Made by a program: the position numbers and the translations under genes. From sequence record PQ306574.1: a DNA stretch of 64,000 bases; one strand, written 5' to 3'. This DNA comes from Escherichia phage vB_EcoM_PTE-Eco09. Position 1 is the first letter of the stretch, and each line of letters opens with the position of its first letter. The notes below the pieces were generated by a model. That model was not told the DNA's origin and did no database searches. It was given only the letters and a program-made list of their open reading frames with translations. This document shows positions 1 through 64,000 of the stretch, one piece after another.

Positions 1-126
1 TTGATTATGAAAGATGATGAATCATTGAAAATTGCACTGGTTATGCTATTACAAGGTATAGAATTAGCAAACCACGAAAAAATGTTGAAACAACAGCGTG
101 AAATTATGAGAGGTGATTATGATCGA
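1..126 (+). CDS. 3' end of an upstream gene (partial, hypothetical)
   Basis: Frame-1 open from window edge to TGA at 124-126 (…LKQQREIMRGDYDRV*); overlaps the next ORF start. Confidence 0.3.
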
Positions 127-442
127 GTTTGAAATTGACAACTTTCACGAAAAAGCAGAAGACCTAACCAAAATTTTGATTAGTCGAGGTGCATATAATA
201 CGAAAGATATTATAAAAGAAGTTAATGTAGCGATGGACGCGATCCGAAAGGAATTTAAACATATTTCAGCAATTGGAGAAAATGGTCATCTTGAAGATGT
301 TGAGCTGGTAGCACTGCGACGCTATTACTTCTTTGTTGATTGCATCATTGATCTAGCTAAAAATTATAGTCATTACATGAAAGATATTGTAAAAGATGCA
401 CGTAAGCTGGCAGAGAATGTTTACGGGAAGTTTCCAGAATGA
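113..442 (+). CDS. hypothetical protein (109 aa)
   Basis: ATG ORF, overlapping stop/start (ATGA) with next ORF; no recognisable motifs. Confidence 0.5.
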   Translation: MIMIEFEIDNFHEKAEDLTKILISRGAYNTKDIIKEVNVAMDAIRKEFKHISAIGENGHLEDVELVALRRYYFFVDCIIDLAKNYSHYMKDIVKDARKLAENVYGKFPE

Positions 443-687
443 AATTAGAACAAGCGATTGTTTATTTTGAGATGGGCTATGATATTGCTCGTGTAGAGTG
501 GGAAGATGGTGATTTTGTCCGATTGATTGATCTTCCCGAAACAGCTATTGCACTGGTCAAAGTAGAAAACGGCATACAACGCAATTACGCGTTTTCTGAC
601 GAAGACAAACAAGCCGATGACTGGTACGCTACCTGTTTTCATCATACAGCGTCAAAATGTGATTCAGGGGCTTCTATGCGCCAATAA
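439..687 (+). CDS. small protein resembling DUF2829 family (the family I recall Tad2 anti-Thoeris proteins belonging to)
   Basis: 82 aa; pattern MKLEQAIVYFEMGYDIARVEW…DDWYAT resembles DUF2829 N-terminal signature (ALxALKxGxxxxRxxW … DW) from memory; needs profile search. Confidence 0.4.
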   Translation: MKLEQAIVYFEMGYDIARVEWEDGDFVRLIDLPETAIALVKVENGIQRNYAFSDEDKQADDWYATCFHHTASKCDSGASMRQ

Positions 688-698
688 AAAAGAAGGGG

Positions 699-718
699 AG
701 GCCGAAAGGCTTCCCCTT
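699..718. terminator. GC-rich hairpin between convergent genes
   Basis: GGGGAGGCC-GAAA-GGCTTCCCC stem-loop flanked by A/T runs between ORF 439-687 (+) and holin (-). Confidence 0.4.
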
Positions 719-722
719 TAAG

Positions 723-1379
723 TTATCTAATCCTTCCGAGGATTCTGGCAGATTGATTGCAAAGAGTATCTAAATTCTCAATGTCAATATCCGGTTTATT
801 CTTCCATGCAATGGCGATACTACCAGAATAGACATTATCGAGATTGAATATAGGGCAAGAATACATAAACCCTATATCGATACTCTCTAATTTCTTTTCT
901 CTTGATGGAATATACTGGAAATCTTTATCGGTAAAATAGGATTTACCTAAAAGATGCCTACGATATTCTTCACTCGTTTTATTGATAGGGAATCCGCCTA
1001 AATTCTTTTCGTCGATTGTATGAGGTAACTTTCCTTCATATGCCACCAAATCAACAAAATAGTTTAGGTTTTTCGGACGAAAACTAAAAACAGCAGAAAA
1101 ATCGGCATCAGCCGACACATGAACTATCTGTAACTGCTCCTGTGCTGCATTATCAAAATTGCGGTCTTTCTCTACCTGGAGAACGTGAGCATAAGTCTCA
1201 TAACGAGTCTCTTTATAAAGCGCAAATAACTCGTTTTTACTATAAACGACAAATGCTAATATGGACAACACGACGGCAGCAAAAACACGAAGTACGAGCA
1301 ACTCCGTGCTTTTAGTTGTGAAAATAGCGCGCAGGACATTTGAGATAGCAAAGTCTTTCCCTTTTTCAGAAACTTGCAT
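723..1379 (-). CDS. t: holin T
   Basis: 218 aa; N-terminal TM segment; strong match to T4 holin T motifs (YETY, EQLQIVHVS, FSAVFSFRPKNLNYFVD, YMYSCPIFNLDNVYSG, ARILGR). Confidence 0.9.
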   Translation of the reverse strand: MQVSEKGKDFAISNVLRAIFTTKSTELLVLRVFAAVVLSILAFVVYSKNELFALYKETRYETYAHVLQVEKDRNFDNAAQEQLQIVHVSADADFSAVFSFRPKNLNYFVDLVAYEGKLPHTIDEKNLGGFPINKTSEEYRRHLLGKSYFTDKDFQYIPSREKKLESIDIGFMYSCPIFNLDNVYSGSIAIAWKNKPDIDIENLDTLCNQSARILGRIR

Positions 1380-1412
1380 ATAATGCCCTAAGATAACTAT
1401 GACAGTGTACTC

Positions 1413-1652
1413 TTATTTAGGTAGTTGACTATCACTAGGGTTATCTTGCTCGTTACTATCTTCTGACTGATCTTTATTAAACTCCTTATAAAGTTCTTCC
1501 ACAAAACGATCATCAATTGGCGTATTGGTATAAGCCGCAAGACGACGAGCGCAATAGAAGAAAATTTTAGTGAGCATCTTTTCACTAATTAGCTTTGACA
1601 ATAATTTCATTCCGAAATTAGACAAAGCACCAATGACGATATTATAGACCAT
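1413..1652 (-). CDS. hypothetical small protein (79 aa) between gene 37 and t
   Basis: ORF in the position where T4 carries gene 38; no similarity to gp38 noticed; hydrophobic N-terminus, acidic C-terminus. Confidence 0.35.
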   Translation of the reverse strand: MVYNIVIGALSNFGMKLLSKLISEKMLTKIFFYCARRLAAYTNTPIDDRFVEELYKEFNKDQSEDSNEQDNPSDSQLPK

Positions 1653-1692
1653 AGCCGTTTCTCCTTAGTAGTTCCCTTCCCTGGGAGTTTCC

Positions 1693-4635
1693 TTAATTCT
1701 TTTTAAGTTCCGCTAGTTCAGCTTTAACGGCTTTCAATTCTTCGCTCATTTCCTGAAACGCCTTAATTAAAAGAGCGTTGACAGCGGAGTTAGAAATTGT
1801 TAAGATCTCTTCTGGATTATCTGGATCGCCGATCTTAGAAGTTGTTACGGCTTCCGGCAATTCTTTTTCAAGATCCTGAGCAATAATACCAACTTCATGA
1901 GCAATGACAGTACGGTCGGTTAAAGATTTAACCTTGTCATAGGTGTATACCGTCAAGCGATTAACTTTATCGGTTGCATTCTCTTTATACTCTTCCTTGT
2001 TGATTTTAAGGCGAGCATCAGAACGAATATACACATCGTTAAAGTTACCATTGCGACCAGCTTGGAAATCACCGGAGGCGTTAAAGTCAAAGTTTGTGGT
2101 ATGAATATGAAGACGTGCCATAGCATTAGTAATAACACCACTAGGAACGTGTACACCCATTGCTGCGATGTGGTCGAAACCCCATTTGGTCGCTTTCCAT
2201 ACGTTATATGCGGAAGTTTGAGCATTAGGACAATCAACCAATAAGCCAGCAGCGCGAGTTTTCCATTCTGACCATGCACCACCTTGTACTTCTCCGCGAA
2301 TCAGGCCATTACCATCACCGGATACAGTGCCAGATTCCAACTGGATCATTTTATCCGCAAATTTCCACGCCTGGGCTTGTTTCTGACCACGGAAGCGAAT
2401 AACACCAGCATCATCGCAGTACATCAAGCCTAACTCTAAACCGTTTGGATCTCTAAACCAGATGTGCTTATTGCCAGTGCGTTTAAACTCAATATCAGCA
2501 CCGTTCAGGGTAATATTACCGCCAGTGTGAATTGCTTTAGGCTTAACAGTACCATTAATGCCAAACTCGATTAATTCAGTACCCGGACCACCCGCACGTT
2601 GAGTATACCAATGCCAGCCGCTTTCATCAGCACATTCAAATACTTGTTTACGAGCATCAGCGCCCCATGCACGAATATTGAAACTAGAAGTAGCTGTACC
2701 CTTACCCCAGCGAATCAGACCAGCAGATTCCAAATCACCGAAGAATTTAGTTTTAATCGCACCAGTTGCTAAAGTACGTTCAGTGGTGAAGTGAGCACCT
2801 TTACTATCTTCAAGCTGTATAACGTTATCACGAGCGTTATTGCTATCGCCCCAATGACTCAAACGGAAATAGTCGCGGGATTGTCCAGCACCAGCATCAA
2901 ATGTTAAATATTGGCCTTTAATGTATGTGTTTCCAGCAAAACGAGCAGCACGACTTGCACGTTCTAAGACTAATGCACCTTCTTTACCATCACCACCCAA
3001 AGTAACATTACCGCTACCCAGATTGTAAGTGAATGGACGATAGCCGTTCCAACCACCAAATTTATCATTTTCGGCAGTAGACAGAAGATATACGTTTTGA
3101 CCATCATTACGCCAGAATGCACCATAGTTACCGTAAATCATACGGAATGCATCACTGTTAGCAGCTACATATTGACCATTGGTGTATACAATTTTTGTTT
3201 TTCCTGTAGTCAAATTTACTTGTCCACTACCTTCCAAATCAAATGAGTTAGCACCAACATCATTACGCCACACAAAACCATCACTAGTACCATCCGCATG
3301 ACCGATATAACCACTACGTTGGTTTTTACCATCACGACGATCCCACCACGCCATATATGCAGCTTGACCAGTCTGTCGATGTAAAGTCATCGCATTACCA
3401 CCACCGTGCAATTCCATTTTACCAGTAATTACATATCCTTTATAATTACCCGGTATTGCACTATTAGAATCAATTCTAATAACTTCTGTAGAATCTGTAG
3501 CACCAGTAGCAAGACGATATACAGCACCCTGAACGGTTTCATGCCAGGTCATTTCATTATAGTTACTACGGAATTTACGAATATATTTTCGTCCAGTACC
3601 CCTATCATTACTCAAGTGAACAATATCATAACTGTTTTGTGTGTTATCGTCAAAACTCAACACACCTCGTTTGTTTTCGGTGTTGAAAAGAGTTACAGCA
3701 CGACCGCCAATAACATTATCACCAGCAGGACGTTCAGCAACAAAATCTGGAACGTCATGAACTACCAGATTAACACCAACACTTTTACCAAATTCAACAA
3801 TAACGTTATCAGTGTAACGCTGATATTTCACATAGATATCATAGTTATCACCAGAAGTATTAACAGCCAAAACATCAAATGATTTGTTTGTATTTCGGCG
3901 ATATGCAATAACGTTAACACCTTTAGGGCGACCATTTCCACTGCGAATAACAATTTCTACAATATCAACTTGATCGTATGCAGTAACGTTATATCCGTTA
4001 CCGCCATGAATACGGAAAAATACGCTAAGACCGTTTTGTGGAATCATTGCAGTTGCTAATTTAAAATAGCCTTCAACGATATCACTAGGAGATGTAGCAA
4101 GTTTAACGTTCTTAACAAACATACGGTCAACTTCTTGTTTGCTATAGACGTTCAATTCTCCTGGAGTTGGTTTATCACCTTCGTGATACATTTTATAGCT
4201 AAATGCTTTTTGACCTTCTCTATTATAGCCATAGGTTTCAACACGAGATCCAGCAGACGCATAACGGAAAGTAAATCCGCGACCGTGCGCTTTACCGGCA
4301 GAATGAGGAACGTTAAGAGTTAGATCCCTGAGTCCATCTTGACCATTGGTACGGAAAGCACCAAAGTAGTTAAGATCTCTCGCTGTCTGGTCTTCCAAAT
4401 AGTTAGCTGTTTTACTTAAGATATAATTATTACCTTTAACCTTACCCGCCATTGTAACATCGCGGTCATACACCGGAGGACAACTTAAATTGATAATATC
4501 ACCGGAATCATTTTTAGTAAGAAGATATTGATCCGCAAGGTTGATTGCCAATTCCCCCGGATTCATCGTACTAGCATCCGGTTTACGACCTTTAGTGCTA
4601 GTGCGTTTAAATTGGATTCTGCTTAAATCTGCCAT
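1693..4635 (-). CDS. 37: long tail fibre distal subunit gp37 with C-terminal intramolecular-chaperone (peptidase S74-like) domain
   Basis: 980 aa; N-terminus MADLSRIQFKR…GELAINL matches T4 gp37 N-terminus; C-terminal ~110 aa carry SDARLK…GIIAQDL…coiled-coil typical of self-cleaving chaperone domains of endosialidase/T5 pb1 type. Confidence 0.85.
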   Translation of the reverse strand: MADLSRIQFKRTSTKGRKPDASTMNPGELAINLADQYLLTKNDSGDIINLSCPPVYDRDVTMAGKVKGNNYILSKTANYLEDQTARDLNYFGAFRTNGQDGLRDLTLNVPHSAGKAHGRGFTFRYASAGSRVETYGYNREGQKAFSYKMYHEGDKPTPGELNVYSKQEVDRMFVKNVKLATSPSDIVEGYFKLATAMIPQNGLSVFFRIHGGNGYNVTAYDQVDIVEIVIRSGNGRPKGVNVIAYRRNTNKSFDVLAVNTSGDNYDIYVKYQRYTDNVIVEFGKSVGVNLVVHDVPDFVAERPAGDNVIGGRAVTLFNTENKRGVLSFDDNTQNSYDIVHLSNDRGTGRKYIRKFRSNYNEMTWHETVQGAVYRLATGATDSTEVIRIDSNSAIPGNYKGYVITGKMELHGGGNAMTLHRQTGQAAYMAWWDRRDGKNQRSGYIGHADGTSDGFVWRNDVGANSFDLEGSGQVNLTTGKTKIVYTNGQYVAANSDAFRMIYGNYGAFWRNDGQNVYLLSTAENDKFGGWNGYRPFTYNLGSGNVTLGGDGKEGALVLERASRAARFAGNTYIKGQYLTFDAGAGQSRDYFRLSHWGDSNNARDNVIQLEDSKGAHFTTERTLATGAIKTKFFGDLESAGLIRWGKGTATSSFNIRAWGADARKQVFECADESGWHWYTQRAGGPGTELIEFGINGTVKPKAIHTGGNITLNGADIEFKRTGNKHIWFRDPNGLELGLMYCDDAGVIRFRGQKQAQAWKFADKMIQLESGTVSGDGNGLIRGEVQGGAWSEWKTRAAGLLVDCPNAQTSAYNVWKATKWGFDHIAAMGVHVPSGVITNAMARLHIHTTNFDFNASGDFQAGRNGNFNDVYIRSDARLKINKEEYKENATDKVNRLTVYTYDKVKSLTDRTVIAHEVGIIAQDLEKELPEAVTTSKIGDPDNPEEILTISNSAVNALLIKAFQEMSEELKAVKAELAELKKN

Positions 4636-4675
4636 TTTATAAAATCCTTAAACGGTTATTAGAATAATATTATTT

Positions 4676-4700
4676 AGAAAAGCGGGGAGATAATCCCCGC
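4676..4700 (-). terminator. hairpin after gene 36
   Basis: GCGGGGA-GATAA-TCCCCGC stem followed by T-run on minus strand. Confidence 0.4.
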
Positions 4701-4705
4701 TAAAA

Positions 4706-6196
4706 TTAGAAAGTACCAAAATCAATCACCGCATTAAGTGGAACCGCTCCAACATCAGCCGGAGTAGGTTTATTACCTTCATGATAAAGCTGATAGCGGT
4801 CCACGGTTTGAGTATTGTTTCGAGAACGGAAAAACACGACCTTTGAGTCGTGGGTGATCCCCAGCTTTTCGGTCCCTTTAATATCACTAATGCGGTGAAT
4901 CATAGCAGTACCATCAGCACCGCTTAACGCCGCATAACAGTTATCCCCGTTATAGTTAGTTTTAGCTGTTCTAACGCCATTTGCAGCCGGAACAGTTAAC
5001 GGTCCTGTCATGGTATCGCCAGTTACGTTAACATAGCGAATATCGGCTAATTTACGGTGATCTACATAGTTCCATGCAGTCCAGGATTCATTAGAACACG
5101 AACGCCAGCACATCGGATGGTCAATAGATTCAGGATAATACACCTGAACAATTCGACGAGTACCGACCGCATCTTCTGGTCGATATACCATCAAAACGCC
5201 GTTATAATAGCTATCAGACGGTTTATTAGTACCTGACCCAGCATTTTCCACACGATAGATACCGCGATTAATAAGAGTGTTCCAATCAACGTTTCCAATG
5301 ATGGTTGGATTTGCTACCATTGATTTTCGCTCAAAGTAGCTCAAACGAACCAATTCATTAGGACCAGCGGGATCGTTTGTCGCCAACATTCTAGGCGCTT
5401 GCAAGTTACCTTCCATAATATCACCAGCACGTTTAACCTGTGCATCATTGGTGACATTGCCTAGCCCAACATCGGCTTTAGTTGGTTTATTGTTGGTGTG
5501 ATAAAAACGACCTTCTCTGCCATTAACAAAAATGGTAGGCTCATCTTTACTTCGGAAGACCAACGTATCAAGAACGTTACCATAATAGATCTTAGTCGCA
5601 TCAAAATTAATTAAATCACGTTCCCTTGCAATTAATTTCGAATCAACCGATAGTTTAACAGTGACAGTGTTTAAATTATACGTTCCTGAGAGAGTATCAC
5701 CGCGACGGGAAACTAAATCCAAATCATTATTCGTTGGTTTATTAACAGGGCTATAGACACGTTGACCTGTGTCTTTAATGGTTGTCCCTTCGATAGTCCC
5801 TTTAGACTTAAATTCGCCCGTTGTGGTGTCAATATACGCCATAATAACGCCATCACGGGCATTAACAAAGCCGATTGACTTCCATGAATGCAAACCCCAG
5901 CTTACGCCGTCAAAATTAGCAGCGTCGCTCTGACCTTTAAAGATACCATTCTTTTTGGTTTCTCCAGCCGATGCGCTACCTACGCTTAAACCTTCCTCGA
6001 AATGAACTTGCTTTTGAAATGTGCCACCTTCGGATGCACTAACAGCATCAAAATCGGTAGCCGAAGGTCTATCAAAAGCGGTATAGATTTTATGACCTTT
6101 GTAGAAAAGCTGATCCCCCGCTGGCTGGATCGTCAAGTTTCCTTGCGTCCAAATGGGAGATCCACCTACAGTAGATCCATATTTCAAATCTGCCAT
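4706..6196 (-). CDS. 36: long tail fibre subunit gp36 (enlarged, 496 aa)
   Basis: N-terminus MADLKYGSTVGGSPIWTQGN…PAGD matches T4 gp36 N-terminus; about twice T4 gp36 length. Confidence 0.8.
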   Translation of the reverse strand: MADLKYGSTVGGSPIWTQGNLTIQPAGDQLFYKGHKIYTAFDRPSATDFDAVSASEGGTFQKQVHFEEGLSVGSASAGETKKNGIFKGQSDAANFDGVSWGLHSWKSIGFVNARDGVIMAYIDTTTGEFKSKGTIEGTTIKDTGQRVYSPVNKPTNNDLDLVSRRGDTLSGTYNLNTVTVKLSVDSKLIARERDLINFDATKIYYGNVLDTLVFRSKDEPTIFVNGREGRFYHTNNKPTKADVGLGNVTNDAQVKRAGDIMEGNLQAPRMLATNDPAGPNELVRLSYFERKSMVANPTIIGNVDWNTLINRGIYRVENAGSGTNKPSDSYYNGVLMVYRPEDAVGTRRIVQVYYPESIDHPMCWRSCSNESWTAWNYVDHRKLADIRYVNVTGDTMTGPLTVPAANGVRTAKTNYNGDNCYAALSGADGTAMIHRISDIKGTEKLGITHDSKVVFFRSRNNTQTVDRYQLYHEGNKPTPADVGAVPLNAVIDFGTF

Positions 6197-6229
6197 AAAG
6201 TAACCTCAAAAATTAGTTATAGTTCCGAG

Positions 6230-6237
6230 TATTTATA
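6230..6237 (-). promoter_or_regulatory. T4-type late promoter (TATAAATA) for gene 36
   Basis: TATAAATA on minus strand about 34 nt upstream of gene 36 ATG. Confidence 0.5.
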
Positions 6238-6398
6238 GAATGTTAACAAAATATCGCTTCGCGACGTGCCGTAGGCACTGGCTATTTTTTAACCGAAACA
6301 AATTTTCTATTATTCTAAAGATCTTTCTTCGTTTTGGTTACAATTTAACCAACTGTATAAAAATAAAGCCGACCACATGGATCGGCTTGTTAAAAATG

Positions 6399-7538
6399 TT
6401 AATCAACATCGAACTCTTTAAAGTTGTTGGATGTGATGTGTTTATTATCTCTGGGTAGTTTAAGAAGACTCATTACAGGGTTAGTAAAATCACCGTTATC
6501 CTGAATATGAGTTGTTCTAACACCATTAACACCAAATGAAGTAGGACCAGTAGTTTTGACGACTCCACTGATCGGCGTTATTAGTATGTTTCTAATTTTA
6601 ACCATACCTTCATTGGAGTTGGTTGGATATCTGATACAACCAGTTACTACACTATCAACTCCTTCCGGTACGGTATAGACGGCTTCAAACTTTTCCCATT
6701 GGTCTTTTTTGCTGGCATTGTATCGAACACCAGTTTGATATTGTCCATCGGTGAAGTAGTTGTGATAGAAACGCGCTGTTACGTTGGCTGCGGCTGCGGC
6801 ACTATCACGGAACAATTCAAAGGATATTGATAGTTTGTCACCTGCCTTTATGTTAAAATCCTCAAGTGGGGCGCTGGTCTCATCATGAGGCCATTGTATT
6901 AGCTCGAAATGTTCGGCATCTTCGCTAACATACTCAACCGGATAATCTAAAAATCGTTGTGGTGTTCCTGTTATAGCAAGATCATCTATAGTATCATAGA
7001 CTTTCTCAATTTGTATAGATGAATCTTGTCCTTCCCCGTGAGTTGCTTGCATCCCTTCGCACACAATTTTACCCATTTTAGTAGAATAAATTGCTGCATA
7101 TGATACACGAGGCATTTGCTGTAGCAAAATGTGATTCGGGAATGATACAGATCCCAGCTTAGAGAATACACCATCACTGATCGGATCTGCAAACAATTCT
7201 CCATGCGTTGCCATCGCAATGATATAGTCACCTTTCAGCAAAGAAAGATAATCACGCATTGCCAAAACAGCACCGCGACCATAGAATACCTTTTCTTCGT
7301 GTAGTTGTCCAGTTGGAGTAAGAACTTTAAAATTTAGGCCATTTTCATAGCCAGTGCCAACGATCTCCACTCCATTAAATCTAATCCTTGCTGGTTTGGT
7401 AGAATCCGCATTAGATCCGCGCACTTCCAGCTTATACATCACAGAGTTATTTTCTGAAATGCTGGTAAATGTCGCAGAGTCTTCGTCGAAATGCGCAAAC
7501 CTAATTCCAGTATTGCGTAATTCTATATCTTGTGTCAT
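6399..7538 (-). CDS. 35: long tail fibre hinge protein gp35
   Basis: 379 aa ORF between 34 and 36, size and position as T4 gp35 (assignment by synteny). Confidence 0.65.
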   Translation of the reverse strand: MTQDIELRNTGIRFAHFDEDSATFTSISENNSVMYKLEVRGSNADSTKPARIRFNGVEIVGTGYENGLNFKVLTPTGQLHEEKVFYGRGAVLAMRDYLSLLKGDYIIAMATHGELFADPISDGVFSKLGSVSFPNHILLQQMPRVSYAAIYSTKMGKIVCEGMQATHGEGQDSSIQIEKVYDTIDDLAITGTPQRFLDYPVEYVSEDAEHFELIQWPHDETSAPLEDFNIKAGDKLSISFELFRDSAAAAANVTARFYHNYFTDGQYQTGVRYNASKKDQWEKFEAVYTVPEGVDSVVTGCIRYPTNSNEGMVKIRNILITPISGVVKTTGPTSFGVNGVRTTHIQDNGDFTNPVMSLLKLPRDNKHITSNNFKEFDVD

Positions 7539-7571
7539 AATAACCCCATAGGGGGCTTTCGCCCCCTTTAA

Positions 7572-10500
7572 TTAGTCTTCCCAGATAAAGTCTACGGTAC
7601 GAGTCAGATTATTGGCGATGATTTTAACATTACCAACCTTGATCCAGTCACGAACCGTCATAGAGTTCATTAAACCACCTTCTGCAACAACTGCCCCGAT
7701 TTCCTGAGCGGTAGGCTTATTCTGTTTGGTGTAAATTTCACCCCATGCGGTCCATTGACCACCAGTACCGGAACGGATATAATGTTTATGAGTACCATCA
7801 GGGGACCAAAGCTGGGTAAGCCCGTCCGCGTCAGTACCCCATTGCATCAGAGTACCGTTTTTCTTCTCTGGATAAGTTTCTTTGATGTTCTGGGTAGTAA
7901 CTCGCATATTCCAGAAACCGATGTTACCGATTGCCGGAGCGGTTGCCGCGCTAGCTTCATGCTTAACAGAAACAATAGGCGCATTATCCATAGTCAGCTT
8001 GCCGACCATTGTATCGCCAGCATTCTTAACAAACCGACGGTTAAGAACTTCGTCGGCGTTTCCTGCGTGTACGATCTGATATTTCTGTCCGGCGATCTCT
8101 GTAGTTAACGTTTGAGAACCTGCCTTGATGTTAACACTTCCACCGTGACCGATATTCAGCGTACCATCTGGGGAACGAGTCATTGCCGGATTAGACTGGT
8201 CAACAATGTATAAACCGCCTTGTTTCGCATACAGGTTACGACCTGCAATAAAGTCTCTATATGCTGTCGCGTCGCCATTGTGTTTCATAGCAAAGGCGTA
8301 ATGCTCAACGACTCCACCATCATTGATTTTACCGAAAGAGATAGCATCACTATCAACAACTTGCGCTGTTCCAGTACCACCAACGATAATAGACCAAGAG
8401 TTTTTCATTCCTTCCGATGCGGTTGTGCCATGCAGAGTAATTCCGGTGTGACCGTCAACTCCACGATCACCCAACACCAGATGACCATTACTCGGAACAT
8501 CGGTCGAGTTCTTAGTCACAGACAGAGTTTCAAAGGAACCTGATTTTAAGCACTCTAAATCGCCCTTCACGTTAACGTTTTTATTAAACGTGTAATTGCT
8601 CTCTATGGTCTGATCAATGTCTCTACGCGCCCATTTAGAGGCCTCTACGTTACCCAATTTCAAACTATTCTGAGCGGTTGCCATCTTAGGTAAGAAATTA
8701 GCAAGTGCGTAGTTTAATCCTTTAGGGGTAACAGCAATTCCGTCATGCTGGTAGTTTCCTAGTTCTTGAGTAGAACCTTGCAGATTATCACCAACAAAAC
8801 AGTTTTCCTGAGTAGCAACTTTCAAGAATCCACGACGCGCTTCGGTTGCTTTCCATGTATCCTCTGTCTGAACAACATATTTGAAGTTCTTCGGAGAAAT
8901 TGCTACATTGTCCATAATACCAGCCACGGTTTCGGCGTGAGTACCAACTCGGATAATACCTTCTTTACCTTCGGTGGCCTTTTTGCCTTGCAGCTTTTTA
9001 GGCGTGATGATTGTAGTATCATCTTGACCAGCGTCAGTAAGCTGAGTAGTCGCAACTTTAGCGACACCTTTTGTATCTTCGGTTGCATCCAGACCGCTGA
9101 TCATGATACCTTGCCACAAATCACCAGTAAGGTTAAGCCCCTGAGTCGGATCTACTTTCAAACGCTGTGCATTCTCAAAGAAGGTTTTAATCTTCAATGG
9201 GGTAGAAATGCGATCATCGTCACGACCTGCGTCAAATTCCGGCTGAGTTGCAATTTCTGCTAAACCGTGTAAAGTTTCCGTTGCGCGGCGAGTATGCAAC
9301 TTTTTAGGCGTGATGATATGGTTATCACTTTGACCTAAGTTTGTTTCTTCCTGAGTTGCAATTTCAGCGATACCAGTGCGCGATTCGGTAGCAGTACGTT
9401 TCGTTAGCGTGCGAGTCGTGATTAGTAAAGCATCTTGCGGGGTTGATTCTGTAGCCCCTTGCACTTCCGCGTCAGTTGCCAGATAGCCAACACCACGGGA
9501 AGTTTCGGTCGCCTTGACTTCGTTGATGTTTTGTGGCGTAACAATTTTAGCATGGTCGTTGATGTTATAGATCCCTGTACCAGCTTCGCCACGTCGAGCG
9601 GCAGCACTACCGCCAACCTGAACAATTTCAGCAATACCAGCGAGATCTTCGGAAGCGCGACGTTCTTCTAATTTCTTAGGAGTTATTGCGCGAGTATCGT
9701 CTAAACCTTCATTGGTTTCGTGCTGGGTTGCAATTTCCATCACACCACGACGGGCTTCGGTAGCAACACAGTCATTTAACTTTTTGGGTGTAACGATAAC
9801 ATCATCCAGGAAGTTGGAACCAGTATCTTGATGCGTTTCCGCTTGAGTCGCAATGCGAGCAATACCGCGTCGAGTTTCGTTGGCTGTTTTATTAGACAGC
9901 ATTTTTGGTGTTACAGCAACTTCGTCGCTAGGATTCTCTTCATGGTTTTTATTCGTTTCAGTCTGGGTAGCCAGTGCAATTACACCAACACGATCTTTAC
10001 GAGTCGGATCTACTCGTTCTACAATCGGGTGAGCATGTGCCACCAACCAGTATTTCTTACCATCATCACCTTCTGAATAAGAGAACTCCAGATAAGGTAC
10101 ATAATCATTTGCAGCGTTGAAAGACAATTCAGACACTCCAGTCCATGTATCGGTCCCATTGAATGGGTACTCGCTACGCTTAGGAAACTGAACCATGTTT
10201 TTCTGCATAAGGATTTTTGTATCCTCTTCTGAGGTAATGATTCGGCAAGTCTGGTTTCCGTGCATATACTGCATAGAAACTTGAATACGATCACCCGGCT
10301 CGACATTGGTCGGCAGCGTCAGAGTAACATCACGACCACCAAATACAGCAACATAGCTATTAGGTTGCAAGCGAGTGTCATTGATGATCGGTTTAAGACG
10401 AACAGACTGATCACCATCCCACAAACGCCATAAGTTTTCCGTCTTGTCAAAGATGAATACACCATGACCGCTACGCTTACCGATAATCTCTTTTAGACCG

Positions 10501-11312
10501 GACGTGCCAATTGATTGTTCTTCTGCGTGCTCATGAACTTTAACCGTAACGTGGTTGGTTGCGGTTAATCCGTCAAGGTCTGTAGTCTGGATCATGTCGC
10601 CATTGTTGGCAAACTTAGGAAGCACTAAGGTAATATTACCCAACGAACTACGACGAAATACCTGATCACCATTCTGCATTTGAATAGCATCAATCGCTGG
10701 CTGTGCGTACACACCGCGTGGCTCTGTTCCTGTCTGATAAACATGCCAACGATTACGAACAAAGATGAAATAGTTCATTGCATACGGGGTAGTGCAATAC
10801 CATTTTCGGTTGTACACATTACCGTTATGGTAAAACTCATGTCCTGTACTCAAAAACGATAATTCGTTAACACCACACTTGCCACCGATATCTTTTACTG
10901 TTATAGTGTCTCCCTCTGCTGGTTTAGTTGGCATAGAGAAAGTCAAGTTTGCAAATTGACCATCTGCTGCGATATAATCACCAGACTGTAAAGGAGTATC
11001 ACCGGAAGTTGCTGCAATATAATCCCAACGTGGGTCCGTGCGCAGTGCTTGCCATTTAGTCGGGTCAAAATCACCTGCTGGCTTTGTGATATCTTCTTTT
11101 GCATAATACGGACGGTTTTGATAGATTGTAGTTCCGTATTGATCATAACCGCGAGTTGTGTCATACTGAGTAATGCCATTATGGTAATTGAAAAATTCAA
11201 CGTTGACCGCATCCGTTGATGTGTTTTTATCTGCGTATGCTACATTGACGACCTTTTCATTACCAGCGTCAAAGCCAAATGTGGCCTTGAAATGTTGAGA
11301 AAAATCTGCCAT
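7572..11312 (-). CDS. 34: long tail fibre proximal subunit gp34
   Basis: 1246 aa; N-terminus and C-terminus (…GNVKIIANNLTRTVDFIWED) match T4 gp34; about 10 tandem ~35-aa ATExRRG…ATQ…ITPKKL repeats as in T4 gp34. Confidence 0.9.
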   Translation of the reverse strand: MADFSQHFKATFGFDAGNEKVVNVAYADKNTSTDAVNVEFFNYHNGITQYDTTRGYDQYGTTIYQNRPYYAKEDITKPAGDFDPTKWQALRTDPRWDYIAATSGDTPLQSGDYIAADGQFANLTFSMPTKPAEGDTITVKDIGGKCGVNELSFLSTGHEFYHNGNVYNRKWYCTTPYAMNYFIFVRNRWHVYQTGTEPRGVYAQPAIDAIQMQNGDQVFRRSSLGNITLVLPKFANNGDMIQTTDLDGLTATNHVTVKVHEHAEEQSIGTSGLKEIIGKRSGHGVFIFDKTENLWRLWDGDQSVRLKPIINDTRLQPNSYVAVFGGRDVTLTLPTNVEPGDRIQVSMQYMHGNQTCRIITSEEDTKILMQKNMVQFPKRSEYPFNGTDTWTGVSELSFNAANDYVPYLEFSYSEGDDGKKYWLVAHAHPIVERVDPTRKDRVGVIALATQTETNKNHEENPSDEVAVTPKMLSNKTANETRRGIARIATQAETHQDTGSNFLDDVIVTPKKLNDCVATEARRGVMEIATQHETNEGLDDTRAITPKKLEERRASEDLAGIAEIVQVGGSAAARRGEAGTGIYNINDHAKIVTPQNINEVKATETSRGVGYLATDAEVQGATESTPQDALLITTRTLTKRTATESRTGIAEIATQEETNLGQSDNHIITPKKLHTRRATETLHGLAEIATQPEFDAGRDDDRISTPLKIKTFFENAQRLKVDPTQGLNLTGDLWQGIMISGLDATEDTKGVAKVATTQLTDAGQDDTTIITPKKLQGKKATEGKEGIIRVGTHAETVAGIMDNVAISPKNFKYVVQTEDTWKATEARRGFLKVATQENCFVGDNLQGSTQELGNYQHDGIAVTPKGLNYALANFLPKMATAQNSLKLGNVEASKWARRDIDQTIESNYTFNKNVNVKGDLECLKSGSFETLSVTKNSTDVPSNGHLVLGDRGVDGHTGITLHGTTASEGMKNSWSIIVGGTGTAQVVDSDAISFGKINDGGVVEHYAFAMKHNGDATAYRDFIAGRNLYAKQGGLYIVDQSNPAMTRSPDGTLNIGHGGSVNIKAGSQTLTTEIAGQKYQIVHAGNADEVLNRRFVKNAGDTMVGKLTMDNAPIVSVKHEASAATAPAIGNIGFWNMRVTTQNIKETYPEKKNGTLMQWGTDADGLTQLWSPDGTHKHYIRSGTGGQWTAWGEIYTKQNKPTAQEIGAVVAEGGLMNSMTVRDWIKVGNVKIIANNLTRTVDFIWED

Positions 11313-11346
11313 TATTGGGTCTCCTGTTATAATATGAAATTATTTA

Positions 11347-11928
11347 TTGTGTGAGGTGTTTGTTGTGGCAAAAACAAAATTTTGGGATATCGAGACACAG
11401 AAAGCGATAAAAGGTAGATTCTATCATGTCGATGGAATATTATACCATTTAAAGGATTCTGTAGCTGCTGGATTCCGAAAAGAAGGGTCCATATACAAAA
11501 AAGGTGATGTGGTAAGGGTATGTCTCCATAAAGAAGGATATTTATACTTTACATTTTACAACAATGGTCATAAACTTAATCTGTTTGTACATAGAGTTGT
11601 CTGGTTTTTAGAGTATGGTACTCAGGTTGAACGAATAGATCACATAGACCAAGACAAAACTAACAATAGACCGTCAAACATGAGAGAAGCAACCGAACAG
11701 CAAAATCAGTTTAACGTCTCAAAGAAAAAGGCTTGCCATAGCAAATATAAAGGTGTATCATTATCACCAAGCAAGAAAAAGCCGTGGAAGGCGTATATTG
11801 TTATCAATCGAAAGAATATACATCTAGGATACTTTGAGACAGAAGTTGAGGCGGCTAAGGCTTATGACCGTGCAGCACATGAAATAGTTGGCGAGTATGC
11901 TTATTTAAATTTTCCAAAAAGAGGATGA
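11347..11928 (+). CDS. HNH homing endonuclease with AP2 DNA-binding domain
   Basis: HNH motif (ERIDHIDQDKTNNRPSNMREATEQQN) plus AP2-like domain (YKGVS…WKAYIVINRKNIHLGYFETEVEAAKAYDRAA); track start is TTG, true start likely slightly downstream. Confidence 0.65.
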   Translation: MCEVFVVAKTKFWDIETQKAIKGRFYHVDGILYHLKDSVAAGFRKEGSIYKKGDVVRVCLHKEGYLYFTFYNNGHKLNLFVHRVVWFLEYGTQVERIDHIDQDKTNNRPSNMREATEQQNQFNVSKKKACHSKYKGVSLSPSKKKPWKAYIVINRKNIHLGYFETEVEAAKAYDRAAHEIVGEYAYLNFPKRG

Positions 11929-11934
11929 TATATT

Positions 11935-12120
11935 ATGGTTAAAGTTGATTTGTCAGAAGGTGCAAAATGGGTAGTTGACAGAATCCCTGATAAGGATTAC
12001 AATTATTTCCGCGCCGAATTAAACAATGCAATTCTGCGAGTTATGGAGAAGTACGGGTATGACCGTGAAGTATCTAACTCGTTTGGCGAATATGTTGTTG
12101 TGAGAGTGGAGAGAACTTAA
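11935..12120 (+). CDS. hypothetical protein (61 aa)
   Basis: ATG ORF with SD, immediately upstream of rnh. Confidence 0.4.
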   Translation: MVKVDLSEGAKWVVDRIPDKDYNYFRAELNNAILRVMEKYGYDREVSNSFGEYVVVRVERT

Positions 12121-12122
12121 TT

Positions 12123-13070
12123 ATGACGTATAACCCATTTACAAAAACGACCGCTACACTTAATGATTTCTTCGATGATCCAGAAGATAAACTGCCGGAA
12201 GGTGTGCATTTGATTGATATGTCGCAGCTTATGATTGCTACTATCTCACATACCTTTAAACCGGAAGATCCTATTAATGAAGGTATGATCCGTCATCTTA
12301 TCCTTGACACCATGCGTTATAATATGACAAAATTCAAAGAGCAATACCCAATTACGGTACTTGCCTTTGATTCAAGCAAAGGTTACTGGCGACGTGATAT
12401 CGCCCCTTACTATAAACGCAACCGTAAGGAAAAACGAGACGCAGATCCGCGTGATTGGGAGATGATCTTTGCTGCGATCAATAAGATCACCGAAGAGTTT
12501 AAAGAGAACATGCCTTATCACGTTATTAAGGTTGACAAAGTTGAAGCGGATGATATAATCGCTGTATTAACTAAAAAGTTTTCTGTAGAAGGTCGCCAGG
12601 TGCTAATCAACTCCGGCGATGGTGACTACACACAGTTGCACAAATACAAAAATGTGAAACAGTGGGCACCAGTACAGAAAGCGTGGAAGAAATGCAAATA
12701 TGGTAGCCCTTACAAAGACCTTATGGTAAAATGTGTTAAGGGTGACGCAAAAGACGGTGTAGCTTCTATCAAGTGCCGTAGTGATTTCATTATCTCACGA
12801 CTGGAAGGAGAACGAGCTAAACCAATTGCAACCAAATGGTTAGAGCAAATTTTCGATGCCGAAGATCCAAAGTCTTTGATGACAGAGGAAGAAGCACGAC
12901 GCTTTGACGAAAACCGCGAACTTATTGATTTTGAATTTATTCCTGATAACATCGAATATGAAATTTTGTTAGCATGGGAAAAATCTAAACCAGCACCACG
13001 CGGTAAAATTTATAACTATTTTGTAACAAATGCGTTAGTTAAAATGTTGCAGAAAATTGGTGAGTTCTAA
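12123..13070 (+). CDS. rnh: RNase H (5'-3' exonuclease / flap endonuclease)
   Basis: 315 aa; colinear similarity to T4 RNase H (SGYWRRD, YKKNR, YEADD, DGDFTQLHKY-like, KQW-P, NVASVK-like, RSDF, EGER, IDF-YIPDNI, PRGKIY-YF). Confidence 0.9.
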   Translation: MTYNPFTKTTATLNDFFDDPEDKLPEGVHLIDMSQLMIATISHTFKPEDPINEGMIRHLILDTMRYNMTKFKEQYPITVLAFDSSKGYWRRDIAPYYKRNRKEKRDADPRDWEMIFAAINKITEEFKENMPYHVIKVDKVEADDIIAVLTKKFSVEGRQVLINSGDGDYTQLHKYKNVKQWAPVQKAWKKCKYGSPYKDLMVKCVKGDAKDGVASIKCRSDFIISRLEGERAKPIATKWLEQIFDAEDPKSLMTEEEARRFDENRELIDFEFIPDNIEYEILLAWEKSKPAPRGKIYNYFVTNALVKMLQKIGEF

Positions 13071-13080
13071 GGGTTGACAC

Positions 13081-13680
13081 ATGAAAGAACTTGAATTAAA
13101 ATACTATGCACACTCACAAATTGGCGTCGAAACCATCTGTGATTTGTGGGTGGCAATGTATGACGGGTACAATCTCTTAGACCGAGATAACATATTAAAA
13201 CACGAATTTTATTATGATACCGAAGATCATGCGCTACGTCAAAAAGGAATTTATGCACGACTTGACTGTAGAAAATCAGAGATCATGGTCAAAATGGGTG
13301 ATAATGAATCTGGACTATTCAACCGCGAGGAAATGACATTTTCAAATTGGGATGAGTTCGTCCATTTTATTGATAGTCTAGGGGTAAACTCCGACTATAT
13401 CACTGCAATAATGCAAGTAATGACATATCGCAAGTCATTGACTCTAGATATGGGTTGTGGTATAGTGGAAATGTGCAAAGACACTTTCTATTATGGCAAA
13501 GTAGGCGAAGGATTGGGAAACACTGCTCATTATGAACTTGAGTTCGAGTTAAAATCAGGTGATGAAAAAGCACTTGACATTATCCGAGAAATGATGCTAG
13601 AATATGTTGGTGACGATTTAAGTCCTAGCGAAATTTCAAAAGCTGAACGTGGTTTTCAATTAATGACGAAAGAGGGTTAA
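13081..13680 (+). CDS. CYTH-like (triphosphate tunnel metalloenzyme) domain protein
   Basis: 199 aa; N-terminal ExExK (MKELELKY) and C-terminal acidic ELEFELK motifs typical of CYTH; inserted between rnh and dsbA. Confidence 0.5.
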   Translation: MKELELKYYAHSQIGVETICDLWVAMYDGYNLLDRDNILKHEFYYDTEDHALRQKGIYARLDCRKSEIMVKMGDNESGLFNREEMTFSNWDEFVHFIDSLGVNSDYITAIMQVMTYRKSLTLDMGCGIVEMCKDTFYYGKVGEGLGNTAHYELEFELKSGDEKALDIIREMMLEYVGDDLSPSEISKAERGFQLMTKEG

Positions 13681-13685
13681 ATATT

Positions 13686-13961
13686 ATGACTGAACAGAAA
13701 AAAGAAAAAGTAGTATTCGATGAAAATGTACACGGAAATACCCTGGCACAACTGATTAAAGAAGCCAGCGATCAGAAAACCATTCAAGAAGCATATGGCG
13801 ATAAGATCAAAGAGATCAAACAGCGTGCTAAAGAAGAATTAGGCGTAGATGGTAAAATGTGGGGCATTCTGTTTAAACTGTATCACCAGCAACAGCGCGA
13901 AACCTTCGAAGCAGAACGCGACGAAGCGGTAGAACTCTATGATCGGGTGTTCAATGCTTAA
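13686..13961 (+). CDS. dsbA: double-stranded DNA binding protein DsbA
   Basis: 91 aa; matches T4 DsbA (FDE-HG, FIKEASD, RAKDELGVDGKM, VELYD-VF). Confidence 0.8.
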   Translation: MTEQKKEKVVFDENVHGNTLAQLIKEASDQKTIQEAYGDKIKEIKQRAKEELGVDGKMWGILFKLYHQQQRETFEAERDEAVELYDRVFNA

Positions 13962-14208
13962 TGAACATGCGGTAAAAGCCGCGAATAAAACAGCAAACGG
14001 TCTTGCAATCGAAAAACTGGTTGTTGAAGAGGGATTGACTTATCTTGAAGCGACAACGCAGTTTGTAGAGGAAAACTCTATCGAATATGGTCACTATCAG
14101 AAGTATATTCCGGTGTCCATTATTGACAAGATCACACAAGAATGTATAGTAAATAGAACACTCAGGAAGGGAGTGATCGACGAACCAACCAACACTCTCG
14201 ATATTTAA
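13939..14208 (+). CDS. 33: late transcription co-activator gp33
   Basis: Matches T4 gp33 (IEKLVVEEGL-YLEATT-F-EENSI, TNTLD C-terminus); true start probably the ATG near 13954. Confidence 0.8.
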   Translation: MIGCSMLNEHAVKAANKTANGLAIEKLVVEEGLTYLEATTQFVEENSIEYGHYQKYIPVSIIDKITQECIVNRTLRKGVIDEPTNTLDI

Positions 14209-14217
14209 GGGGTATGT

Positions 14218-14898
14218 ATGATCAGAAACCGTCTTCCTCCAGATCCAGATATGCGAATTAATGCTAAATCTGTGTATATGTTATATTGCATGATGAAAGC
14301 TCATATGAACGGGCGTTATGATTGCGTAAAATACAATTGGAGGATGCGGTTGTCTGATGCCGCATTCAATAAACGCAGAGATAAGTATTATTTCGCAAAA
14401 TTAGCGGAAAAGTACAATCTAAGAGAATTATACTTCCTATTCCTAAGCAATCTGGTAGCTAATACCGATGCATGGGTAGGTGAAATCACCGATGTTGACG
14501 CATACGGGTTTTACATGGAGTACATCGGTAAAATCACTGATGCGGCAACACGATTTGACGATGACATTAAAAGTCTTGTATACTTCTCAGAGAAACGCGG
14601 GGTTACTCTTAAAGAGCTAATTACATATAATCCCGCAACCGAAACTAGCGGTATCTTTAAACTACTGCAAAATCGGATTATATCGTTTGAGTCGTTTATG
14701 TTGTTAGATAGCTTTCTAAATATAATCGACGAACACGACAAGGTAGCCAAAGACTTGATTTGGCAAACTTATAGTGTTAAAATGAAGGCGTACAAGAAAC
14801 TACTTGTTATTGACGCCGCAAAAGCAAGAGCATTATTTGTTAAAGTAGTTAAAGAGTGTAAAGAAATATCTCAATTAAAAGCCGAAACAAATAGTTGA
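14218..14898 (+). CDS. 59: helicase loader gp59
   Basis: 226 aa; matches T4 gp59 (KSVYMLY-M-KAHMNGRYD-VKYNW-MR-SDAA, FLSNLVAN-DAW-G-I-D-DA, YNP, IFKLLQ-IISFE-F-LLDSFLNIID-HD). Confidence 0.85.
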   Translation: MIRNRLPPDPDMRINAKSVYMLYCMMKAHMNGRYDCVKYNWRMRLSDAAFNKRRDKYYFAKLAEKYNLRELYFLFLSNLVANTDAWVGEITDVDAYGFYMEYIGKITDAATRFDDDIKSLVYFSEKRGVTLKELITYNPATETSGIFKLLQNRIISFESFMLLDSFLNIIDEHDKVAKDLIWQTYSVKMKAYKKLLVIDAAKARALFVKVVKECKEISQLKAETNS

Positions 14899-14922
14899 CA
14901 AGTAAATTTAAATCTGTATAAT
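14895..14922 (+). promoter_or_regulatory. sigma70-like early promoter upstream of gene 32
   Basis: TTGACA-N16-TATAAT about 35 nt upstream of gene 32 ATG. Confidence 0.5.
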
Positions 14923-14958
14923 AGTCTAGTAAATTAATCAAAAGAAGGAATAGTGAAT

Positions 14959-15927
14959 ATGTTTAAACGCCAAGATTCTTCCAAACTGCAAGCTCAACTG
15001 GCCGCACTGAAAGGTGGCAACGGTTTCTCCAAAGAAGATCCGAAAGAGTGGAAGATTAAGACTGATGCAGCAGGTAACGGTGAAGCCCTGATTCGCTTCC
15101 TGCCGTCTAAGACAGAAGACGGTCTGCCGATTGTGAAACTGGTAAACCATTCCTTCAAAGTTAATGGCAAATGGTATTGGGAAAACTGCTCCAGCACCCA
15201 CGGTGATTTTGATTCTTGCCCTGTGTGCAAATATATTAACGAAAAAGACTTGTACAATACCGATAAAACCGAATGGCAACTGATTAAGCGTAAAGCGTCT
15301 TACTACGCAAACATTCTGGTACTGAAAGATCCTCAAGCACCAGAAAATGAAGGTAAGGTATTCAAATTCCGCTTCGGTCAGAAAATTTATGATAAGATCG
15401 TTGCAATGGTGAACGTGAATACCGATATGGGCGAAGTTCCGGTCGATGTAACTTGTGTGTTCTCTGGTGCTAACTTCCTCCTGAAAGCTAAGAAGGTTGA
15501 TAAACACCAGAACTATGATGATTCTCGTTTCATGCAGCAATCACAGCTTCCGAAAATTGAAGACGAAGCATATCAGAAATATCTGATGGAAAACATGGTT
15601 GATCTGAGTGAGATTGTAGCGCCTAGCCAGTTTAAACCGTTCGATGAACTGGAAACCAAATTTAAGAAAACTATGGGCGTTTCTATGGTAGCTGGTGCTG
15701 CGGCTTCCAGTGCTGCGGCAGCGATTAACAGCCAGCTTGACGATTTTGACGCACAGATGAATGCATTCGATTCTGGTATGACCGCAGCTAACACTGTAGT
15801 TGGTATTAACGCAGCTAGCACGGCGTTAGATTCTTCCGCTGATGACCTGATGGCATCTCTGGACCTGGGTGGCGGTACTTCCTCCGCTTCTGATCTGGAT
15901 GATCTTGACGCTCTGTTAGGGATGTAA
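14959..15927 (+). CDS. 32: single-stranded DNA binding protein gp32
   Basis: Strong match to T4 gp32 throughout (MFKR…LPSK…VNH-FK-NGKWY-E-CSSTHGD-DSCPVC-YI…[30 protein letters not shown]…acidic C-terminus); start taken at ATG 14959 with SD. Confidence 0.95.
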
Positions 15928-15938
15928 TGAATTTTACA

Positions 15939-15962
15939 GCCTCCCTCCGGGAGGCTTTTTTA
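15939..15962 (+). terminator. rho-independent terminator after gene 32
   Basis: GCCTCCC-TCC-GGGAGGC stem followed by TTTTTT. Confidence 0.6.
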
Positions 15963-15987
15963 TTGCCTAAAATTTTATGAAAAGGTG

Positions 15988-16015
15988 TTGACATGCTTAT
16001 GTGGTAATGTATAAT
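15988..16015 (+). promoter_or_regulatory. sigma70-like early promoter with conserved leader
   Basis: TTGACA-N16-TATAAT then GCACACATCGAAACA…GGAGG leader. Confidence 0.5.
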
Positions 16016-16045
16016 GCACACATCGAAACAATGGAGGATAAAAAT

Positions 16046-17260
16046 ATGTTAGTACGTCAAGCGCATGAAATTGAATGGACTAAGGAGAAACATAATTGTA
16101 GAGCGAAAAGCCCAACAGATTTTTATGGTAAAATTTTAGAAATATGTAAAACAGAAAATTTAGTTTTTGTCGGCTTTGTTGGGGAATGGGAAGGAAACAA
16201 AACAAAAATAAAACTTATCTGCGAACATGGTCATGAATGGATATGTTCGATAGATAAATTTGTAAGTAAAGGAACAAGATGTTCTCATAAACAATGTAAA
16301 GGTAAACGAATATCTAAAAAATTGTCTATATCCGAAACGGAATACAAAACGAGAATTTTAGAAATATGTGAAACTGAAAATCTAATTTTCTTAGGTTTTG
16401 TTGGTGAATGGAAAGGGTGTGATACTAAAATTCGCATAAAATGCAAATACGGTCATGAATGGGATGTATCTATATATAGCTTCACAAAAATGAATACCAG
16501 ATGCCCTACATGCGCAGGACAGAACAGGACAAAAGACGAATACAAAACGAGAATTTTAGAAATATGTGAAACTGAAAATATAATTTTCTTAGGTTTTGTT
16601 GGTGAATGGAAAGGATGCCGCACAAAAATAAAACTTAGCTGCAAACACGGTCATGAATGGATATCTTCCATATTATGTTTTGTGTATCAAAATACTCGCT
16701 GTCCTGTATGTGTTGGTAGATTGTCTATCGACGATAGAATGATACAGATTAATCAAGTTTGCAATTCTTTAGGTTATGTAATAATTAAGATCCACGAAGA
16801 ATGGAAAAACACAGAAACTAAAATTGATGTTAAATGTTTATGTGATTATATATGGACAACAACAATACATAGAGTCATACATGGGACTACAGGTTGCAGA
16901 AAGTGTGCTACACATGGATACAATACAAAAAAATCGGGGACTCTTTATATACAGAAATTAACCAACGATGATTCCTTTGTTGGTGTGAAATTTGGAATAA
17001 CAAACAGAGACACGAATGAACGAATGAAAAACCAATCATCAAAGTCTAAATTCGACCATGAGATCTTTTATGAATTGACTTTACAAGACGGTCAAAAGAT
17101 CTTAGAATTAGAGAACAAGATCAAGAAAGCGATGAAAGGTAAAACTTCCTATATCTCAAAAGAAGATATGCCGGATGGCTGGACCGAAACAGTAGCGCCG
17201 TCTGAATTGAGCACTATCATGTATATCGTAAAAACTTTTGAAAAAGAGTTGACAGCGTAA
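16046..17260 (+). CDS. hypothetical protein with four tandem Cys/His-rich repeats and a C-terminal T5orf172/GIY-YIG-like domain
   Basis: Four ~70-aa repeats (TRILEICETEN-IFLGFVGEWKG…K-GHEW…TRCP-C) then GTLYIQKL…VGVKFGITNRD…ERMK; start set at ATG after GGAGG. Confidence 0.45.
   Translation: MLVRQAHEIEWTKEKHNCRAKSPTDFYGKILEICKTENLVFVGFVGEWEGNKTKIKLICEHGHEWICSIDKFVSKGTRCSHKQCKGKRISKKLSISETEYKTRILEICETENLIFLGFVGEWKGCDTKIRIKCKYGHEWDVSIYSFTKMNTRCPTCAGQNRTKDEYKTRILEICETENIIFLGFVGEWKGCRTKIKLSCKHGHEWISSILCFVYQNTRCPVCVGRLSIDDRMIQINQVCNSLGYVIIKIHEEWKNTETKIDVKCLCDYIWTTTIHRVIHGTTGCRKCATHGYNTKKSGTLYIQKLTNDDSFVGVKFGITNRDTNERMKNQSSKSKFDHEIFYELTLQDGQKILELENKIKKAMKGKTSYISKEDMPDGWTETVAPSELSTIMYIVKTFEKELTA
16111..16740. 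repeat. in-frame tandem DNA repeats (~210 bp units, 3-4 copies)
   Basis: Units beginning near 16120, 16333 and 16540 are highly similar; copies 2 and 3 are near-identical over about 80 nt. Confidence 0.7.
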
Positions 17261-17276
17261 CGCAATAGTGTATAAT
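17249..17276 (+). promoter_or_regulatory. sigma70-like early promoter with conserved leader
   Basis: TTGACA-N16-TATAAT-GCACAT-ATCGAAACA…GGAGG, overlapping 3' end of upstream ORF. Confidence 0.5.
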
Positions 17277-17305
17277 GCACATATCGAAACAACGGAGGAT
17301 TAACA

Positions 17306-17635
17306 ATGTTTTTGAATGCCACCCTTTCCCAGAAAAGTGATAAAATCGAACTTCTGTATGTCATTGCTGATGTGGACGTACAACGAAGAAATATAGATTT
17401 AAAAATTCACAAATATTATACTATGAGCGAATATCATGAAATAGAGATCCCACATAGTGTGTATCCTGCATTATTGTTAGGAAAAGGAAATCTAAGTGAA
17501 TATTCTTTGAAAGTCATCAAAGATTCTAAATCAATGCTTGCTCATATGGAAAAAGATTTTCTTGATGAAGTTTCCGCGCTAGTTATTAAACTGAAAGAAG
17601 AAACAGCACCGCTTTTCATGGAACAAAAAGGTTGA
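17306..17635 (+). CDS. hypothetical protein (109 aa)
   Basis: ATG ORF behind promoter/leader/SD cassette. Confidence 0.5.
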   Translation: MFLNATLSQKSDKIELLYVIADVDVQRRNIDLKIHKYYTMSEYHEIEIPHSVYPALLLGKGNLSEYSLKVIKDSKSMLAHMEKDFLDEVSALVIKLKEETAPLFMEQKG

Positions 17636-17659
17636 CGCCGAACACAGATGATGTATAAT
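17632..17659 (+). promoter_or_regulatory. sigma70-like early promoter with conserved leader
   Basis: TTGACG-N16-TATAAT-ACAAAC-ATCGAAACA. Confidence 0.5.
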
Positions 17660-17690
17660 ACAAACATCGAAACAAAGAGAGGACTATATT

Positions 17691-18020
17691 ATGTGGACAG
17701 TAGAAAAAATCGTTGACGAATCAACCGAAATTGTCTCGTGTGGCACTATTGAAGAATGTCTTAAAGCCGCTAACCGTGAATGTATTACGGTTTATGAATC
17801 CCGTCGCGGTGATGGTAGCTTGATTCAAAGTGATTATCGTTACACCGCACATAAAATTGTATTCCGTTTCTGGGAAAACGGTGTCAATGTCGGTGTCAGC
17901 TTACTGAAAATGTGGCGTGATTATTCCGAACGCTACTATGTTTCTCCTGATGATGGTAATGAATTTAAGACAGCAATCACAGAAGAAAATGTAAACGAAA
18001 ACTATTTCAAACTGATTTGA
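17691..18020 (+). CDS. hypothetical protein (109 aa)
   Basis: ATG ORF with SD behind promoter. Confidence 0.5.
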   Translation: MWTVEKIVDESTEIVSCGTIEECLKAANRECITVYESRRGDGSLIQSDYRYTAHKIVFRFWENGVNVGVSLLKMWRDYSERYYVSPDDGNEFKTAITEENVNENYFKLI

Positions 18021-18035
18021 TGGGAGATTTATATT

Positions 18036-18605
18036 ATGATTCAATGTGTATTTGCTATTGGTGACACTAAAATGTCAGATGAAAATTGGGCTTTTGGTTT
18101 TAAAGGCGGTTTACCGTGGGGGCGTCCAATTAAAAAGGACATGGAAAACTTTAAAATGCGCACTATGGGAGATGTTGATCTTGCGGCGGTTGTAATGGGA
18201 CGTAATACCTTTGAAAGTCTGCCTAAAGCACTGGAAGGTCGTCTTAATGTGGTTATTAGTACCGATGCCAGCAAGCCGACACCGAAAGCCAAAAACGGCG
18301 ACCAGCCTAATGTGTATACTGGAATTGAATTAAAGGATCTGTTAAAAGTCCTGGAGAAAACGCAAGGTTTGGTAAGTGTTATCGGTGGACCTTCCCTGAT
18401 TGAAAAAGCGGTTGACTTTGCGGATCGTATTGTGTTAACATATGTTCAACGAGCAGGAATTAATGATCCGTTCGAATATGATGTTGGTATCTCTAAGGAA
18501 ATGATTCAGGAATTATATTTTGACTTTGCAACAAAAGAAGAACATAATTACTTCCTTGATGATTACCTGATCAGCGAACAAATTTTAGAACGTAAGAAGG
18601 CGTAA
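18036..18605 (+). CDS. frd: dihydrofolate reductase
   Basis: 189 aa; DHFR-like motifs (IGD-TKM-W, GGLPW, VVMGRNTFESLP, VIGG); adjacent to td as in T4. Confidence 0.85.
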   Translation: MIQCVFAIGDTKMSDENWAFGFKGGLPWGRPIKKDMENFKMRTMGDVDLAAVVMGRNTFESLPKALEGRLNVVISTDASKPTPKAKNGDQPNVYTGIELKDLLKVLEKTQGLVSVIGGPSLIEKAVDFADRIVLTYVQRAGINDPFEYDVGISKEMIQELYFDFATKEEHNYFLDDYLISEQILERKKA

Positions 18606-18606
18606 C

Positions 18607-18699
18607 ATGAAAATTCTGACAGATTATGAGTGCAAACATTGTGGTGAATCTTTGATGTTTGCTGGTAGTCGGTGCTTACATTGCGGACGGGAACAATAA
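18607..18699 (+). CDS. small zinc-ribbon peptide (30 aa)
   Basis: MKILTDYECKHCGESLMFAGSRCLHCGREQ; two CxxC pairs; below track size cutoff, hand-derived. Confidence 0.3.
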   Translation: MKILTDYECKHCGESLMFAGSRCLHCGREQ

Positions 18700-18968
18700 T
18701 GAAAGTCGGTATTATTCAATTATGGACGGCTACCAGTGAAAACTACGCAGTAGCCGTAGATTATTACGGTTTACAATATCTCTATGATGAAGCGAGCGCA
18801 TCATGGCTTCCTGTGCAAGAAAATAGCGATATCTCAAGACCTGCTACTATATTCGACCGTGGCGTTGTCTTTATCGATATTGACGAGACAGTAGCAAAAC
18901 TGCGTAAGAAAGCAATCAACAAGAAAAAGGTGATGTGGGATGAAAGAATATTTGAAACTATTGCGTGA
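18699..18968 (+). CDS. hypothetical protein (about 89 aa)
   Basis: Track ORF 18672-18968 starts at GTG; internal ATG (MKVGII) overlaps the stop of the preceding peptide. Confidence 0.4.
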   Translation: MKVGIIQLWTATSENYAVAVDYYGLQYLYDEASASWLPVQENSDISRPATIFDRGVVFIDIDETVAKLRKKAINKKKVMWDERIFETIA

Positions 18969-20160
18969 TGTTCTCGATAATGGCTGGCCTCGTGAAGATC
19001 GAACGGGGGTAGGTACGCTCTCTAAATTCGGCGCAGAGATGCGAATTGACTTAAGCAAGGGTTTCCCATTACTGACCACTAAAAAGATGGCTACAGCCTC
19101 TGTAATTGGCGAATTGCTATGGTTTATGGAGGGATCACTTGACCGCCGTCGCTTACAGGAAATTACACGCGGTAAGTTTGACGAAGAAGCCTTCGACATT
19201 TGGCGCGGCAACTGTCTTGATATGAAAGAAAAGAATCCTTTGCGATTCAATGGTTATAATGTCGGCAATATGTATGGTATGGCGTGGCGACGCAAACCGA
19301 TTCATCCACACGGTGAAATCAAAATTAAGCGCGTTAAGAGCAAATATACACATACATTTAAGCACCCGTGGGTAGAAGACTTTACGCCAACCAATGAAAC
19401 AGAAGACCGTTTATGTGCTATCTGGCGTGGTATGCGTTATGAAGAGTTTGATTATATTCTGGTAGCAGACCACTGGAAGACTCAATCTAATTTTGTTAAT
19501 GATGCATATTGCTTGTGGGGATTCCAGGAATGGGTAGATGATGGTTATTTCGGTTATCTGCTTGATAGTGATTATCTGGGTGGGGATATTATAGCACCGG
19601 ATACCACGATGTTTGTTAGTATGGACGTAGACACATCAAGCACTAAAGACGATGAAGAATATGTCTATCGCCCGAAGATTTGGGAAGACCAGTTACAAAA
19701 CGTGATCGAACAAATTAAAAACAATCCAACGGATCGCCGGATCATTATTGACTCATGGAACGTACAAGGAACACATAATGCTGTATTAGGTGTATGTCAT
19801 CCTTTCGTGCAATTCTACGTCAATGAAGGTAAACTGTCTTGTATGTGGTTTCAGCGAAGCGTAGACAGCTTTTTAGGCTTGCCCTTTAACGTCGCCAGCT
19901 ATGCGCTGTTAACTCACATCATAGCGAAAATGTGTGATCTTGAGGTAGGAGAACTGATTTTCTCTGGTGGAGATACTCACATTTACAAAAACCATTTTGA
20001 TCAAGTCATGGAACAGTTAAGCCGTGTTCCGTTTGATAAACCAACAATTGAGTTGCCGGAATTTAAATCTTTAGATGAGGTATTGACAAAGACTCCGAAA
20101 GACTTTAAAATTCACAACTATCAAAGCCATCCAGCGATCACCGCTCAAATGGCAGTATAA
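18940..20160 (+). CDS. td: thymidylate synthase (ThyA family) with a ~120-aa in-frame insertion
   Basis: N- and C-terminal regions colinear with T4 Td (DRTG-GT, GFP-TTKK, ELLWF, catalytic CH, QRSVDSFLGLPFN-ASYA-L-HI-AKMC, FSGGDTHIY-NH, PKDF…MAV); extra segment between YGMAWRR and DQLQNVIEQI; no intron. Confidence 0.85.
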   Translation: MKEYLKLLRDVLDNGWPREDRTGVGTLSKFGAEMRIDLSKGFPLLTTKKMATASVIGELLWFMEGSLDRRRLQEITRGKFDEEAFDIWRGNCLDMKEKNPLRFNGYNVGNMYGMAWRRKPIHPHGEIKIKRVKSKYTHTFKHPWVEDFTPTNETEDRLCAIWRGMRYEEFDYILVADHWKTQSNFVNDAYCLWGFQEWVDDGYFGYLLDSDYLGGDIIAPDTTMFVSMDVDTSSTKDDEEYVYRPKIWEDQLQNVIEQIKNNPTDRRIIIDSWNVQGTHNAVLGVCHPFVQFYVNEGKLSCMWFQRSVDSFLGLPFNVASYALLTHIIAKMCDLEVGELIFSGGDTHIYKNHFDQVMEQLSRVPFDKPTIELPEFKSLDEVLTKTPKDFKIHNYQSHPAITAQMAV

Positions 20161-20165
20161 ACAAA

Positions 20166-20181
20166 GGGGGCGAAAGCCCCC
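20166..20181 (+). other. GNRA-tetraloop hairpin after td (no T-tract)
   Basis: GGGGGC-GAAA-GCCCCC. Confidence 0.4.
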
Positions 20182-20228
20182 AATATGGAGGATAAACTTG
20201 TTCCTGCTAAAATATGAAGTGAGGTAAT

Positions 20229-22472
20229 ATGATTAAAAATGTTGTTAAGTCTTCCGGTCTGACTGTTCCGTTTGAAAAAGAAAAAGTAATGAAAATTCTG
20301 GAAGCGGCAGCCGAAGGTCATAACGTTGATCCATATGAATTGTTTGATATGGTTGAACCACTTCTGACAGAAGGTATGTCTACCAATGATATCCAGAAAG
20401 TATTGATTAAGGTCGCCGCAGATAACATCACGGTAGAAACACCCGATTATCAATATGTAGCAAGTAACCTTGCAATGTTCGCGCTTCGTAAATCAGTATA
20501 CGGTCAATTCCAACCTATTGATTTTTATAGCCATATTGAGCGTAATATTGCAACCGGAAAATATGATCGCGAAATTCTGCAAAAATATTCCCGTGAAGAA
20601 GTGGAATATCTGGAGAAATTCATCGACCATAAACTTGATTTTAAAATGACCTATGCTGGTGCGATGCAGTTAAAAGAGAAATATCTTGTTCAGGATCGCA
20701 GCACTAAGAAAATCATCGAAACACCGCAATTTGCGTATATGCTGATCGGTATGTGCTTGCATCAAGAAGAGACCGAAAATCGACTTGAACATGTGATTGA
20801 TTTTTATAATGCGGTTGCGAATAAGCAAATCTCTCTGCCTACTCCGATTATGGCAGGTGTGCGTACCCCAACACGCCAATTTAGTTCGTGTGTGGTGATT
20901 GAAAGTGATGACTCATTGCAGGGTATTAATGAAACCGCAAATGCAATCATCAAGTATATTAGCAAGCGTGCTGGTATCGGTATCAACGCTGGCATGATTC
21001 GCGCGGAAGGATCTAAGATCGGGCATGGTGAAGTTCGTCATACTGGAGTTATCCCATTCTGGAAACATTTTCAGACTGCCGTTAAGTCATGCTCACAAGG
21101 CGGTATTCGTGGCGGGGCGGCGACTCTCTATTACCCAATGTGGCATTTAGAGTTTGAAAGTCTGATTGTGTTAAAGAACAATAAGGGGGTGGAAGATAAC
21201 CGCATTCGTCATCTTGATTACGGCGTACAGATTAATAACCTGATGGTAGAGCGATTCCTTAAACGGGATTACATTACTCTGTTTAGTCCAGATGTTGCAG
21301 GTGGCTTGTTGTGGGATCTATACTTCCGAGATGAGGAAGGTTTCCGCCAGCTTTACGAAAAACTGGAAAAAGATCCGAGTGTTCGTAAAACTCGTGTTAA
21401 AGCCGAAGACCTGTTTTTAGCGGTGGCAATTGAACGTTTTAACACTGGTCGAATCTACCCAACGTTCACAGACAACATGAACAATCACGGGGCGTTTATT
21501 CGTAATGTAGCACCGATTAAACAATCTAACCTGTGTTGTGAAATTGCTCTGCCAACAAAACCGATGGGTCGTGATGATTCAGAGATCAGCCTATGCACTT
21601 TGGCAGCATATGTTTTAGGTAATTTCGATATCGAAAATATGGAAGAAGTAGAACGCATTGCTATGGTTATGGTGCGTGCACTTGACAACCTGTTAGATTA
21701 TCAGGATTATCCTGTAGAACAAGCTCTGACAGCCAAAAAACGTCGCTCTCTGGGTGTTGGTGTGACTAACTTTGCATCGTATCTAGCAGATAATTTCTTC
21801 ACATATGAAGACGCTAGCGAGTTTACGCATAAAACGTTTGAACGCTTGCAATATGCTCTGATTAAGGCTAGTGTGCGACTGGCTAAAGAGAAGGGTGCTT
21901 GCGAACTGATGCACGAAACACGCTATGGTCGCGGTGAACTTCCTATCGACTGGTACAAAAAGACAGTAGATGAACTGGTTGATCCGGTGTATGAGATGGA
22001 TTGGGAAGAACTGCGCGAAGACCTGAAAAAATATGGCATTCGTAACAGTACGCTTTCGGCGCTGATGCCCTGTGAGTCATCTTCTCAGGTGTCTAACAGC
22101 ACAAACGGTATTGAACCGCCTCGCGGGATTGTATCGGTTAAAGGATCGAAAGAAGGGCAATTTAATCAGGTTATTCCGAACGTAGAGAATAATGCTGATG
22201 TTATTGACCTGCTTTGGACACTGATCAAGAAAGGTAACAAGCCCTATCTGACACTGGCAGCGATCATGCAGAAGTTTGTAGATCAGGCGATTAGTTCCAA
22301 TACATCCTATGATCCAAGCACTTATAAGACTGGTAAAGTCGATATTGCTGATGTGTTAGATGATATGTTGTTCGCTCAACATTACGGTCTGAAAACCCTG
22401 TATTATGCGAACGTTCGCGACGGTGCAGATGGTACGGAAGACGCTAGCGAGTGCTCATCTTGCAAGCTGTAA
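20229..22472 (+). CDS. nrdA: ribonucleotide reductase large subunit (class Ia alpha)
   Basis: 747 aa; ATP-cone N-terminus, catalytic core motifs (NLCCEI, SALMP-ESSSQ), C-terminal CSSCKL; size as T4 NrdA. Confidence 0.95.
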   Translation: MIKNVVKSSGLTVPFEKEKVMKILEAAAEGHNVDPYELFDMVEPLLTEGMSTNDIQKVLIKVAADNITVETPDYQYVASNLAMFALRKSVYGQFQPIDFYSHIERNIATGKYDREILQKYSREEVEYLEKFIDHKLDFKMTYAGAMQLKEKYLVQDRSTKKIIETPQFAYMLIGMCLHQEETENRLEHVIDFYNAVANKQISLPTPIMAGVRTPTRQFSSCVVIESDDSLQGINETANAIIKYISKRAGIGINAGMIRAEGSKIGHGEVRHTGVIPFWKHFQTAVKSCSQGGIRGGAATLYYPMWHLEFESLIVLKNNKGVEDNRIRHLDYGVQINNLMVERFLKRDYITLFSPDVAGGLLWDLYFRDEEGFRQLYEKLEKDPSVRKTRVKAEDLFLAVAIERFNTGRIYPTFTDNMNNHGAFIRNVAPIKQSNLCCEIALPTKPMGRDDSEISLCTLAAYVLGNFDIENMEEVERIAMVMVRALDNLLDYQDYPVEQALTAKKRRSLGVGVTNFASYLADNFFTYEDASEFTHKTFERLQYALIKASVRLAKEKGACELMHETRYGRGELPIDWYKKTVDELVDPVYEMDWEELREDLKKYGIRNSTLSALMPCESSSQVSNSTNGIEPPRGIVSVKGSKEGQFNQVIPNVENNADVIDLLWTLIKKGNKPYLTLAAIMQKFVDQAISSNTSYDPSTYKTGKVDIADVLDDMLFAQHYGLKTLYYANVRDGADGTEDASECSSCKL

Positions 22473-22480
22473 AATAAGTG

Positions 22481-22509
22481 TTGACGCGGGGAGAAATCCC
22501 CGCTATAAT
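22481..22509 (+). promoter_or_regulatory. early promoter with palindromic spacer (PeSL-like)
   Basis: TTGACG-CGGGGAGAAATCCCCGC-TATAAT then ACAACC-ATCAAAAACA leader. Confidence 0.5.
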
Positions 22510-22540
22510 ACAACCATCAAAAACAAGTGAGGATTTTATT

Positions 22541-22708
22541 ATGACCAAATTAAAATGTGTTGCTGTAGATTTTGAGCTAGCTGATAGCTTTGTTGTTGGT
22601 GATGAATATGATGCTCGACATGATGGGACTTGCTACTACGTCGAGGATGAATACGGTGTAGAATGGGCGATTCTTCCTGATGATAAATGTTTTGAGGTTG
22701 TCGGATAA
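22541..22708 (+). CDS. hypothetical small protein (55 aa)
   Basis: ATG with SD GTGAGG downstream of promoter; track ORF extends upstream without start signals. Confidence 0.45.
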   Translation: MTKLKCVAVDFELADSFVVGDEYDARHDGTCYYVEDEYGVEWAILPDDKCFEVVG

Positions 22709-22881
22709 TGGCTACTGTATGGTTATTGATTGCAATAAGCAATTCAATGTATAATTACGGAAATATGTCAAGCATTGAGTTTGCAACAAAGCAGGATTGC
22801 GTTAAAGCTCGCGAGATTATCCGCGAAGACAATAAACGCTTTATGAATCTATATTGCGTTGAAAAACAAAAGGTGAACTAA
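22708..22881 (+). CDS. small hydrophobic-N-terminus protein, paralog 1 (57 aa)
   Basis: MATVWLLIAISNS…CVEKQKVN; start overlaps upstream stop (TAATG); hand-derived. Confidence 0.4.
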   Translation: MATVWLLIAISNSMYNYGNMSSIEFATKQDCVKAREIIREDNKRFMNLYCVEKQKVN

Positions 22882-23048
22882 TGGCTACATTATGGTTATT
22901 GCTTTCCGTTAGCGTAGGCGTATATAATAAAGGAACTGTTACCAGCGTAGAGTTTTCATCATATCAAAATTGTTTTGAAGCTGTGCAGGAATTGCAGCAG
23001 GATAGCGAAATAAACAGAAATACTAAGTTCTTTTGTGTTAAAAAGTGA
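22881..23048 (+). CDS. small hydrophobic-N-terminus protein, paralog 2 (55 aa)
   Basis: MATLWLLLSVSVG…FCVKK; paralogous to previous ORF; start overlaps upstream stop. Confidence 0.4.
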   Translation: MATLWLLLSVSVGVYNKGTVTSVEFSSYQNCFEAVQELQQDSEINRNTKFFCVKK

Positions 23049-23117
23049 TAGTGAGGTGAATTAATCCTTCTTCTGGATACCTGATAAATAATGGTATACA
23101 GAAAAGAGGATTAATTC

Positions 23118-23765
23118 ATGAACTTACAAAAACTACATGACGCAATCATAGAAAAAGCAAAGACGAGAGGAACCGTTGAAGGGTATAAGGAAACACATCA
23201 TATTTTACCGCGATCTATGGGTGGCGGTGATGAAGTTGATAACCTGATTGAGTTGACAGCAAAAGAACATTTCGTGATTCATCATCTGCTAGCAAAAATT
23301 CATGGTGGACCTATGGCACAAGCATTTGGTATGATGTGTTTAGCAAAAAATGCGAAGACCAATAAAAGAGATTATATTGTTTCGTCTAGGGTATATGAAC
23401 AAGCTAGGGTACTTATCTCTGAACAAAGAAAGGGCAAACCTATGAAAGAAGAAACGCGAAGAAAGATTAGCGAATCTTCGAAAGGTGTGTTGAAATCAGA
23501 AGAGACAAAAGCTAAAATGCGTAAGCCAAAAACAAAGGAGCACGCGTTAAACATTTCAAAAGCTAGAATGGGCAGTAAAAATCCTATGTTTGGGAAACCA
23601 TCGCCAACTAAAGGAATACCACATAGTGAGGAAATGAGAAAGCTGATTGCACAAAGGACAAAGGAAGCAACAATGGCAGATCCTTGTCCGCATTGCGGTA
23701 AAATTACCAATAAAGGCAATTCTCTACGATGGCACTTTGATAACTGTAAAATGAGGAATATGTGA
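23118..23765 (+). CDS. HNH homing endonuclease with NUMOD-like repeats, in the nrdA-nrdB intergenic position (as mobE in T4)
   Basis: HNH motif (HHILPRSMGGGDEVDNLIELTAKEH-HH); repeated KxExxxK(I/M)(S/R) NUMOD-like modules. Confidence 0.7.
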   Translation: MNLQKLHDAIIEKAKTRGTVEGYKETHHILPRSMGGGDEVDNLIELTAKEHFVIHHLLAKIHGGPMAQAFGMMCLAKNAKTNKRDYIVSSRVYEQARVLISEQRKGKPMKEETRRKISESSKGVLKSEETKAKMRKPKTKEHALNISKARMGSKNPMFGKPSPTKGIPHSEEMRKLIAQRTKEATMADPCPHCGKITNKGNSLRWHFDNCKMRNM

Positions 23766-24932
23766 ATGGGAAATACGGTATTTAATCGTGAACACGTTGA
23801 TATTATGAATGAACCGATGTTTCTGGGCAGCGGTTTAGGTATCGCTCGTTATGACATTCAGCGTCATCAAGTATTTGAAGAATTAATTGAAAAATCTCTG
23901 TCATTTTTTTGGCGCCCCGAAGAAATTTCACTTGCAACCGACCGCATTCAATATCTTAATATGGGTGACGTTGAAAAGCGTTTCTTTACTGAAAACTTGA
24001 AGTATCAGACATTACTTGATTCTATTCAAGGTCGCGCACCGTCCGCAGCATTTGGTCCAATTGTATCTGATCCAACTCTCGATACATGGTTGCAAACATG
24101 GACATTCAGCGAAACGATTCATAGCCGAAGCTATACACACATTATGCGTAACTGTTTCATTGATCCGGCTAGTGAGTTCGACCAGATCATCGATAACCCT
24201 GCTATCATGAAGCGAGCGGAATCTATCGGGAAATATTATGATGATGTTCTTTATTGGATTCGTAAGTATGAGAATGCAAAAGAAGATCTCCGCTATTGGG
24301 AAGAACGAGACGACCAGACAGCATTAGATGATGCAAGAAGATTTTTTGAAGATACAAAACGAGATCTGATGGCTTCGATTTATCTGTGTGCACACTGCGT
24401 AAATGCACTGGAAGCAATCCGTTTTTATGTGTCCTTTGCATGTACTTTCAGCTTTGCCGAACGTGGTTTACTGGAAGGTAACGCGAAGATCATGAAATTT
24501 ATTGCGCGTGATGAACAACTTCACTTAAAAGGAACACAATACATTATTCGTCAATGGCAAACGGGGGTTGATGGTGATGAGTGGAAACAGATTGCGGAAG
24601 AACTTGAAGGCGAAGCAACGAAAATCTTTCTGGATGTTGTCGAGCAAGAAAAAGAATGGGTAGACCACCTATTCGCAATGGGGGCAATTCCTAACCTGTC
24701 ACCGGAAATTCTGAAAACCTATGTAGAATACCTGGCAGATTCCCGTATGCGTGCTGCCGGACTGAAAAGCCCGTTTAGTGTTCGTCGTCATCCGTTACCG
24801 TGGATGCGTAAATGGTTGAACTCTGACGAAGTACAGAATGCAGCGCAGGAAGTAGAGATTATGTATCTGGTATCTCAGGTTAATACCGATTTAACAGACG
24901 ACGACTACAACCGATTCGGGAAATATCTATGA
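23766..24932 (+). CDS. nrdB: ribonucleotide reductase small subunit (class Ia beta)
   Basis: 388 aa, same length as T4 NrdB; di-iron/tyrosyl radical protein motifs (SETIHSRSYTHI, CTFSFAERG, ARDEQLH); continuous ORF. Confidence 0.95.
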   Translation: MGNTVFNREHVDIMNEPMFLGSGLGIARYDIQRHQVFEELIEKSLSFFWRPEEISLATDRIQYLNMGDVEKRFFTENLKYQTLLDSIQGRAPSAAFGPIVSDPTLDTWLQTWTFSETIHSRSYTHIMRNCFIDPASEFDQIIDNPAIMKRAESIGKYYDDVLYWIRKYENAKEDLRYWEERDDQTALDDARRFFEDTKRDLMASIYLCAHCVNALEAIRFYVSFACTFSFAERGLLEGNAKIMKFIARDEQLHLKGTQYIIRQWQTGVDGDEWKQIAEELEGEATKIFLDVVEQEKEWVDHLFAMGAIPNLSPEILKTYVEYLADSRMRAAGLKSPFSVRRHPLPWMRKWLNSDEVQNAAQEVEIMYLVSQVNTDLTDDDYNRFGKYL

Positions 24933-25405
24933 TATATTTTGTCGATTTAGATTTTACGATCACAGATCCAACGCATCGACTAGCAAAGATGCCAACCGAA
25001 AATCTTGATAAAGTCGAGTCATGGATCGAATATAACAAAGCATGTGGGGGAGATTCCCCCATTTACGATGTAATTCGTGTTATTAATGCTCTTTCCGACA
25101 ACGGGCATTTGATTTACATCCTCACAGGACGAAGTTCACATGCTTACATGGAAACAATTGATTGGTTAATTTCTAACGGGGTGTGTTTTGATAAAATCTT
25201 TATGAGAGGCCGTACCGATTCCCGTAAAGACTATCACATCAAATTAGAGGTAATTAAATCCTTTGATAAAGATGAAGTTGTCGGAGTCTTTGAGGATAAC
25301 CCAGAAGTGATTAAAGTTTTGCGTGAAAATGGTTATCGTGTCTTTGACGTAGGAAATCACAAAGATAAGACGCGAGCGGATATTGCAAATCACGGTCATG
25401 ATTAA
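24929..25405 (+). CDS. HAD-superfamily phosphatase-like protein
   Basis: 158 aa; N-terminal DxDxT (VDLDFTIT) and downstream HAD-like elements; resembles the phosphatase half of PseT. Confidence 0.5.
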   Translation: MIYFVDLDFTITDPTHRLAKMPTENLDKVESWIEYNKACGGDSPIYDVIRVINALSDNGHLIYILTGRSSHAYMETIDWLISNGVCFDKIFMRGRTDSRKDYHIKLEVIKSFDKDEVVGVFEDNPEVIKVLRENGYRVFDVGNHKDKTRADIANHGHD

Positions 25406-25416
25406 TGTTTGTTCAA

Positions 25417-25441
25417 AGTCGCCCATAGTGGCGACTTTTTT
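25417..25441 (+). terminator. rho-independent terminator
   Basis: AGTCGCC-CATAGT-GGCGACT followed by TTTTT. Confidence 0.6.
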
Positions 25442-25452
25442 GTTATTGGGTG

Positions 25453-25481
25453 TTGACAATCGGATCGGGGTATAGCATAAT
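25453..25481 (+). promoter_or_regulatory. early promoter with conserved leader
   Basis: TTGACA-N17-CATAAT-GCACCC-ATCGAAACGGAGG. Confidence 0.5.
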
Positions 25482-25505
25482 GCACCCATCGAAACGGAGG
25501 AACAT

Positions 25506-25724
25506 ATGGAAACAGAAGAACAAGTCATTGCATATTTTCATCGTAAAAAGATGAAACTTAGAATCGAAAAGCAGTACATCAATCACTACATTGACCGAGT
25601 TCACTTAACAAGTACACCTTACCTATTCCGGTTGATAAACCCTAGAAAACGGTGGGAGAAGTTGGATAGAAACACAAAAATAATTGATAAGCTCACCCAG
25701 TGGTGGAATGAATACAACAAGTAA
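25506..25724 (+). CDS. hypothetical protein (72 aa)
   Basis: ATG ORF behind promoter cassette. Confidence 0.5.
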   Translation: METEEQVIAYFHRKKMKLRIEKQYINHYIDRVHLTSTPYLFRLINPRKRWEKLDRNTKIIDKLTQWWNEYNK

Positions 25725-25731
25725 AAAGTAG

Positions 25732-25765
25732 TTGACACTGAATAACTGGGGTAGTAAGATACTCC
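25732..25765 (+). promoter_or_regulatory. PeSL-like element: early promoter with stem-loop enclosing the -10
   Basis: TTGACA-N17-TAAGAT; inverted repeat GGGGTAGTA/TACTCCC; then ATCGAAACGA leader and GGAGAATCAAAATG. Confidence 0.55.
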
Positions 25766-25793
25766 CATCGAAACGAAACAAAGGAGAATCAAA

Positions 25794-26012
25794 ATGAAAT
25801 TTACTTGCACCGACTCTATCAGCAAGCACTTTGTAGTAGGCGAAGTATACGAATCTACTACCATTCGCCAGCGTGACCTGATGGGTCGCCTTTACAATCA
25901 GCCAGTATTCATTATTGGCGAAGAATTGTTCTACATTGAAAACCGTCCGTGGGTTGCTTTCAATAAACGAGGACGCAAGGTAGCAAAATTCGAACTTGTC
26001 ATTAAAAAGTAG
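25794..26012 (+). CDS. hypothetical protein (72 aa)
   Basis: ATG ORF behind PeSL-like cassette. Confidence 0.5.
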   Translation: MKFTCTDSISKHFVVGEVYESTTIRQRDLMGRLYNQPVFIIGEELFYIENRPWVAFNKRGRKVAKFELVIKK

Positions 26013-26047
26013 TTGACAGCATGAAACGGGGGTAGTAATATACCCCC
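26013..26047 (+). promoter_or_regulatory. PeSL-like element
   Basis: TTGACA-N17-TAATAT; perfect inverted repeat GGGGGTA/TACCCCC around -10; ATCGAAACGA leader. Confidence 0.55.
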
Positions 26048-26079
26048 ATCGAAACGAAATACACTTTAAGGAGAATCAA

Positions 26080-26229
26080 ATGAACAACTTTGACGCGGTA
26101 CTGAAAATGGCAATCGAAACTTACGCGGAGATCTCCGGCGAGAAAGTAGAGGACATTATCAAAGAATGTCAGAACTTTGAAAGCCAGACAGCCAAGAATG
26201 TTCAAATGTTGATGTTTGCGGTTGCATAA
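26080..26229 (+). CDS. hypothetical small protein (49 aa)
   Basis: MNNFDAVLKMAIETYAEISGEKVEDIIKECQNFESQTAKNVQMLMFAVA; SD AAGGAG; hand-derived. Confidence 0.4.
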   Translation: MNNFDAVLKMAIETYAEISGEKVEDIIKECQNFESQTAKNVQMLMFAVA

Positions 26230-26237
26230 AAAAGCAG

Positions 26238-26272
26238 TTGACAGCATATCACGGGAGTAGTAAGATACTCCC
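26238..26272 (+). promoter_or_regulatory. PeSL-like element
   Basis: TTGACA-N17-TAAGAT; inverted repeat GGGAGTA/TACTCCC. Confidence 0.55.
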
Positions 26273-26299
26273 ATCCCAAAACAACTAAGGAGTATCAAG

Positions 26300-26698
26300 A
26301 TGATTAAATTTCAAACTCGCAAAGACGTTCTGGACTTCGTTAAAGTTTTCGGTTACGCTGCATTGCAACATGCAATGGACAAAATGACCATCTCCCCAGA
26401 TCAGACTATGCTGATCCGTATGGTTAAAGCAACCGCCTACAAAAACGACATTACCCTCTCAGAAATCAACGACGGTAATACTGTCCGCGAGGTAATTGTT
26501 TCTTTCGAATCACCGAAAATTGGAGGTTTTCATACCACGATGTTAGGTGAAATCACTGTCACTGTATACGGGCAAGGTGGCGGAGTGTTTACCGTCAAAG
26601 AAGCAATGGAAAACGGAACACTGAACAAAGAAAAACTGGAATTTGTCCTGAAAATCATCAATGAGCGTAACGAAGCTCGCGATATTCTGGAAAGTTAA
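26300..26698 (+). CDS. hypothetical protein (132 aa)
   Basis: ATG ORF with SD behind PeSL-like cassette. Confidence 0.5.
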   Translation: MIKFQTRKDVLDFVKVFGYAALQHAMDKMTISPDQTMLIRMVKATAYKNDITLSEINDGNTVREVIVSFESPKIGGFHTTMLGEITVTVYGQGGGVFTVKEAMENGTLNKEKLEFVLKIINERNEARDILES

Positions 26699-26705
26699 TA
26701 AGGTG

Positions 26706-26729
26706 GGCGGGAGAAATCCCGCCTTTGTT
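26706..26729 (+). terminator. terminator-like hairpin
   Basis: GGCGGGA-GAAA-TCCCGCC followed by TTTGTTG. Confidence 0.5.
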
Positions 26730-26748
26730 GTGACGTGAGGAAAGGATA

Positions 26749-27150
26749 ATGATTAATGAGCTAATAGAAAACTATGGATTCGTTAAATATTCATGTTTAG
26801 AGTGTAAAGATGGTGACGTGATTCTACCGCCTCAGAAGAACCGTTTAAATGTTCTTTACGCTATTTCGGTTGATGATGAACTGGTATACATTGGTCAGAC
26901 TGTCAATCTCAGAAAGCGGATCAATTATTAACGGACTAGCATTAACAGACAAACACCAACAGCGGATACTCGCAAGAGTAAGAATATTCATAAGGCGCTA
27001 GAGGAAGGTAAGACAGTAACATTCTATTACCGCCAGTGCTTTGAGTTATATATTGAGAATCCAACGGGTAAAGATATTATAAGCACTGCCGATATCGAAG
27101 AACCTGTTTTGATCACCAAATTTAAACCAGAATGGAACACAAATTATGTC
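26749..27150 (+). pseudogene. GIY-YIG nuclease-like reading frame interrupted by one in-frame TAA (at about 26929-26931)
   Basis: N-part VLYAISVDDELVYIGQTVNLRKRINY, then TAA, then same frame stays open with GIY-YIG-like C-part (…ELYIEN…EEPVLITKFKPEWN); 3' end overlaps rnlA start. Confidence 0.4.
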
Positions 27151-28315
27151 AACAAAAGAAAACAACAAAAAAGTTTTAGCATTGTTCAAAAATCTGATGG
27201 CACTATGTGACGGATCTGATACGTTCTATTACAAAGATGAAATTACGGCGATGCAAACCCGTATGCGCATTTTTAGCTATCTGTACTTGAGCAAACCTGA
27301 AATGTGGAATAAACCAGATGCGTTAGAGTGTCGCGGGATCATGTTTGAAATTGACGATAAAGGTCGTCCGGTCCGCATCGCATCTCGTCCTATGGAGAAG
27401 TTTTTTAATTTGGGTGAGAATGATCGCGCTCGCTTTAAGCCGGAAGATGTGGAAATGGTCATGGACAAAATGGACGGTAGTCTAGTAAGCACATACATTG
27501 ATAACGGCTATGTTCAGTTGAAGTCTAAAGCGGCCTTGTACTCAAGCCAGGCAGAGAGAGCAAACGGTCTTCTGTATTCAGAGAAGTATGCGGATCTACG
27601 CGCTAAGATTGCTGATATTGGGTCTGATTATACTTTCAACTTTGAATATACAGCGCCCAGCAACCGAATTGTTGTAGAATATTCTGAACCGTCGCTAACA
27701 CTTCTGAATGTACGCCATAACGTCACAGGAGAGTACGTACCGCATCAAATGCTATTTTCTGACGCAATCCTACGTCCTCATCTGGTAAATGCGTTACAGG
27801 TTGATTCAGCGCGTTTTAGCAATATTCTTGATGAAGTTCGGACCGCAGAAGGTATCGAAGGAATTGTTGCACGCACTAAAGACGGTCAAATGTTCAAAGT
27901 GAAGAGTGAATGGTATATTGGTGTGCATAACATTAAAAACACATCGATGTTTCCTAATAACCTGATCTACTATGTCGTAGAAAGCGAAACCGATGATTTG
28001 CGTGCTGCATATGAAGGCGAACCGGAAGCACTGGAACGAATCGAGCTATTCGAGGAAGCATTCAGGTCTATTCTTCGCAATGCCTTCACGACAGCAACAG
28101 AATTTTATAACGCACACGCGGGAGAAGACAGAAAGACATATGCATCAAATGCGACTATCGAATCACGTAAACATGGTGATGCACAAGCATATATTTTCAT
28201 GTGTCTGATGATTGCATTTGATGGTCTTGATTATGACCGTATTCTGGATTCAATGAAAACTTACTATCTACGGAATTATAAGAAACTTATTCCGGCTGAT
28301 AAGATTGATTGGTAA
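27146..28315 (+). CDS. rnlA: RNA ligase 1
   Basis: 389 aa; nucleotidyltransferase motif I lysine in KMDGSL; size and neighbourhood as T4 gene 63. Confidence 0.8.
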   Translation: MSTKENNKKVLALFKNLMALCDGSDTFYYKDEITAMQTRMRIFSYLYLSKPEMWNKPDALECRGIMFEIDDKGRPVRIASRPMEKFFNLGENDRARFKPEDVEMVMDKMDGSLVSTYIDNGYVQLKSKAALYSSQAERANGLLYSEKYADLRAKIADIGSDYTFNFEYTAPSNRIVVEYSEPSLTLLNVRHNVTGEYVPHQMLFSDAILRPHLVNALQVDSARFSNILDEVRTAEGIEGIVARTKDGQMFKVKSEWYIGVHNIKNTSMFPNNLIYYVVESETDDLRAAYEGEPEALERIELFEEAFRSILRNAFTTATEFYNAHAGEDRKTYASNATIESRKHGDAQAYIFMCLMIAFDGLDYDRILDSMKTYYLRNYKKLIPADKIDW

Positions 28316-28359
28316 TAATAAGCGGGGCTAGTTCCCCGCCTTTTGTCGTTGGGGGTAAT

Positions 28360-28683
28360 ATGTCAAAGCTGATATACATTGTTATCATCTCTGTGTTGCT
28401 AGGGGTAGGTGGTAATATGTGGTGGGAAAATAAAAAGGAGGTAGATCGACTGAATCAGGAATTTACAGAGTATAAGAAAAAGACAGATGAAAAGATGAAG
28501 GTCGTAGACTCACTACAAAAGGAGATGTACGGAATAAGAACTAAGTTTGCAGAAGAACAAAACAAAGCAATGAAAGACGCTACACGAGGCTATGTAGTAG
28601 CACAAAAACCAAAGTTGGTAGAGAAACAGCTTAATGATTCATTTAAGGAGTTTACCGAAGAATTAAAGGAGGCTACTAAATGA
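28360..28683 (+). CDS. i-spanin-like protein (N-terminal TM, periplasmic coiled coil)
   Basis: MSKLIYIVIISVLLGVGG TM then charged coiled-coil-like region; next to pseT as T4 pseT.3; track ORF starts upstream at a non-ATG codon. Confidence 0.5.
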   Translation: MSKLIYIVIISVLLGVGGNMWWENKKEVDRLNQEFTEYKKKTDEKMKVVDSLQKEMYGIRTKFAEEQNKAMKDATRGYVVAQKPKLVEKQLNDSFKEFTEELKEATK

Positions 28684-28799
28684 GCATAGAAATATTGCCT
28701 ACACAAGAGCAGATAAGCAATTTTAATCTGGTTGATTATCTGTGGATAGGTGCAAGCATTATTATCCTGATGGTGTTTTCAATTTTCGTGATACACTGG

Positions 28800-29132
28800 A
28801 TGTTTAAGAAAGCACATAAGAATTTTCAGACCTCCATAATCCATGTCTTCGCTTTGCCTATTGTATTTGCGCTTTCTTCGTGTACAATGGACCATTATTC
28901 ACAGGAACCGAAAGTACATCCTCCACTACCAGCACCAATAGAAAAAGTTGACATTGACCTGAAAGTGGATACAATAGACGGTAAACCTAGAGTTTCTATG
29001 TCGTGGGAGGACTCCCAAAAATTCAGAGTCTGGCTTGCGGATATTAAGAGATATACACTTGAAAGTAAGTTGATCATGTGTTATTATCGAAAAGAACTTA
29101 ATGAGGAACGGTGCAAACCGAAGGAGAAATAA
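28800..29132 (+). CDS. o-spanin-like lipoprotein (the ORF could instead start at 28680)
   Basis: Internal ATG gives signal peptide MFKKAHKNFQTSIIHVFALPIVFALSSC with lipobox-like LSSC; Pro-rich mature part; position as T4 pseT.2. Confidence 0.45.
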   Translation: MFKKAHKNFQTSIIHVFALPIVFALSSCTMDHYSQEPKVHPPLPAPIEKVDIDLKVDTIDGKPRVSMSWEDSQKFRVWLADIKRYTLESKLIMCYYRKELNEERCKPKEK

Positions 29133-30010
29133 TGCCGAAATGTGAAGTGATTTTAACCGTTGGTTGTTCTGGGTCCGGTAAAACTACATGGGCGATGGAA
29201 ACATGTAAACGGTTTAGTAATTATCGTAATGTGAATCGTGATGATCTTCGTCTTATGTTGTTTGGTGTTGACTCACATTTGAAATACAAGTATACTAAGG
29301 AAAAAGAAAAGCTGGTAGAGTCTATTCAGAGAATGATTGCTCGTGAGACTCTATCACGCGGATTGAGTATCATTATCTCCGATACCAACCTGAAAGAAAA
29401 ACATCGTGTATTCTACAAAGAACTTGCAAAAGAATTTAACGCGGTGTATACTGAACAAGTGTTCAATGAATCATTTGAGACACTAAAGAAACGTAATTTC
29501 TATCGCGGTGAGAAAGCAATTCCACTTTCTCATTTGCGCAACCAATTTTATCTGATGCAGGAATATATGGGTCAAGAAGTATACAAACCGAATACCATGC
29601 TGCCAAAGGCAGTGATCTTTGATATTGATGGGACATTAGCGGATAAGGGCGGTCGTCATCCGTTTGACTGGACAAAGGTCAAAGAAGATAAACCTCGTCC
29701 GCAAGTGGTCGAAATGCTTAAACTGTATCGTGATAATGGTTATCGTATCATTACATGCTCAGGGCGTGAGGATGTTTGCGAAGAAGATACTCTGCAATGG
29801 TTGCGTGAACAGGGTATTGAACCGAGTGATCACTTTCAACGTGAAACTAATGATCGTCGTCCTGATCATGAAGTGAAGAAAGAGATCTTCTTCTCTGAAA
29901 TTGCACCGCGTTATCATGTTGTTTTGGCGGTAGATGACCGTGATCAAGTGGTTGACATGTATCGCTCAATTGGTGTAGAATGTTTTCAGGTTAACTACGG
30001 AGACTTTTAA
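29132..30010 (+). CDS. pseT: polynucleotide 5'-kinase / 3'-phosphatase
   Basis: P-loop GCSGSGKTT, HAD phosphatase DxDGT (IFDIDGTLA), C-terminus VDDR-QVV-MYRSIGVEC-QV--GDF matching T4 Pnk; start at ATG after GGAG. Confidence 0.9.
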   Translation: MPKCEVILTVGCSGSGKTTWAMETCKRFSNYRNVNRDDLRLMLFGVDSHLKYKYTKEKEKLVESIQRMIARETLSRGLSIIISDTNLKEKHRVFYKELAKEFNAVYTEQVFNESFETLKKRNFYRGEKAIPLSHLRNQFYLMQEYMGQEVYKPNTMLPKAVIFDIDGTLADKGGRHPFDWTKVKEDKPRPQVVEMLKLYRDNGYRIITCSGREDVCEEDTLQWLREQGIEPSDHFQRETNDRRPDHEVKKEIFFSEIAPRYHVVLAVDDRDQVVDMYRSIGVECFQVNYGDF

Positions 30011-30213
30011 TGTTTACCGATAAACTCAAGCAATTAGGCGAAGCACTTGCTAAACGTGGTTTTAGTGTTGATATTGAACCAGCGCCAGTTATGCCGTTTA
30101 GCGATGAACGTCGCAGTGTATATGTCATCATGAGAAATAATCATGGTGTGAATACATTCAATGTAAAACAGTATAGCGACGGATCAGTAGAATACTTTCG
30201 CGTATACGGTTAA
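30010..30213 (+). CDS. hypothetical protein (67 aa)
   Basis: ATG ORF overlapping pseT stop. Confidence 0.45.
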   Translation: MFTDKLKQLGEALAKRGFSVDIEPAPVMPFSDERRSVYVIMRNNHGVNTFNVKQYSDGSVEYFRVYG

Positions 30214-30234
30214 TTAATATGTGAGGATTATATT

Positions 30235-30741
30235 ATGTTGTCACAAACTTACATGCAGATCGCCTATCTGATCGCAAAGAACTCTAAATGTGTTTCGTGG
30301 AAGGTAGGCGCACTGATCGAAAAAGACGGGCGAATCATTTCTACTGGATTTAACGGAACTCCAGCAGGGCAAGTAAATTGTAGCTGTCATGCACATAAAA
30401 ACGGTTGGCTGGATGATGACGGCAAAATGATCCCAGAAAAACGACCAGAGCATAGTGCATGGTCACAGAAAAACGAGATCCACGCTGAATTAAATGCTAT
30501 TTTGTTTGCTGCCCGTAGCGGTGTATCGATTGAAGGCGCTAGTATGTGGTGTACTGCTTCACCGTGTCCAGATTGCGCTAAAGCAATTGCAAACAGTGGA
30601 ATTAAATATCTATACTATTGCGACACATATGATCGAAATGGTGGGCGTGATTGGGCTGATATTCTGAATAATGCAGATATTACAATCACGCGTATTCCAA
30701 AAGCATTATTGACTGATTTGAAGGGTATTGATAATGACTGA
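30235..30741 (+). CDS. cd: dCMP deaminase
   Basis: Cytidine/dCMP deaminase zinc motifs HAELNA and PCPDC. Confidence 0.85.
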   Translation: MLSQTYMQIAYLIAKNSKCVSWKVGALIEKDGRIISTGFNGTPAGQVNCSCHAHKNGWLDDDGKMIPEKRPEHSAWSQKNEIHAELNAILFAARSGVSIEGASMWCTASPCPDCAKAIANSGIKYLYYCDTYDRNGGRDWADILNNADITITRIPKALLTDLKGIDND

Positions 30742-31048
30742 ACAAGTTGATAATATCGCACTTCGTGAAGCACTAAAGAAAATGTTTTCGGTCGGTACTC
30801 ACTCTTTTCAGTTTACTAAGAAAGATGGTACTGTCCGTGAGATGATCGCCACGCGAGATCCGGCACTGATGCCGTTTGAAACATACGAAAAGTGGTTAGT
30901 TCCGAATGTTGAAAAACCGCGTAAAGAATCAGAAACATCTTTGCCAGTATATGAAATTGCAGTTGAAGGTTTCCGTAGTTTTGGGCTTGATAGTCTGATT
31001 AATGTAGACGGGCTGACTCCAGCGCAGATCGTCGAAATTTATAAATAA
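30734..31048 (+). CDS. hypothetical protein (about 105 aa)
   Basis: ATG ORF overlapping cd stop. Confidence 0.45.
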   Translation: MTEQVDNIALREALKKMFSVGTHSFQFTKKDGTVREMIATRDPALMPFETYEKWLVPNVEKPRKESETSLPVYEIAVEGFRSFGLDSLINVDGLTPAQIVEIYK

Positions 31049-31089
31049 TTCATCATTAAACTGTATTGATTTGAAGAGGTAATAAAATT

Positions 31090-31413
31090 ATGACCGTTAA
31101 AACTCCTAAAGCACTTGGTGACTATGTGATCATTGAAGCTAAAGCAGAAAGCGCAGGGACAGAAGTAAAAAGCTCTATGGGGATCATTATTGAGCAAAAG
31201 CGCACTATGGGCGAGATTCCGCTGGTAGGTAAGATTATTGATATCGGTGAAACGGTAGATAAAGAATTGCTGGGTAAAACTGTTTTACTGCCACATGGCA
31301 AGATGAATAAAGTTCCTCATCCAGACGTTATTAACGGCGTTAAGAAGGAAGAAGAGATCGACCTGAAATGGACTGTAACACACAAACAGAATATTGTGGT
31401 AGTTTACGGTTAA
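31090..31413 (+). CDS. 31: co-chaperonin gp31 (GroES-like)
   Basis: 107 aa; size, position next to cd, GroES-like pattern (GDYVII, mobile-loop-like region, NKVPHP). Confidence 0.7.
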   Translation: MTVKTPKALGDYVIIEAKAESAGTEVKSSMGIIIEQKRTMGEIPLVGKIIDIGETVDKELLGKTVLLPHGKMNKVPHPDVINGVKKEEEIDLKWTVTHKQNIVVVYG

Positions 31414-31424
31414 TGATTTTAAAC

Positions 31425-31445
31425 GGCGGGAAATAATCCCGCCTA
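31425..31445 (+). terminator. terminator-like hairpin after gene 31
   Basis: GGCGGGA-AATAA-TCCCGCC followed by T-rich run. Confidence 0.5.
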
Positions 31446-31495
31446 TATTTTGGCTATATGATTTTGTAAGTTATTGATTATTAAGGAATTTTATT

Positions 31496-31660
31496 ATGAA
31501 AACTATGAATGTAAACATCCACGAAATCCATACCGAAGTATTCACCGAAGAAGACCAGTTTGGTGTATGGGTAAATCCTCATTCGATTACTATCGATATT
31601 CCTAATGACGATTATGATCCGTTCTCTCTGATTAGCGAGATTAGTTTTAATGACTTCTGA
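31496..31660 (+). CDS. hypothetical small acidic protein (54 aa)
   Basis: MKTMNVNIHEIHTEVF…; SD AAGGAA; hand-derived. Confidence 0.3.
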   Translation: MKTMNVNIHEIHTEVFTEEDQFGVWVNPHSITIDIPNDDYDPFSLISEISFNDF

Positions 31661-32129
31661 AATTGATATCTATGCGGGTGGACCTTATCCATCGGGTGAA
31701 TTGAGTAATTTCAATAAAAGACCATTCCGTCTATTTGGTTGCGATATTAACAGCACAGAAGGATTTTTACAGGGGCTAAGATTTAAGAACCCTCAGAGAC
31801 AAAGAGAAATCTTTTTGATGCACGGTGGCAAAGCAAAAAGAACCGGAAGAACTGAAAAGATTGAGAATCACCTGTTATATTTTCAGGGTCGCCAGATTCA
31901 TCGAATGAGTGAGCATTATTACAGACTGGTACATCTGGCATTTGTTACGATGGCACGGAATAACCCAGAATTTTGTAAAGCATTACTCGCTACCGGAAAT
32001 AAGAAATTACGTCATAGTATAGGTGGAACTGATCCGTTAAAGACTATATTGACTGAATCGGAATTTTGTAGTATCCTCAATGATATTCGTGAACGTTTAA
32101 CAAAACGAGGTGAAAATGTCAATTCTTAA
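31650..32129 (+). CDS. NADAR (YbiA/DUF1768)-like domain protein
   Basis: 159 aa; motifs in NADAR order (GELSNF; STEGFLQGLRF; GGKAKRTGR; ALLATGNKKL-HSIGGTDP). Confidence 0.5.
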   Translation: MTSEIDIYAGGPYPSGELSNFNKRPFRLFGCDINSTEGFLQGLRFKNPQRQREIFLMHGGKAKRTGRTEKIENHLLYFQGRQIHRMSEHYYRLVHLAFVTMARNNPEFCKALLATGNKKLRHSIGGTDPLKTILTESEFCSILNDIRERLTKRGENVNS

Positions 32130-33612
32130 TATCATTAATCAGCTTGCAGCAACAGACAAAACATCGCTGAAAGAAAAGATTCTGAAAGAATCAGCAAGCA
32201 ATGAAACGCTGAAAGAATGCTTTTATCTGGCATATTGCAAACAGGTTACGTTTGGCGTAAAGAAATACGATAAACCGTCTCGCTATTCGTCTGTATTGTC
32301 TTTATCCGGTGCATTACAGGTCTTTAAAAATAAACTTGCCACGCGTCAAGTAACTGGTAATGCAGCATTACAACTAGTTACCGATACTCTGACTTGCTTG
32401 TCAGAGGATGATGCTAAAGTTGCAATGATGGTCCTGAATCGTGATCTGGAATGCGGCTGTTCCGCTACCACTGCAAACAAGGTATGGAAGAAACTGATCC
32501 CCCAGCAACCGTGCCACCTTGCATCGTCATGTTCTGATAAGACTATTGCTAATATCAAGTATCCGGCGTATGCACAACTTAAAAGCGATGGCGCTCGTGG
32601 TATGGCTGATATTGACGGGGAAACATTAGCAATCTATACCCGCTCAGGTAATACCTATCAAGGGCTTGATGATTTGTTTGCGGTTTTAGAGCGTCTACGA
32701 GGCCGTGGAATTGTTCTAGATGGCGAATTGGTATATATGCCTACCCTTTCGCAAACACCAGCGCAGAACTTCGTTGAAAGCGTTTATGATGGTACTCTGT
32801 CATGGATATTTGAAGAAGAGGAAATGCCATTAACGCCAGTAGCGGAAGCAGTGAAAGAATCCGTTGTTGCAGATCGTCAGACCGGAAATGGTATCCTCAA
32901 CAAATCACTTAAAGGAACTATTCCAAAAGAAGAAGCCCAATGTATTGTTTACACTGTCTGGGATGTTATCGACCGTGATGTGTATTACGGAAACGAGAAA
33001 GCAACGAAGCAATATAAAGATCGATTCGAAGAACTAAAACAGATTGTTGAAGAACTTAACGATCCTCGTGTTCAGATCATCGAAAACACTGTAGTTAACA
33101 ATATCGATGAAGCTCGCGAAGTATATCATCGTTATGTCAACATGGGCTTAGAAGGTATTATCCTTAAAAATTTACATGGTGTATTTGAAGATCGCCGTAG
33201 TAAAGATCAGGTTAAATTTAAAGAAGTGATTGACTTCGACGCGGAAATTGTTGATGTATATCCGCATAGTAAAGACCCCAATAAGGTAGGCGGTTTTACT
33301 GTCCGTAGTGCGTGCGGACGAATGATGACTAACACCGGATCGGGATTAACCGACACTACAACCGAAAAAGGTGATGATGGTATCGAACGTGTAATTCCGT
33401 TCGATCGTCGAAATGAACTCGACCGAGAAATGTTATGGGCTGACCGTCATAACCTGATTGGAAAAGTCATTGAGATGACATGCAACGGGTATATCCGCAG
33501 CAAATCACGTAAAGAAGATGAACCGGAGTTCTCTTTATTTCTCCCAATCATCAAACGTATTCGCTACGACAAGACCACTGCAAATACAGTAAAAGAGGTA
33601 TTCGATGTGTGA
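32116..33612 (+). CDS. 30: ATP-dependent DNA ligase
   Basis: Colinear with T4 DNA ligase (KQLKADGAR active-site lysine region, LDGELVY, NKSLKGTI-KEEAQC, NNIDEA, LEGIILKN, KFKEVID, PHRKDP-K-GGF, FLPI-R-R-DKT-ANT). Confidence 0.9.
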   Translation: MSILNIINQLAATDKTSLKEKILKESASNETLKECFYLAYCKQVTFGVKKYDKPSRYSSVLSLSGALQVFKNKLATRQVTGNAALQLVTDTLTCLSEDDAKVAMMVLNRDLECGCSATTANKVWKKLIPQQPCHLASSCSDKTIANIKYPAYAQLKSDGARGMADIDGETLAIYTRSGNTYQGLDDLFAVLERLRGRGIVLDGELVYMPTLSQTPAQNFVESVYDGTLSWIFEEEEMPLTPVAEAVKESVVADRQTGNGILNKSLKGTIPKEEAQCIVYTVWDVIDRDVYYGNEKATKQYKDRFEELKQIVEELNDPRVQIIENTVVNNIDEAREVYHRYVNMGLEGIILKNLHGVFEDRRSKDQVKFKEVIDFDAEIVDVYPHSKDPNKVGGFTVRSACGRMMTNTGSGLTDTTTEKGDDGIERVIPFDRRNELDREMLWADRHNLIGKVIEMTCNGYIRSKSRKEDEPEFSLFLPIIKRIRYDKTTANTVKEVFDV

Positions 33613-34081
33613 TAATGAAGGGGCGAAAGCCCCTAAACCTAAAAAATTGTCAAAGAAAGAGCAACGCCAGATCCTGAAAATGAAATATGGTGGACGTTGT
33701 GCCTATTGTGGCGAGGAACTAGGGGATCGCTGGCACGCGGACCACATCAAACCAGTATTGCGACGCTCAAAGGTAGTCTATGATGAAAATGGACGAATTG
33801 CCCGTAATGATGATGGATCATGGAAATATAAGGTTGTAGGAATGCATAAACCGGAGCATGATATACTTGATAACATGAATCCGGCGTGTGTGCAATGCAA
33901 TCTTTATAAAAGCTGTATGGGCTTAGAATACTGGCGTAAGTGTATACGCGAGAACTTCCAGAAGTACATTCAGCGCAATATGGGATTGCGAGCGGCTAAA
34001 CGCTTTGGCTTGCTGTCAATCCACGACCAGCCAGTAGAATTTTATTTCGAAAAGTACGATCGCGAGCATCAAGAAAAATAA
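33605..34081 (+). CDS. HNH endonuclease-like protein
   Basis: CAYCG…HADHIKP…N…CVQCN arrangement; true start may be downstream of the GNRA hairpin at about 33621-33637. Confidence 0.6.
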   Translation: MCDNEGAKAPKPKKLSKKEQRQILKMKYGGRCAYCGEELGDRWHADHIKPVLRRSKVVYDENGRIARNDDGSWKYKVVGMHKPEHDILDNMNPACVQCNLYKSCMGLEYWRKCIRENFQKYIQRNMGLRAAKRFGLLSIHDQPVEFYFEKYDREHQEK

Positions 34082-34093
34082 TTCAAAAAGTTG

Positions 34094-34122
34094 TTGACAG
34101 GGGATCGGTGATCCCCTATACT
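34094..34122 (+). promoter_or_regulatory. PeSL-like element (promoter with palindromic spacer)
   Basis: TTGACA-GGGGATCGGTGATCCCC-TATACT; leader ACACAC-ATCAAAACGA…GGAGAATCAAAAATG. Confidence 0.55.
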
Positions 34123-34167
34123 ACACACATCAAAACGAAACACACTTTCTTAAACGGAGAATCAAAA

Positions 34168-34479
34168 ATGAAATACATCGTAACGCTGCCAATGATTGAC
34201 TTCGACGGAACCATGAACACCCAGAAGACCATGAGCGCGGAGAACCAACTGAAAAACGCTACCCTGATTCGTGAAGTTCGCAAGGCACTGGCAAAAGAAT
34301 TTAACACCAAAATTCATTCTGTAACTGGCGAACGTTTCGCGGATCATCTTGATATCAACATCAAACCAGTGCGCAACGGTGTTATCTCTGTAACAACCAG
34401 CCGCCCACATGCTGACGCTGATAATCTGACCGCTCGCGCAGAAGATGTAATTATGACCGTTATCATGGAAAAACTTTAA
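34168..34479 (+). CDS. hypothetical protein (103 aa); paralog of ORF 36360-36647
   Basis: Shares AKEFN-K block with 36360 ORF (REVRKALAKEFNTKI vs VRDAVAKEFNFKF). Confidence 0.5.
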   Translation: MKYIVTLPMIDFDGTMNTQKTMSAENQLKNATLIREVRKALAKEFNTKIHSVTGERFADHLDINIKPVRNGVISVTTSRPHADADNLTARAEDVIMTVIMEKL

Positions 34480-34487
34480 AAAAGTTG

Positions 34488-34516
34488 TTGACAGGGGATC
34501 ACCGATCCCCTATACT
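34488..34516 (+). promoter_or_regulatory. PeSL-like element
   Basis: TTGACA-GGGGATCACCGATCCCC-TATACT; spacer palindrome kept with its centre inverted relative to 34100. Confidence 0.55.
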
Positions 34517-34550
34517 ACACACATACCAACGAGATATAGGAGAATCAAAA

Positions 34551-34718
34551 ATGTTCCAGACTAAAGCAGAATGCGAAGCATACATTGTAGCAAACCACGG
34601 CGAAGATTATCTGAAATTTGACATTGTAGTAGCACAGAAGATCACCGGAATGGTTGCAAAATATCTGGGTGTTAAAGAAGGTTACTATCCGAGCAACGCA
34701 CCGGAAATCAACAAATAA
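34551..34718 (+). CDS. hypothetical small protein (55 aa); duplicated at 37835-38002
   Basis: MFQTKAECEAYIVANHGEDYLKFDIVVAQKITGMVAKYLGVKEGYYPSNAPEINK; near-identical second copy. Confidence 0.55.
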   Translation: MFQTKAECEAYIVANHGEDYLKFDIVVAQKITGMVAKYLGVKEGYYPSNAPEINK

Positions 34719-34721
34719 TAG

Positions 34722-34756
34722 TTGACAATGATTAAAGGGAGTAGTAAGATACTCCC
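34722..34756 (+). promoter_or_regulatory. PeSL-like element
   Basis: TTGACA-N17-TAAGAT; inverted repeat GGGAGTA/TACTCCC. Confidence 0.55.
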
Positions 34757-34782
34757 ATCAAGACAACAAACGGAGAATCAAA

Positions 34783-34962
34783 ATGAAAGCTATCGAAGTT
34801 CAGAAGTACATGGAAATCATCGTTGAAGGTAAAGCACATACAGTATTGACTACCCACGTAGGATATGATAAAAATGTGCATATGCTGGTAGACAATATCG
34901 GCTGGATGAAGTTTAATCCTAACGAGAACGTACAAGCTCAAGAAATGACCATCCCTTTCTAA
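34783..34962 (+). CDS. hypothetical small protein (59 aa)
   Basis: MKAIEVQKYMEIIVEGKAH…; hand-derived. Confidence 0.4.
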   Translation: MKAIEVQKYMEIIVEGKAHTVLTTHVGYDKNVHMLVDNIGWMKFNPNENVQAQEMTIPF

Positions 34963-34974
34963 GAGGAATATATT

Positions 34975-35253
34975 ATGATGCGAATTACTGCAACGCTGGA
35001 TAAGACACACAAAGAAAGATTTTTCGGTATGATCTTAAAAACGCCGATTTTCGATAATTACCTTTATGTTGACTATGAAGGTCACATTAGCTATAAATGT
35101 AAAAATGATATTCGTGATTCCTTTGGTGATAAATCACAATCTGATATTCATGACCACTGGTGGAACCATGACGAACCTTTACGAGTTATCGCAGTTGATG
35201 TAAAAACAACAAAAGAAGCTGATAAGGTAGTGAATGATTATGAGCAAATTTAA
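34975..35253 (+). CDS. hypothetical protein, paralog family A member 1
   Basis: Y-Y-D block, His-rich HDHWW motif and VIAVDV block shared with ORFs 35677, 36000, 36701. Confidence 0.5.
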   Translation: MMRITATLDKTHKERFFGMILKTPIFDNYLYVDYEGHISYKCKNDIRDSFGDKSQSDIHDHWWNHDEPLRVIAVDVKTTKEADKVVNDYEQI

Positions 35254-35497
35254 AGAATACAAAGCATATCAACAGATCCTGCGAGTATACGCACCAGAGT
35301 TCGCCGAAAAGATGATGGAAGATGCATCAAAATGCCCGTCCTTTTCTGGAAACAAAAACCATTATTCTACTCGTATTGTATCATGGAAAGAAACATGCTA
35401 CACTCAACAGTGGATAAACGTTTTCTCAAAAACAATTGGTTGGAATGGTGTTAATTATGGGTATTCAGAGTCAATTCAAAGATTATCGAGTGTATAA
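35234..35497 (+). CDS. hypothetical protein, paralog family B member 1
   Basis: F-EYKAY…AEKMMEDASKCPSF…IVSWKET shared with next ORF. Confidence 0.5.
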   Translation: MIMSKFKEYKAYQQILRVYAPEFAEKMMEDASKCPSFSGNKNHYSTRIVSWKETCYTQQWINVFSKTIGWNGVNYGYSESIQRLSSV

Positions 35498-35675
35498 AGA
35501 AATCTGTGCTGTATTTGATGAGAAAACAGCAGATAAAATGATGAAAGAAGCGTCACAATGTTCATCTTTTGTTGATAACAAAGATTTAAGAGTAAATGAG
35601 ATCGTGTGCTGGAGCGACACGAAACATGAAATTGTATGGCGTACCGTGTACTATAGCCGCGACCGAGGATTATAA
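35457..35675 (+). CDS. hypothetical protein, paralog family B member 2
   Basis: FKDYRVY…ADKMMKEASQCSSF…IVCWSDT; tandem paralog. Confidence 0.45.
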   Translation: MGIQSQFKDYRVYKEICAVFDEKTADKMMKEASQCSSFVDNKDLRVNEIVCWSDTKHEIVWRTVYYSRDRGL

Positions 35676-35676
35676 A

Positions 35677-35985
35677 ATGAAATTAACTAAAAAGATTTTC
35701 CCAGAATTGCGTAACTGTCTGTTACTGGTTACTGAATATAAGCCGTATACGATCTACTTGTACGTTGATGAAAATCTGAAAATCCGTTACTATGATTATA
35801 CGTCTCCAGTGATGCAATCATTTTCTCACTCGATAGCAAATAACTGTATGAATCACAATCATTGGGTATCAAAAACGGATGACGATGCGTCAGAAGTTGT
35901 AGTGGTTGCATGGAATCTATCACCAGCGGAAGCAGATCAAGCACGCATTCAGCATTACGCGAAAAACAACGGTCAAACTTTATAA
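35677..35985 (+). CDS. hypothetical protein, paralog family A member 2
   Basis: YTIYLYVDENLKIRYYDY…NHNHW…VVVVAW. Confidence 0.45.
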   Translation: MKLTKKIFPELRNCLLLVTEYKPYTIYLYVDENLKIRYYDYTSPVMQSFSHSIANNCMNHNHWVSKTDDDASEVVVVAWNLSPAEADQARIQHYAKNNGQTL

Positions 35986-35999
35986 GTGAGGAAAATATT

Positions 36000-36278
36000 A
36001 TGTTCAAAGTAGGTGATAAGTTTATTCTTAGTCGTGATATTCTCCCTAATCTGAAAGGTTGTATCATCAATCCTAGTAAAAATTCATGGTTTTATCTGTT
36101 TATCGACGACAAACTGAATGTACGCGCAGAATATAAAGAAGGTCTTCGTACTGGTCTAGGTTTCTTTCACGATCATGATCATAGCCATTGGCTAAACGGT
36201 GGATTCGAAGCAACGGTGCTAGCGGTTGATGTGACTTACACGAACATCATAGAAAAATATCAAAAAATTATTTTATAA
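36000..36278 (+). CDS. hypothetical protein, paralog family A member 3
   Basis: FYLFIDDKLNVRAEY…HDHDHSHW…VLAVDV. Confidence 0.45.
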   Translation: MFKVGDKFILSRDILPNLKGCIINPSKNSWFYLFIDDKLNVRAEYKEGLRTGLGFFHDHDHSHWLNGGFEATVLAVDVTYTNIIEKYQKIIL

Positions 36279-36284
36279 AAAGTA

Positions 36285-36318
36285 TTGACACCGGATCGGG
36301 GATATAGCATAATATCCC
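36285..36318 (+). promoter_or_regulatory. PeSL-like element
   Basis: TTGACA-N17-CATAAT; inverted repeat GGGGATAT/ATATCCCC around -10; ATCGAAACGAGATACACTTTC leader. Confidence 0.55.
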
Positions 36319-36359
36319 CATCGAAACGAGATACACTTTCTAACTAGGAGAATCAAATT

Positions 36360-36647
36360 ATGGCATACATTACTATCACTCTGAAAGTTAACAAATTCGC
36401 TCACGCTGCACACGAAACCGATAATGCAATCCGTAACAACAAGTTCGCACGTCTGGTACGCGATGCGGTAGCTAAAGAGTTCAACTTCAAATTTGCAGAT
36501 GGTAAAGTTATCACTAAATGGACTCATGACGGCGAAACTAAAGTAGAACTTGCTGATAACTTCGCAAATCAGGAATATGCACACCGTCGCATTAATGAAA
36601 TTATCAGCGATGAACTCTACTACGGTGTACAGGAAGGACTGTTTTAA
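36360..36647 (+). CDS. hypothetical protein (95 aa); paralog of ORF 34168-34479
   Basis: ATG ORF behind PeSL; shared AKEFN block. Confidence 0.5.
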   Translation: MAYITITLKVNKFAHAAHETDNAIRNNKFARLVRDAVAKEFNFKFADGKVITKWTHDGETKVELADNFANQEYAHRRINEIISDELYYGVQEGLF

Positions 36648-36652
36648 TATAC

Positions 36653-36676
36653 GGGGCGTTAAGCCCCACCCCTTTT
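36653..36676 (+). terminator. terminator-like hairpin
   Basis: GGGGC-GTTAA-GCCCC then CCCCTTTT; same hairpin sequence recurs at 40433. Confidence 0.5.
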
Positions 36677-36700
36677 CATCCAACTATTGAGGATAATACT

Positions 36701-37009
36701 ATGAAAGATAATATCTTTGAATTTACCCGCGAAAATCTCCCAATGTTCCGAAAGTCTCTGCTTAAACTAGAGAACAGTAATTATGATGTATATTTTTACA
36801 TCACCGAAGACCTAGAGATCCTTTACGCAGATTATCCAGGTCCGATCCGTACCTTCGAAGAAGCATCGCAGTATAAAAATGTTCACGGTCATGAGCACTG
36901 GTTACGAGAAAACCCAGGTCGCAAGAAAGCACGCGTTAAAGTGATTGCGATTGACGTAACACCAGCATACGCCGACCGGATTGCACTGAATGATTATTTG
37001 TCTAAATGA
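36701..37009 (+). CDS. hypothetical protein, paralog family A member 4
   Basis: YDVYFYITEDLEILYADY…HGHEHW…VIAIDV. Confidence 0.5.
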   Translation: MKDNIFEFTRENLPMFRKSLLKLENSNYDVYFYITEDLEILYADYPGPIRTFEEASQYKNVHGHEHWLRENPGRKKARVKVIAIDVTPAYADRIALNDYLSK

Positions 37010-37016
37010 TTTTATT

Positions 37017-37042
37017 AGCCGACCTTAGTGTCGGCTTTTTTA
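37017..37042 (+). terminator. rho-independent terminator
   Basis: AGCCGAC-CTTAGT-GTCGGCT followed by TTTTTT. Confidence 0.6.
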
Positions 37043-37065
37043 TTGCATAAAATTTTAAAAAAGTT

Positions 37066-37094
37066 GTTGACACCAGATCACGCCTATAGCATAA
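37066..37094 (+). promoter_or_regulatory. early promoter with conserved leader
   Basis: TTGACA-N17-CATAAT-ACACCC-ATCGAAACGAGATACCACTTAGGAGAATCAAACAATG. Confidence 0.5.
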
Positions 37095-37135
37095 TACACC
37101 CATCGAAACGAGATACCACTTAGGAGAATCAAACA

Positions 37136-37405
37136 ATGGCGCTGACTAAAACCACTACCAACTTTGCAAAACGTCACGGCTTCGACCTTGAAATCAATAG
37201 CTTTAACGATTACACCCTTCTGTGTGTATATGAAATCGAAAATGATTGCGAGTGGATGTTCAGCTATCGCGTAAACGAAGACGGATCTTTCACTTGGAAC
37301 GGAAATATCTATCTTGCACAGGAAGTAAAAGAAGAACTACCGGCGACTATCAAAGATGAGAAGCATTTACGTCAAGTTTTAAAATTTATTTCTGAAAATA
37401 TCTAA
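37136..37405 (+). CDS. hypothetical protein (89 aa)
   Basis: ATG ORF behind promoter cassette. Confidence 0.5.
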   Translation: MALTKTTTNFAKRHGFDLEINSFNDYTLLCVYEIENDCEWMFSYRVNEDGSFTWNGNIYLAQEVKEELPATIKDEKHLRQVLKFISENI

Positions 37406-37413
37406 AAAAGTTG

Positions 37414-37442
37414 TTGACACCAAAGTAAGAACATAGCATAAT
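37414..37442 (+). promoter_or_regulatory. early promoter with conserved leader
   Basis: TTGACA-N17-CATAAT-ACACAC-ATACCGAAACGA. Confidence 0.5.
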
Positions 37443-37475
37443 ACACACATACCGAAACGAACTGGAGAATCAAAA

Positions 37476-37757
37476 ATGAAATTCATCAAAGCAACCGAAA
37501 TCCTGAAAAACAAAGAAGCATACATCGGAAACATCGTTGGTATGAACATTCGCGGCGCTGGTAGCCAGTGGACCAAACTGGTTGATGTTAAAGCTAAAGG
37601 CGATAAAATTGAGTTCACTGTAAAAATGCTTACTCATAACGCACATATGGGTATCAAGACAAAAACGATGGCAGCAGATAAAAGCATCAACTATCAGGAT
37701 CTGGGCGATTGGCTGAACTGGTGCAAAATACACAACATCGAAACTAATCACGAATAA
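37476..37757 (+). CDS. hypothetical protein (93 aa)
   Basis: ATG ORF behind promoter cassette. Confidence 0.5.
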   Translation: MKFIKATEILKNKEAYIGNIVGMNIRGAGSQWTKLVDVKAKGDKIEFTVKMLTHNAHMGIKTKTMAADKSINYQDLGDWLNWCKIHNIETNHE

Positions 37758-37771
37758 TTTTAAAAAAGTTG

Positions 37772-37800
37772 TTGACGGGGATCGGGAGATCCCCTATAAT
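37772..37800 (+). promoter_or_regulatory. PeSL-like element
   Basis: TTGACG-GGGATCGGGAGATCCCC-TATAAT; palindromic spacer. Confidence 0.55.
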
Positions 37801-37834
37801 GCACACATACCAACGAGATATAGGAGAATCAAAA

Positions 37835-38002
37835 ATGTTCCAGACTAAAGCAGAATGCGAAGCATATATCATTGAAACCCACGGCGAAGATTATCTGAAA
37901 TTTGACATTGTAGTAGCACAGAAGATTGTAGGGATGGTTGCGAAATACCTCGGAGTTAAAGAAGGTTACTATCCTAGCAACGCACCAGAAATTAACAAAT
38001 AA
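37835..38002 (+). CDS. hypothetical small protein (55 aa); second copy of ORF 34551-34718
   Basis: MFQTKAECEAYIIETHGEDYLKFDIVVAQKIVGMVAKYLGVKEGYYPSNAPEINK; 3 aa differences from first copy. Confidence 0.55.
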   Translation: MFQTKAECEAYIIETHGEDYLKFDIVVAQKIVGMVAKYLGVKEGYYPSNAPEINK

Positions 38003-38015
38003 TTTTATAAAAAGT

Positions 38016-38044
38016 GTTGACAGGGGAGGATAACTCCCCTACAA
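38016..38044 (+). promoter_or_regulatory. PeSL-like element
   Basis: TTGACA-GGGGAGGATAACTCCCC-TACAAT; then ACAACC-ATCAAGACGAGATACCACTTAGGAGAATCAAACAATG. Confidence 0.55.
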
Positions 38045-38085
38045 TACAACCATCAAGACGAGATACCACTTAGGAGAATCAAACA

Positions 38086-38337
38086 ATGGCTAACATCGAA
38101 ACCGCAAAGAAAATCGCTAAAGACCTGAACGTTAAAGGCTTCCGTAAACTGAAATTACAGCGTGTACGCTACACCATCGGCAAACAGTGCTCTTTCATGA
38201 GCGAAGAAGTTGCTAACAGCCTGATTGATAACCTGATTGCGGCTGGCTGGGAAGTTGCGGATCTGAAAACTTGCCGCGAACTGGCTAAAAAAGGTCTTTT
38301 AGATTCTGTTACTATCAAACCAATGGGGGCAGCGTGA
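38086..38337 (+). CDS. hypothetical protein (83 aa)
   Basis: ATG ORF behind PeSL; first codons MANIE shared with ORF 40214. Confidence 0.5.
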   Translation: MANIETAKKIAKDLNVKGFRKLKLQRVRYTIGKQCSFMSEEVANSLIDNLIAAGWEVADLKTCRELAKKGLLDSVTIKPMGAA

Positions 38338-38579
38338 AAAGAAAATTAATTAAACGCAATAAGGAATTTCTTAATAACTGCATTAAGGCCGCTAATGGTT
38401 GGCCTTTGTGCCTCTTCCTTTATGATTGGTATTCTAAACAATCAGTTGAGGAAGCACGACACTATAAGAAGATCAGAAAAGAATCACACACAAAACAAGG
38501 TCGCATTAACGGACTTTACTTAATGTGGCACGGTAAAGAACCGACTAAAATCTGTGCTGGGTTAAAGGGTCGTATATGA
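38334..38579 (+). CDS. hypothetical basic protein (81 aa); first gene of coupled four-gene module
   Basis: Start overlaps upstream stop; stop overlaps next start. Confidence 0.45.
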   Translation: MKRKLIKRNKEFLNNCIKAANGWPLCLFLYDWYSKQSVEEARHYKKIRKESHTKQGRINGLYLMWHGKEPTKICAGLKGRI

Positions 38580-39292
38580 AACAAAAATTAATATTCTGCA
38601 ACTTTGACGGATCGGGAATAATGGGGCTAGAATGGGCTAAAGCAGGTCATAAGGTAGTCTGCTTTAATGCGGATGACGCCGACCACGGTACATACAAAAA
38701 GTATAATACCAGATTTGAACATCCAAACATTACCTATGTAAACACATGGATTGATTTGAATTGGCTGGAAAGAGCAATGGACCTTGAATGGGGGAAACCG
38801 GATATTATCTTTGCATTCCCACCGTGCACCAATTTAGCTGTTAGTGGCGCTGCGCACTTTGAACGAAAGAAACTAGAACAAGGACCATTGATTCAAGTTC
38901 ATGATGTAAGGGCAGCTAAAATAACCGCTTATTTGGGTGAATGGCTAGGAGTTCCCTACATGATAGAGAATCCTGTAAGCGTTATCTCTAGTATGTGGCG
39001 TAAGCCTGATTACATGTTCCATCCGTGGGAATATGGCGGTTATTTGCCGGAAGATGATAAACATCCTACTTTTCCTGAGTATATCGCCGCCCGTGATATG
39101 TACCCGAAAAAGACTTGCTTATGGACCGGACAAGGCTTTATAATGCCAGAAAAGAAACCGTTGCAGATTAATAAAGGGTACAGTAAACAGCATTCTAAGC
39201 TAGGCGGGAAAGGAACGAAAACAAAGACTATCAGGTCACTTACCCCGCGAGGATTCGCAAAGGCAGTATTTGAAGCCAATAAGGATCTATGA
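38576..39292 (+). CDS. DNA C5-cytosine methyltransferase-like protein (minimal, 238 aa)
   Basis: Motif order and spacing of C5-MTase catalytic domain: FDGSGIMG (motif I-like), AFPPC (PCQ-like with Cys), IENPV (ENV-like); too short for a canonical target recognition domain. Confidence 0.45.
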   Translation: MKQKLIFCNFDGSGIMGLEWAKAGHKVVCFNADDADHGTYKKYNTRFEHPNITYVNTWIDLNWLERAMDLEWGKPDIIFAFPPCTNLAVSGAAHFERKKLEQGPLIQVHDVRAAKITAYLGEWLGVPYMIENPVSVISSMWRKPDYMFHPWEYGGYLPEDDKHPTFPEYIAARDMYPKKTCLWTGQGFIMPEKKPLQINKGYSKQHSKLGGKGTKTKTIRSLTPRGFAKAVFEANKDL

Positions 39293-39621
39293 TGAGATTG
39301 TTTAAGTATTCGCTAACGTCAAATTACGATAAACAAGGTCATTGCATCCGTTGCCCTGATTGTCATAGCCATAACATCGAAAGCAAGATCACCGATCATA
39401 TTGATGGACTTTGGTCGCCAGCAAGTGAAATAGAATACTATTGCGCTGATTGTGGAATTGTAGTAGCATATTGGGCATACGGATCATATGATCCATACTT
39501 CCAGATGGGAGAGCGTTCAATCCCTGCGCTTATCTGGAGAATTAAGAACAATATCCGGCATTCATGGGATGAGTTCTTAAAAGATATTGATTTACGTGAT
39601 GACCCATTCAGGAGACTATAA
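39289..39621 (+). CDS. zinc-ribbon protein (110 aa)
   Basis: CIRCPDC … CADCG four-cysteine arrangement; overlapping start with upstream stop. Confidence 0.45.
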   Translation: MMRLFKYSLTSNYDKQGHCIRCPDCHSHNIESKITDHIDGLWSPASEIEYYCADCGIVVAYWAYGSYDPYFQMGERSIPALIWRIKNNIRHSWDEFLKDIDLRDDPFRRL

Positions 39622-39622
39622 C

Positions 39623-40141
39623 ATGAACCGTTTAACGCCTAAACGCCGTTACTATACCAATACTAAAAACTTTGTCATCTCTGTTTATGATGCATGGTTA
39701 GAAGATGGCTATATCAACATGAACCCAGATTATCAGCGTCCTTTAGTATGGGACACCGAAAACAAACGTATGTTTATTGAAAACCTGATTAATGATTTTC
39801 CGGTTGGTGCTATCGCAATGGCTAAGATTGATGATGGCTCTCGCTATGAGATCGAAATCGTGGACGGTAAACAGCGTTTAAACGCAATATTCTCCTTTAT
39901 GAAGGATGAGTTTAGCATTGCTTGTAATGATGATTCTATGTTGTATTACAGTGATTTTACGCCAGCAGAAAAGCGACGTTTCCGAAATCTCGGACTACCC
40001 GCGATCATGATGGAAGAGAGCACACGAGAAGACCGATTAGAGTATTTCTACAAAACAAACTTTTTCGGTGTACCTCAATCGGAAGAACATCGCCAGCATG
40101 TGATTGCATTATTGCAAGATGAACAATTAAAAAATAACTAA
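39623..40141 (+). CDS. DUF262 / ParB-like domain protein (about 172 aa) without nuclease domain
   Basis: DYQRPLVW and EIVDGKQRLNAI resemble DUF262 signatures (FQRxxVW, DGQQR) of GmrSD-type N-terminal domains; start at ATG after GGAG. Confidence 0.45.
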   Translation: MNRLTPKRRYYTNTKNFVISVYDAWLEDGYINMNPDYQRPLVWDTENKRMFIENLINDFPVGAIAMAKIDDGSRYEIEIVDGKQRLNAIFSFMKDEFSIACNDDSMLYYSDFTPAEKRRFRNLGLPAIMMEESTREDRLEYFYKTNFFGVPQSEEHRQHVIALLQDEQLKNN

Positions 40142-40148
40142 AAAGTTG

Positions 40149-40177
40149 TTGACAGGGGATCGGTGATCCCCTATAAT
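40149..40177 (+). promoter_or_regulatory. PeSL-like element
   Basis: TTGACA-GGGGATCGGTGATCCCC-TATAAT; same spacer palindrome as at 34100. Confidence 0.55.
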
Positions 40178-40213
40178 GCACACATACCGAAACGAACTAC
40201 TAAGGAGTATCAA

Positions 40214-40426
40214 ATGGCTAACATCGAAATCATCATTACCGACGTAACTTATGACCGCATTAACGAAATCGGTACTGCATTACTGGAAGATGGAACAACT
40301 CGTACCATCAACTACGCAGAATACGTTGAAATGCGTGGTTGTATTAAACGAGTAGGAAAATATATCCTGATTGAAAAAGACTATTCAGGATACACCTTAG
40401 AGCAATTGCTTGATGGTGCATTATAA
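40214..40426 (+). CDS. hypothetical protein (70 aa)
   Basis: ATG ORF (MANIEIIITDV…) behind PeSL. Confidence 0.5.
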   Translation: MANIEIIITDVTYDRINEIGTALLEDGTTRTINYAEYVEMRGCIKRVGKYILIEKDYSGYTLEQLLDGAL

Positions 40427-40432
40427 TAAAAA

Positions 40433-40452
40433 GGGGCGTTAAGCCCCGTTTT
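40433..40452 (+). terminator. terminator-like hairpin
   Basis: GGGGC-GTTAA-GCCCC then GTTTTC; same hairpin as at 36653. Confidence 0.5.
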
Positions 40453-40493
40453 CATAAATATAGGTTTATAGGTTATCAACTAGAGGATATAAA

Positions 40494-42545
40494 ATGTTTA
40501 ACTTAGAAATCGACGATCTAATGATTGAATCTTTCGAGAAATGGCTGTTGACGGAAGAGGAAGAAAACTTTGGCAGTATTGCTCCTGTACAGTGCTTAAA
40601 GCCTAAGCAGAATCCTAAACAGCTTTTTGCAGTACAGACACGCGATAAAGATGTGATTGTCCGTCTTTGCAACTTCACCAACAAAACACCTAAAATCATT
40701 CGTATGGGTGACAAGACCGCACATGTTGTACTGTGCGAAATGAACAAAAGCGGTCGTATTGTACAGCTTAAAAATGGTCTAGGCGATAACCCGATTGCAG
40801 TTATGTCAAGTGCTTTTGATGTGGTTATGGAAACAGCCCGTAAAGCGCAATTAGACGCTGTTATGTTCCGTTTTAACGTATCCCGCATGAAAGGTAAGAC
40901 CGAACTGGTTAAGCGCGTTATAGAGCGTTTGGTGCGTCGTACACCGAAGTTTGAAGTATTCCAGCAGGAAGTAATGACCAGCAAAAAGATCGCTTTAGTT
41001 GTTGTCAAGCGTCGCGGTATGGCGATTGATAAGATTAAAGGGATTAAACTTGATGATTCCTTGTTCACTAAAGTAGAAAGTGATTTAGGTGATCGCTGGG
41101 TATCTAAGGCTACTGGTGAATCTCTGACTAAAGATGAGGCATATGCGGCTAGTCTTGTGTCAGAAGAAGAACGAAACGCGGAAGCGGAACAACGCGTAGC
41201 GGCTAAATCTCGTTTGACTAAAGAAGAAATGCTGAAAACTCAAGCGACCTATAACAGCGACTATGTGAATCATCCAGAAAAAATTAATCTTAAACCGGAA
41301 GAAGATATCACCGAAGCCGAACCTAAGAAACAGTTTAATACTCTGATTGATCGTCAAGCCTTAGAACGTTCAACCGCCCGTTCTCTGAATGACTGGACAA
41401 GTGATATTATCACTCGCTATGGTTTCATGCGTACTATTTTTGAAAGCGAAGCCGATGCAAAATACGCAGTAAGCGAACTGGTAAAAGTTCAGGATCAATA
41501 TGATCCGTTGTCTGCGGAAGTTATCGCAGCATCAATCAAACGCTTAAAAGAAATCATGAGCGAGGAAGTATTCGAAAACAAGATCACCGCCCGGGCAATG
41601 GATCGAGTAGACCAGTCTATGCCAGCAGATGTAAAAGCTGAAATGCTGCGTAGTCATATCACCCAGATTAAAACCGATGCCCTACGTAATGTTGCGTCCG
41701 GTATGTTTGAAGCAATTGCTAGCAACATGGGTGAAATGATGGCAGATATTGATCTTGATCTGCCAGGCGCGGAAGGTTTTGTGTTGAGCGAATATGCCGA
41801 TGCAGCATACATCAATATGAACAACTTCCTAACTGATCGTAAGCTGGAAGAGTTTGAAGGCATCGCAGATCCAGAAGAATTGGTCAAGATGTGCGATGCA
41901 CTGGATAATGCCTTCTCCAACTATGGCGTTAAACTTGATCCGGGTACTATTCTGTATCGTGGTATGGACTTCCGGTCGCAAATGTGGGAAACTGCACGTA
42001 AGCAAAAAGCGTTTTACTTTAAAAACTATGTGAGCACTTCCCTTGCACCTAACATTTTTGGCGGCTGGAATGCAAACGTGGCTAGTGCCGTTGCTGGTGT
42101 TGATTCTATGGCTGGCTCTCGCGGTGAAGGTGGCGCTAATGTTGCTTTCTCCATTGCTGGCGCGGAAAACATCCCTGTATTGCCAGTAGGTAACAAAGCA
42201 TTTGCTTACAAAGAATGCGAGATTTTACTTCCTCGCGGTGTTGTGTTATCCTTTGATACGGTAACTCGTGCTACGGCATCGACGGATTCACAAGAAACTT
42301 ATTACATTGAGGCACATATTATGAACAAAAATGAACTGGCAGCATTACAAGAATCTGGCGAGATGATCGCGGACGGTGATGCATTCATCCGTGAAGGTGT
42401 TATTAAACCTGCTTCTGACCTGTCTTTCTCCAGCTTTATTACCGAAGCTAAAACCGAACGTAAGAAAGCAGATAAGGCAACTCTACGTCAGCTTATCGCT
42501 GATCTGGTATCTGTAGACGCAATGCCAGATAAATTTAAAATGTAA
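40494..42545 (+). CDS. alt: ADP-ribosyltransferase Alt
   Basis: 683 aa, essentially the T4 Alt length; shared blocks (LFTKVES-GD…TKDEA-AAS); R-S-E ART motifs (LYRG, STS, ECEILLPRG). Confidence 0.8.
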   Translation: MFNLEIDDLMIESFEKWLLTEEEENFGSIAPVQCLKPKQNPKQLFAVQTRDKDVIVRLCNFTNKTPKIIRMGDKTAHVVLCEMNKSGRIVQLKNGLGDNPIAVMSSAFDVVMETARKAQLDAVMFRFNVSRMKGKTELVKRVIERLVRRTPKFEVFQQEVMTSKKIALVVVKRRGMAIDKIKGIKLDDSLFTKVESDLGDRWVSKATGESLTKDEAYAASLVSEEERNAEAEQRVAAKSRLTKEEMLKTQATYNSDYVNHPEKINLKPEEDITEAEPKKQFNTLIDRQALERSTARSLNDWTSDIITRYGFMRTIFESEADAKYAVSELVKVQDQYDPLSAEVIAASIKRLKEIMSEEVFENKITARAMDRVDQSMPADVKAEMLRSHITQIKTDALRNVASGMFEAIASNMGEMMADIDLDLPGAEGFVLSEYADAAYINMNNFLTDRKLEEFEGIADPEELVKMCDALDNAFSNYGVKLDPGTILYRGMDFRSQMWETARKQKAFYFKNYVSTSLAPNIFGGWNANVASAVAGVDSMAGSRGEGGANVAFSIAGAENIPVLPVGNKAFAYKECEILLPRGVVLSFDTVTRATASTDSQETYYIEAHIMNKNELAALQESGEMIADGDAFIREGVIKPASDLSFSSFITEAKTERKKADKATLRQLIADLVSVDAMPDKFKM

Positions 42546-42561
42546 TTTTAAGAAATAATGG

Positions 42562-42602
42562 TTGACTCAAACGGGGACTAGTTTTATACTAGCCCCGTTT
42601 TC
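42562..42602 (+). promoter_or_regulatory. PeSL-like element that also looks like a terminator for alt
   Basis: TTGACT-N17-TATACT; inverted repeat AACGGGGACTAGT/ACTAGCCCCGTT enclosing -10, followed by TTTT. Confidence 0.5.
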
Positions 42603-42622
42603 TGTTATATGGGAGGCTTAAA

Positions 42623-43447
42623 ATGTTCAAGAAATTACAGGATTTTCGTATTTCAGAAGAATCACGCGAATCAATGATGGAACGTATGGATAATTACATC
42701 GAAACATATGACATTGAGGGGATTAATGGTTACATGATCACTGAGATGATCAGTGATCAGATTAACTTTGATGATTATGTGAAGGTTATCCGCTTCCTTG
42801 AGCGCGAGACACAAGATTATGGATTTGTCAAGAAAATCATTAATGTGATGTATGAAGTACACTCCGAAGAATTTGGAGATAATGTATTCAAACATTACAA
42901 ACATAACAACATAACCCCAGCAGAATATAATGCAATCTGTGATTATGTGTCTGAACAATACGAATGGGTAAATGGTGCTCTCTTAGGGGAAGAAGACATG
43001 ACCGATGAGATATCAGAGATTGTCGATTTGATGGATTGCGTCATGGATAAAACCGAAAAGTTAAACGGTACTCTTTATCGAGGTCAACATCTTGACATTC
43101 AGACAATAGAGCGTATCATTGAAGATAAGGAGTTTACCTTTAAAAACTTTGTATCTACCAGCATGACACCGATCATATTTGGAGGATGGCTATCAAACAG
43201 CACTAGCCTTTATTGTGAGAATCGATATGAATCAATGACCGGAAAGATGCAACATTCTTGTAATGTATCATGGGTAATTGACGTAAAAGATCATAAAGGT
43301 TTTGTTGTTGGGTCAATTGCATGGAACCCTTGCGAATGTGAAGTAATTTTACCGCGAGGGACTTGCGTCAAGGTAAACGACGTAGTAGAATCTTTCGGCG
43401 ATGAGAATCGTAGACAATTTACAATTTTCGGTGAGGTGACTAAATGA
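42623..43447 (+). CDS. second ADP-ribosyltransferase (Alt/Mod-like paralog, 274 aa)
   Basis: R-S-E motifs: TLYRGQ, FKNFVSTSMTP (compare Alt FKNYVSTSLAP), ECEVILPRG. Confidence 0.6.
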   Translation: MFKKLQDFRISEESRESMMERMDNYIETYDIEGINGYMITEMISDQINFDDYVKVIRFLERETQDYGFVKKIINVMYEVHSEEFGDNVFKHYKHNNITPAEYNAICDYVSEQYEWVNGALLGEEDMTDEISEIVDLMDCVMDKTEKLNGTLYRGQHLDIQTIERIIEDKEFTFKNFVSTSMTPIIFGGWLSNSTSLYCENRYESMTGKMQHSCNVSWVIDVKDHKGFVVGSIAWNPCECEVILPRGTCVKVNDVVESFGDENRRQFTIFGEVTK

Positions 43448-43956
43448 AAATGATTAAACTGATTGGTCTTGCGGCTTTGGTTGCTATGCTTAATGGGTGC
43501 GCTGTACATGAACTGGCACTGGCATCTAAGAATACACACGAGTTTGTACGGTCATGTGAACGATGGCAGAAAGAGTCACGTTTTCCATTTAATAGCGTTG
43601 AAGATTGCGTGATTGACTACCTTGAAAAGAAAGACGCCTCATTACAGCGTTTAGGTCGTCAACCGGAATCAGCAGAACAGATCGCAAAGATTAAGGCAGA
43701 TAAAGAAGCAGAGAAGAAACGCATTTACGAATATTATTATGGTCGTGAAAATTCAATTGAAGAAATGAATCGCAAAGCAATGGAAGATGCCGACCGTCGT
43801 AGACAATTTGGAGTATGTGTAATCGGGACGGAAGCAGCATATCAAGATGATCTTAATAGTGCGTATGATAACGGAGACTACGAAAAAGTTAAAATGCTGC
43901 GGTCTAAAGAATACCGTTATAAGCTACGTAAACAATGCGAACAGTTATTAAAATAA
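43444..43956 (+). CDS. predicted lipoprotein (170 aa)
   Basis: Signal peptide with lipobox (LVAMLNGC); start overlaps ART stop (ATGA). Confidence 0.55.
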   Translation: MKMIKLIGLAALVAMLNGCAVHELALASKNTHEFVRSCERWQKESRFPFNSVEDCVIDYLEKKDASLQRLGRQPESAEQIAKIKADKEAEKKRIYEYYYGRENSIEEMNRKAMEDADRRRQFGVCVIGTEAAYQDDLNSAYDNGDYEKVKMLRSKEYRYKLRKQCEQLLK

Positions 43957-43983
43957 TAAAAGGGGGTATAATCCCCCTTTACA
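43957..43983. terminator. bidirectional terminator between convergent genes
   Basis: AAAAGGGGG-TATAAT-CCCCCTTT. Confidence 0.55.
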
Positions 43984-43984
43984 T

Positions 43985-44914
43985 TTAGAATAACCTAGTA
44001 ATAGAGTTGACTATCCTACCACCAACACCCTGTAATCTTGACAATGCACTACCAGCAAAGGTCAACGAACTTTTTTTACCCTCACCAACAGTATTTTGAA
44101 TAAGATTTATTGCCTTATCCTCAATCCATTCTCGCGCGGCTTGCTCTCCTACTGCACCAGTTTGCATAGAACGATATGCGAAAGTAACATCGAATGTTGT
44201 GATCTCGTTGTTATTTTCATAACTCAATTCAGGAGAACTAACACCAACTGGAATACATCCACTAAACATCATAATTGTATGTGGTACACCCATTCGGTTA
44301 TGTAAGTTAACCTGAATATCGGCTTCAACGTCAACAGGAAGCGCACGAAGCCCTGTAACGGGGTCTTCTACTGAGTTAACCCAATCCTGCATCGCACGGT
44401 AATTTGATGCGCTAGCGTCCATTCTAAAGCTCAACACAATCGGATCAAAATCACGTCCGGTAATTCGAATGTTTGGCGCATTGTGGTTACGGTCCATTTC
44501 ATAATTCAATCTGTTTTCTGGAACCTTAACAGCATACACCAGAAGACCGCTTGTCTTATATGCCATATTGAACCAATCCATGACATATGTACCAACTTCA
44601 AATTGCCCCAAAAGAGATTGAACTACTCGTGATGACATTGCACCCAACAAATATTTTTTAACACCGGACGAGCTAACAGCTTTACGCACACCACCAATAG
44701 CAAGATTTGCTACCGCGTCAGTATAATCCCCACGAGTAATACCAAAATAATCATTTAGTTTACCTGGTATAATATCATATACAGCACCACCAAAATTTTC
44801 TAGAATTTGCTGCGTCTTGCTACTAGGAACGGTGGCAAACGCCACCGAAAATAGATTAGAACGCTGGAAGTCTAGATTAGCGGCTTGTTCATTGAAATCG
44901 TTTAAATCAAACAT
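43985..44914 (-). CDS. 54: baseplate tail-tube initiator gp54
   Basis: 309 aa; assignment by size and synteny (first of six-gene baseplate block next to alt). Confidence 0.65.
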   Translation of the reverse strand: MFDLNDFNEQAANLDFQRSNLFSVAFATVPSSKTQQILENFGGAVYDIIPGKLNDYFGITRGDYTDAVANLAIGGVRKAVSSSGVKKYLLGAMSSRVVQSLLGQFEVGTYVMDWFNMAYKTSGLLVYAVKVPENRLNYEMDRNHNAPNIRITGRDFDPIVLSFRMDASASNYRAMQDWVNSVEDPVTGLRALPVDVEADIQVNLHNRMGVPHTIMMFSGCIPVGVSSPELSYENNNEITTFDVTFAYRSMQTGAVGEQAAREWIEDKAINLIQNTVGEGKKSSLTFAGSALSRLQGVGGRIVNSITRLF

Positions 44915-45972
44915 TATAATTGACTCCCAAATACAGTACCACGGGAAAGAGTAAGAATCTCCCTGAACGATACTTCCAAAACAAAAGTGCTCGGTAAATT
45001 AGGAGATATTGCAAGCCCACCAAATTTACCATCTGGGGATTTATCAAGTCTTACGTTAGAAATTTGCGCTGGTCCGAAAACATCACTTCTTCCCTCATAT
45101 TCAGAACGTTTTCCAAAGTTTGATATCATCCATATAGTAGGATTCGATACAGTGGTTACGTTTGTCAAAAAGTCAGTTATTCCCTCAAATACAGTACCCG
45201 TTGTATCAGCACCTTCTGGAACCGTTTTAGAAAGAATTGTCTTTTTATACCATGCGTCAACTTCCGCTTTTAATTGTTTTGCGGTACTGGAAATACCACT
45301 AGACCCATAAGATAACTCTACAAACGTCTCATAGATAATCAGGATATTTCGTAGGTCTTCAATACTGCGTGGGGTTAAGTTCCAAACATAGTTTTTAGTT
45401 CTAGGATCTGCCCCAGCATACATGCTACGAGCGGTATTATAGATTTGCTCGTTTTTATCCGCAAGATAACCACCCGTCAAACTTTCCAACCCACCAAATA
45501 CTGCGGTCGATGCCATAGTAGATAATGCGCCAGAAATAGTGCCACCGCCACGCGTAACGAGAGATTCACCAACATCATTAAACTTGTGACTTACCGCATC
45601 AACATCTGATTGACTACGAGGAAGTAGAATATTAGCAACGGCCTCACGTTCAAATCCAACTCCCCTATTACTCGTATATTCTGCCTTACCACCATTAGAA
45701 ATAGATAGACCAAACCCCTTGATCGTGTTTCCTTTATTTCTGAAATCTCGTAGAGAGTCGGTAACACGACTTTTATAATCATAGGCAGTAAACAACAAGC
45801 CGTTATTATAAAGGTCATTTATGTATATACCAGATGAATCATTGCCGCTAGCTCGTTCAGATGGAAATTGAGCGGTTAAAGTTGACTTGTCTTGTTTTTG
45901 AGTAAAACCAGCAGACGCTTTGACGCCTTTGTTAAAGGCGTCTTTAGCATCATCCAAAATTTGAATTTTCAT
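44914..45972 (-). CDS. 48: baseplate tail-tube cap gp48
   Basis: 352 aa; synteny and size. Confidence 0.65.
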   Translation of the reverse strand: MKIQILDDAKDAFNKGVKASAGFTQKQDKSTLTAQFPSERASGNDSSGIYINDLYNNGLLFTAYDYKSRVTDSLRDFRNKGNTIKGFGLSISNGGKAEYTSNRGVGFEREAVANILLPRSQSDVDAVSHKFNDVGESLVTRGGGTISGALSTMASTAVFGGLESLTGGYLADKNEQIYNTARSMYAGADPRTKNYVWNLTPRSIEDLRNILIIYETFVELSYGSSGISSTAKQLKAEVDAWYKKTILSKTVPEGADTTGTVFEGITDFLTNVTTVSNPTIWMISNFGKRSEYEGRSDVFGPAQISNVRLDKSPDGKFGGLAISPNLPSTFVLEVSFREILTLSRGTVFGSQL

Positions 45973-45973
45973 A

Positions 45974-47659
45974 TTAAACTATTCCTTTCTGTAATAGACC
46001 GGGAGAAGGTGTACTAGTTTGAGGTCTGGTTATCTGAACCGTTCTATTATTGTTATAGATCTGCGTGTTTGCAACGTTGGCAGTATTAGTAACAGTATTA
46101 TCGTTTCTAATATTTTGTAGCTGACCTTGTTCTATAGACTTAGCTTGTTTTGCTGTATCGGTTTCATCCGGTGGCGGTGGAGTAACAGCAGGTGCGTTCT
46201 TAGTAATACGAATCTTGTCGTATTGGTCAAGAAGTTCTTTAATTTTCTGTCTGTCTGTAGAAAGAAGGTCTGGATTGTCCAACACTTTACGCTGTTCATT
46301 AACATCATTATCAAGCGCAGCTAATTTATCTGGAAGAGTACCCGGTTTTACGGTCTTTAACATAGAGATATTTCGAACCATGTCACCCTCAACGTCAATA
46401 GTGATATTGCTACTCTTTCTATAGGCATCATCACTAACAGATTTTAGCTCTTTCATCCTAGTAACTTCATATTTTTCCTGTTCAGTTAAAATAGGCTCTA
46501 CTTGCATACTTGCCATACTGCTATATTGCTGATTAGCAAGTTTTGCTTGAGTCTGCATACCTTTCTGAATTTCTTCTTCTTTCTTCATACGGGCGTACAA
46601 CTCTTTTTCTCGTTCATCCATTTTAACACCGCTACGCGCTTGTGCTTGTTTTAAAGCACCATATTCCAGAGTATCAGCCAACGAACCCATACCAGGAATA
46701 GAACGAAGTACCGACGCAAGACCTTTAGTTATTATTCTATCAAGCTGAAAAAACGCATCAACCAACACATCAGCCAAACCACTAACAAGCTCGGTTACAA
46801 GTTCACCATATTCTTTATTTTCCCAATAGTTTTGTATACTTTCAACGGAAGTTAAAACTTTATCTAATGTAGAACCCCAATTTCCTGCCTTCCTCATAAA
46901 CTCGCCAAAGTTCTCGTCAAACTGCTTACTCCAGTATCTAAAATGAATCATTAGAGTATCAACAGCAACAACGATCCCCAGAAGAATAGCTCCCCATTTG
47001 ACAACCTCAAACATTGCGGTCACCGTCATTTTAAACAGCATAGAGAATATCTTGTTGGATACACCAACAGTCTCTTTAAATCCACCGCGAACCGCTTTGA
47101 GTAGCAGTTGCATATTATTGTCACGGTCGCTATTCTTATCTTTCTTTTTCTTTTTATTATCGTCTTTAGGCTTCTTAGGTAACGTAGGGTAGTTATCGTT
47201 ATTTTGTTGTTCCGGTACACTCGGCAAAACTGGTTGCGGTGATGGCATAGTTTGTTCCGGCTGTTTATCATCCTTGATGGCATTTTCGATTGCATCGAGA
47301 CCACTGGTGATCTTAGAAACGACGCTGAATCGACGTTCCATCATGACACCAAAACCGCGTAATTTCTCATTCATTTGAGAAGAAAAGCTATTCAACTTCT
47401 GCAATTCTTCATAGGTTTTTTGAGTATTGCCAGCGGTAGATTGTGTGTTTTCTGCCGTTAATTCGTTGGCTGCGGTGTTATCCTCCACCGCTCCAATAAC
47501 TTCATTAGATTTTTGTTCTACTGTCTCCGCCACCAATTCACTTGCAGCTTGAAGATTATCAATAGAATCAAGTTTATCTAATTTGTTAAGTTTATCAATC
47601 GGGTTTTCTTCCGCTTCCTTGCGCATCCCGCGAAATGATGTTAATGCGTCATTATTCAT
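45974..47659 (-). CDS. 29: baseplate hub subunit gp29
   Basis: 561 aa; internal TM segment and low-complexity Lys-rich stretch; synteny and size. Confidence 0.65.
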   Translation of the reverse strand: MNNDALTSFRGMRKEAEENPIDKLNKLDKLDSIDNLQAASELVAETVEQKSNEVIGAVEDNTAANELTAENTQSTAGNTQKTYEELQKLNSFSSQMNEKLRGFGVMMERRFSVVSKITSGLDAIENAIKDDKQPEQTMPSPQPVLPSVPEQQNNDNYPTLPKKPKDDNKKKKKDKNSDRDNNMQLLLKAVRGGFKETVGVSNKIFSMLFKMTVTAMFEVVKWGAILLGIVVAVDTLMIHFRYWSKQFDENFGEFMRKAGNWGSTLDKVLTSVESIQNYWENKEYGELVTELVSGLADVLVDAFFQLDRIITKGLASVLRSIPGMGSLADTLEYGALKQAQARSGVKMDEREKELYARMKKEEEIQKGMQTQAKLANQQYSSMASMQVEPILTEQEKYEVTRMKELKSVSDDAYRKSSNITIDVEGDMVRNISMLKTVKPGTLPDKLAALDNDVNEQRKVLDNPDLLSTDRQKIKELLDQYDKIRITKNAPAVTPPPPDETDTAKQAKSIEQGQLQNIRNDNTVTNTANVANTQIYNNNRTVQITRPQTSTPSPGLLQKGIV

Positions 47660-48177
47660 GATAGGAGATCCAATATGTTAATGCCACCATAGATAGTACC
47701 TTCTGGAGTATCTAAGGCAACGGTTTTTCTTAATCCTGTAGCCCAATTCATAATAAACGCTGGGAATTTATGAAAGTCTACACTAGGATCGTGATAGTGA
47801 TTGCTTAGGAAATTTGCATCATCATGTGTATATTCAGAAGAGAGCATAGGAGGCGTGAACTTGAATTTCTCGCCATTAAATTCAAACTCCGATTCTGTAC
47901 AGATATAAACATCATCCAATCGCAAACCATCTTTTTCTTCTAGGCATTTGCCATTAAAAGAGCATAAGTGAAGCATAACATATTCTGCTTCGGCTGCATT
48001 TAGTCCTGGGTGAATGGAATCAAGTAGAATTTTTAAAGTATCTTCACAGCTACGAACATCTTTTAATAATCTGTGCTGTTTGATCCCCATTTTAGGGATC
48101 TTGATATGTTTCCCGTTAACGGTAATATTTTTAACAGGAACAACAAATTTTAGAGATGGTTTAGTATCAGTCATCAT
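47656..48177 (-). CDS. 28: baseplate hub distal subunit gp28
   Basis: 173 aa; synteny and size. Confidence 0.6.
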   Translation of the reverse strand: MMTDTKPSLKFVVPVKNITVNGKHIKIPKMGIKQHRLLKDVRSCEDTLKILLDSIHPGLNAAEAEYVMLHLCSFNGKCLEEKDGLRLDDVYICTESEFEFNGEKFKFTPPMLSSEYTHDDANFLSNHYHDPSVDFHKFPAFIMNWATGLRKTVALDTPEGTIYGGINILDLLS

Positions 48178-49283
48178 ATTTTACCTTCAAATTGTACATC
48201 TTTCAAAATCTCACTATGACTAAACATGTGAATATGTGTTAATGATTGTTCTCGACAAATTTCATGAACAACTTCATCGACAATAAAATCGGTGCGAATT
48301 TGCTGTTTAGCATCAAAGAATCTTAGCTTTTGTGCTGGACGTAGAGAGAAATTACCATGACACACCGCGCTGGCATAGGAATCAAATTGTCCAAAAGTTG
48401 CCAGTTTAGAACCTTCAAGATACGCGTTTTTATATGTCAAATTACCATAAGCGCCACCATGAGCAAAATGAGCTATGTTATCACCATTACCCACTACAAT
48501 CTTGTTATACTGCTTCGTGATGAAATCAATTGTTGTGTAAGTGACATTAGCGAATGAGTTTTTTGTTACCGCATTACTCTTAGTATCCCACTCAAAGTTA
48601 AACACCATCAAATATTCGCTCATATCCATGAATTGTCCTGTTAGGGTAGGCTCGGTGACGATAGCAGGAATTGGATCACCCTGCATCAGTAGTTTATGAT
48701 CGGTGATCTTGATCCCGTCAAAGTCCTCCCAACAATAAACGAACGATTCGTTGTCTACACTCTGACCATGCGTTCTCACATATTCAAAATAATCGTTAAC
48801 GGTGTTCACCCACGGACACTTAGGAATGAATACGTTTACTCCCGTAATGGCAGGTTTCCACAATGGAACATTTTTATAGATCGCGTCTATCATACTGGTG
48901 ATGTTATTCACCGCGTTAGTGTCGGTAGCGCGAGAAAACTTTAGATTCAGCGTTTCATGGTAGCTCTTTAACTGGAAGGTTATTATATTATCGGCCTTAG
49001 AGTCAACCGTCACATTACTATGCGCGATACCATATATCCGGTTGAATACTTGTTCAGTATTAGCCGTTGATAATGAAATTTGTATAATCTCTGTTCCTGC
49101 TAATTTCGTATGAAGCGCCTTAGAATCATATATTTGTAACAATCCTTCATTGACACCACGAAGAGAATCACGTAATGTCATTGTAATGAAGGTAGCACCC
49201 AATTCAACAAATCTATTTTCCAAAAATGCTTCATAATCTTGATATAGCTTTATAGAGACGTTAGGAAATCCGGGTCTTTGCAT
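48174..49283 (-). CDS. 27: baseplate hub subunit gp27
   Basis: 369 aa; synteny and size. Confidence 0.65.
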   Translation of the reverse strand: MQRPGFPNVSIKLYQDYEAFLENRFVELGATFITMTLRDSLRGVNEGLLQIYDSKALHTKLAGTEIIQISLSTANTEQVFNRIYGIAHSNVTVDSKADNIITFQLKSYHETLNLKFSRATDTNAVNNITSMIDAIYKNVPLWKPAITGVNVFIPKCPWVNTVNDYFEYVRTHGQSVDNESFVYCWEDFDGIKITDHKLLMQGDPIPAIVTEPTLTGQFMDMSEYLMVFNFEWDTKSNAVTKNSFANVTYTTIDFITKQYNKIVVGNGDNIAHFAHGGAYGNLTYKNAYLEGSKLATFGQFDSYASAVCHGNFSLRPAQKLRFFDAKQQIRTDFIVDEVVHEICREQSLTHIHMFSHSEILKDVQFEGKI

Positions 49284-50034
49284 TATTTGCCTCTTTAACG
49301 TCTTTTTCTACTAATGTTAGGGCGATATTTCTTTCTACTGGCAACATATCCATTAGATCACCAAACGAATAACTACTTTTCACAAGCAGATGATTAATCC
49401 TATAAAAAGTAAAAAGCTCATCTGGATTAAGGATTAGTTTATATAACCCCAACAAATCGGTATATCTTAATTCGTGTGTATCACAGCATTTGATCTTCTG
49501 CTCAATCAAAATGGTGTGCATTTTCTTTACTATGGTTTCAAATTCTGAGAAGGATATCGAATCTATAACCTGATCGCGCACTTCCTCCGGCAATTCGGTC
49601 CATGCATACTCATTATCACCATCAGAAACGCTCTCAATCGCTTCTAGAAACGTTTTTGCGTAGTCGGTTGATGGTTTCACATACTTAAACTTAATTTTAA
49701 GTCCAGCCGTTTCTAGGACGATTGGTTGCAGTGCCGGAACAGCAAGGTTTAACAATATTCGCTTTTCCTTACCGCAGGTCGGACACTTAAAAGAAAGTGG
49801 TAATTTTGTTTTACCTATTGAGCTAGTAAAAACGTTCAGGAAAATATATTCTCGGAATATCGGGTCCACATCAGGGTATAATTCCTCCAACAATTCATCT
49901 AGAATCAATTGTTCCTCCGATGGATTGCCCTTCATATCAGCCGAAACTAAAAGAAAATCACGATAATCTTTTACAGTGAATGGCTTAAAACGTTTAGCCC
50001 CGCCATCTGGCATTTTAATTCGTATAACATTCAT
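49261..50034 (-). CDS. 51: baseplate hub assembly protein gp51
   Basis: 257 aa; synteny and size. Confidence 0.6.
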   Translation of the reverse strand: MNVIRIKMPDGGAKRFKPFTVKDYRDFLLVSADMKGNPSEEQLILDELLEELYPDVDPIFREYIFLNVFTSSIGKTKLPLSFKCPTCGKEKRILLNLAVPALQPIVLETAGLKIKFKYVKPSTDYAKTFLEAIESVSDGDNEYAWTELPEEVRDQVIDSISFSEFETIVKKMHTILIEQKIKCCDTHELRYTDLLGLYKLILNPDELFTFYRINHLLVKSSYSFGDLMDMLPVERNIALTLVEKDVKEANNAKTRIS

Positions 50035-50054
50035 AATACAATCCCCCTTTCGGG

Positions 50055-50062
50055 TATTTATA
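50055..50062 (-). promoter_or_regulatory. T4-type late promoter (TATAAATA) for gene 51 block
   Basis: TATAAATA on minus strand about 21 nt upstream of gene 51 ATG, in divergent region with gene 26. Confidence 0.5.
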
Positions 50063-50103
50063 AAATACTAAATAATTTCTATGTATCATAAGAGGTGTAT
50101 ACT

Positions 50104-50733
50104 ATGCAACATATTTTCAAGATTAAGTTAGGTGATAAGACGATCACCGCTAGAGCATTCACCTATGAAGAATTTCAGAAACTAGTAGAATATAAGAGCA
50201 CCGGACGTCTTAAGGAAGCGGTATTAGACATTATCAATGATTGCACAGGAATTAACGCATTAGAGTTAGAGAAATGCGAGGCTGAATACCTATTCCTTAT
50301 GCTATGGTGTCATAGCCTAGCAAAAGAAAATTTCAAATCTACGTGGGTGTGTGGAGTATGTAACAAAGAGAAAGAATATAATCTTAATGTTGAACGGACA
50401 CAGATCCCAGACACAGAACCATATCTGTTAGATTTAGGAGGGGTTAAAATCAAATTCCGTCCTCCGCGTTTTACAGAAGATGACGATATCATGCAGATGG
50501 TAATTGCTTGTATTGATTATATTGTCATTGATAATCAGGAATTTGATATTCATGACCTAAACGAACAAGACTTCGACACCATACTAAGTATGTTGACAAC
50601 AGAACACGTAGAGACTATCATCGATGAATTGACAGGTCCACAAATCACACTGGCAGTACCGATCAAGTGTGATTGCGGGGAGTCCGGTATTCATTCGATC
50701 AGGGGTCTTAATGAATTTCTGACGATCCTTTGA
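50104..50733 (+). CDS. 26: baseplate hub subunit gp26
   Basis: About 209 aa; synteny and size; start at ATG. Confidence 0.6.
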   Translation: MQHIFKIKLGDKTITARAFTYEEFQKLVEYKSTGRLKEAVLDIINDCTGINALELEKCEAEYLFLMLWCHSLAKENFKSTWVCGVCNKEKEYNLNVERTQIPDTEPYLLDLGGVKIKFRPPRFTEDDDIMQMVIACIDYIVIDNQEFDIHDLNEQDFDTILSMLTTEHVETIIDELTGPQITLAVPIKCDCGESGIHSIRGLNEFLTIL

Positions 50734-50740
50734 GGTAGTT

Positions 50741-51127
50741 ATGACAACAGTTAACCAGATGTACACTGACTTAAACCTAGAGTTTAAGCTAGCATGGAAC
50801 AACGATATTAAAAAGAACACAGGGATTAAAGCGATTAAAGATTCCATATTGCTGATCATAACCACGGCTAAGGGATCTCGCCCGTTTGATCCGAACTTTG
50901 GATGCGATCTAAACCGCGCACTATTCGAAAACATCAACCCATTGACTGTGGATACCTTGTCTAAGAACATAACCGAATCGATAAGAAACTACGAACCACG
51001 AGTAAAAAGGCTTGACGTAGACGTCACTCCGCAGTATGATGAGAACTCGATTATAGTAACGGTTTATTTTTCTGTTATAGACAATCCAGATGAGTTAGAA
51101 CAACTTAGAGTTAGATTGTCTAAATGA
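50741..51127 (+). CDS. 25: baseplate wedge protein gp25 (GPW family)
   Basis: 128 aa; GPW/gp25-like pattern; T4 gp25 size. Confidence 0.75.
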   Translation: MTTVNQMYTDLNLEFKLAWNNDIKKNTGIKAIKDSILLIITTAKGSRPFDPNFGCDLNRALFENINPLTVDTLSKNITESIRNYEPRVKRLDVDVTPQYDENSIIVTVYFSVIDNPDELEQLRVRLSK

Positions 51128-51142
51128 TTGAGGTGTTTTATT

Positions 51143-51550
51143 ATGGATCTGAATGAACTAAAAGACCAGCTTGACGCTGACGTCAAGATCGACGCAACAA
51201 AGCTACAATGGGAAGCACTTAATAACCCTGTAGTTTACTCTAAATGGCTGCGTGTGTATAGTGAAGCAAAGCGCGAGATCATTGCGCTGGAAGCAAAGAA
51301 AAAGAAAGCCACAAAAAATAAACTTGACTTTTACACTAATCGTAGTGATGAATGGTGTAGAGTGGAGTACGCCACATCAGAATTGAAAGTTGTGATGGCG
51401 GCAGATGATGATATCCTACCATTGGATACAAAAATTGCTTATTATCAAATGGTTATGGATTTTGCTGGCAAGGCTCTTGATATAATCAAATCACGAGGAT
51501 TCGCGATCAAGAATGCTATAGAGTTGCGTATGCTTGAGTCTGGAAAGTAA
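51143..51550 (+). CDS. uvsY: recombination mediator UvsY
   Basis: About 135 aa helical protein right after gene 25 as in T4; start at ATG MDLNELK. Confidence 0.65.
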   Translation: MDLNELKDQLDADVKIDATKLQWEALNNPVVYSKWLRVYSEAKREIIALEAKKKKATKNKLDFYTNRSDEWCRVEYATSELKVVMAADDDILPLDTKIAYYQMVMDFAGKALDIIKSRGFAIKNAIELRMLESGK

Positions 51551-51580
51551 GACACTAAATATATGCAGGAGGAAGGATTT

Positions 51581-51754
51581 ATGACTTGTATTTGTGCTGT
51601 ATGTAAACAGCCAATCGAAATGGCGTTGGCTGTTAAAATCGAAAATCATGTTGTTCATCCGGGATATTGCGAAGAATTTGCAAGCCGGAATCATTTGAGC
51701 GAATCAAGTGCAGAAGAACAAGAACAACTGGTAGAAACTACTTTGATTCTCTAA
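51581..51754 (+). CDS. small Cys-containing protein (57 aa), position of T4 uvsY.-1/-2
   Basis: SD GGAGGAAGG then ATG; MTCICAVCKQP…. Confidence 0.45.
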   Translation: MTCICAVCKQPIEMALAVKIENHVVHPGYCEEFASRNHLSESSAEEQEQLVETTLIL

Positions 51755-51792
51755 AGGAATTTGTTGATAACCGATTTTAATTGGTTTATTTC

Positions 51793-51817
51793 GCCCCATC
51801 AATGATGGGGCTTTTTT
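51793..51817 (+). terminator. rho-independent terminator
   Basis: CCCCATC-AAT-GATGGGG followed by TTTTTT. Confidence 0.6.
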
Positions 51818-51832
51818 GTATCCGATGATTTA

Positions 51833-52069
51833 TTAAAAATCCTCTTCCGGCTCCTCTTCCGGCTCATTTTCACTCTCTAACTGTTTTCTTCGACCTGCGA
51901 TTGCATCACGAATAGAGATATCATCTGACGGTTTGAGATCGGTCTCTTTCTTGCGCTTTTCATAATATTTTTCAAGCTCGTCCAAACCTTCCATAGTATT
52001 ACAAGAATAGATTTTATTCATGAAACCATCAATAACCGCCTCGGCTAAGAATCGTTTAAAACTAATCAT
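51833..52069 (-). CDS. small acidic protein in the position of T4 UvsW.1
   Basis: 78 aa ORF directly downstream of uvsW on the same strand. Confidence 0.5.
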   Translation of the reverse strand: MISFKRFLAEAVIDGFMNKIYSCNTMEGLDELEKYYEKRKKETDLKPSDDISIRDAIAGRRKQLESENEPEEEPEEDF

Positions 52070-52111
52070 TTTTAATCTCCGTAAAAATAAGGGGCATACA
52101 GCCCCTATTTA

Positions 52112-53668
52112 TTAAATTTCGATTGTTTTGGTTGAATAATCGAATTTATCTTCGTTGTACACTCGAACCCTTTCTATGCCGTGCTTAGTTGCGTAATTGA
52201 GATGACTATATTGCTTCTTAGCGGTCTTACTCTTTGTCTTTATACCCAACAAATCAATAATATCCCATACATAAGCAATATCCTTAGAACCATGCTTACG
52301 CAATGCACGACCAATACTTTGACGAACAATAGTAGACTCTTTGACAGGATGACCGAAAATTACATGGTGTAAGTTCTTGATAGAAACGCCAGTAGAGAAA
52401 ACGCCGTAGGAGGCGACGCAAATGATCCCGGTCTCTCCTTCCGCTAATTTTTTGAACTCGTCTCGTTCCGCAGTCTTAACCCCACCATCAATGTAGTAAA
52501 CCTTATCATGTACCTTCTGTAAGGCTTCATACATCATTTTTCCGTGTTTAGTGTTGCGAAACATTAAAAAGACGTTTTCGTTCTTCTTAGCGAGTTTTAG
52601 TGCCAAATTACACACAAACTTATTCCGTCTGCCGTGTGAAGTTATATATTTGATCTCTTCCGCGTATTCTTTCCCCTTAATAGCCGCGCATTCATCATCA
52701 GCATATTTTAGGAATAGACAGTTGATTTTCAGTTTTGTAACTTGTCCTTCATCCATAAGACGATCAATACTTACGATCCTAGATATATCTCCAAACAATC
52801 CAACGTATTGCAAAGCATTACACTTACCCTCACGAGGTGAACCAGTCATACCAATCTTAAATTGGCAATGAGTCATATCATTTACAATATTTTGAAGGTT
52901 TTTAGCGGTTGCTTTGTGACATTCATCGACAATAACCATTCCGTATTGCTGGAACCACTCTTTAGGCATCTTACATGCAGATTGCCAAGTTGAAACAGTT
53001 ATCAATCGTTCCCCCGGATGTTTTTGGCTACCACTCATCATTGTATGGATAGCCTCAAAAGGGAATAGCCTATAATCAATGAAGTCATCACGCATCTGGA
53101 GAACAAGAGAAGTAGTTGGAACAATGATTAACACCTTTCCCTCGTAGTTTTCCAGATACCATCGAGATAATAAACAAGCAATCAAACTTTTACCAGCAGA
53201 AGTAGGCAAAACTAACATTCTACGACGATTATGTATACCCTGAAATACAGCTTCACTTTGATACCAGTGAGGGGTGATCTTATTAGCGCCAGAATATATC
53301 GCCAACGAACCGATCCAACTGTCAATGTCTTCTTTAGTGATTTTCTCCTTTTCCAGAAGACGGGGATCAATCCAAACAGAATAGCTCATATTCTTAGCAA
53401 AGATACCCAAAGTTTTGATCAGTCCGATAGGAAGAGTGTTTTCATAGGTAAATAGCCGGATTCGCCCATCCCATTGCCCGTAGCGATAACGAGGATTAAA
53501 TCTTGCACCTTCAATCTCAAAAGAAAAATAGTCTCGTAGTTCCATAGATATTGAATCAGAGCATTCAATTTTAACAAAACTATAATTCATAAAATGCACA
53601 TGAATATCTTGCATCACATCACCTTTTAACAAGTTTTCCAAGAACAAAACCATCAGGAGGGGTGTCAC
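52112..53668 (-). CDS. uvsW: SF2 DNA helicase UvsW
   Basis: 518 aa; Walker A (LPTSAGKS), DExH (VDECH), helicase C-terminal motifs; T4 UvsW size and neighbourhood. Confidence 0.8.
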   Translation of the reverse strand: MTPLLMVLFLENLLKGDVMQDIHVHFMNYSFVKIECSDSISMELRDYFSFEIEGARFNPRYRYGQWDGRIRLFTYENTLPIGLIKTLGIFAKNMSYSVWIDPRLLEKEKITKEDIDSWIGSLAIYSGANKITPHWYQSEAVFQGIHNRRRMLVLPTSAGKSLIACLLSRWYLENYEGKVLIIVPTTSLVLQMRDDFIDYRLFPFEAIHTMMSGSQKHPGERLITVSTWQSACKMPKEWFQQYGMVIVDECHKATAKNLQNIVNDMTHCQFKIGMTGSPREGKCNALQYVGLFGDISRIVSIDRLMDEGQVTKLKINCLFLKYADDECAAIKGKEYAEEIKYITSHGRRNKFVCNLALKLAKKNENVFLMFRNTKHGKMMYEALQKVHDKVYYIDGGVKTAERDEFKKLAEGETGIICVASYGVFSTGVSIKNLHHVIFGHPVKESTIVRQSIGRALRKHGSKDIAYVWDIIDLLGIKTKSKTAKKQYSHLNYATKHGIERVRVYNEDKFDYSTKTIEI

Positions 53669-54350
53669 CGCGTTTCACGACCTTATTAACTACCCCGTTG
53701 TTATACCACTTACTACCAGTATGAAAATCGTTAAGCCTTGCTACACGCTCGGCGAGAGCACCGGACTCACGATCCTTTTGGACTTGTCTTAGACACATTT
53801 CCCTGTTAGCGGCTTTGCGTTCCTCCGTCCATTCTATATGGTCCCACCCAACATGTAAATTACCCTTGACGAATCCGTCAGGTGGAGTTTCTCCATCTCG
53901 AACTCGTATAGATTTAACACCGTCGTTGTACCATGTGCTGCCGGAAACACTATCTCGCATACCTACTATTGCTTTTTTTAGTTTTCCAGTTTTCATATCA
54001 CGTTCTACGCGCTCTTTGGCAGAAGAAGACATTTTAGCGCGTACAGAGTCTGAGTATACCTGGTCTCCGTCATAACGACCGCCAGTAACTACATTATAAT
54101 AATTGGGATCTTTTACAATGTCAACAGTGACAAGTTCTTTTTCGTATAGGTAAGCATCTTGCTCGGTATCAAACATTTTTAATATGCGCTTCTCGAAGTT
54201 CTCAATGCCATATTTTTCAAATGCAGCACGAAGAAGGTCACCAGACCCCATATATCCATCATGCATATTGTTAGTAGAATGTTTACCTATATACAATTTG
54301 CCGTTTACAAGATTCTTTATCTCATAAACATAATGAAATCTTTTAGCCAT
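53619..54350 (-). CDS. GIY-YIG homing endonuclease (Seg-like) with two C-terminal DNA-binding repeats
   Basis: N-terminal YVYEIKNLVNGKLYIGKH; two ~30-aa repeats (WYNDGV…RDGETPPDGFVKG); 3' end overlaps uvsW start. Confidence 0.7.
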   Translation of the reverse strand: MAKRFHYVYEIKNLVNGKLYIGKHSTNNMHDGYMGSGDLLRAAFEKYGIENFEKRILKMFDTEQDAYLYEKELVTVDIVKDPNYYNVVTGGRYDGDQVYSDSVRAKMSSSAKERVERDMKTGKLKKAIVGMRDSVSGSTWYNDGVKSIRVRDGETPPDGFVKGNLHVGWDHIEWTEERKAANREMCLRQVQKDRESGALAERVARLNDFHTGSKWYNNGVVNKVVKRGDTPPDGFVLGKLVKR

Positions 54351-54422
54351 AGTAAAAATCTCCGTATGCAATAAATACAGTATACAAATATTTATACAAA
54401 CACCCCCAATCAGGAGAATAAC

Positions 54423-55151
54423 ATGTTTGATAAAGAATATTTCGAAGAACTCCGCGCTATTGCGGCGTCCGACGACAAAGAATCACAGAAAGCCACTAAA
54501 ACAGAATTAGCGGACTACGCAAAACAATTTGATATAAAGGTCAAAAAGACGCTCTCGCTAGAGAACATGATCGAGTTCGTAGAAACAGAATTAACTAAAC
54601 TGGCTTCCGAAATGGAAGAAGAAACTCCGGCAGAAGGAACCAGTATTAACGATCTTATTCTGGCAGCAGACACCGCAGATGATAAAGTGGTATTCGACGA
54701 AGTTGATCCGTCTCTGGTTGAAGCAATGAAAGAACCAGAACAAAAAGAAGAACCAATTACAATTGAAGTTGTAGAAGAAGCCAAACCACACACAGTACCA
54801 GTTACAATTGAAGTTGTAGATGTACCGGAAGTTAAAGTGGAATCTCCGGTAGCCAACCTTTTCTCTGACGAAGCAGATCATCGTTCCCCAGCACATGACA
54901 CTGATTCATTTTGCGATCTTACTGGCTTCCGTCCGACCATTTGCTTGATCGGTGGCGGTCGTGGTTACTACTCCTGCCCGTGGTGGATTTTCGACTGGAT
55001 CGTTAATACTCCAGATTGGAAGAAGTATCCAGAGCGTTTCCCGCACGCGTATGTACACGACACCCTCAAGTCACTGATCTATTATATCAAACGCGATGGG
55101 TCTGTCAAGGTGCGAGAGACTAAACATAGCCAATTCCACACACTCAAGTAA
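54423..55151 (+). CDS. hypothetical protein with acidic repeat-containing N-terminus and Hoc-C-terminus-like tail (position of T4 inh)
   Basis: Repeated PITIEVVEEAK / PVTIEVVDVPE; C-terminal CPWWIFDWIV resembles WWVFDEIV block in the next ORF. Confidence 0.35.
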   Translation: MFDKEYFEELRAIAASDDKESQKATKTELADYAKQFDIKVKKTLSLENMIEFVETELTKLASEMEEETPAEGTSINDLILAADTADDKVVFDEVDPSLVEAMKEPEQKEEPITIEVVEEAKPHTVPVTIEVVDVPEVKVESPVANLFSDEADHRSPAHDTDSFCDLTGFRPTICLIGGGRGYYSCPWWIFDWIVNTPDWKKYPERFPHAYVHDTLKSLIYYIKRDGSVKVRETKHSQFHTLK

Positions 55152-55416
55152 TTTTTGGGTGATAAAAGTTGTGAAATATTTGTTATAATTTTAATTGTAG
55201 TTCCGTTATGCAATTAAAAAGAGGATACTACATGTCTAACAAAATCAATGTATTACATCAAACAGAACAAATACCCAGACGAGATCGATACTATTTCGGC
55301 CTCGTTGCATCACTATTCTAATACTCATGTATTGGAATCTCGCAATGGTTATCTGGTTGATGGCAATCAACTATTTCAATTAATTAAATTCGGATTTTCT
55401 ATGGGAGTGGCTTTAT

Positions 55417-56631
55417 ATGGCTTTCACAGTATCAATTAAATCTGACAAAAGATGTTTTCTTGCTGGAGATGGTTTCACCTTAACGGCGACTGTAGCGGGT
55501 GACGAACCATTACCCAGCAATTTGACATATACATGGACAAAAGACGACCAACCACATGAAAATAGCACAGCTACGCTATCTGTAGTAGGTGCAACAAGTG
55601 AAAATGCGGGTAGCTATAAAGTAACGGTACAGGATACCGATACGATGGAATCAGTAGAATCTGAAGTTTTCCTCATGGAAGAAGCTGAATTAATCGTAAA
55701 TATCACCGAACCGCAGCATTTCTACGTATCATCACAAACAGACGTAGAATTACATGCAACAGTAAAATTTTCTGGTGGGAAGACTCCAGCAGACAACTAT
55801 GAACTACATTATAGTTGGAGTAAGGGCGAAGACGTTATAGACACAACACAGGATATTACGATCCAAAAATTTACAGCAGATAAAAACGGCGTGTATACTG
55901 TAAAAGTGTGGGGTGAGTCGGAAGATTCAGCCGCTAGCGCATCGACTAAAATCATGCTGGCAACAATGAACGTAGATCAGGATGTGGTGGAATCAAAGAC
56001 CGTGGCACTAGGTAAGGAGATCTTACTTAATTATGTTGTGTCAGAGGACATTGTAGGCGATTCTAGCGGTATGCCTAAATTGACGATCAAACATAACTGG
56101 TATTTGCAGCGCGAAGGGCAACCGTCACCGACTCTGATCGGTAGTGAGGACGGCGAAGCACTGGAAGGATTTTCTATCATGCCAGACGGTCATCTGTTCA
56201 AAGAGAGTGCTACTTACGATGACACAGCCAAATTCTGGTGTGTTGCTAAACTATATCAACAGATTGAAGATGAACCAGTAGAAGTTGCAACAAGTACAAG
56301 TAGAAAATGTTCAATGGAAGTTGTTAAAATGTTTCGTTACGTACACCCGATCCCGTGGCGCAAAACTTCATTTATCTACATTGGATGGTGGGTATTTGAC
56401 GAGATTGTTAAATTCAATGAGGCTGGGTTAGAGTGGCGTGACCGAGAAGTTTATTCTACCAGCAAGTACGCCAAAGATCTGGAGACAATCGCGGCAGCGG
56501 AAGAAAAATATAGTGATTGCACTTGCATGGAATCTCGCAATGGTTTCATGTATCATTCCAAAGAGTTACATAAACTGGACCGAGATACGTTAGAGCGAGT
56601 TCTACGCATTCGTGAAACGCATCCTGCTTAA
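55417..56631 (+). CDS. hoc: capsid decoration protein Hoc-like (Ig-like domains)
   Basis: 404 aa; repeated Ig-like segments (TLTATV…YTWTK…AGSYKV; ELHATV…YSWSK…GVYTVKV); position near uvsW as in T4. Confidence 0.6.
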   Translation: MAFTVSIKSDKRCFLAGDGFTLTATVAGDEPLPSNLTYTWTKDDQPHENSTATLSVVGATSENAGSYKVTVQDTDTMESVESEVFLMEEAELIVNITEPQHFYVSSQTDVELHATVKFSGGKTPADNYELHYSWSKGEDVIDTTQDITIQKFTADKNGVYTVKVWGESEDSAASASTKIMLATMNVDQDVVESKTVALGKEILLNYVVSEDIVGDSSGMPKLTIKHNWYLQREGQPSPTLIGSEDGEALEGFSIMPDGHLFKESATYDDTAKFWCVAKLYQQIEDEPVEVATSTSRKCSMEVVKMFRYVHPIPWRKTSFIYIGWWVFDEIVKFNEAGLEWRDREVYSTSKYAKDLETIAAAEEKYSDCTCMESRNGFMYHSKELHKLDRDTLERVLRIRETHPA

Positions 56632-56642
56632 TGAAATCTATC

Positions 56643-56668
56643 AGCCATCCTTCGGGGTGGCTTTTTTG
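56643..56668 (+). terminator. rho-independent terminator with UUCG tetraloop
   Basis: AGCCATCC-TTCG-GGGTGGCT followed by TTTTTTG. Confidence 0.65.
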
Positions 56669-56678
56669 TTTTTAGTGC

Positions 56679-56706
56679 TTGACAGAGCGATTTAGATGCC
56701 TATAAT
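56679..56706 (+). promoter_or_regulatory. sigma70-like promoter
   Basis: TTGACA-N16-TATAAT. Confidence 0.5.
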
Positions 56707-56833
56707 GGCACGCATCGACATGCTACTGTCCATAGTGAGGCGAATAAAATATTATGAATATGGGGGTTGAAATGGCGTTGATAACTGTTACTGTATTATT
56801 CGTTGTTGTGTTTATGAATGTATGAGGTGAAGT

Positions 56834-57031
56834 ATGAATGAGATTGTACGATTGATCAAAGAAGCACCAATCGAGATGTATTTTCTGGCTTTGGTTGCAA
56901 CAATGGTCTATCAGCTAGTCGCATGTCATGTGTGGAAGTCGGAAAATGCTTTTATCCGGTTTTTTGGTACTGTCATGATCCAGTTTCCGGTACTGATCAC
57001 TATCCTGTTAATCGTCAATGGGGCGAAGTGA
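56834..57031 (+). CDS. small hydrophobic protein (65 aa)
   Basis: Two predicted TM segments; SD GAGGTGAAG upstream. Confidence 0.35.
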   Translation: MNEIVRLIKEAPIEMYFLALVATMVYQLVACHVWKSENAFIRFFGTVMIQFPVLITILLIVNGAK

Positions 57032-57306
57032 TGGACAAGAAAACAGCGTTAATGGTTTACATGCTACGAGAAGACCACGGTCTTAATTTTGTTGATATTG
57101 CTAAAAAGATTGGCGGGATCAGCGGACAAGATGCGGCTAAGGCATGGTTGATGGTAAAAGATGCACGCGAGGCTTACGCCAGCCGCGAAAAGGTTGTTTA
57201 TCGTAAACACCATATCAACAAAAAATTTAAAAATAAAGTTCAAAAACGTGTTGACAAGCCAAATAACACTGTTATAATGGACGCATTCAAACGGGCAATG
57301 TCCTGA
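57031..57306 (+). CDS. hypothetical basic protein (91 aa), possibly DNA-binding
   Basis: Internal ATG of track ORF 56923-57306; start overlaps previous stop; Lys/Arg-rich C-terminus. Confidence 0.4.
   Translation: MDKKTALMVYMLREDHGLNFVDIAKKIGGISGQDAAKAWLMVKDAREAYASREKVVYRKHHINKKFKNKVQKRVDKPNNTVIMDAFKRAMS
57251..57278 (+). promoter_or_regulatory. sigma70-like promoter inside 3' end of upstream ORF
   Basis: TTGACA-N16-TATAAT. Confidence 0.5.
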
Positions 57307-57352
57307 TTTGTAATTAATATTCTGAATAACTAATCAATAGAGGTGACTAATT

Positions 57353-57790
57353 ATGAAATTCCGTAAAAACCACGTAGCAATGAAAAAGGCAATGTTCGAA
57401 GCATTCAAAGCAGTTGATCAGGGCGGTGTTACTCTGATTGAGCAAATTAATGTTGATGTTTGGCAATCTCCGGCGATCACCTGCTCCCGTCTTGCTACGG
57501 CTGGCCTTCTGAAAGTTCACAGCTCTACCGCATACGACGAAGCATTGCAAGTCATTAAGGCTTTTGCGGGAGACGTTACCAGCAAGTGGGTCTATGTGAA
57601 TAAAGGTGAAATTGCGGTTGCTCACGTAGGCAACAATATTCAGATGGAAATCAAGATTAAGGAAGGGTCTAAACGCAATCAGATGCTTGTTCGATTCCAA
57701 CCATACAAAACTAACGTAGTGCCGGATGATCTGATCATCTCTAAGAGTAATGTTACCATTCGCCGAAATCAGATCGTTATCAACAAATAA
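57353..57790 (+). CDS. hypothetical protein (145 aa)
   Basis: ATG ORF with SD GAGGTGA. Confidence 0.5.
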   Translation: MKFRKNHVAMKKAMFEAFKAVDQGGVTLIEQINVDVWQSPAITCSRLATAGLLKVHSSTAYDEALQVIKAFAGDVTSKWVYVNKGEIAVAHVGNNIQMEIKIKEGSKRNQMLVRFQPYKTNVVPDDLIISKSNVTIRRNQIVINK

Positions 57791-57798
57791 TTAACATT

Positions 57799-57824
57799 AG
57801 CCGTCCTTCGGGGCGGCTTTTTTG
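57799..57824 (+). terminator. rho-independent terminator with UUCG tetraloop
   Basis: AGCCGTCC-TTCG-GGGCGGCT followed by TTTTTT; covaries with the 56643 terminator. Confidence 0.65.
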
Positions 57825-57825
57825 T

Positions 57826-58200
57826 ATATGTTATTAACATAATTTTAGTTTACATGTGCACAATATTAATACTGTTTGATTAAATTATGATCAAAACGAA
57901 GAAAGATCTTTAGAACATAGAAAATGTATCTTTGGTTAATTATTAATCACTACATATTGTAACACAAATGTTATACTCCGTAGGAGTTCGCGAAGCGATA
58001 TCCTTTTGTGTAGTTTTTACATGTATGATTAAATTATGATCAAAACGAAGACTTATCTTATAGAATAATAAAAATTTGTTTCGAACATTTATTAATCAAT
58101 TACTGGAAGTGTTTTTAATGCTCGCTGTGCTCGCTTCCGCTACGCGGATACTTGTATTTGTTATTAACTTGTAGTATGATATTGCTTTCTATGGAGGAAA
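57826..58200. repeat. AT-rich intergenic region with two ~45-nt direct repeats
   Basis: TACATGT-GATTAAATTATGATCAAAACGAAGA at about 57850-57905 and 58017-58052; GTTATTAAC at 57828 and 58160; TTCGCGAA palindrome. Confidence 0.5.
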
Positions 58201-58204
58201 TATT

Positions 58205-58792
58205 ATGTTTGACCAGTTACAAGATCTATTTGGAGTAAAACCACTTCGTAGATGTGCTTTAATCGGCTCTAGAAAAGCGCCTAGCGACATTTTGATAATG
58301 GCTAGTACCATTGGGAGGGTATTGTCAGAAAATCGCGTTGTAGCGCATTCTGGAGGGGCTTACGGTATGGACAATGCTTTCATGAAGTATTACGATCCAG
58401 AGTATAGAAAAATTTTCATTCCAAATTGGAAGTTTTATGACCACAAGCATAACGGTCATGATGTGATTGCATGGCAAACCTTAGAACAAAAAAATCTGGC
58501 GATGGATGAATTAGAACACGTTTATGATAATCCTCGTTCTATACCGTTATACATGCAAAATCTGTTTTCTAGAAATGTTGCTCAAGTCTTAGGTGAGACA
58601 CTTGATGATCCTGTAGATTGTGTGATATTCTGGGCGAAAGAAGTTAATGGAATCGTTTCTGGAGGAACTAGAATTGCTGTTTATGTTGCCCGTAGACATG
58701 GGATACCATGTTTTAACTTATATCATCAAGAAAATAGATCCGCCGTCGAAAAAATCTTGGGCGGATCTGACTTGTCTTGGTTAGATATTTAG
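58205..58792 (+). CDS. DprA/Smf-like (SLOG-superfamily Rossmann) protein
   Basis: 195 aa; IGSRKAPSD…VVAHSGGAYGMD and C-terminal IVSGGTRIAVYVARRHGIPCFNL match the DprA-type Rossmann core pattern. Confidence 0.45.
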   Translation: MFDQLQDLFGVKPLRRCALIGSRKAPSDILIMASTIGRVLSENRVVAHSGGAYGMDNAFMKYYDPEYRKIFIPNWKFYDHKHNGHDVIAWQTLEQKNLAMDELEHVYDNPRSIPLYMQNLFSRNVAQVLGETLDDPVDCVIFWAKEVNGIVSGGTRIAVYVARRHGIPCFNLYHQENRSAVEKILGGSDLSWLDI

Positions 58793-60034
58793 TTAAGCGT
58801 TGTCAATCTCAAGCGGTGGCAGTTCGATTCCTAAAATGTAGGACATTTCTGAACGTCCAGCCATTTTACCCCAATCGTCACCCTTGATGACCTGGTGTTC
58901 TTCCTGATCAACTTTTGATGTATATGGGTTGACAGAGAGTGAATAACGATTCATAATAGCTACATGATGCTGGAAGCTATTAGGGTCAATTACACTCTTA
59001 TACGCGCCAGCGCCGTCGGCTTCTGTATATGGGGAGTAGAACAGAGAACCTACACTCTCCATATCACCGATCATGTGCTTACAACCAACGAGCATATAAT
59101 CGAAAGGTGTTGTCGTGTCTGCGTACACTTCCAGACCGCAACGTAGACGACCTTCGCTTAGAGCATTGTCGGTTTCTTCCATCCAACCGGAAGATTGCAG
59201 GAGGCCAACCACGCGAGAAGACGCCAAAACGTATGTACCAGCAAAGGAGGAAGTCCGCAACATTTGATTGCTCATTTCGCAAGCATAGCGGTAAAGTTCA
59301 CGCGCTTGTGTTGGTGCATCCTGAACGCTAACGAGAGAAAGTACGCCATCAGGGGTGATCCCTTTAATTTTATAGCGAGATGATACAGTGATCAACTTCT
59401 GAATAATATCTTTGTTGATCTCTTCGGAAGCAACAGTAGCCAGAAGATCAATTACAGAGTTTTCAGAGTTGATTTGGCTTGCCTCAAGATCCTGCATCAA
59501 TTCGGTCGTGAATGAGGTTTTCAGTTTACGAGAACCTACATTAACTTGCCACTTGTCAAACTGCATAGAGGTAGACGCAATTTCGGTGTTTTTATCTTCA
59601 AAGTATTCTACCGATGCACAATCGCTATAGAAACGAATTTTGTTTGTCATTACGCCTTTAAAGATCGCAGCTTCTGGAGTTGCGGCATCTTCACCGACTG
59701 TACCAGCGGTCACAACTTCGTATACAACATCGCCTGATTTGAATAGTGCGCCTTCGTCATAAGATTTTTCTTTTGAAAACTCTTCAATCTCTGTGCGATC
59801 ACCAACCGCGCCACCGTAGGTTGCAGCAGTTCGGAAAGTCATCTGACCATCATGATTAAGATAACGTAGGCCGTACAATGCAGATACTGGTTGATCCGTT
59901 GGCTGGATTGCTACCAGATCAGAGAAAATCAGGTTGTTTACCGCGCGAGTTAATGATAATAGTTGCGGTCGCGCTGTCTGGTTAGCTACTGAGGAAGTAG
60001 ATTCCCGCAACAGTTCAGTAAAAATATGAGTCAT
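58793..60034 (-). CDS. 24: head vertex protein gp24
   Basis: About 413 aa; adjacent to gene 23 and similar to it in places (paralog relation as in T4); start at Met 38-45 nt downstream of a TATAAATA late promoter. Confidence 0.75.
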   Translation of the reverse strand: MTHIFTELLRESTSSVANQTARPQLLSLTRAVNNLIFSDLVAIQPTDQPVSALYGLRYLNHDGQMTFRTAATYGGAVGDRTEIEEFSKEKSYDEGALFKSGDVVYEVVTAGTVGEDAATPEAAIFKGVMTNKIRFYSDCASVEYFEDKNTEIASTSMQFDKWQVNVGSRKLKTSFTTELMQDLEASQINSENSVIDLLATVASEEINKDIIQKLITVSSRYKIKGITPDGVLSLVSVQDAPTQARELYRYACEMSNQMLRTSSFAGTYVLASSRVVGLLQSSGWMEETDNALSEGRLRCGLEVYADTTTPFDYMLVGCKHMIGDMESVGSLFYSPYTEADGAGAYKSVIDPNSFQHHVAIMNRYSLSVNPYTSKVDQEEHQVIKGDDWGKMAGRSEMSYILGIELPPLEIDNA

Positions 60035-60071
60035 GTTTATGAATCCTGTATTTGCCTTAATGGATATATCA

Positions 60072-60079
60072 TATTTATA
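60072..60079 (-). promoter_or_regulatory. T4-type late promoter (TATAAATA) for gene 24
   Basis: TATAAATA on minus strand upstream of gene 24 start. Confidence 0.55.
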
Positions 60080-60118
60080 CAAAAAGAAAAAGGAATCCAA
60101 AGGATTCCAAAAATAAAC

Positions 60119-60271
60119 TTACTTCTTCCTAGAAACATTATCAACGCTACGGTTAACTTTGTTTACCAGATTAATTGCATGATCAGAACGAATAATTGCA
60201 TAAGCTAATGCTAACATCAATTCGTTGTATTCCTTACGAGTCATAACATAGCTGTTTTCTTTCTTACTCAT
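60119..60271 (-). CDS. hypothetical small protein (50 aa)
   Basis: Strong SD AAGGAGG 6 nt before ATG; MSKKENSYVMTRKEYNELMLALAYAIIRSD…; hand-derived. Confidence 0.4.
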   Translation of the reverse strand: MSKKENSYVMTRKEYNELMLALAYAIIRSDHAINLVNKVNRSVDNVSRKK

Positions 60272-60566
60272 GCATTCCTCCTTATGGAGAATTTTGGGTT
60301 AGTTCAGGGAACAGCGTACCAAAACCAAAAATTACCGCTAGCGTCACGCTGGAATGCCATAACAAGGTCCGTCATACACCAGATCTTGTATATCTATCAA
60401 ATCTATCCGACCCAACATCAGCATGAACGCTCATTTCATTCATTGGTCCCTTTGCCATGCAGTTACTACGAAAATTGGTGGAATTGTTTGTTGTGTGTAT
60501 CTATTTTCGCTCCCAATAGAATATAGGCTTGCAACCTTATTTATGACGGGTTATAATACGCAAAAA

Positions 60567-60592
60567 GGGAAGACCCTTTCGAGTCTTCCCTT
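60567..60592 (-). terminator. terminator after gene 23
   Basis: GGGAAGAC-TCGAAAGG-GTCTTCCC followed by TTTTT on minus strand; second hairpin GGTCGGGT/ACCCGACC at about 60633-60653. Confidence 0.55.
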
Positions 60593-60675
60593 TGGAATTA
60601 ACACTTTACACTGTCATAAGGTTTATGATAGGTCGGGTATTGCACCCGACCGGAGTTTTTCAGGAATTGCTTATA

Positions 60676-62259
60676 TTAGCAACCTTTAACCCAAACACGA
60701 CGGAAGTATGCGTTTTTACCTACGCTGTCTTTGCTCAACATACCGGAGGTGATGCGAGCGGACGGTGACTGGGATTTGCTGTCTGCAAACGGGTTAATAC
60801 CGATGCCGTAGCGAGTCTTGAAGCCAAGAACCGGGTGGAAAGACTGCGGGTCAGTTGCACGCAGCGGAGTCAGAGCAACATACGGAGCATAGTAGATACC
60901 AGCATCCATTTCGTTATCGCCTTTGTAACCTACGGTGAAGTAGTCCTGACGAGCATACTGGTCGATGAATACTTTGTACTTACCAGCCAGAACACCAGCG
61001 AAAACAGCTTTAGTGGTGTCGGTATTCAGACCCTGTGCAGCACCCTGCATAGCAAGACTGATACCCTGATCAGCAGAAGCCAGAATGTTTACAACGTTAC
61101 GGGAAGCGATAATAAAGTTACCAGCACCGCGACCAGTCTGACGAGCGATTTCAGCAGCTTCTTTGTCGATCTGGTAGATCAGAGATTTGAAGGATTCACC
61201 AGCCCAACGAGCACCGCGAGTATCGATCGGGTCTTGCAGGTCAAATACACCAGCTTTAGAACCAACGGTCTGAGTCATACCAGTCTTACCAACCTGAGCG
61301 GTAAAGTTGATCACATCAACGATTTCGCGGTTGATTTCCAGCAGAACTTCGTTAGCCAGGATAGCATTCAGTTCGGCATCAGCATCCATACCGTGTACAG
61401 CACGCAGATCCTGCGCAACTTCGATAGAGTAACGAGCTTTCAGTTGGCGAGATTTCGCTTCAACAACCTGTTTGTCAATACGCATTGACATTTCGTTCCA
61501 CGGGTTATTCTGAGAACCATTAAACCCTTGCTGCAATTCAGCGATGGAAGTAGCCATACCAGCAGCAATTTCAGCCAGTTCGCCTTTTTCGATCAGCTTC
61601 ATTACGCATTCATCAAGGGTATCTCCCGCCTGAGTAGGTGTTACGGTAGAACCTTTAACGTTTTGCAGATATGCAATACCAGTCTGTTCGAATACGTGAT
61701 ATACAATATCACCTTCGTTGATTGCTTGGCTGTTTTGCAGTTTCTGGAATGCAGTACCAGTCGGAGAGCTTGCGGTTGCGTCTTTAGCGGCAAGAGAGCT
61801 ATGATATACATCCGGCGCAAACATCGGGTGGAATGCTTCGCGAGCATCGGATTTCAGCGGATCGCCACCGTATACAGAACGGATTGCAAAGATCTGGCTA
61901 GTCGGAGTGCTCATCGGCTGAACGCCACAAATATCAAATGCGATCAGGTTAGGGATAGCACGGCGAACCATACCGATAACAGCCGGACCTACGTTGGTGA
62001 TTGCACCAGTGGTCTGACCTGCGGCGATTTTGGATGCATCGTAACCGTGGTCGCCAGCAACTTCTGCTTCGGTGATAAAGCCACCAAATGCTTCAACAAC
62101 TTTTTCATCCTTATAGATCGGGTCTACAGCAAAATCCGCTTCCTGAGATTCCAGAATTTTAGCAACCAGTTTCTGCTTAGACGCAGTTGCGATTTCCGGC
62201 AGTTTTTCGTTCTCCAGCAGCGGGGACCATTTTTCCATCAGTTCTTTGGTAGTTTTCAT
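60676..62259 (-). CDS. 23: major capsid protein gp23
   Basis: 527 aa; near-colinear identity to T4 gp23 (PEIA, KDEK, GDHGY, IAAGQT, GPAV-GMVRRAIPNLIAFDICGVQPM, SIAELQ-GFNGS-NPWNEM, RIDKQV-EAKSRQLKA-YSIE-AQDLRAVHGMDADAEL, GIYYAPYVALTPLR). Confidence 0.97.
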   Translation of the reverse strand: MKTTKELMEKWSPLLENEKLPEIATASKQKLVAKILESQEADFAVDPIYKDEKVVEAFGGFITEAEVAGDHGYDASKIAAGQTTGAITNVGPAVIGMVRRAIPNLIAFDICGVQPMSTPTSQIFAIRSVYGGDPLKSDAREAFHPMFAPDVYHSSLAAKDATASSPTGTAFQKLQNSQAINEGDIVYHVFEQTGIAYLQNVKGSTVTPTQAGDTLDECVMKLIEKGELAEIAAGMATSIAELQQGFNGSQNNPWNEMSMRIDKQVVEAKSRQLKARYSIEVAQDLRAVHGMDADAELNAILANEVLLEINREIVDVINFTAQVGKTGMTQTVGSKAGVFDLQDPIDTRGARWAGESFKSLIYQIDKEAAEIARQTGRGAGNFIIASRNVVNILASADQGISLAMQGAAQGLNTDTTKAVFAGVLAGKYKVFIDQYARQDYFTVGYKGDNEMDAGIYYAPYVALTPLRATDPQSFHPVLGFKTRYGIGINPFADSKSQSPSARITSGMLSKDSVGKNAYFRRVWVKGC

Positions 62260-62292
62260 GTTCTTTAAACCTTGTTTGTTGTTAACCTAAAG

Positions 62293-62300
62293 TATTTATA
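62293..62300 (-). promoter_or_regulatory. T4-type late promoter (TATAAATA) for gene 23
   Basis: TATAAATA on minus strand 34-41 nt upstream of gene 23 ATG. Confidence 0.6.
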
Positions 62301-62318
62301 AAGTAGATTTGAATTACA

Positions 62319-63113
62319 TTAGATGAAATTCAGGTAGCGGGATACGCCGGAATCTACAGTTGCCTTTTTCTCTGATTCTTCGACAGCTTCTGCAATAACA
62401 TTCAGCTTGTCGGCATCAGTATTTAGTGATTCTTCAATCTTCGCTGGTTTGTCTTCTTTCTTAGCAACCATTTCGACAATTGCAGTTAATTTCTTATCGA
62501 AAGTTTCGCTATATTCCAGACCTTCAATCAGCGCGGTTACTTTTTCTTTCTGAGTATCGGAAAGATCACGAGTGCTTTCATTGATCGCTTGTTCTCGCTT
62601 CATGCCACGAATTTCGCTTTCAAGTTGCAGTTTGGCATCAAAGAGTTCAGAGGTTTTTTCTTTTTCTTCTTTGAGTGCTTCGTCAAGTTCAGCAACAACG
62701 TCTACAGATTCTTCCGGTACTACAACATTGTGAGTAACGAAAACATCTTTCAGAGAACCAATCAGGGATTCGCACAGATCCGCTTTAATATTACGGGTGA
62801 CGGCTTCTTTATTTTCTGCCAGCCATTTAGCGCCTAAGTGATTCAGGAATTTGTCTGCATCTTCGTACAGTTTGGTTTCAATCTCGGTGCGTGCTTCTTC
62901 GACCTTTGATTCTACCAGTTCATCGGCTTTAGCGGCGATTTTTTCAATGTGGCTTTCTGCCAGAGCAACAGCATTAGCTTTTACCGCCTGAGCGTAGATA
63001 GTACCAAAATTTTCTTTTACTTCCGGCGACAGTTCGACGGATTCAAACAGGTCATCGAGAGCAACGTCTACGGTGATCTGTTTTGCTTCTTCGAGCAGCA
63101 TTTCTTTAAGCAT
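62319..63113 (-). CDS. 22: prohead core scaffold protein gp22
   Basis: 264 aa, highly charged coiled-coil-like protein between 21 and 23; T4 gp22 size. Confidence 0.75.
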   Translation of the reverse strand: MLKEMLLEEAKQITVDVALDDLFESVELSPEVKENFGTIYAQAVKANAVALAESHIEKIAAKADELVESKVEEARTEIETKLYEDADKFLNHLGAKWLAENKEAVTRNIKADLCESLIGSLKDVFVTHNVVVPEESVDVVAELDEALKEEKEKTSELFDAKLQLESEIRGMKREQAINESTRDLSDTQKEKVTALIEGLEYSETFDKKLTAIVEMVAKKEDKPAKIEESLNTDADKLNVIAEAVEESEKKATVDSGVSRYLNFI

Positions 63114-63144
63114 GGTTATAACCTTCTTGTTGATAACGACGTTA

Positions 63145-63840
63145 TTATTTATAGCGTTTAGATAACGCTTCTGCGAGCGCCATAAACGCGCTATTATTCG
63201 ATTCTACGATGTTTTGTTGTGAGGCTGTAGGGTTAGTCACTTTTTCGGTTTTGTCGCTTTCTGGTGCGTCTGACGAGCTAGAATCGCTATCCGTTGACTC
63301 AACCACCGGAGTTACCCACGCATCAGGTGCGCTCGGACCCCATACAACATCAACACCAACCGTCAACACAAAACCTTCCTGTACAATATTGTATCCGCGA
63401 CCGGAGTCTTTCAACCGACCCAACCCACGGGAGGAAACGCCAGGAATCCAGCCAGCGCGAATCAGTGCAGCAAGTTTATCACCTGCGCCTTTATCCCCTT
63501 CAATAACACGGGCTTTACCCATCACGTTATTACCTTCCCACCATAATTTTTCAATTATGATGCAAGCATTAGATGGATCTGGCATTGCTCTTGCTGGGTG
63601 ATTAAGTTCGCCTAGAGCTTGATGTGTCTCAACTTGTTCATGTATGTATTTAGTAACCGCATTTTCTAGAACACTGCGAGGATACCAGCGTTTATTGCGG
63701 TTTACTGTTTCGGCTTGCAGGAAAATCCCTTGAATATAGAGATTTCCTGTAGCCTTATCATCAAATGATTCAAGCAATGACGAACTACCGCGAGCACAAG
63801 GAACGCCCCATTGTTCGATCAGTAATTCGTTCTTTTCCAT
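63145..63840 (-). CDS. 21: prohead core protease gp21
   Basis: 231 aa; conserved His (GELNHP) and Ser (GVSSRGLG) regions typical of T4-type prohead protease; position upstream of 22. Confidence 0.75.
   Translation of the reverse strand: MEKNELLIEQWGVPCARGSSSLLESFDDKATGNLYIQGIFLQAETVNRNKRWYPRSVLENAVTKYIHEQVETHQALGELNHPARAMPDPSNACIIIEKLWWEGNNVMGKARVIEGDKGAGDKLAALIRAGWIPGVSSRGLGRLKDSGRGYNIVQEGFVLTVGVDVVWGPSAPDAWVTPVVESTDSDSSSSDAPESDKTEKVTNPTASQQNIVESNNSAFMALAEALSKRYK
63146..63153 (-). promoter_or_regulatory. T4-type late promoter (TATAAATA) for gene 22, inside 3' end of gene 21
   Basis: TATAAATA on minus strand 33-40 nt upstream of gene 22 ATG. Confidence 0.5.
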
Positions 63841-63852
63841 GTTGTTTCCTGT

Positions 63853-63993
63853 TATAATCCTAACGCCTTACGTTTACGCATTGCTTTTTTGCGCTTACGT
63901 TCCGCATGACGTTCGATAGATGGATTTGCACGTTTGGTTTTTGCAGCACGACGGGCAATTTGACGGCGTTTAGCTTTGCTTAGGCCAGTAGTC
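63853..63993 (-). CDS. small basic protein (about 46 aa), possibly a prohead core/internal protein
   Basis: [47 protein letters not shown]; immediately upstream of gene 21; hand-derived. Confidence 0.3.
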
Positions 63994-64000
63994 ATGTAAG

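What the first reader, a model, noticed from the sequence alone, without database searches (positions are those of the whole stretch)
19291..19651. About 120-aa in-frame insertion inside thymidylate synthase
The td ORF (406 aa) is colinear with T4 Td (286 aa) at both ends, including the catalytic Cys-His and the C-terminal MAV. A contiguous extra segment sits between the YG-W-R block and the DQ…NDRR block. It is in frame, has no stops, and does not look like an intein (no Cys/Ser start, no His-Asn end) or an intron. It may be an inserted domain.
Basis: partly seen in the sequence, partly recalled or inferred. Interest (0 to 1): 0.5.

Follow-up and report, generated by a model that had tools for sequence, protein, structure and literature searches.

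The report
Decayed homing-endonuclease-like domain inside thymidylate synthase
The thymidylate synthase of this RB49-like phage carries one contiguous 132-residue extra domain that is translated with the enzyme and is the eroded remnant of a phage homing-endonuclease-type protein, which sits nearly complete at the same spot of the enzyme in many other phages.

Summary
The window is a Krischvirus (RB49-like T4-type phage). Its td ORF (18940-20160, 406 aa) is colinear with T4 Td and E. coli ThyA except for one block, aa 118-249 (nt 19291-19686). This block replaces the 5-10-residue loop between YGxxWR and DQ. It is not an intein or an intron, and it hides no alternative-frame ORF. It is translated: dN/dS is 0.22, and AlphaFold2 gives a confident fold (pLDDT 92-93).

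The block is homologous to a very large family of small free-standing phage proteins that PHROGs labels "HNH endonuclease" (hhalign 97.9%, E 6e-13). This family has no Pfam or NCBIfam model and no solved structure. At least 64 divergent ThyA clusters carry the near-complete protein (196-284 aa) in-frame at the same loop. Those long inserts keep the family's invariant residues as well as free-standing copies do. One such ThyA is 88% identical in its core to ThyAs with short loops.

The Krischvirus copy has lost the N-terminal sub-module, the Cys knuckle, the C-terminal region and most invariant residues, and its globule is acidic (pI 4.1). It is present in all 58 records that match the gene over at least 80% of its length.

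Best reading: a fixed, decayed, non-splicing in-frame insertion, kept as a rigid passenger domain.

The parts
18940..20160 (+). td (thymidylate synthase ThyA) ORF, 406 aa, in the frd-td-nrdA arrangement of T4-type phages
   Evidence: ORF list; PF00303 E 1.5e-84; NCBIfam thymidylate synthase models, TIGR03284 above its cut-off; 96-98% DNA identity to Krischvirus genomes
18940..19290 (+). ThyA N-terminal core, aa 1-117, ending in the active-site helix MYGMAWR (Y112)
   Evidence: Alignment to T4 and E. coli; dN/dS 0.04 within Krischvirus
19291..19686 (+). The insert, aa 118-249 (132 aa): one contiguous in-frame block replacing the WR..DQ surface loop
   Evidence: dN/dS 0.22; AF2 pLDDT 92-93; hhalign to the free-standing family 97.9%, E 6e-13; an HMM built only from free-standing proteins hits nothing else in the window, E 2.5e-9
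19291..19329 (+). Ascending stalk strand, aa 118-130 (RKPIHPHGEIKIK), basic, conserved in short and long inserts (PxPHG...IxR)
   Evidence: DSSP E118-130; conservation in alignments
19330..19395 (+). Variable linker, aa 131-152, occupying the place where long inserts carry the ~90-aa N-terminal beta sub-module (deleted here)
   Evidence: Alignments A2 and A5; low conservation
19396..19620 (+). Globular remnant of the endonuclease-like module, aa 153-227: helices 153-171, 177-189 and 195-200 plus a beta hairpin 206-209/224-227. Motifs IW, DHW, NF..D, CLWGFQEWVD, LDSD (ancestral LDKD), APDTTMF (ancestral YSPxTCxF). Acidic, pI 4.1
19450..19455 (+). Site of the deleted Cys knuckle (ancestral ...RCYNPxxxxxxY...). 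A 12-nt (SEYN) insertion/deletion polymorphism among Krischvirus genomes lies between 19452 and 19453
   Evidence: Alignments
19621..19659 (+). Acidic coil, aa 228-240 (MDVDTSSTKDDEE), where long inserts carry the Asn-bearing segment and a ~60-aa C-terminal region
   Evidence: DSSP shows no helix here; alignments; N166->D
19660..19686 (+). Descending stalk strand, aa 241-249 (YVYRPKIWE), conserved in all insert-bearing ThyAs (V.RP.I..DQ)
   Evidence: DSSP E241-250; alignments
19687..20160 (+). ThyA C-terminal core, aa 250-406, with R266/R267, C286-H287, N317, H347 and the C-terminal MAV

Best explanation
The block is a translated, non-spliced domain insertion in an otherwise intact ThyA. It descends from a phage free-standing protein of the family that PHROGs calls 'HNH endonuclease'. 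That family has an N-terminal beta sub-module followed by a Cys-containing module with the motifs W..M..RCY...Y..V.VC.RW..F.NF..D...L.GY..W...LDKD....YS..TC.F.....N. The protein became fused in-frame into the tip of the surface hairpin between the active-site helix (YGxxWR) and helix DQxxxxI. In many phages the near-complete protein is still there and keeps its invariant residues. In the ancestor of Krischvirus and some other T4-type phages it was cut down to 127-140 aa. The N-terminal sub-module, the Cys knuckle and the C-terminal region were deleted, LDKD became LDSD, the remaining Cys, Tyr and Asn positions were replaced, and the globule became acidic. What remains is a compact helical/beta globule on a two-stranded beta stalk, one per subunit of the Td dimer. 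It most likely no longer binds or cuts DNA. It persists because it is fixed, folds well and sits on a loop that tolerates any length. Selection now acts mainly to keep it folded so that the enzyme stays functional.

Shown: contiguity, translation under constraint, confident fold, homology to the free-standing family and to the long inserts, loss of invariant residues, and presence in every sampled Krischvirus td.

Inferred: the direction of change (long to short), loss of activity, the passenger status, and the original insertion mechanism (an in-frame capture of a free-standing homing endonuclease gene).
For: Single block at R117/D250.

Not an intein, intron or hidden ORF: no Pfam family on the insert, no Rfam match, and no alternative-frame ORF longer than 41 aa on the + strand or 70 aa on the - strand.

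Translation and constraint: pooled pN/pS is 0.22 in the insert, against 0.04 in the N-core and about 0-0.15 in the non-mosaic C-core. Across T4-type relatives at 60-67% core identity the insert is 34-55% identical, with invariant stalk, CLWGFQEWVD and APDT..F motifs.

Fold: full-length pLDDT 93 and pTM 0.91; insert alone pLDDT 92.

Homology: the long same-site inserts hit PHROG 2081/953/374 at E 1e-33 to 1e-20. tblastn of a long insert finds 1,435 phage records. hhalign of the short-insert profile against a profile of 25 free-standing proteins gives 97.9%, E 6e-13. The free-standing HMM hits only the td insert in the window. The best Foldseek BFVD matches are long phage ThyAs and then small phage DNA-binding or homing-endonuclease proteins.

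Same site elsewhere: 17 long ThyAs among the homologues, and 64 of the best 150 representatives of a profile search that returned 9,941 hits.

Decay: 68 long inserts keep the 25 near-invariant residues about as often as 61 free-standing proteins do (for example D-K-D 0.97-0.99, Y153 1.00, N166 0.91). In the HMM alignment the window keeps 8 of the 25; a separate alignment also matches W85, making 9. It has K->S, Y->I, C->T and N->D, and 12 columns are deleted. Module pI is 4.1, against 8.5-9 in most long forms.

Fixation: all 58 records that match the td gene over at least 80% of its length carry the insert.
Against: Purifying selection and the very strong conservation of CLWGFQEWVD, GDIxAPDT and both stalk strands across genera could mean the remnant has acquired a function of its own. 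The high pTM suggests that it is docked on the core rather than dangling.

The long-to-short polarity is inferred from homology to complete free-standing proteins, not from a rooted tree.

Model coordinates and predicted aligned error were not available, so contacts between insert and core could not be examined.
Confidence: 0.7

Rival explanations
1. Exapted domain. The remnant has been recruited for a new job in Td. Examples are docking Td to partners of the T4-type dNTP-synthesising complex or to another phage or host protein, regulating activity or dimer stability, or acting as an acidic decoy for a nucleic-acid-binding protein.
For: dN/dS of 0.22 is below 1. The insert is retained in several T4-type genera whose Td cores are only 60-67% identical. 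Surface-independent motifs are invariant. The full-length model has pTM 0.91, which implies a fixed orientation on the core. The charge has reversed to pI 4.1.
Against: The insert evolves 1.3-3 times faster than the core. It tolerates a 4-aa indel polymorphism within one genus. The same loop carries unrelated 5, 10-14 and 27-33-aa sequences in close ThyA relatives, which points to low functional demand on the site. No partner or activity is known. Constraint for foldability alone could give the observed dN/dS.
Confidence: 0.22
2. Still-active selfish element. The Krischvirus insert itself is a working in-frame homing endonuclease or DNA-binding module that promotes its own spread into insert-less td alleles.
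For: It belongs to a family that behaves like free-standing homing endonuclease genes, with 2,020 places in 1,435 phage records. A divergent recombination patch in td of JSE-type phages starts 15 nt downstream of the insert.
Against: In the HMM alignment 17 of the 25 near-invariant family residues are missing or changed, including all Cys, the Lys of D-K-D, and the Tyr and the Asn. The N-terminal sub-module is absent. The globule has net charge -12. There is no presence/absence polymorphism among the 58 full-length td records.
Confidence: 0.03
3. Intein, intron, translational bypass or other removable element: the segment is removed before the mature enzyme forms.
For: The position interrupts a conserved enzyme next to active-site residues, as inteins and the T4 td intron do (general knowledge).
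Against: There is no Hint or intein domain. The junction residues are wrong (R118 ... E249 | D250). Rfam finds nothing at E<=1. The segment shows codon-level purifying selection and amino-acid conservation over deep divergence. It gives a confident fold that is continuous with the ThyA hairpin.
Confidence: 0.01
4. Ancestral ThyA feature or lineage-specific loop growth: the block grew in place, or was lost elsewhere, rather than being inserted from an unrelated gene.
For: The WR..DQ loop is length-hypervariable in phage ThyAs.
Against: There is significant profile homology to independent free-standing proteins. Nested long forms contain the complete free-standing architecture. One 284-aa insert sits in a ThyA whose core is 88% identical to ThyAs with short loops.
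Confidence: 0.02

Closest known systems
ShiLan domain in mycobacteriophage DNA methylases (Arsenault, Gosselin & Gogarten 2025, PMC11855218)
   Same: It is an insertion in a phage enzyme gene that reads through in frame without stops. It has no intein or intron features, is predicted to be retained in the host protein as a protruding structure, and is linked to an HNH-type homing endonuclease.
   Different: In ShiLan the endonuclease is encoded out of frame inside the insertion, and the in-frame product is only a hairpin-like loop. Here no alternative-frame ORF exists and the in-frame product itself is the endonuclease-like module. The host gene, host phages and module family are also different. 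The Krischvirus copy is present in every sampled genome and decayed, not sporadic.
Free-standing phage proteins of PHROG 2081/953/374/3377 ('HNH endonuclease', 'DNA-binding protein'), e.g. ICP1 ADX89240, PVP-SE1 gp105, phage alia gp039
   Same: Sequence and fold homology of the central module.
   Different: Those are independent genes of about 170-270 aa with an N-terminal beta sub-module, three conserved Cys, D-K-D, Y-S, T-C and N. They often also have an AP2-like or HTH tail. The window's copy is internal to ThyA and lacks most of these features. No member has been characterised biochemically as far as I could find, and none has a Pfam or NCBIfam model or a solved structure.
Long same-site inserts in other phage ThyAs (Klebsiella phages KP13-7 and phiKp_21, Escherichia phage UE-S1, Vibrio phages D181 and D69, many metagenomic phages)
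   Same: Same insertion point, same stalk motifs, homologous module.
   Different: They are 196-284 aa, contain the near-complete free-standing architecture plus a C-terminal region, retain the invariant residues, and are mostly basic.
Homing endonuclease genes that interrupt T4-type nucleotide-metabolism genes: the td group I intron with I-TevI, and free-standing endonuclease genes that split nrdA (Aeh1 mobE; from established literature and PMC2988022)
   Same: Mobile endonuclease genes target highly conserved parts of td and nrd genes. A relative's contig here shows nrdA split by an endonuclease-like ORF.
   Different: Those elements avoid damaging the host protein by RNA splicing or by splitting the gene into two polypeptides. 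Here the element is translated as an internal domain of a single polypeptide.
Known ThyA length variants: the Lactobacillus casei 50-residue small-domain insert and the eukaryotic inserts (textbook ThyA structure knowledge; L. casei chains of 316 aa appear)
   Same: Extra residues are tolerated in surface loops near the small domain. The WR..DQ loop is also longer in eukaryotic enzymes.
   Different: Those are short extensions with no homology to independent proteins. This one is a 132-aa autonomous fold of foreign origin.

Membership tests
Thymidylate synthase ThyA (PF00303) | Profile match over the whole catalytic fold | tested here: met
   PF00303 E 1.5e-84 in two stretches; TIGR03284 at 283 bits against a cut-off of 108; PDB ThyA E 1e-68
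Thymidylate synthase ThyA (PF00303) | Catalytic Cys-His, dUMP-phosphate arginines, Tyr94 and Asn177 equivalents | tested here: met
   C286-H287, R21, R266/R267, R306, Y112 and N317 are invariant in the alignment with T4 and E. coli
Thymidylate synthase ThyA (PF00303) | Enzymatic activity with the insert present | not testable with these tools
   Needs an enzyme assay or complementation of a thyA mutant
Intein | Hint/splicing domain with an N-terminal Cys/Ser, a C-terminal His-Asn and a +1 Cys/Ser/Thr | tested here: not met
   No Pfam family on the insert at E<=1. The insert starts with Arg-Lys-Pro and ends with Trp-Glu, and the next residue is Asp250.
Group I / group II intron | Ribozyme core detectable by covariance models; no selection on the host reading frame | tested here: not met
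   Rfam gave 0 matches at E<=1 in 18500-20500; dN/dS is 0.22 in the td frame
ShiLan-type insertion (hidden out-of-frame HNH) | Endonuclease ORF in an alternative frame inside the insertion | tested here: not met
   The longest other-frame ORFs overlapping the insert are 41 aa (+) and 70 aa (-), and both start upstream of it. The same holds in the KP13-7 long insert.
Phage free-standing 'HNH endonuclease'-annotated module family (PHROG 2081/953/374) | Significant profile similarity of the central module | tested here: met
   hhalign 97.9%, E 6e-13; free-standing-only HMM E 2.5e-9. The single-sequence match to PHROG 2081 is only E 0.065.
Phage free-standing 'HNH endonuclease'-annotated module family (PHROG 2081/953/374) | N-terminal beta sub-module (F..TG....KD...P.V.GVGY.G) | tested here: not met
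   Absent from the window and from P0001-P0006; present in the long ThyA inserts
Phage free-standing 'HNH endonuclease'-annotated module family (PHROG 2081/953/374) | Near-invariant residues R-C-Y, V.VC.RW, D-K-D, Y-S, T-C, N | tested here: not met
   In the HMM alignment the window keeps 8 of 25 (V, W, F, D, D, D, T, F); the alignment also matches W85. K143->S, Y153->I, S154->A, C158->T and N166->D, and the Cys knuckle is deleted. The 68 long ThyA inserts keep these residues at 0.75-1.00.
Canonical HNH / His-Me finger nucleases | Beta-beta-alpha metal finger with a catalytic His and Asn/His ligands | tested here: inconclusive
Mobile homing element | Presence/absence polymorphism among close relatives at one target site | tested here: not met
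   For the window's lineage all 58 full-length td records carry it. For the long form the feature is met once: the P0017 core is 88% identical to ThyAs with 5, 28 or 33-aa loops.

The most novel reading that the evidence does not exclude
The WR..DQ loop of phage thymidylate synthase is the target of a so far undescribed kind of selfish element. This would be a complete free-standing-type homing endonuclease that needs neither intron nor intein, because it is translated in frame as an internal domain on a beta stalk of a dimeric, insertion-tolerant enzyme. In this reading the long forms are still active and spread between thyA lineages, and the Krischvirus block is the fossil end-stage of that life cycle.
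Probability: 0.3. Interest if true: 0.8.

Novelty: new variant of a known kind. Interest (0 to 1): 0.58.

Why it matters
Homing endonuclease genes are thought to survive inside essential genes only by hiding in self-splicing introns or inteins, or by sitting between genes. This case shows a third route. The whole endonuclease-like protein is read through as an extra domain of the host enzyme at a loop that tolerates it.

The data also show both ends of that route. At one end are seemingly intact modules in at least 64 divergent ThyA clusters. At the other is a decayed remnant, present in every sampled genome, in a well-studied phage group (RB49, Phi1, JSE).

The finding gives a testable system for how selfish DNA turns into protein domains. 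It flags a very large, uncurated and structurally unsolved phage protein family (9,941 cluster representatives). It also explains why Krischvirus Td is 120-130 residues longer than T4 Td, which matters for annotation. Some of these ThyAs are deposited as 'HNH endonuclease' or 'hypothetical protein'.

Tried and rejected
- The search for homologous proteins with the insert alone returned nothing, which is a limit of the word index. The full-length query worked.
- Pfam, NCBIfam and PDB sequence searches on the insert, the long inserts and the free-standing proteins gave no family.
- From three examples I first thought the D.Y.LWGFQEWVD segment was specific to ThyA-embedded modules and might be a docking surface. 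The 25-protein free-standing alignment shows the segment (DI..L.GY..W) is part of the family, so I dropped that idea.
- I asked whether the 27-33-aa loops of other phage ThyAs are scars of the module. They fall into several unrelated sequence classes with no stalk motifs, so I rejected this.
- Core identity and module identity are uncorrelated across 69 module-bearing ThyAs (Spearman 0.02). All pairs are deeply diverged representatives, so I treat this as uninformative rather than as proof of mobility.
- Literature searches found no description of this insert. The thymidylate synthase inteins reported in actinobacteriophages are in ThyX, a different enzyme.

Full report
**Identity of the window and check of the observation**

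A 3-kb stretch around the finding is 96-98% identical to RB49, Phi1, JSE and some 55 other Krischvirus genomes (Straboviridae, T4-type). The ORF at 18940-20160 (+) encodes 406 aa and lies between frd and nrdA.

Pfam PF00303 matches it at E 1.5e-84, but in two stretches. Solved ThyA sequences align to aa 1-82 and aa 250-406 only. Aligned with T4 Td (286 aa) and E. coli ThyA (264 aa), all extra residues form one block between R117 and D250, where T4 has DFGGV and E. coli has AWPTPDGRHI. The block is therefore aa 118-249, nt 19291-19686.

All catalytic residues are conserved. The "several small indels" scenario is excluded. All 58 phage records that match the gene over at least 80% of its length contain the block, at 90-100% protein identity, so it is not an artefact.

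**What it is not**

- The insert has no Pfam family at E<=1. Its junction residues (Arg-Lys-Pro ... Trp-Glu | Asp) are incompatible with protein splicing.
- Rfam finds nothing at E<=1 in 18500-20500.
- No substantial alternative-frame ORF lies inside it. This separates it from the ShiLan insertion of mycobacteriophage methylases, where a hidden out-of-frame HNH gene sits inside an in-frame read-through segment (PMC11855218).

**It is translated and constrained**

I used nine Krischvirus td genes (the window's plus eight relatives). Pooled pN/pS is as follows:

| Region | pN/pS |
|---|---|
| N-terminal core | 0.04 |
| Insert | 0.22 |
| C-terminal core, non-mosaic pairs | about 0-0.15 |

More distant T4-type phages show the same gp32-frd-td-nrdA synteny. 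Their Td cores are 60-67% identical to the window's, and they carry the same reduced insert at 34-55% identity. The stalk strands and the CLWGFQEWVD and GDIxAPDTxxF motifs are invariant, and the rest is variable. The insert thus evolves 1.3-3 times faster than the core but is clearly not neutral.

**Structure**

AlphaFold2 on the full protein with 44 sequences gives pLDDT 93 and pTM 0.91. The insert alone gives pLDDT 92 and pTM 0.84.

The insert forms two long antiparallel strands (118-130 and 241-250) that extend the native hairpin. These carry a globule of helices (153-171, 177-189, 195-200) and a beta hairpin (206-209/224-227). The high pTM suggests a defined orientation on the core, but coordinates and error maps were not available to check contacts.

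**Origin**

tblastn with the insert hits, beyond Krischvirus, the ThyA of Klebsiella jumbo phage KP13-7 (E 1e-11). It also hits a Vibrio phage D181 protein deposited as "HNH endonuclease" (E 5e-7). Both are ThyAs, of 517 and 477 aa, with longer inserts at exactly the same place.

These long inserts match PHROG families 2081, 953 and 374 ("HNH endonuclease") at E 1e-33 to 1e-20. The window's insert alone reaches only E 0.065. A full-length homologue search returned 17 ThyAs of 401-613 aa. Their alignment shows a nested series:

- Long inserts (196-284 aa) consist of stalk, N-terminal beta sub-module, central module, C-terminal region and stalk.
- The Krischvirus type (127-140 aa) keeps the stalk and a shortened central module.

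tblastn with a long insert finds 1,435 phage records and 2,020 places. Most are free-standing genes of about 170-270 aa. Examples are ICP1 ADX89240, PVP-SE1 gp105 and phage alia gp039.

A profile of the inserts, searched against 1.84 billion representatives, finds 9,941 proteins at E<=1e-3 and 3,361 at E<=1e-10. Of the best 150, 64 are ThyAs, and most of those have the module between ThyA-HMM positions about 118-130 and 120-127. The other 86 are free-standing proteins with one or two module copies.

Twenty-five free-standing proteins align as N-terminal sub-module plus central module, with near-invariant R-C-Y, V.VC.RW, F..D, L-D-K-D, Y-S, T-C.F and N. A profile of the seven short inserts matches that free-standing profile with hhalign probability 97.9%, E 6e-13. 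An HMM built only from the free-standing proteins hits the 64-kb window once, in the td insert, at E 2.5e-9.

The family has no Pfam or NCBIfam model and no solved relative.

**Decay in the window's lineage**

I scored the 25 near-invariant columns of the free-standing family in three groups:

| Group | Retention of the 25 near-invariant residues |
|---|---|
| 61 independent free-standing proteins | 0.61-1.00 |
| 68 long ThyA-embedded modules | 0.60-1.00 (D-K-D 0.97-0.99, Y153 1.00, C158 0.87, N166 0.91) |
| The window's insert | 8 of 25 kept |

The long embedded modules are therefore maintained, not junk. In the window's insert, 12 of the 25 columns are deleted in the HMM alignment. Among the rest, K143->S, Y153->I, S154->A, C158->T and N166->D. 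A separate alignment also matches W85, which would raise the retained count to 9.

The segment that should follow the beta hairpin and carry the Asn is an acidic coil. The module has net charge -12 and pI 4.1, against pI 8.5-9 in most long forms. DNA binding or cleavage by the Krischvirus remnant is therefore unlikely.

**Evidence that the element has moved**

The WR..DQ loop is a length hot-spot in phage ThyAs. Among 103 short ThyAs it holds 5, 10-14 or 27-33 residues, in several unrelated sequence classes.

The ThyA P0017 carries a 284-aa insert and sits next to DHFR on a 97-kb phage contig. Its core is 88% identical to ThyAs with 5, 28 or 33-aa loops, but at most 64% identical to any other module-bearing ThyA. 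The alignment shows a clean filled site versus empty site at WR|DQ.

Among about 350-kb jumbo phages, KP13-7, UE-S1 and ph0011 have long inserts, whereas Muenster appears to lack one.

Enterococcus phage 163 ThyA (491 aa) carries the same module plus a helix-turn-helix at a different ThyA site, in the small domain. This is an independent in-frame capture.

Whether movement is driven by the module's own nuclease activity or by recombination through the extremely conserved flanks (YGVQWR / DQLxNLI) cannot be decided here.

**Mechanistic reading**

Shown:
- a contiguous, translated, well-folded domain;
- homology to free-standing proteins and to the long same-site inserts;
- loss of the family's conserved residues;
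- presence in every sampled genome of the genus.

Inferred:
- A free-standing homing-endonuclease-type gene became fused in frame at the tip of a surface hairpin of ThyA. The alternative outcome, a split host gene, is visible for nrdA in a relative's contig.
- The enzyme tolerated the fusion.
- In the lineage leading to Krischvirus and allied T4-type phages, deletions removed the N-terminal sub-module, the Cys knuckle and the C-terminal part.
- The residue now survives as a rigid passenger whose main constraint is to fold.

I put 0.7 on this reading. I put about 0.2 on the remnant having gained a function of its own (partner docking or regulation). Active homing by the Krischvirus copy, or any splicing, is very unlikely.

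**Comparison and novelty**

The nearest published case is the ShiLan domain (PMC11855218). It differs in that its endonuclease is encoded out of frame. Classical td/nrd mobile elements rely on introns, inteins or gene splitting (PMC2988022).

I found no paper that mentions the Krischvirus Td insert or the ThyA-embedded modules. The genes themselves have been in GenBank since 2003, annotated simply as td.

I therefore rate it a new variant of a known kind. The window's own feature is a fossil of moderate interest. The family it points to, seemingly intact endonuclease-like proteins translated as internal domains of ThyA in at least 64 divergent clusters, is the more interesting lead.

Noticed in passing
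window 19701-20019 (td gene nt 762-1080): In JSE, KFS-EC and Skers this part of td is a divergent patch. It has dS about 0.9 and dN 0.13 against the window, while the rest of the gene has dS 0.03-0.2. The patch begins 15 nt downstream of the insert. P0002 carries a third allele of the same region. This looks like allelic exchange within the C-terminal core, bounded by the insert.
   Followed up: partly
window 19452/19453: There is a 12-nt (SEYN) insertion/deletion polymorphism among Krischvirus td genes. It lies exactly where the Cys knuckle of the ancestral module has been deleted. The window, JSE, Phi1 and PHB13 have the short allele, and RB49 and most others have the long one.
   Followed up: partly
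L017 4689-7876: In a metagenomic T4-type contig that carries a short-insert td, nrdA is split into 476-aa and 324-aa ORFs. A 237-aa ORF with a faint I-HmuI NUMOD-like hit separates them. This is the gene-splitting outcome of an endonuclease gene insertion, next to the in-frame outcome in td.
   Followed up: no
L005 2090-3565 (Enterococcus phage 163): A 491-aa ThyA-like protein carries the same module plus a helix-turn-helix. The insertion is at a different site, in the small domain upstream of the YG.Q motif. This is an independent in-frame capture in a Herelleviridae phage.
   Followed up: partly
P0143, P0150, P0206, P0211, P0219, P0220, P0256, P0261 (representative proteins): Eight module-bearing ThyAs show a second gap of about 20-70 aa at ThyA-HMM position ~173. 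This suggests another insertion site in the C-terminal core.
   Followed up: no
L002 2638-4071 (Vibrio phage D181); also LC768484.1 and OP114734.1: ThyAs with inserts are deposited as 'HNH endonuclease' (D181, D69) or 'hypothetical protein' (phiKp_21, pEJ01, Cognac). The D181 enzyme is also a divergent ThyA (TRSG instead of DRTG, LKDAHTY instead of GGDTHxY), so its substrate may differ.
   Followed up: no
window 18672-18968 (+): A 98-aa ORF overlaps the td start by 29 nt. It is annotated as a hypothetical protein in all relatives. Between td and nrdA the window has only 68 nt, whereas related T4-type contigs have a DUF4326 gene there.
   Followed up: no
MH494197.1 345975-346899 (Escherichia phage CMSTMSU): The insert-less td of this jumbo phage is annotated as two CDS. 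This may be a frameshift or a split gene.
   Followed up: no

Follow-up and report, generated by a model that had tools for sequence, protein, structure and literature searches.

The window, a 64,000-nucleotide stretch of Escherichia phage vB_EcoM_PTE-Eco09 (PQ306574.1), is RB49-like and belongs to a T4-type coliphage of the genus Krischvirus. An 801-nt stretch around the two genes considered here, ORF1 and ORF2, is matched at 90-99% identity by 58 phage records, nearly all of them Escherichia or Shigella Krischvirus. The two genes lie between nrdA and nrdB in a group of three small ORFs that begins 69 nt 3' of the nrdA stop codon (22472) (Table 1). A preliminary description had placed two overlapping small ORFs at 22708-23048, after nrdA, and both the coordinates and the two stop/start overlaps are borne out: TAATG at 22706-22710 joins the stop codon of the upstream 55-aa ORF to the ORF1 start, and TAATG at 22879-22883 joins the ORF1 stop codon to the ORF2 start. 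ORF1 and ORF2 are members of phrog_5579, whereas the upstream ORF belongs to an unrelated family, phrog_16302.

Table 1. Features between and including nrdA and nrdB; positions are those of the window.
Feature	Position	Strand	Basis
nrdA, ribonucleotide reductase large subunit	20229..22472	+	747-aa ORF; aligned RB49 and SSG23 regions annotated nrdA / ribonucleotide reductase large subunit
Promoter-early stem-loop (PeSL)	22478..22511	+	TTGACG 22481-22486, 17-nt spacer, TATAAT 22504-22509; hairpin 22486-22503
Upstream 55-aa ORF, RB49p233 homolog, first of the small-ORF cassette	22541..22708	+	annotated CDS in RB49 and SSG23; phrog_16302, E 9e-42
ORF1, 57 aa, phrog_5579 member	22708..22881	+	100% identical to RB49p232
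ORF2, 55 aa, phrog_5579 member, ORF1 paralog	22881..23048	+	RB49p231 homolog
HNH + NUMOD3 homing endonuclease, 215 aa	23118..23765	+	NUMOD3, E 2.7e-9; phrog_655 (homing endonuclease), E 1.8e-55
nrdB, ribonucleotide reductase small subunit	23766..24932	+	388-aa ORF; annotated nrdB in RB49 and SSG23

In RB49 the three small ORFs are RB49p233, p232 and p231, each labelled 'hypothetical protein', and nrdB follows 16 nt further on. The homing endonuclease that separates ORF2 from nrdB in the window is present in Shigella phage SSG23 and absent from RB49. With the 801-nt query, the alignment ends at query position 666 (23065 of the window) in 27 of the 30 Krischvirus matches listed. The HNH/NUMOD3 endonuclease is a polymorphic mobile gene outside the paralog pair. 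In these phages the gap between nrdA and nrdB is generally a hotspot for insertions and houses homing endonucleases and a methyltransferase cassette.

A similar arrangement is found in T4, where the nrdA-nrdB intergenic region holds nrdA.1, nrdA.2 and mobE, which we take to be small ORFs without an assigned function and a free-standing homing endonuclease. The window resembles T4 in having small ORFs and a homing endonuclease between nrdA and nrdB, but its endonuclease is of the HNH/NUMOD3 type. A tblastn search with ORF1 returned Krischvirus-type records only, with no match listed under the T4 name, so the small ORFs of T4 are not detectably homologous to ORF1.

Promoter and translation signals

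Directly 3' of nrdA lies a promoter whose hexamers, TTGACG and TATAAT at a spacing of 17 nt (22481-22509), agree with the consensus at 11 of 12 positions. Between the -35 and -10 hexamers stands a hairpin, GCGGGGA-GAAA-TCCCCGC, with an RNA folding energy of -19 kcal/mol (z -4.8). The GGGG..CCCC..TATAAT motif occurs four times in the window against 0.03 expected. This regulatory element class, the PeSL, is already published. As described from RB49 and phi1, a PeSL is a strong sigma-70-like early promoter joined to a stem-loop that acts as terminator or attenuator; it is found with small ORFans and provides a site of recombination through which cassettes are shuffled (PMC2839356). Promoter and terminator activity were demonstrated with lacZ fusions for other PeSLs of RB49 and phi1 in a study in which neither nrdA nor nrdB is mentioned (Arbiol et al. 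2010, PMC2839356). The element behind nrdA has the defining parts of those cassettes, a GGGG...CCCC stem-loop between the hexamers and, downstream, the Shine-Dalgarno sequence and start codon (ATG) of a small ORF. It differs from them in that the group is bounded by a single PeSL, with no second one behind ORF2; the three ORFs thus do not form a two-sided excisable cassette. By analogy, the PeSL is a probable attenuator of nrdA read-through and a probable early promoter for the three small ORFs; the presence of this class of element after nrdA makes them most likely early genes with a promoter of their own.

The upstream 55-aa ORF has GAGGA 7 nt before its ATG, and the AAGGTG that stands 5 nt before the ATG of ORF2 is a good Shine-Dalgarno sequence. 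For ORF1, whose GAGG is 10 nt away, coupling to the upstream ORF may be of importance. Translational coupling had been proposed in the preliminary description from the overlapping codons. The overlaps themselves are present, and 1- or 4-nt overlaps with the upstream or downstream gene recur for homologs on six unrelated phage contigs; read from the sequence, such junctions would fit coupling.

A family of small two-cysteine proteins

ORF1 and ORF2 begin with MATVWLLIAIS and MATLWLLLSVS and carry the C-terminal motifs CVEK and CVKK, respectively. Over their full length they align by BLASTP at 38% identity and 75% positives (E 6e-16), and both match the phrog_5579 profile at positions 1-52 of 52 (E 6.8e-24 for ORF1 and 5.7e-24 for ORF2). 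The earlier proposal of tandem paralogs, made from the common terminal motifs, agrees with these results, and the paralogy is far beyond chance. A family HMM run on the six-frame translation of the 64-kb window detected no copy beyond these two, the next-best segment scoring 5.9 bits. The identity between ORF1 and ORF2 (40%) is comparable to the 39-51% found with homologs from other phages, so the pair is either old or was acquired twice.

An exhaustive HMMER profile search over 1.84 billion representative proteins, with a cut-off of E<=1e-3, produced 51 matches, two of them spurious. P0020 (775 aa, 10 stretches) and P0032 (351 aa, 5 stretches) were rejected as homologs; both consist of low-complexity tandem repeats and have neither the motif nor the Cys pattern. 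The homologs are 44-113 aa long, all but two of them within 51-76 aa, and phrog_5579 is matched by every one of the 49 collected. Of the seven loci that a degenerate DNA motif picked out in viral contigs, four were true: two new members (on contigs L020 and L021) and two Krischvirus copies. Word-indexed searches recovered close Krischvirus variants only, and a tblastn search of phages with the distant member P0021 found no match. When the strict family motif was sought in 185,579 representative bacterial and archaeal genomes, the 10 loci found were all chance matches. Scans of ORF1 and ORF2 against Pfam, NCBIfam and PADLOC returned nothing meaningful, a profile search of PDB sequences gave no match below E 0.78, and a literature search on the RB49 locus tags and on Krischvirus transcriptomics found nothing useful.

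In the 49-sequence alignment two Cys are invariant and three further residues (L7, G18 and F25) almost so. Per-column counts give the N-terminal signature (T)-h-W-L-L-h-x-h-S-x-G-x-Y-N-x-G-(T/N), which continues as h-x-h-h-E-F-x-(T/S)-x-x-x-C, followed by an amphipathic helix and then C-(V/I) near the C-terminus. W5 is conserved in 41 of 46 members, L7 in 44, S11 in 40 and G13 in 34. Exactly two Cys are present in 45 of the 46, and their spacing is 15-27 residues, again in 45.

ORFs as short as these two might be chance ORFs or non-coding sequence. Set against this, homologs at 26-50% identity occur on many unrelated phage contigs with the motif and the Cys pair kept, Shine-Dalgarno sequences precede both ORFs, and an Rfam scan of the region found no RNA family. 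Codon differences among three related genomes are mainly synonymous in ORF1 (6 synonymous against 1 non-synonymous); in ORF2 the counts are 8 and 7, and ORF2 differs from RB49p231 by synonymous changes only. A chance origin has next to no probability and is already refuted by the conservation pattern: ORF1 and ORF2 are real, conserved protein genes. The preliminary description had named a complete lack of homologs as grounds against the pair; a homolog search in related phages shows that homologs are plentiful, with ORF1 present at >=95% identity in 52 Krischvirus records and some 49 diverse sequences in the wider family. ORF1, ORF2 and phrog_5579 were already in databases as hypothetical proteins.

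Predicted fold, location and gene neighbourhoods

AlphaFold2 folds ORF1 as a strand-strand-helix-strand mini-domain with strands at residues 4-11, 20-25 and 46-53 and a helix at 28-41 (pLDDT 89.2, pTM 0.71, from the 49-sequence alignment, which is shallow for this method). A shallower family alignment lowers the pLDDT to 78 and leaves the topology unchanged. The hydrophobic N-terminal block, residues 4-11, is modelled as strand 1 with a pLDDT of 88, and in this layout strand 1 would be the central, buried strand of a three-stranded sheet. The strand is hydrophobic throughout positions 4 to 10 (V4, W5, L6, L7, I8 and V/I10 among them), which takes in both faces, so the second face would have to be covered by a partner, which may be a dimer mate or a target. 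The two invariant cysteines fall in the first helix turn (C31) and in strand 3 (C50). The helix has a buried periodicity of C31, A34 and I38, and C50 falls on the alternating buried positions of strand 3; this secondary-structure layout and residue periodicity suggest that both cysteines point into the core between helix and sheet and are probably neighbours in contact.

A Foldseek search of BFVD found many uncharacterised phage proteins of 55-65 aa with the same fold (TM 0.7-0.8), among them the paralog from phage Ec_Makalu_003 (E 2.7e-4). Against the PDB, two models returned SbtB (PII-like), PsaD, ERH and MzrA at E>0.2; these are generic small alpha/beta matches and were set aside as non-specific.

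The hydrophobic N-termini had led the preliminary description to propose membrane-anchored peptides. In its fuller form, this proposal treats the N-terminal stretch as a short signal peptide or anchor and the remainder as a disulfide-locked periplasmic mini-domain that might, for example, serve in superinfection exclusion or act on the envelope. S11 and G13 could fit the -3/-1 positions of a signal-peptidase cleavage site, and the Cys pair, invariant and probably close in space, would suit a disulfide made by DsbA; such pairs are seen more typically in extracytoplasmic, disulfide-bonded proteins than in those of the cytoplasm, which counts against a cytoplasmic location. The hydrophobic run is, however, too short, at about 8-12 residues with a family median of 12 when small polar residues are counted and a purely hydrophobic part of about 7. 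A transmembrane helix would need some 19 residues, and the h-region of a signal peptide 10-15. Cleavage after G13-G15 would leave a signal peptide shorter than the natural ones known. A basic n-region is missing as well: both proteins start with MAT-, 41 of 46 members have no Lys or Arg before the run, and four have an acidic residue there. The best 19-residue Kyte-Doolittle window reaches 0.61 in ORF1 and 1.07 in ORF2, and 45 of the 46 members stay below 1.6. A crude, position-independent insertion energy of the Hessa type was positive in all 46 members and is given little weight because the lambda S105 control was positive too. There is no lipobox, and the N-terminal segment, with its nearly invariant W5 and L7, ranks among the best-conserved stretches of the family, although signal peptides are rarely so conserved. 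AlphaFold2 places this segment in the sheet with high confidence, and S11 and G13 where strand 1 ends and turns towards strand 2. Anchored or exported peptides are therefore considered unlikely, and the description of the pair as membrane peptides does not hold up well.

Homologs occupy diverse neighbourhoods. On L013, another T4-like contig, a single homolog lies between nrdB and an nrdA split by a homing endonuclease. L005 has its homolog between the genes for thymidylate synthase and DHFR, with a glutaredoxin gene nearby, and L009 near a dCMP deaminase gene. Further homologs are flanked by DNA ligase and primase-helicase (L007) or, in Koutsourovirus-like podophages (L003 and L004), by helicase and DNA polymerase; another is downstream of a rIIB-like gene (L029), and several stand inside runs of small ORFs that encode unknown proteins (L006, L011, L020, L021, L028, L030 and L031). 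RNA ligase is likewise among the contexts. Extra divergent copies of the family are present on L005 and L021. Across these early, replication and nucleotide-metabolism regions no neighbour is constant, so guilt by association assigns no function beyond that of an accessory gene of the early or middle region. One natural Krischvirus contig carries a 44-aa deletion chimera of ORF1 and ORF2 from which the first Cys and the start of the helix are missing, which suggests dispensability. The chimera adjoins a different homing endonuclease. ORF1 and ORF2 look like dispensable accessory genes.

The position of the pair between nrdA and nrdB raises the question of an accessory or redox factor of ribonucleotide reductase (RNR) in the manner of NrdH, glutaredoxin or YfaE, in which the Cys pair would shuttle electrons or help to hold a metal or Fe-S centre for NrdA and NrdB. 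The L013 and L005 neighbourhoods are in keeping with such a role. Redox-active cysteines are frequently placed in the first turn of a helix, as one of the two cysteines is in the model. Most homolog contexts, however, are without RNR genes, and the insertion hotspot offers another setting for the Krischvirus copies. The proteins have no CxxC motif, their cysteines being 15-27 residues apart, and the cysteines appear to face the core and not to be exposed. Neither Pfam, NCBIfam nor the PDB gave a match to thioredoxin, glutaredoxin or ferredoxin. A function in ribonucleotide reduction is very doubtful on this evidence.

Comparison with YdfD and a proposed mode of action

The closest characterised analogue of ORF1 and ORF2 is YdfD, a DUF1482 protein and the best available model for a mini-protein of this kind. 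YdfD is a lysis protein of the Qin prophage that binds IspG through its N-terminal half, the whole protein being needed for activity; its two conserved Cys are dispensable for IspG binding (PMC8835842). The YdfD pull-down list also included ErpA and IscS, and the dicB and ydfD genes are described as having a 'partial overlap' (PMC8835842). The DUF1482 comparison set (YdfD and YebW of lambdoid prophages) consisted of real sequences recovered from phage records. These proteins resemble phrog_5579 in their length of about 60 aa, a hydrophobic N-terminal segment without basic residues, a Gly-containing turn, a second strand and a helix start of the form T/S-x-x-x-C with a second Cys 13-20 residues on, so that the two conserved Cys align. 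The predicted fold class may also be alike, and the gene often overlaps the upstream gene. DUF1482 differs in having an extra acidic C-terminal tail and neither the WLL nor the YNxG motif, and it inhabits temperate enterobacterial prophages whereas phrog_5579 is found on virulent-type phage contigs.

Comparison of the two families by hhalign gave P 0.02, or 0.005 with cleaned alignments, at a probability of 2-7% and with both Cys aligned. The family HMM scored six DUF1482 proteins at 2.0-8.0 bits; the best two (8.0 and 7.7) lie above the best of 986 unrelated window segments (5.9 bits). Pfam PF07358 did not match ORF1 or ORF2 at E<=1. Its best match among the 49 homologs reached 12.9 bits (E 0.11; residues 1-37 on profile positions 1-37) against a gathering cutoff of 25, and genuine DUF1482 proteins score 69-119 bits. 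A BFVD entry named 'DUF1482 family protein' superposes with TM 0.72 and an rmsd of 2.2 over 55 columns (E 0.24). PHROGs keeps phrog_5579 apart from DUF1482 (phrog_1092). Taken together, the comparisons are suggestive: homology between phrog_5579 and DUF1482 is plausible and unproven, and the phrog_5579 proteins fall outside the Pfam family.

If phrog_5579 were a divergent branch of DUF1482, its members might be true YdfD-type toxins that inhibit host IspG, and with it isoprenoid synthesis, in host shut-off or lysis. The common layout with its aligned Cys positions, the two DUF1482 scores above all unrelated segments, the collinear PF07358 match of one family member and the structural match all point in this direction, but significance is reached in no test, and PHROGs holds the two families separate. 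The loop that is best conserved in phrog_5579, YNxG, is absent from DUF1482, so the target of phrog_5579 proteins is probably a different one. The strict phrog_5579 motif is likewise absent from the bacterial and archaeal genomes searched, whereas DUF1482 inhabits enterobacterial prophages. T4-type phages, moreover, already have a holin and an endolysin. A toxin of the YdfD type is accordingly judged quite improbable.

A broader proposal, which is a very long shot, joins phrog_5579 and DUF1482/YdfD in one superfamily in which the Cys pair, brought together by dimerization, would form a metal or Fe-S centre or a redox switch and would target iron-sulfur or radical enzymes of the host. The dimer might be an ORF1-ORF2 heterodimer, its subunits supplied in equal amounts through translational coupling. 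The proposal cites IspG as a [4Fe-4S] enzyme and the Krischvirus copies as lying inside the RNR operon.

The reading preferred here, held at a probability of about 0.55, takes ORF1 and ORF2 for mini-proteins of the strand-strand-helix-strand type that are made early, stay in the cytoplasm and work by binding another protein. Host sigma-70 RNA polymerase would initiate at the PeSL promoter, just past nrdA, and produce a single early mRNA that carries the 55-aa ORF, ORF1 and ORF2 and runs on towards nrdB. Ribosomes ending one ORF would restart at the overlapping TAATG, so that the three proteins would be made together. In the cytoplasm ORF1 and ORF2 would each form a mini-domain some 55 residues long, with the hydrophobic N-terminus serving as strand 1 and not as an anchor. 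With both faces of strand 1 hydrophobic and the SxGxYNxG loop near-invariant, pairing and loop-mediated binding are both probable: the two proteins would probably pair as homo- or hetero-dimers, and the loop would probably bind a host or phage protein stoichiometrically, in a manner resembling the binding and inhibition of IspG by YdfD.

As found, the pair is of little consequence, since it consists of annotated hypothetical proteins from a well-sequenced phage group, in a region known to gather accessory ORFs. What the analysis adds is that their reading as membrane peptides is probably wrong, and that they belong to a broad family whose sharply conserved loop and Cys pair make it a tractable candidate among the uncharacterised early 'ORFan' proteins. 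Such proteins are thought to adapt T4-type phages to their hosts. Few small phage proteins have a host target that has been identified; YdfD is among them, and the lead it offers is testable.

An insertion hotspot between nrdA and nrdB

The gap between nrdA and nrdB is a hotspot for insertions. An HNH/NUMOD3 homing endonuclease gene lies in this gap in the window and in SSG23, SFHK24 and phiS; RB49 and most relatives have no insert at the site, and a metagenomic relative (L032) harbors a different endonuclease, HNH_3/AP2, at the same position. In phage KMB43 a gene for a DNA-cytosine methyltransferase has been inserted after nrdA, ahead of the first small ORF. On a different T4-like contig (L013), a gene for an I-HmuI/NUMOD-like endonuclease (237 aa) divides nrdA into two ORFs of 476 and 324 aa. 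The small-protein family (phrog_5579) is represented there by one copy, which follows the second part of nrdA and precedes nrdB.

Coordinates of features in the window and at homolog or relative loci (L numbers) on other phage contigs
Feature	Location	Strand	Detail
Thymidylate synthase gene	window 18940-20160		406 aa
PeSL	window 22478-22511	+	TTGACG-17-TATAAT
First ORF of trio	window 22541-22708		55 aa, phrog_16302
PeSL-like motif	window 37777-37800	+	GGGG..CCCC..TATAAT
PeSL-like motif	window 40155-40177	+	GGGG..CCCC..TATAAT
PeSL-like motif	window 40420-40447	-	GGGG..CCCC..TATAAT
nrdA-nrdB gap inserts	window 23118-23765; L032 1732-2271; L033 632-1483
Split nrdA, endonuclease, family member	L013 1753-4940
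P0004, ORF1/ORF2 chimera	L032 1587-1721		44 aa
Family member	L003 2632-2811 (Enterobacter phage SDFMU_EhYP, OQ884031.1 2650-2799)		E 2e-21
Second family copy	L005 6167-6355		very divergent
Second family copy	L021 9426-9638		very divergent

The promoter element and neighboring genes

In the promoter at 22478-22511, which is close to the sigma-70 consensus, the -35 and -10 hexamers flank a GC-rich hairpin. This is the arrangement of the promoter-early stem-loop (PeSL) described for RB49/phi1 (PMC2839356), and the promoter is an element of this kind. The product of the first small ORF is acidic, contains three cysteines and weakly matches DUF7244 (E 0.023). Ordinary ThyA and T4 Td are ~120 aa shorter than the thymidylate synthase of the window, which has an extra segment mid-protein; a 412-aa version is encoded on the related contig L013 (166-1404).

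Chimeric and distant members of the family

P0004, from L032, joins residues 1-29 of ORF1 to residues 41-55 of its paralog ORF2 at a GCAGGAT (Gln-Asp) microhomology common to both, and the deletion removes the first cysteine. Either a deletion in nature joined the two paralogs, or the chimera is an artefact of assembly. The deposited podophage genome OQ884031.1 encodes a clear, unannotated family member located in the gap between an AAA ATPase/helicase gene and a DNA polymerase gene. Second copies occur on two unrelated phage contigs (L005, E 1.7e-5; L021, E 7e-4), and the two-copy state is therefore not confined to Krischvirus.

Follow-up and report, generated by a model that had tools for sequence, protein, structure and literature searches.

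The window analysed here, 64,000 nucleotides of Escherichia phage vB_EcoM_PTE-Eco09, comes from an RB49-like T4-type coliphage of the genus Krischvirus, and shares 94-99% identity with RB49, Phi1, JSE and further Krischvirus phages. Within it, positions 25453-40216 are the orthologous counterpart of RB49 ORF228-ORF190, HPR3 included, and comprise two variable regions of small ORFs on either side of a conserved block (Table 1). The block carries denA, rnlA, pseT.3, pseT.2, pseT, cd.2, cd, 31.1, 31, 30.3, DNA ligase and the HNH ORF212; the block genes tested are found in eight of eight relatives at 87-100% amino-acid identity, and gene content is invariant. Each ORF of region A matches one PHROG of unknown function, and nearly all ORFs framed by the cassettes described below belong to such families. 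The first-pass annotation took the framed ORFs as the likeliest place for new host-takeover or anti-defence genes; such a role is a weaker part of its otherwise supported interpretation. The first part of region B contains several sets of paralogues: 34551 and 37835 are 93% identical, 35240 and 35457 share 39% identity, 34975, 35677, 36000 and 36701 share 26-31%, and 34168 and 36360 both belong to phrog_7474; a 216-bp repeat, 91% identical (repeat family D4), lies within these ORF paralogues. The second part encodes products of 81 aa, 238 aa (phrog_757, “DNA methyltransferase”, E 3e-90), 110 aa (zinc-ribbon-like) and 172 aa (GmrSD_N/DUF262, Pfam E 5.9e-20); start and stop codons overlap at the first three gene junctions, and the fourth gene begins directly after the stop of the third. 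The alt gene follows at 40494-42545 (after the PHB13 annotation).

Table 1. Cassettes and gene regions of the interval, in window coordinates
Feature	Coordinates	Strand	Promoter and start	Hairpin, terminator or content
PeSL cassette 1 and upstream terminator	25415..25508	+	-35 TTGACA at 25453; -10 CATAAT at 25476-25481; leader ATCGAAACGG; ATG at 25506	Terminator hairpin 25415-25438, then T-run; hairpin over -10 box degenerate; profile score 58 bits
Variable region A	25506..26698	+		Four small ORFs: 25506-25724, 25794-26012, 26080-26229, 26300-26698
PeSL cassette 2	25722..25796	+	-35 at 25732; -10 TAAGAT; ATG at 25794	GGGGTA/TACTCC with G.U pair, ~25747-25766, across -10 box; -7.8 kcal/mol
PeSL cassette 3	26003..26082	+	-35 at 26013; ATG at 26080	GGGGGTA/TACCCCC, 26028-26047, over -10 box; -14.0 kcal/mol, z -4.1
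PeSL cassette 4	26228..26302	+	-35 at 26238; ATG at 26300	GGGAGTA/TACTCCC, 26253-26272; -11.9 kcal/mol
Conserved block between variable regions	26749..34081	+		Gene names from RB49 annotation
PeSL cassette 5, RB49 PeSL211/210 orthologue	34082..34170	+	-35 at 34094; -10 TATACT; ATG at 34168	Spacer hairpin GGGGATC-GGT-GATCCCC, 34100-34116; -12.8 kcal/mol
Variable region B, part 1	34168..38337	+		14 small ORFs of 55-103 aa; PHROG families, unknown function
PeSL cassette 6, chimera of RB49 PeSL210/209 and PeSL206/205 types	34476..34553	+	-35 at 34488	GGGGATC-ACC-GATCCCC, 34494-34510
PeSL cassette 7	34712..34785	+	-35 at 34722; ATG at 34783	GGGAGTA/TACTCCC, 34737-34756, over -10 box; -12.2 kcal/mol
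PeSL cassette 8	36273..36362	+	-35 at 36285; -10 CATAAT; ATG at 36360	8-bp hairpin GGGGATAT/ATATCCCC, 36298-36319; -14.3 kcal/mol
PeSL cassette 9 and upstream terminator	37017..37138	+	-35 at 37067; -10 CATAAT; ATG at 37136	Terminator 37017-37036, then T-run; no internal hairpin on folding
PeSL-type cassette 10, without hairpin	37402..37478	+	-35 at 37414; -10 CATAAT; ATG at 37476	MFE 0.0; neither hairpin nor upstream terminator found; profile score 63 bits
PeSL cassette 11, phi1-type PeSL193/191	37760..37837	+	-35 TTGACG at 37772; ATG at 37835	GGGGATC-GGGA-GATCCCC, 37777-37794; -13.9 kcal/mol
PeSL cassette 12	38005..38088	+	-35 at 38017; -10 TACAAT; ATG at 38086	GGGGAG-GATAA-CTCCCC, 38023-38039; -13.6 kcal/mol
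Variable region B, part 2	38334..40141	+		Four-gene run, no internal cassette
PeSL cassette 13	40137..40216	+	-35 at 40149; -10 TATAAT; 12/12 consensus match; ATG at 40214	GGGGATC-GGT-GATCCCC, 40155-40171
70-aa ORF downstream of cassette 13, immediately 5′ of alt	40214..40426	+		phrog_10679, unknown function

Architecture and identity of the cassettes

Scanning with a cassette-derived profile gives 17 copies in the window, without exception on the + strand, of which 13 fall in the interval and the other four are at 15988, 17249, 17632 and 22481; no copy was found by this search in the 7.3-kb denA-to-ORF212 block. The first-pass annotation had counted at least 17, which is therefore the whole-window figure and does not hold for the interval. 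A search for the promoter pattern TTGACA-N15-19-TANNNT gave 30 matches (27 on the + strand), where 5.2 would be expected, and the leader ATCGAAACGA, allowing one mismatch, gave 17 against 6.5, all on the + strand, with neither count reached in any of 100 shuffles. An independent repeat finder recovered the same family, as 12 copies of one repeat (D1) and the copy at 34722 added by another (D3). By shuffles, profile and repeat finder alike, the repeated cassettes are real and far above chance.

Each cassette runs from an A-rich tract through TTGAC(A/G), a spacer, a -10 box and a conserved leader to a GGAG ribosome-binding site and ATG. All 13 copies in the interval have a 17-nt spacer, a GGAG-type site followed by ATG, and a downstream ATG-initiated ORF of 49-132 aa; their promoters match the consensus at 10-12 of 12 positions, the -10 box being CATAAT in four. 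AAAAAGTTG or TAAAAAGTAG stands upstream of the -35 box in 12 of the 13; GGAGAATCAA, with no more than one mismatch, also occurs in 12, and the leader ATCGAAACGA is found at the same stringency in eight. The stop codons of upstream genes are within ~5-45 nt, in agreement with the PeSL definition, by which the A/T-rich tract before the -35 box holds the stop codon of the preceding gene. The cassettes share 60-80% identity over ~55-80 nt, and constitute dispersed direct repeats; several are identical to RB49 or phi1 copies across the 40-nt promoter core, and promoters at cassette sites are already annotated in the GenBank record of GEC-3S.

PeSLs (promoter-early stem-loops) were defined in RB49 and phi1 by Arbiol et al. 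(2010, Genome Biol Evol 2:140; PMC2839356), who studied them in HPR3 and tested PeSL211/210, PeSL206/205 and PeSL193/192, the positions of which all fall within our interval. The repeats are the PeSL cassettes already described for RB49-type T4-like coliphages, as the first-pass annotation had proposed; its identification is correct, and is not new because the element had been described from the same genome region. The window cassettes agree with those of RB49 and phi1 in genus and locus (RB49 ORF190-228), A/T-rich tract, TTGACA-N17-TATAAT-like promoter, G(n)-loop-C(n) stem-loop at variable positions, ribosome-binding site and ATG, and in their association with small orphan ORFs and insertion/deletion junctions. 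There is no difference in kind, the isolate having its own mosaic, which lacks the RB49 ORF209-206 block, ORF211, ORF196.1-195 and ORF192.

The PeSL concept was extended to other T4-like phages by Comeau, Arbiol and Krisch (2014; PMC4122927). The PeSLs of T4/PST and KVP40/nt-1 are likewise composite promoter/terminator repeats of variable regions, found at insertion/deletion junctions, but they differ in consensus (TTTACW...TAYWAT, or TTGYVH...TAWWAT) and in stems (AGNA-loop-TCNT, or A3-4G3-loop-C3T3-4), whereas the window copies are of the RB49 type (G-run, loop, C-run). With T4-type early promoters (sigma-70-dependent; PMC2988021, PMC1524935) the cassettes have in common -35 and -10 boxes close to consensus, an A-rich tract upstream, the orientation of early genes and, as has been reported for RB49, positions -3 to -1 that are C-rich. 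The predicted early promoters of RB49 reportedly agree with 5′-end mapping of early transcripts (PMC1524935). However, neither an embedded hairpin nor repeat-mediated shuffling is among the defining traits of an ordinary early promoter of this type.

Hairpins within the promoters

Inverted repeats had been noticed in or around the spacer and -10 box of many cassettes, and a G-rich internal hairpin is indeed present in ten of the 13: in five it occupies the spacer, and in five it spans the -10 box. Two others (25453 and 37067) sit just 3′ of canonical terminators instead. The energies of the ten range from -7.8 to -14.3 kcal/mol, and in nine of them are 2.5 to 5.3 sd below those of shuffled sequence, the hairpin at 25732, with its G.U pair, being weaker (1.3 sd). 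An intrinsic-terminator scan detected none of the ten, none of which has a U-run after the stem, so that any termination by them would be of a non-canonical kind.

Covariation of the stems, which had been taken as a sign of selection on structure, is real but small, amounting to 4-5 pairs among duplication-related sequences, with several shuffle controls not extreme. Spacer-class stems show a T-A to G-C change with pairing kept on both sides; stems that span the -10 box have one pair that occurs as A-U, G-U and G-C; and orthologues of cassette 8 carry GGGTGTAT/ATACACCC versus GGGGATAT/ATATCCCC, a double compensatory change at two adjacent pairs. One of the examples offered, GGGGATCGGTGATCCCC versus GGGGATCACCGATCCCC, had to be rejected as stem covariation: the 7-bp stem is the same, and only the 3-nt loop differs, being reverse-complemented (GGT/ACC).

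The exact inversion of this loop suggests a palindrome extruded or copied as DNA, and would suit hairpins that act mainly at the DNA level and not as RNA terminators, whether as palindromic operators for a phage or host protein, as cruciforms or single-strand hairpins tuning promoter firing or nucleating recombination, or, since many contain GATC, as Dam-methylation-sensitive structures. Their location inside the promoter, as opposed to immediately behind the stop codon of the preceding gene, and their lack of U-tracts point the same way, as does the presence of GATC at promoter position 9-11 in seven of 13 cassettes, and twice in each of four GGGGATC...GATCCCC hairpins (in total 11 in 377 nt, where about 2 would be expected, although counts from related copies are not independent). 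On the other hand, the hairpins differ in where they sit with respect to the -35 and -10 boxes, in the sequence of the stem and in the length of the loop (3-6 nt), the loops varying freely, which fits a requirement for structure better than a fixed protein site. Moreover, the PeSL211/210 stem-loop, a spacer-class hairpin and the only one assayed as a terminator, reportedly lowered expression to an extent comparable with rrnB T1 when placed between a promoter and lacZ (PMC2839356). A mainly DNA-level role thus appears improbable to us, and we favour hairpins that act on the transcript.

Turnover of cassette-flanked ORFs

Comparison with eight relatives gave 12 insertion/deletion events, and in nine of them each of the two junctions is in a cassette; cassettes make up 7% of the region, and this enrichment has P = 4e-8 under a per-base null and P = 0.005 under a gene-boundary null (38 boundaries, 13 with a cassette). 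The other three events are away from cassettes. As expected by the first-pass annotation, cassette-flanked ORFs are variable rather than fixed, their presence differing among the eight relatives, and the denA-to-ORF212 block is found in all eight. ORF 25794 is missing in ELT3, and ORF 26080 in JSE and SFHK24; the ORFs in the first part of region B also differ in presence; RB49 has ORF192 inserted at the site of cassette 11; and ELT3, SFHK24 and FL04 have an additional 180-bp ORF at cassette 13. A crossover zone is visible in three chimeric cassettes (window 34488, ELT3 2233 and ELT3 10320). In the first, the 5′ part matches the cassette that precedes ORF209 in RB49, and the 3′ part, of the PeSL206/205 type, the one that precedes ORF205; the junction of the corresponding cassette-to-cassette deletion of RB49 ORF209-206 was contiguous in none of 58 database phage records.

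It could be argued that the cassettes are bystanders to an ORF turnover that owes most to something else, for instance to homing endonucleases or to the homology that paralogous ORFs share. Variable region B, which holds four paralogue sets including the 216-bp repeat, is adjoined by a gene for an HNH endonuclease (33605-34081, homologous to ORF212); a 612-bp ORF was inserted in PHB13 at a non-cassette site; and the FL04 deletion may owe as much to the adjacent 216-bp, 91%-identical paralogue repeat as to cassettes. Nevertheless, the majority of junctions are in cassettes and not in ORFs, and single-ORF gains and losses (25794, 26080, 34168 and RB49 ORF192) have a cassette as their exact boundary on either side, making bystander cassettes very unlikely.

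We give equally little credence to the idea that the cassettes are alike through independent selection as a strong promoter and ribosome-binding site, have no role in recombination, and merely mark the gaps where indels are tolerated. Viable insertions and deletions do have to be intergenic, many intergenic gaps of the variable regions are cassettes, and the three events outside cassettes are at cassette-free gene boundaries. Yet the similarity exceeds functional positions: it takes in AAAAAGTTG 5′ of the -35 box, the CACACAT that follows the -10 box, and strings of the leader, for example GATACCACTTAGGAGAATCAAACA in both 37067 and 38017. Moreover, cassettes at junctions combine their two parental cassettes cleanly, the crossovers lying within identity stretches; and the enrichment persists under the gene-boundary null. 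In addition, Arbiol et al. sequenced mini-circles joined from one cassette to another, with inverse PCR for RB49 ORF192 and for ORF210 (PMC2839356); in the window, such exchanges are seen through their genomic footprint.

Recombination between cassettes, as favoured here, has a parallel in integrons. Integron cassettes with their attC sites are single-ORF modules, excisable as circles and reinserting at repeated hairpin-forming sites, through a dedicated tyrosine recombinase working on folded single-stranded attC. In contrast, there is no sign here of a recombinase of that kind, and crossovers occur at various points along the cassette, which is what homologous recombination would give.

A proposed composite role for the cassettes

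The cassettes are very probably PeSLs of an RB49-like Krischvirus that combine promoter, stem-loop and recombination repeat. Their promoter, terminator and mini-circle activities are documented for orthologous copies, PeSL206/205 yielding about 13,000 Miller units with lacZ in vivo, in work that covered RB49/phi1 ORF190-212 (PMC2839356); every window copy presumably behaves likewise.

The near-consensus sigma-70 promoter and A-rich tract of each cassette (~80-120 bp) would recruit unmodified host RNA polymerase right after infection, and transcribe the downstream small ORF via the conserved leader and GGAG ribosome-binding site. The G-rich hairpin, in the spacer or across the -10 box, would lie upstream of the cassette's own transcription start and thus occur solely in read-through RNA of the preceding promoter, a transcript that it may attenuate, terminate or stabilise, so that each ORF would form a roughly autonomous unit. 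In cassettes without an internal hairpin, the canonical terminator just upstream would take its place, except at 37414, which has neither. The very active homologous recombination of the phage would cross over between these dispersed direct repeats, by a route that may pass through excised mini-circles, according to Arbiol et al. (PMC2839356), and would thereby delete, insert or swap the flanked ORFs, each time leaving behind a functional chimeric cassette.

Cassette family and its identity as PeSLs

The interval flanked by the ORF229 homologue (beside nrdB) and alt corresponds to RB49 ORF228 down to ORF190 in the RB49 and Phi1 annotations, and contains two clusters of promoter cassettes (25453-26300 and 34094-40216) on either side of a 7.3-kb conserved gene block. 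Each cassette is named here by the position of its -35 box. With 5.2 matches expected, the pattern TTGACA-N15-19-TANNNT gave 30, of which 27 lie on the plus strand; for the leader ATCGAAACGA, with at most one mismatch, there were 17 against 6.5 expected, exclusively on the plus strand. A profile made from an alignment of 13 copies picked by eye and run over the window yielded 17 copies, all on the plus strand, and a repeat finder independently gave the same family. The observation in the first-pass annotation, which had listed at least 17 copies, holds and needs only minor corrections. In each of the 13 cassettes within the interval, the spacer is 17 nt and 10-12 of the 12 promoter consensus positions are matched. 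All 13 have GGAG in the ribosome-binding site and lead into an ORF of 49-132 aa that starts with ATG; GGAGAATCAA, with at most one mismatch, is present in 12 of them. The RegB endoribonuclease of T4, which inactivates early mRNAs, cleaves at GGAG.

Three further elements were seen outside the clusters. The copy at 22481-22543, upstream of a 55-aa ORF, has a strong spacer hairpin, GCGGGGA-GAAA-TCCCCGC (-15.1 kcal/mol, z -5.6). Just past alt, at 42562-42625, a promoter-plus-hairpin element (TTGACT, N17, TATACT) precedes a 274-aa ORF, its 11-bp imperfect hairpin (ACGGGGACTAGT.../...ACTAGCCCCGT) spanning the -10 box and being followed by TTTT; it was missed by the cassette profile because its leader differs. 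A degenerate cassette-like promoter (TTGAAA, N17, TATTAT, then ATCGAAAAGA) falls within pseT.2 at its 3′ end (29059-29134), ahead of where pseT starts (29132).

Positions of cassettes and other features (window coordinates unless another phage is named)
Feature	Position	Strand	Remarks
Cassettes in the interval (n=13)	-35 at 25453, 25732, 26013, 26238, 34094, 34488, 34722, 36285, 37067, 37414, 37772, 38017, 40149	+	profile
Cassettes outside the interval (n=4)	15988, 17249, 17632, 22481	+	profile
Conserved block, 7.3 kb			denA, rnlA, pseT, cd, 31, 30.3, DNA ligase, HNH gene; 0 cassettes
GGGGATC-NNN-GATCCCC hairpins	34100-34116, 34494-34510, 40155-40171
Same hairpins in relatives	RB49 (L001) 12503; JSE (L004) 12540; PHB13 (L002) 13101
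Four-member paralogue set	34975-35253, 35677-35985, 36000-36278, 36701-37009		~92-102 aa; 26-31% identity
Other paralogue sets	35240/35457; 34551/37835; 34168/36360
Event exception 1	31041-31067; PHB13 (L002) 7562-8173		612-bp ORF between genes 31.1 and 31 in PHB13
Event exception 2	35459-36243		replaced in JSE and KMB43
Event exception 3	39623-39626		180-bp ORF inserted in FL04

A megablast search of the phage collection with 25000-41000 matched 64 records at 94-99% identity, nearly all from Krischvirus phages of Escherichia or Shigella (RB49, Phi1, JSE, GEC-3S, PHB13 and others). Only five of the 64 had a single matching place spanning at least 80% of the query, so that the relatives are very close in sequence yet mosaic in content.

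In RB49 and phi1, Arbiol et al. 2010 (PMC2839356) described about 50 PeSLs (promoter-early stem-loops) per genome. Each joins an AT-rich tract to a sigma-70 consensus promoter and ends in a ribosome-binding site and start codon, with a poly-G/poly-C stem-loop at any of five positions; most were found in hyperplastic regions, preceding orphan ORFs. The same study demonstrated three functional features on orthologous copies: PeSL206/205 gave high lacZ expression; the PeSL211/210 stem-loop, whose spacer class is the only one assayed for termination, lowered expression to an extent comparable to rrnB T1; and mini-circles around ORF192 and ORF210, joined at points from the -10 box to the ATG, were detected by inverse PCR (PMC2839356). 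The PeSLs tested in that study map inside the second cluster of the window, which is its HPR3. In RB49, the predicted early-promoter consensus, with C or T at -12 and a C-rich stretch from -3 to -1, is reported to agree with 5′-end mapping of early transcripts (Nolan et al. 2006, PMC1524935), and both features are seen in the window cassettes. The PeSL concept was later extended to the T4/PST and KVP40/nt-1 pairs, whose consensus sequences are different (Comeau et al. 2014, PMC4122927). All defining PeSL features that can be read from sequence are present in the window cassettes, in the same genus and at the same locus. The proposed PeSL identity is supported, and the element, including its locus, has been described before.

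Hairpins and stem variation

Hairpins are found in the spacer of five cassettes (34094, 34488, 37772, 38017 and 40149) and across the -10 box of five others (25732, 26013, 26238, 34722 and 36285). The energies of these ten internal hairpins range from -7.8 to -14.3 kcal/mol, and nine are 2.5-5.3 sd below shuffled sequence, the weaker one in 25732, with a G.U pair, being 1.3 sd below. Canonical terminators lie directly upstream of cassettes 25453 (25415-25438) and 37067 (37017-37036), and 37414 has no hairpin. The hairpin is always located upstream of the predicted start of its own cassette, and would thus exist as RNA only within transcripts coming from upstream. None of the ten is followed by a U-tract and none was detected by a terminator scan, so that canonical intrinsic terminators are rejected on sequence grounds. 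No Rfam family was found in the whole window at gathering thresholds, which sets the hairpins apart from curated RNA elements, and TTGACAGGGGATCNNNGATCCCCTA was found in IMG/VR in seven stretches on only two contigs of 150-165 kb, so that this hairpin type looks rare in that collection. A separate hairpin, GGGGCGTTAAGCCCC, occurs at 36654-36670 and 40433-40447, after the cassette-driven ORFs 36360-36647 and 40214-40426, and looks like a repeated terminator module.

To follow stem variation, cassettes of eight relatives were collected and pairs were counted in three register-consistent classes. In the spacer class, one pair changes from T-A to G-C while the loops are freely variable; in the GGGAGTA/TACTCCC class, one pair occurs as A-U, G-U and G-C; and between GGGGATAT/ATATCCCC and GGGTGTAT/ATACACCC, two adjacent pairs are altered on both sides at orthologous positions, with an observed covariation score reached by no shuffle. 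Stem pairing is thus kept through sequence change, on a basis of only 4-5 pairs in related copies. The fourth example in the first-pass annotation, GGT/ACC, is no case of stem covariation but a loop inversion: the stems of GGGGATCGGTGATCCCC and GGGGATCACCGATCCCC are equal, and only the 3-nt loop is reverse-complemented.

The GGGGATC-NNN-GATCCCC hairpins have either GGT or ACC, exact reverse complements, as the loop, and close relatives may differ in loop state at orthologous cassettes. The pattern resembles a minute inversion of the hairpin, by template switching or arm-to-arm exchange, or a swap between cassettes.

Exchange of genes between cassettes

Pairwise BLAST of 24000-43000 against eight relatives (RB49, PHB13, Phi1, JSE, ELT3, SFHK24, FL04 and KMB43) revealed 12 distinct insertion, deletion or replacement events, nine of which have both junctions within cassettes. 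Cassettes make up 7% of the region; a per-base null gives P ~4e-8, and a stricter one, with junctions distributed among 38 gene boundaries, 13 of them cassette-bearing, gives P = 0.005. Among the exceptions, the 612-bp PHB13 ORF is missing from the window and the other relatives, and, since its junction is not at a cassette, it may represent a different kind of mobile gene. A presence/absence table shows the core genes tested in all eight relatives, while variable-region ORFs come and go; cassette-flanked ORFs are therefore variable rather than fixed, as had been anticipated.

Three-way comparisons uncovered chimeric cassettes, namely 34488 in the window and 2233 and 10320 in ELT3. In its 5′ flank, its ACC loop and its TATACT box, 34488 follows the RB49 cassette that precedes ORF209; within some 10 nt beyond the -10 box it changes over to the leader of the cassette that precedes ORF205. 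Each ELT3 copy likewise combines two window cassettes, and its crossover is placed elsewhere than that of 34488. Site-specific recombination at one fixed point is rejected, as crossover zones vary between events, and their spread argues for homologous exchange between cassettes. In 58 database relatives, the joint that connects the ORF210 homologue, cassette 34488 and the ORF205 homologue never occurs as one continuous stretch, and among the matches listed, all top ones end at query 349-354, i.e. at the 3′ end of the cassette, at the start codon. The joint at cassette 37772 is common to 54 of the 58.

In a PHROGs scan, all 20 ORFs fell into existing families, each labelled "unknown function" except for the 238-aa protein at 38576-39292 (phrog_757, "DNA methyltransferase", E 3e-90), which has an FPPC motif and no Pfam, NCBIfam or PDB sequence match. 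Among ten ORFs compared with Pfam, the only matches were a weak zinc ribbon and GmrSD_N/DUF262 (E 5.9e-20), the latter forming a stand-alone domain in the 172-aa protein at 39623-40141, which, in contrast to GmrSD restriction enzymes, is devoid of their C-terminal nuclease domain. The 81-aa, methyltransferase-like, zinc-ribbon-like and, lastly, DUF262 genes form a run without an internal cassette. Region B (34168-40141) harbors four paralogue sets, the four-member one sharing H-x-H-W and V-I-A-(V/I)-D-V motifs; its members are parted mostly by ordinary short gaps rather than cassettes. The presence of the four sets is consistent with duplication by unequal exchange. As a matter of conjecture, the cassette-framed ORFs might be host-takeover or anti-defence genes.

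A possible DNA-level role of the palindromes, and significance of the cassettes

Dam sites (GATC) are present at promoter position 9-11 in seven of 13 cassettes (25453, 34094, 34488, 36285, 37067, 37772 and 40149), and four hairpins have a second one at position 17. At window density, the 377 nt of promoter cores should hold ~2 GATC; they hold 11, counts that are not independent because the copies are related. The text of the 2010 PeSL paper (PMC2839356) mentions neither GATC/Dam nor loop inversion, and the only points absent from it are the spacer GATC sites, the exact loop inversion and the lack of U-tracts after internal hairpins. Taken together, they give a DNA-level action of the palindromes, in addition, a slight probability. 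On that view the palindromes would do more than terminate passively. The Dam sites and loop inversion would make them possible methylation- or supercoil-sensitive switches of early promoters; alternatively, they could be recombination start structures moving ORFs, e.g. by cruciform cleavage, with exchange being hairpin-initiated and not purely homology-driven. The exact GGT versus ACC inversion would then imply extrusion or template switching of the hairpin in vivo. We regard such a DNA-level role as very improbable.

The window is another clean PeSL example from the genus and locus of the original definition; it serves as confirmation and opens no new question. Many more Krischvirus genomes exist now than the two compared in 2010, and in each of the relatives compared here insertion/deletion junctions remain tied to cassettes, with a fresh cassette-to-cassette deletion visible in the window itself. 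PeSLs offer a published account of the reshuffling of small accessory genes in T4-like phages, in which each gene stays expressible.
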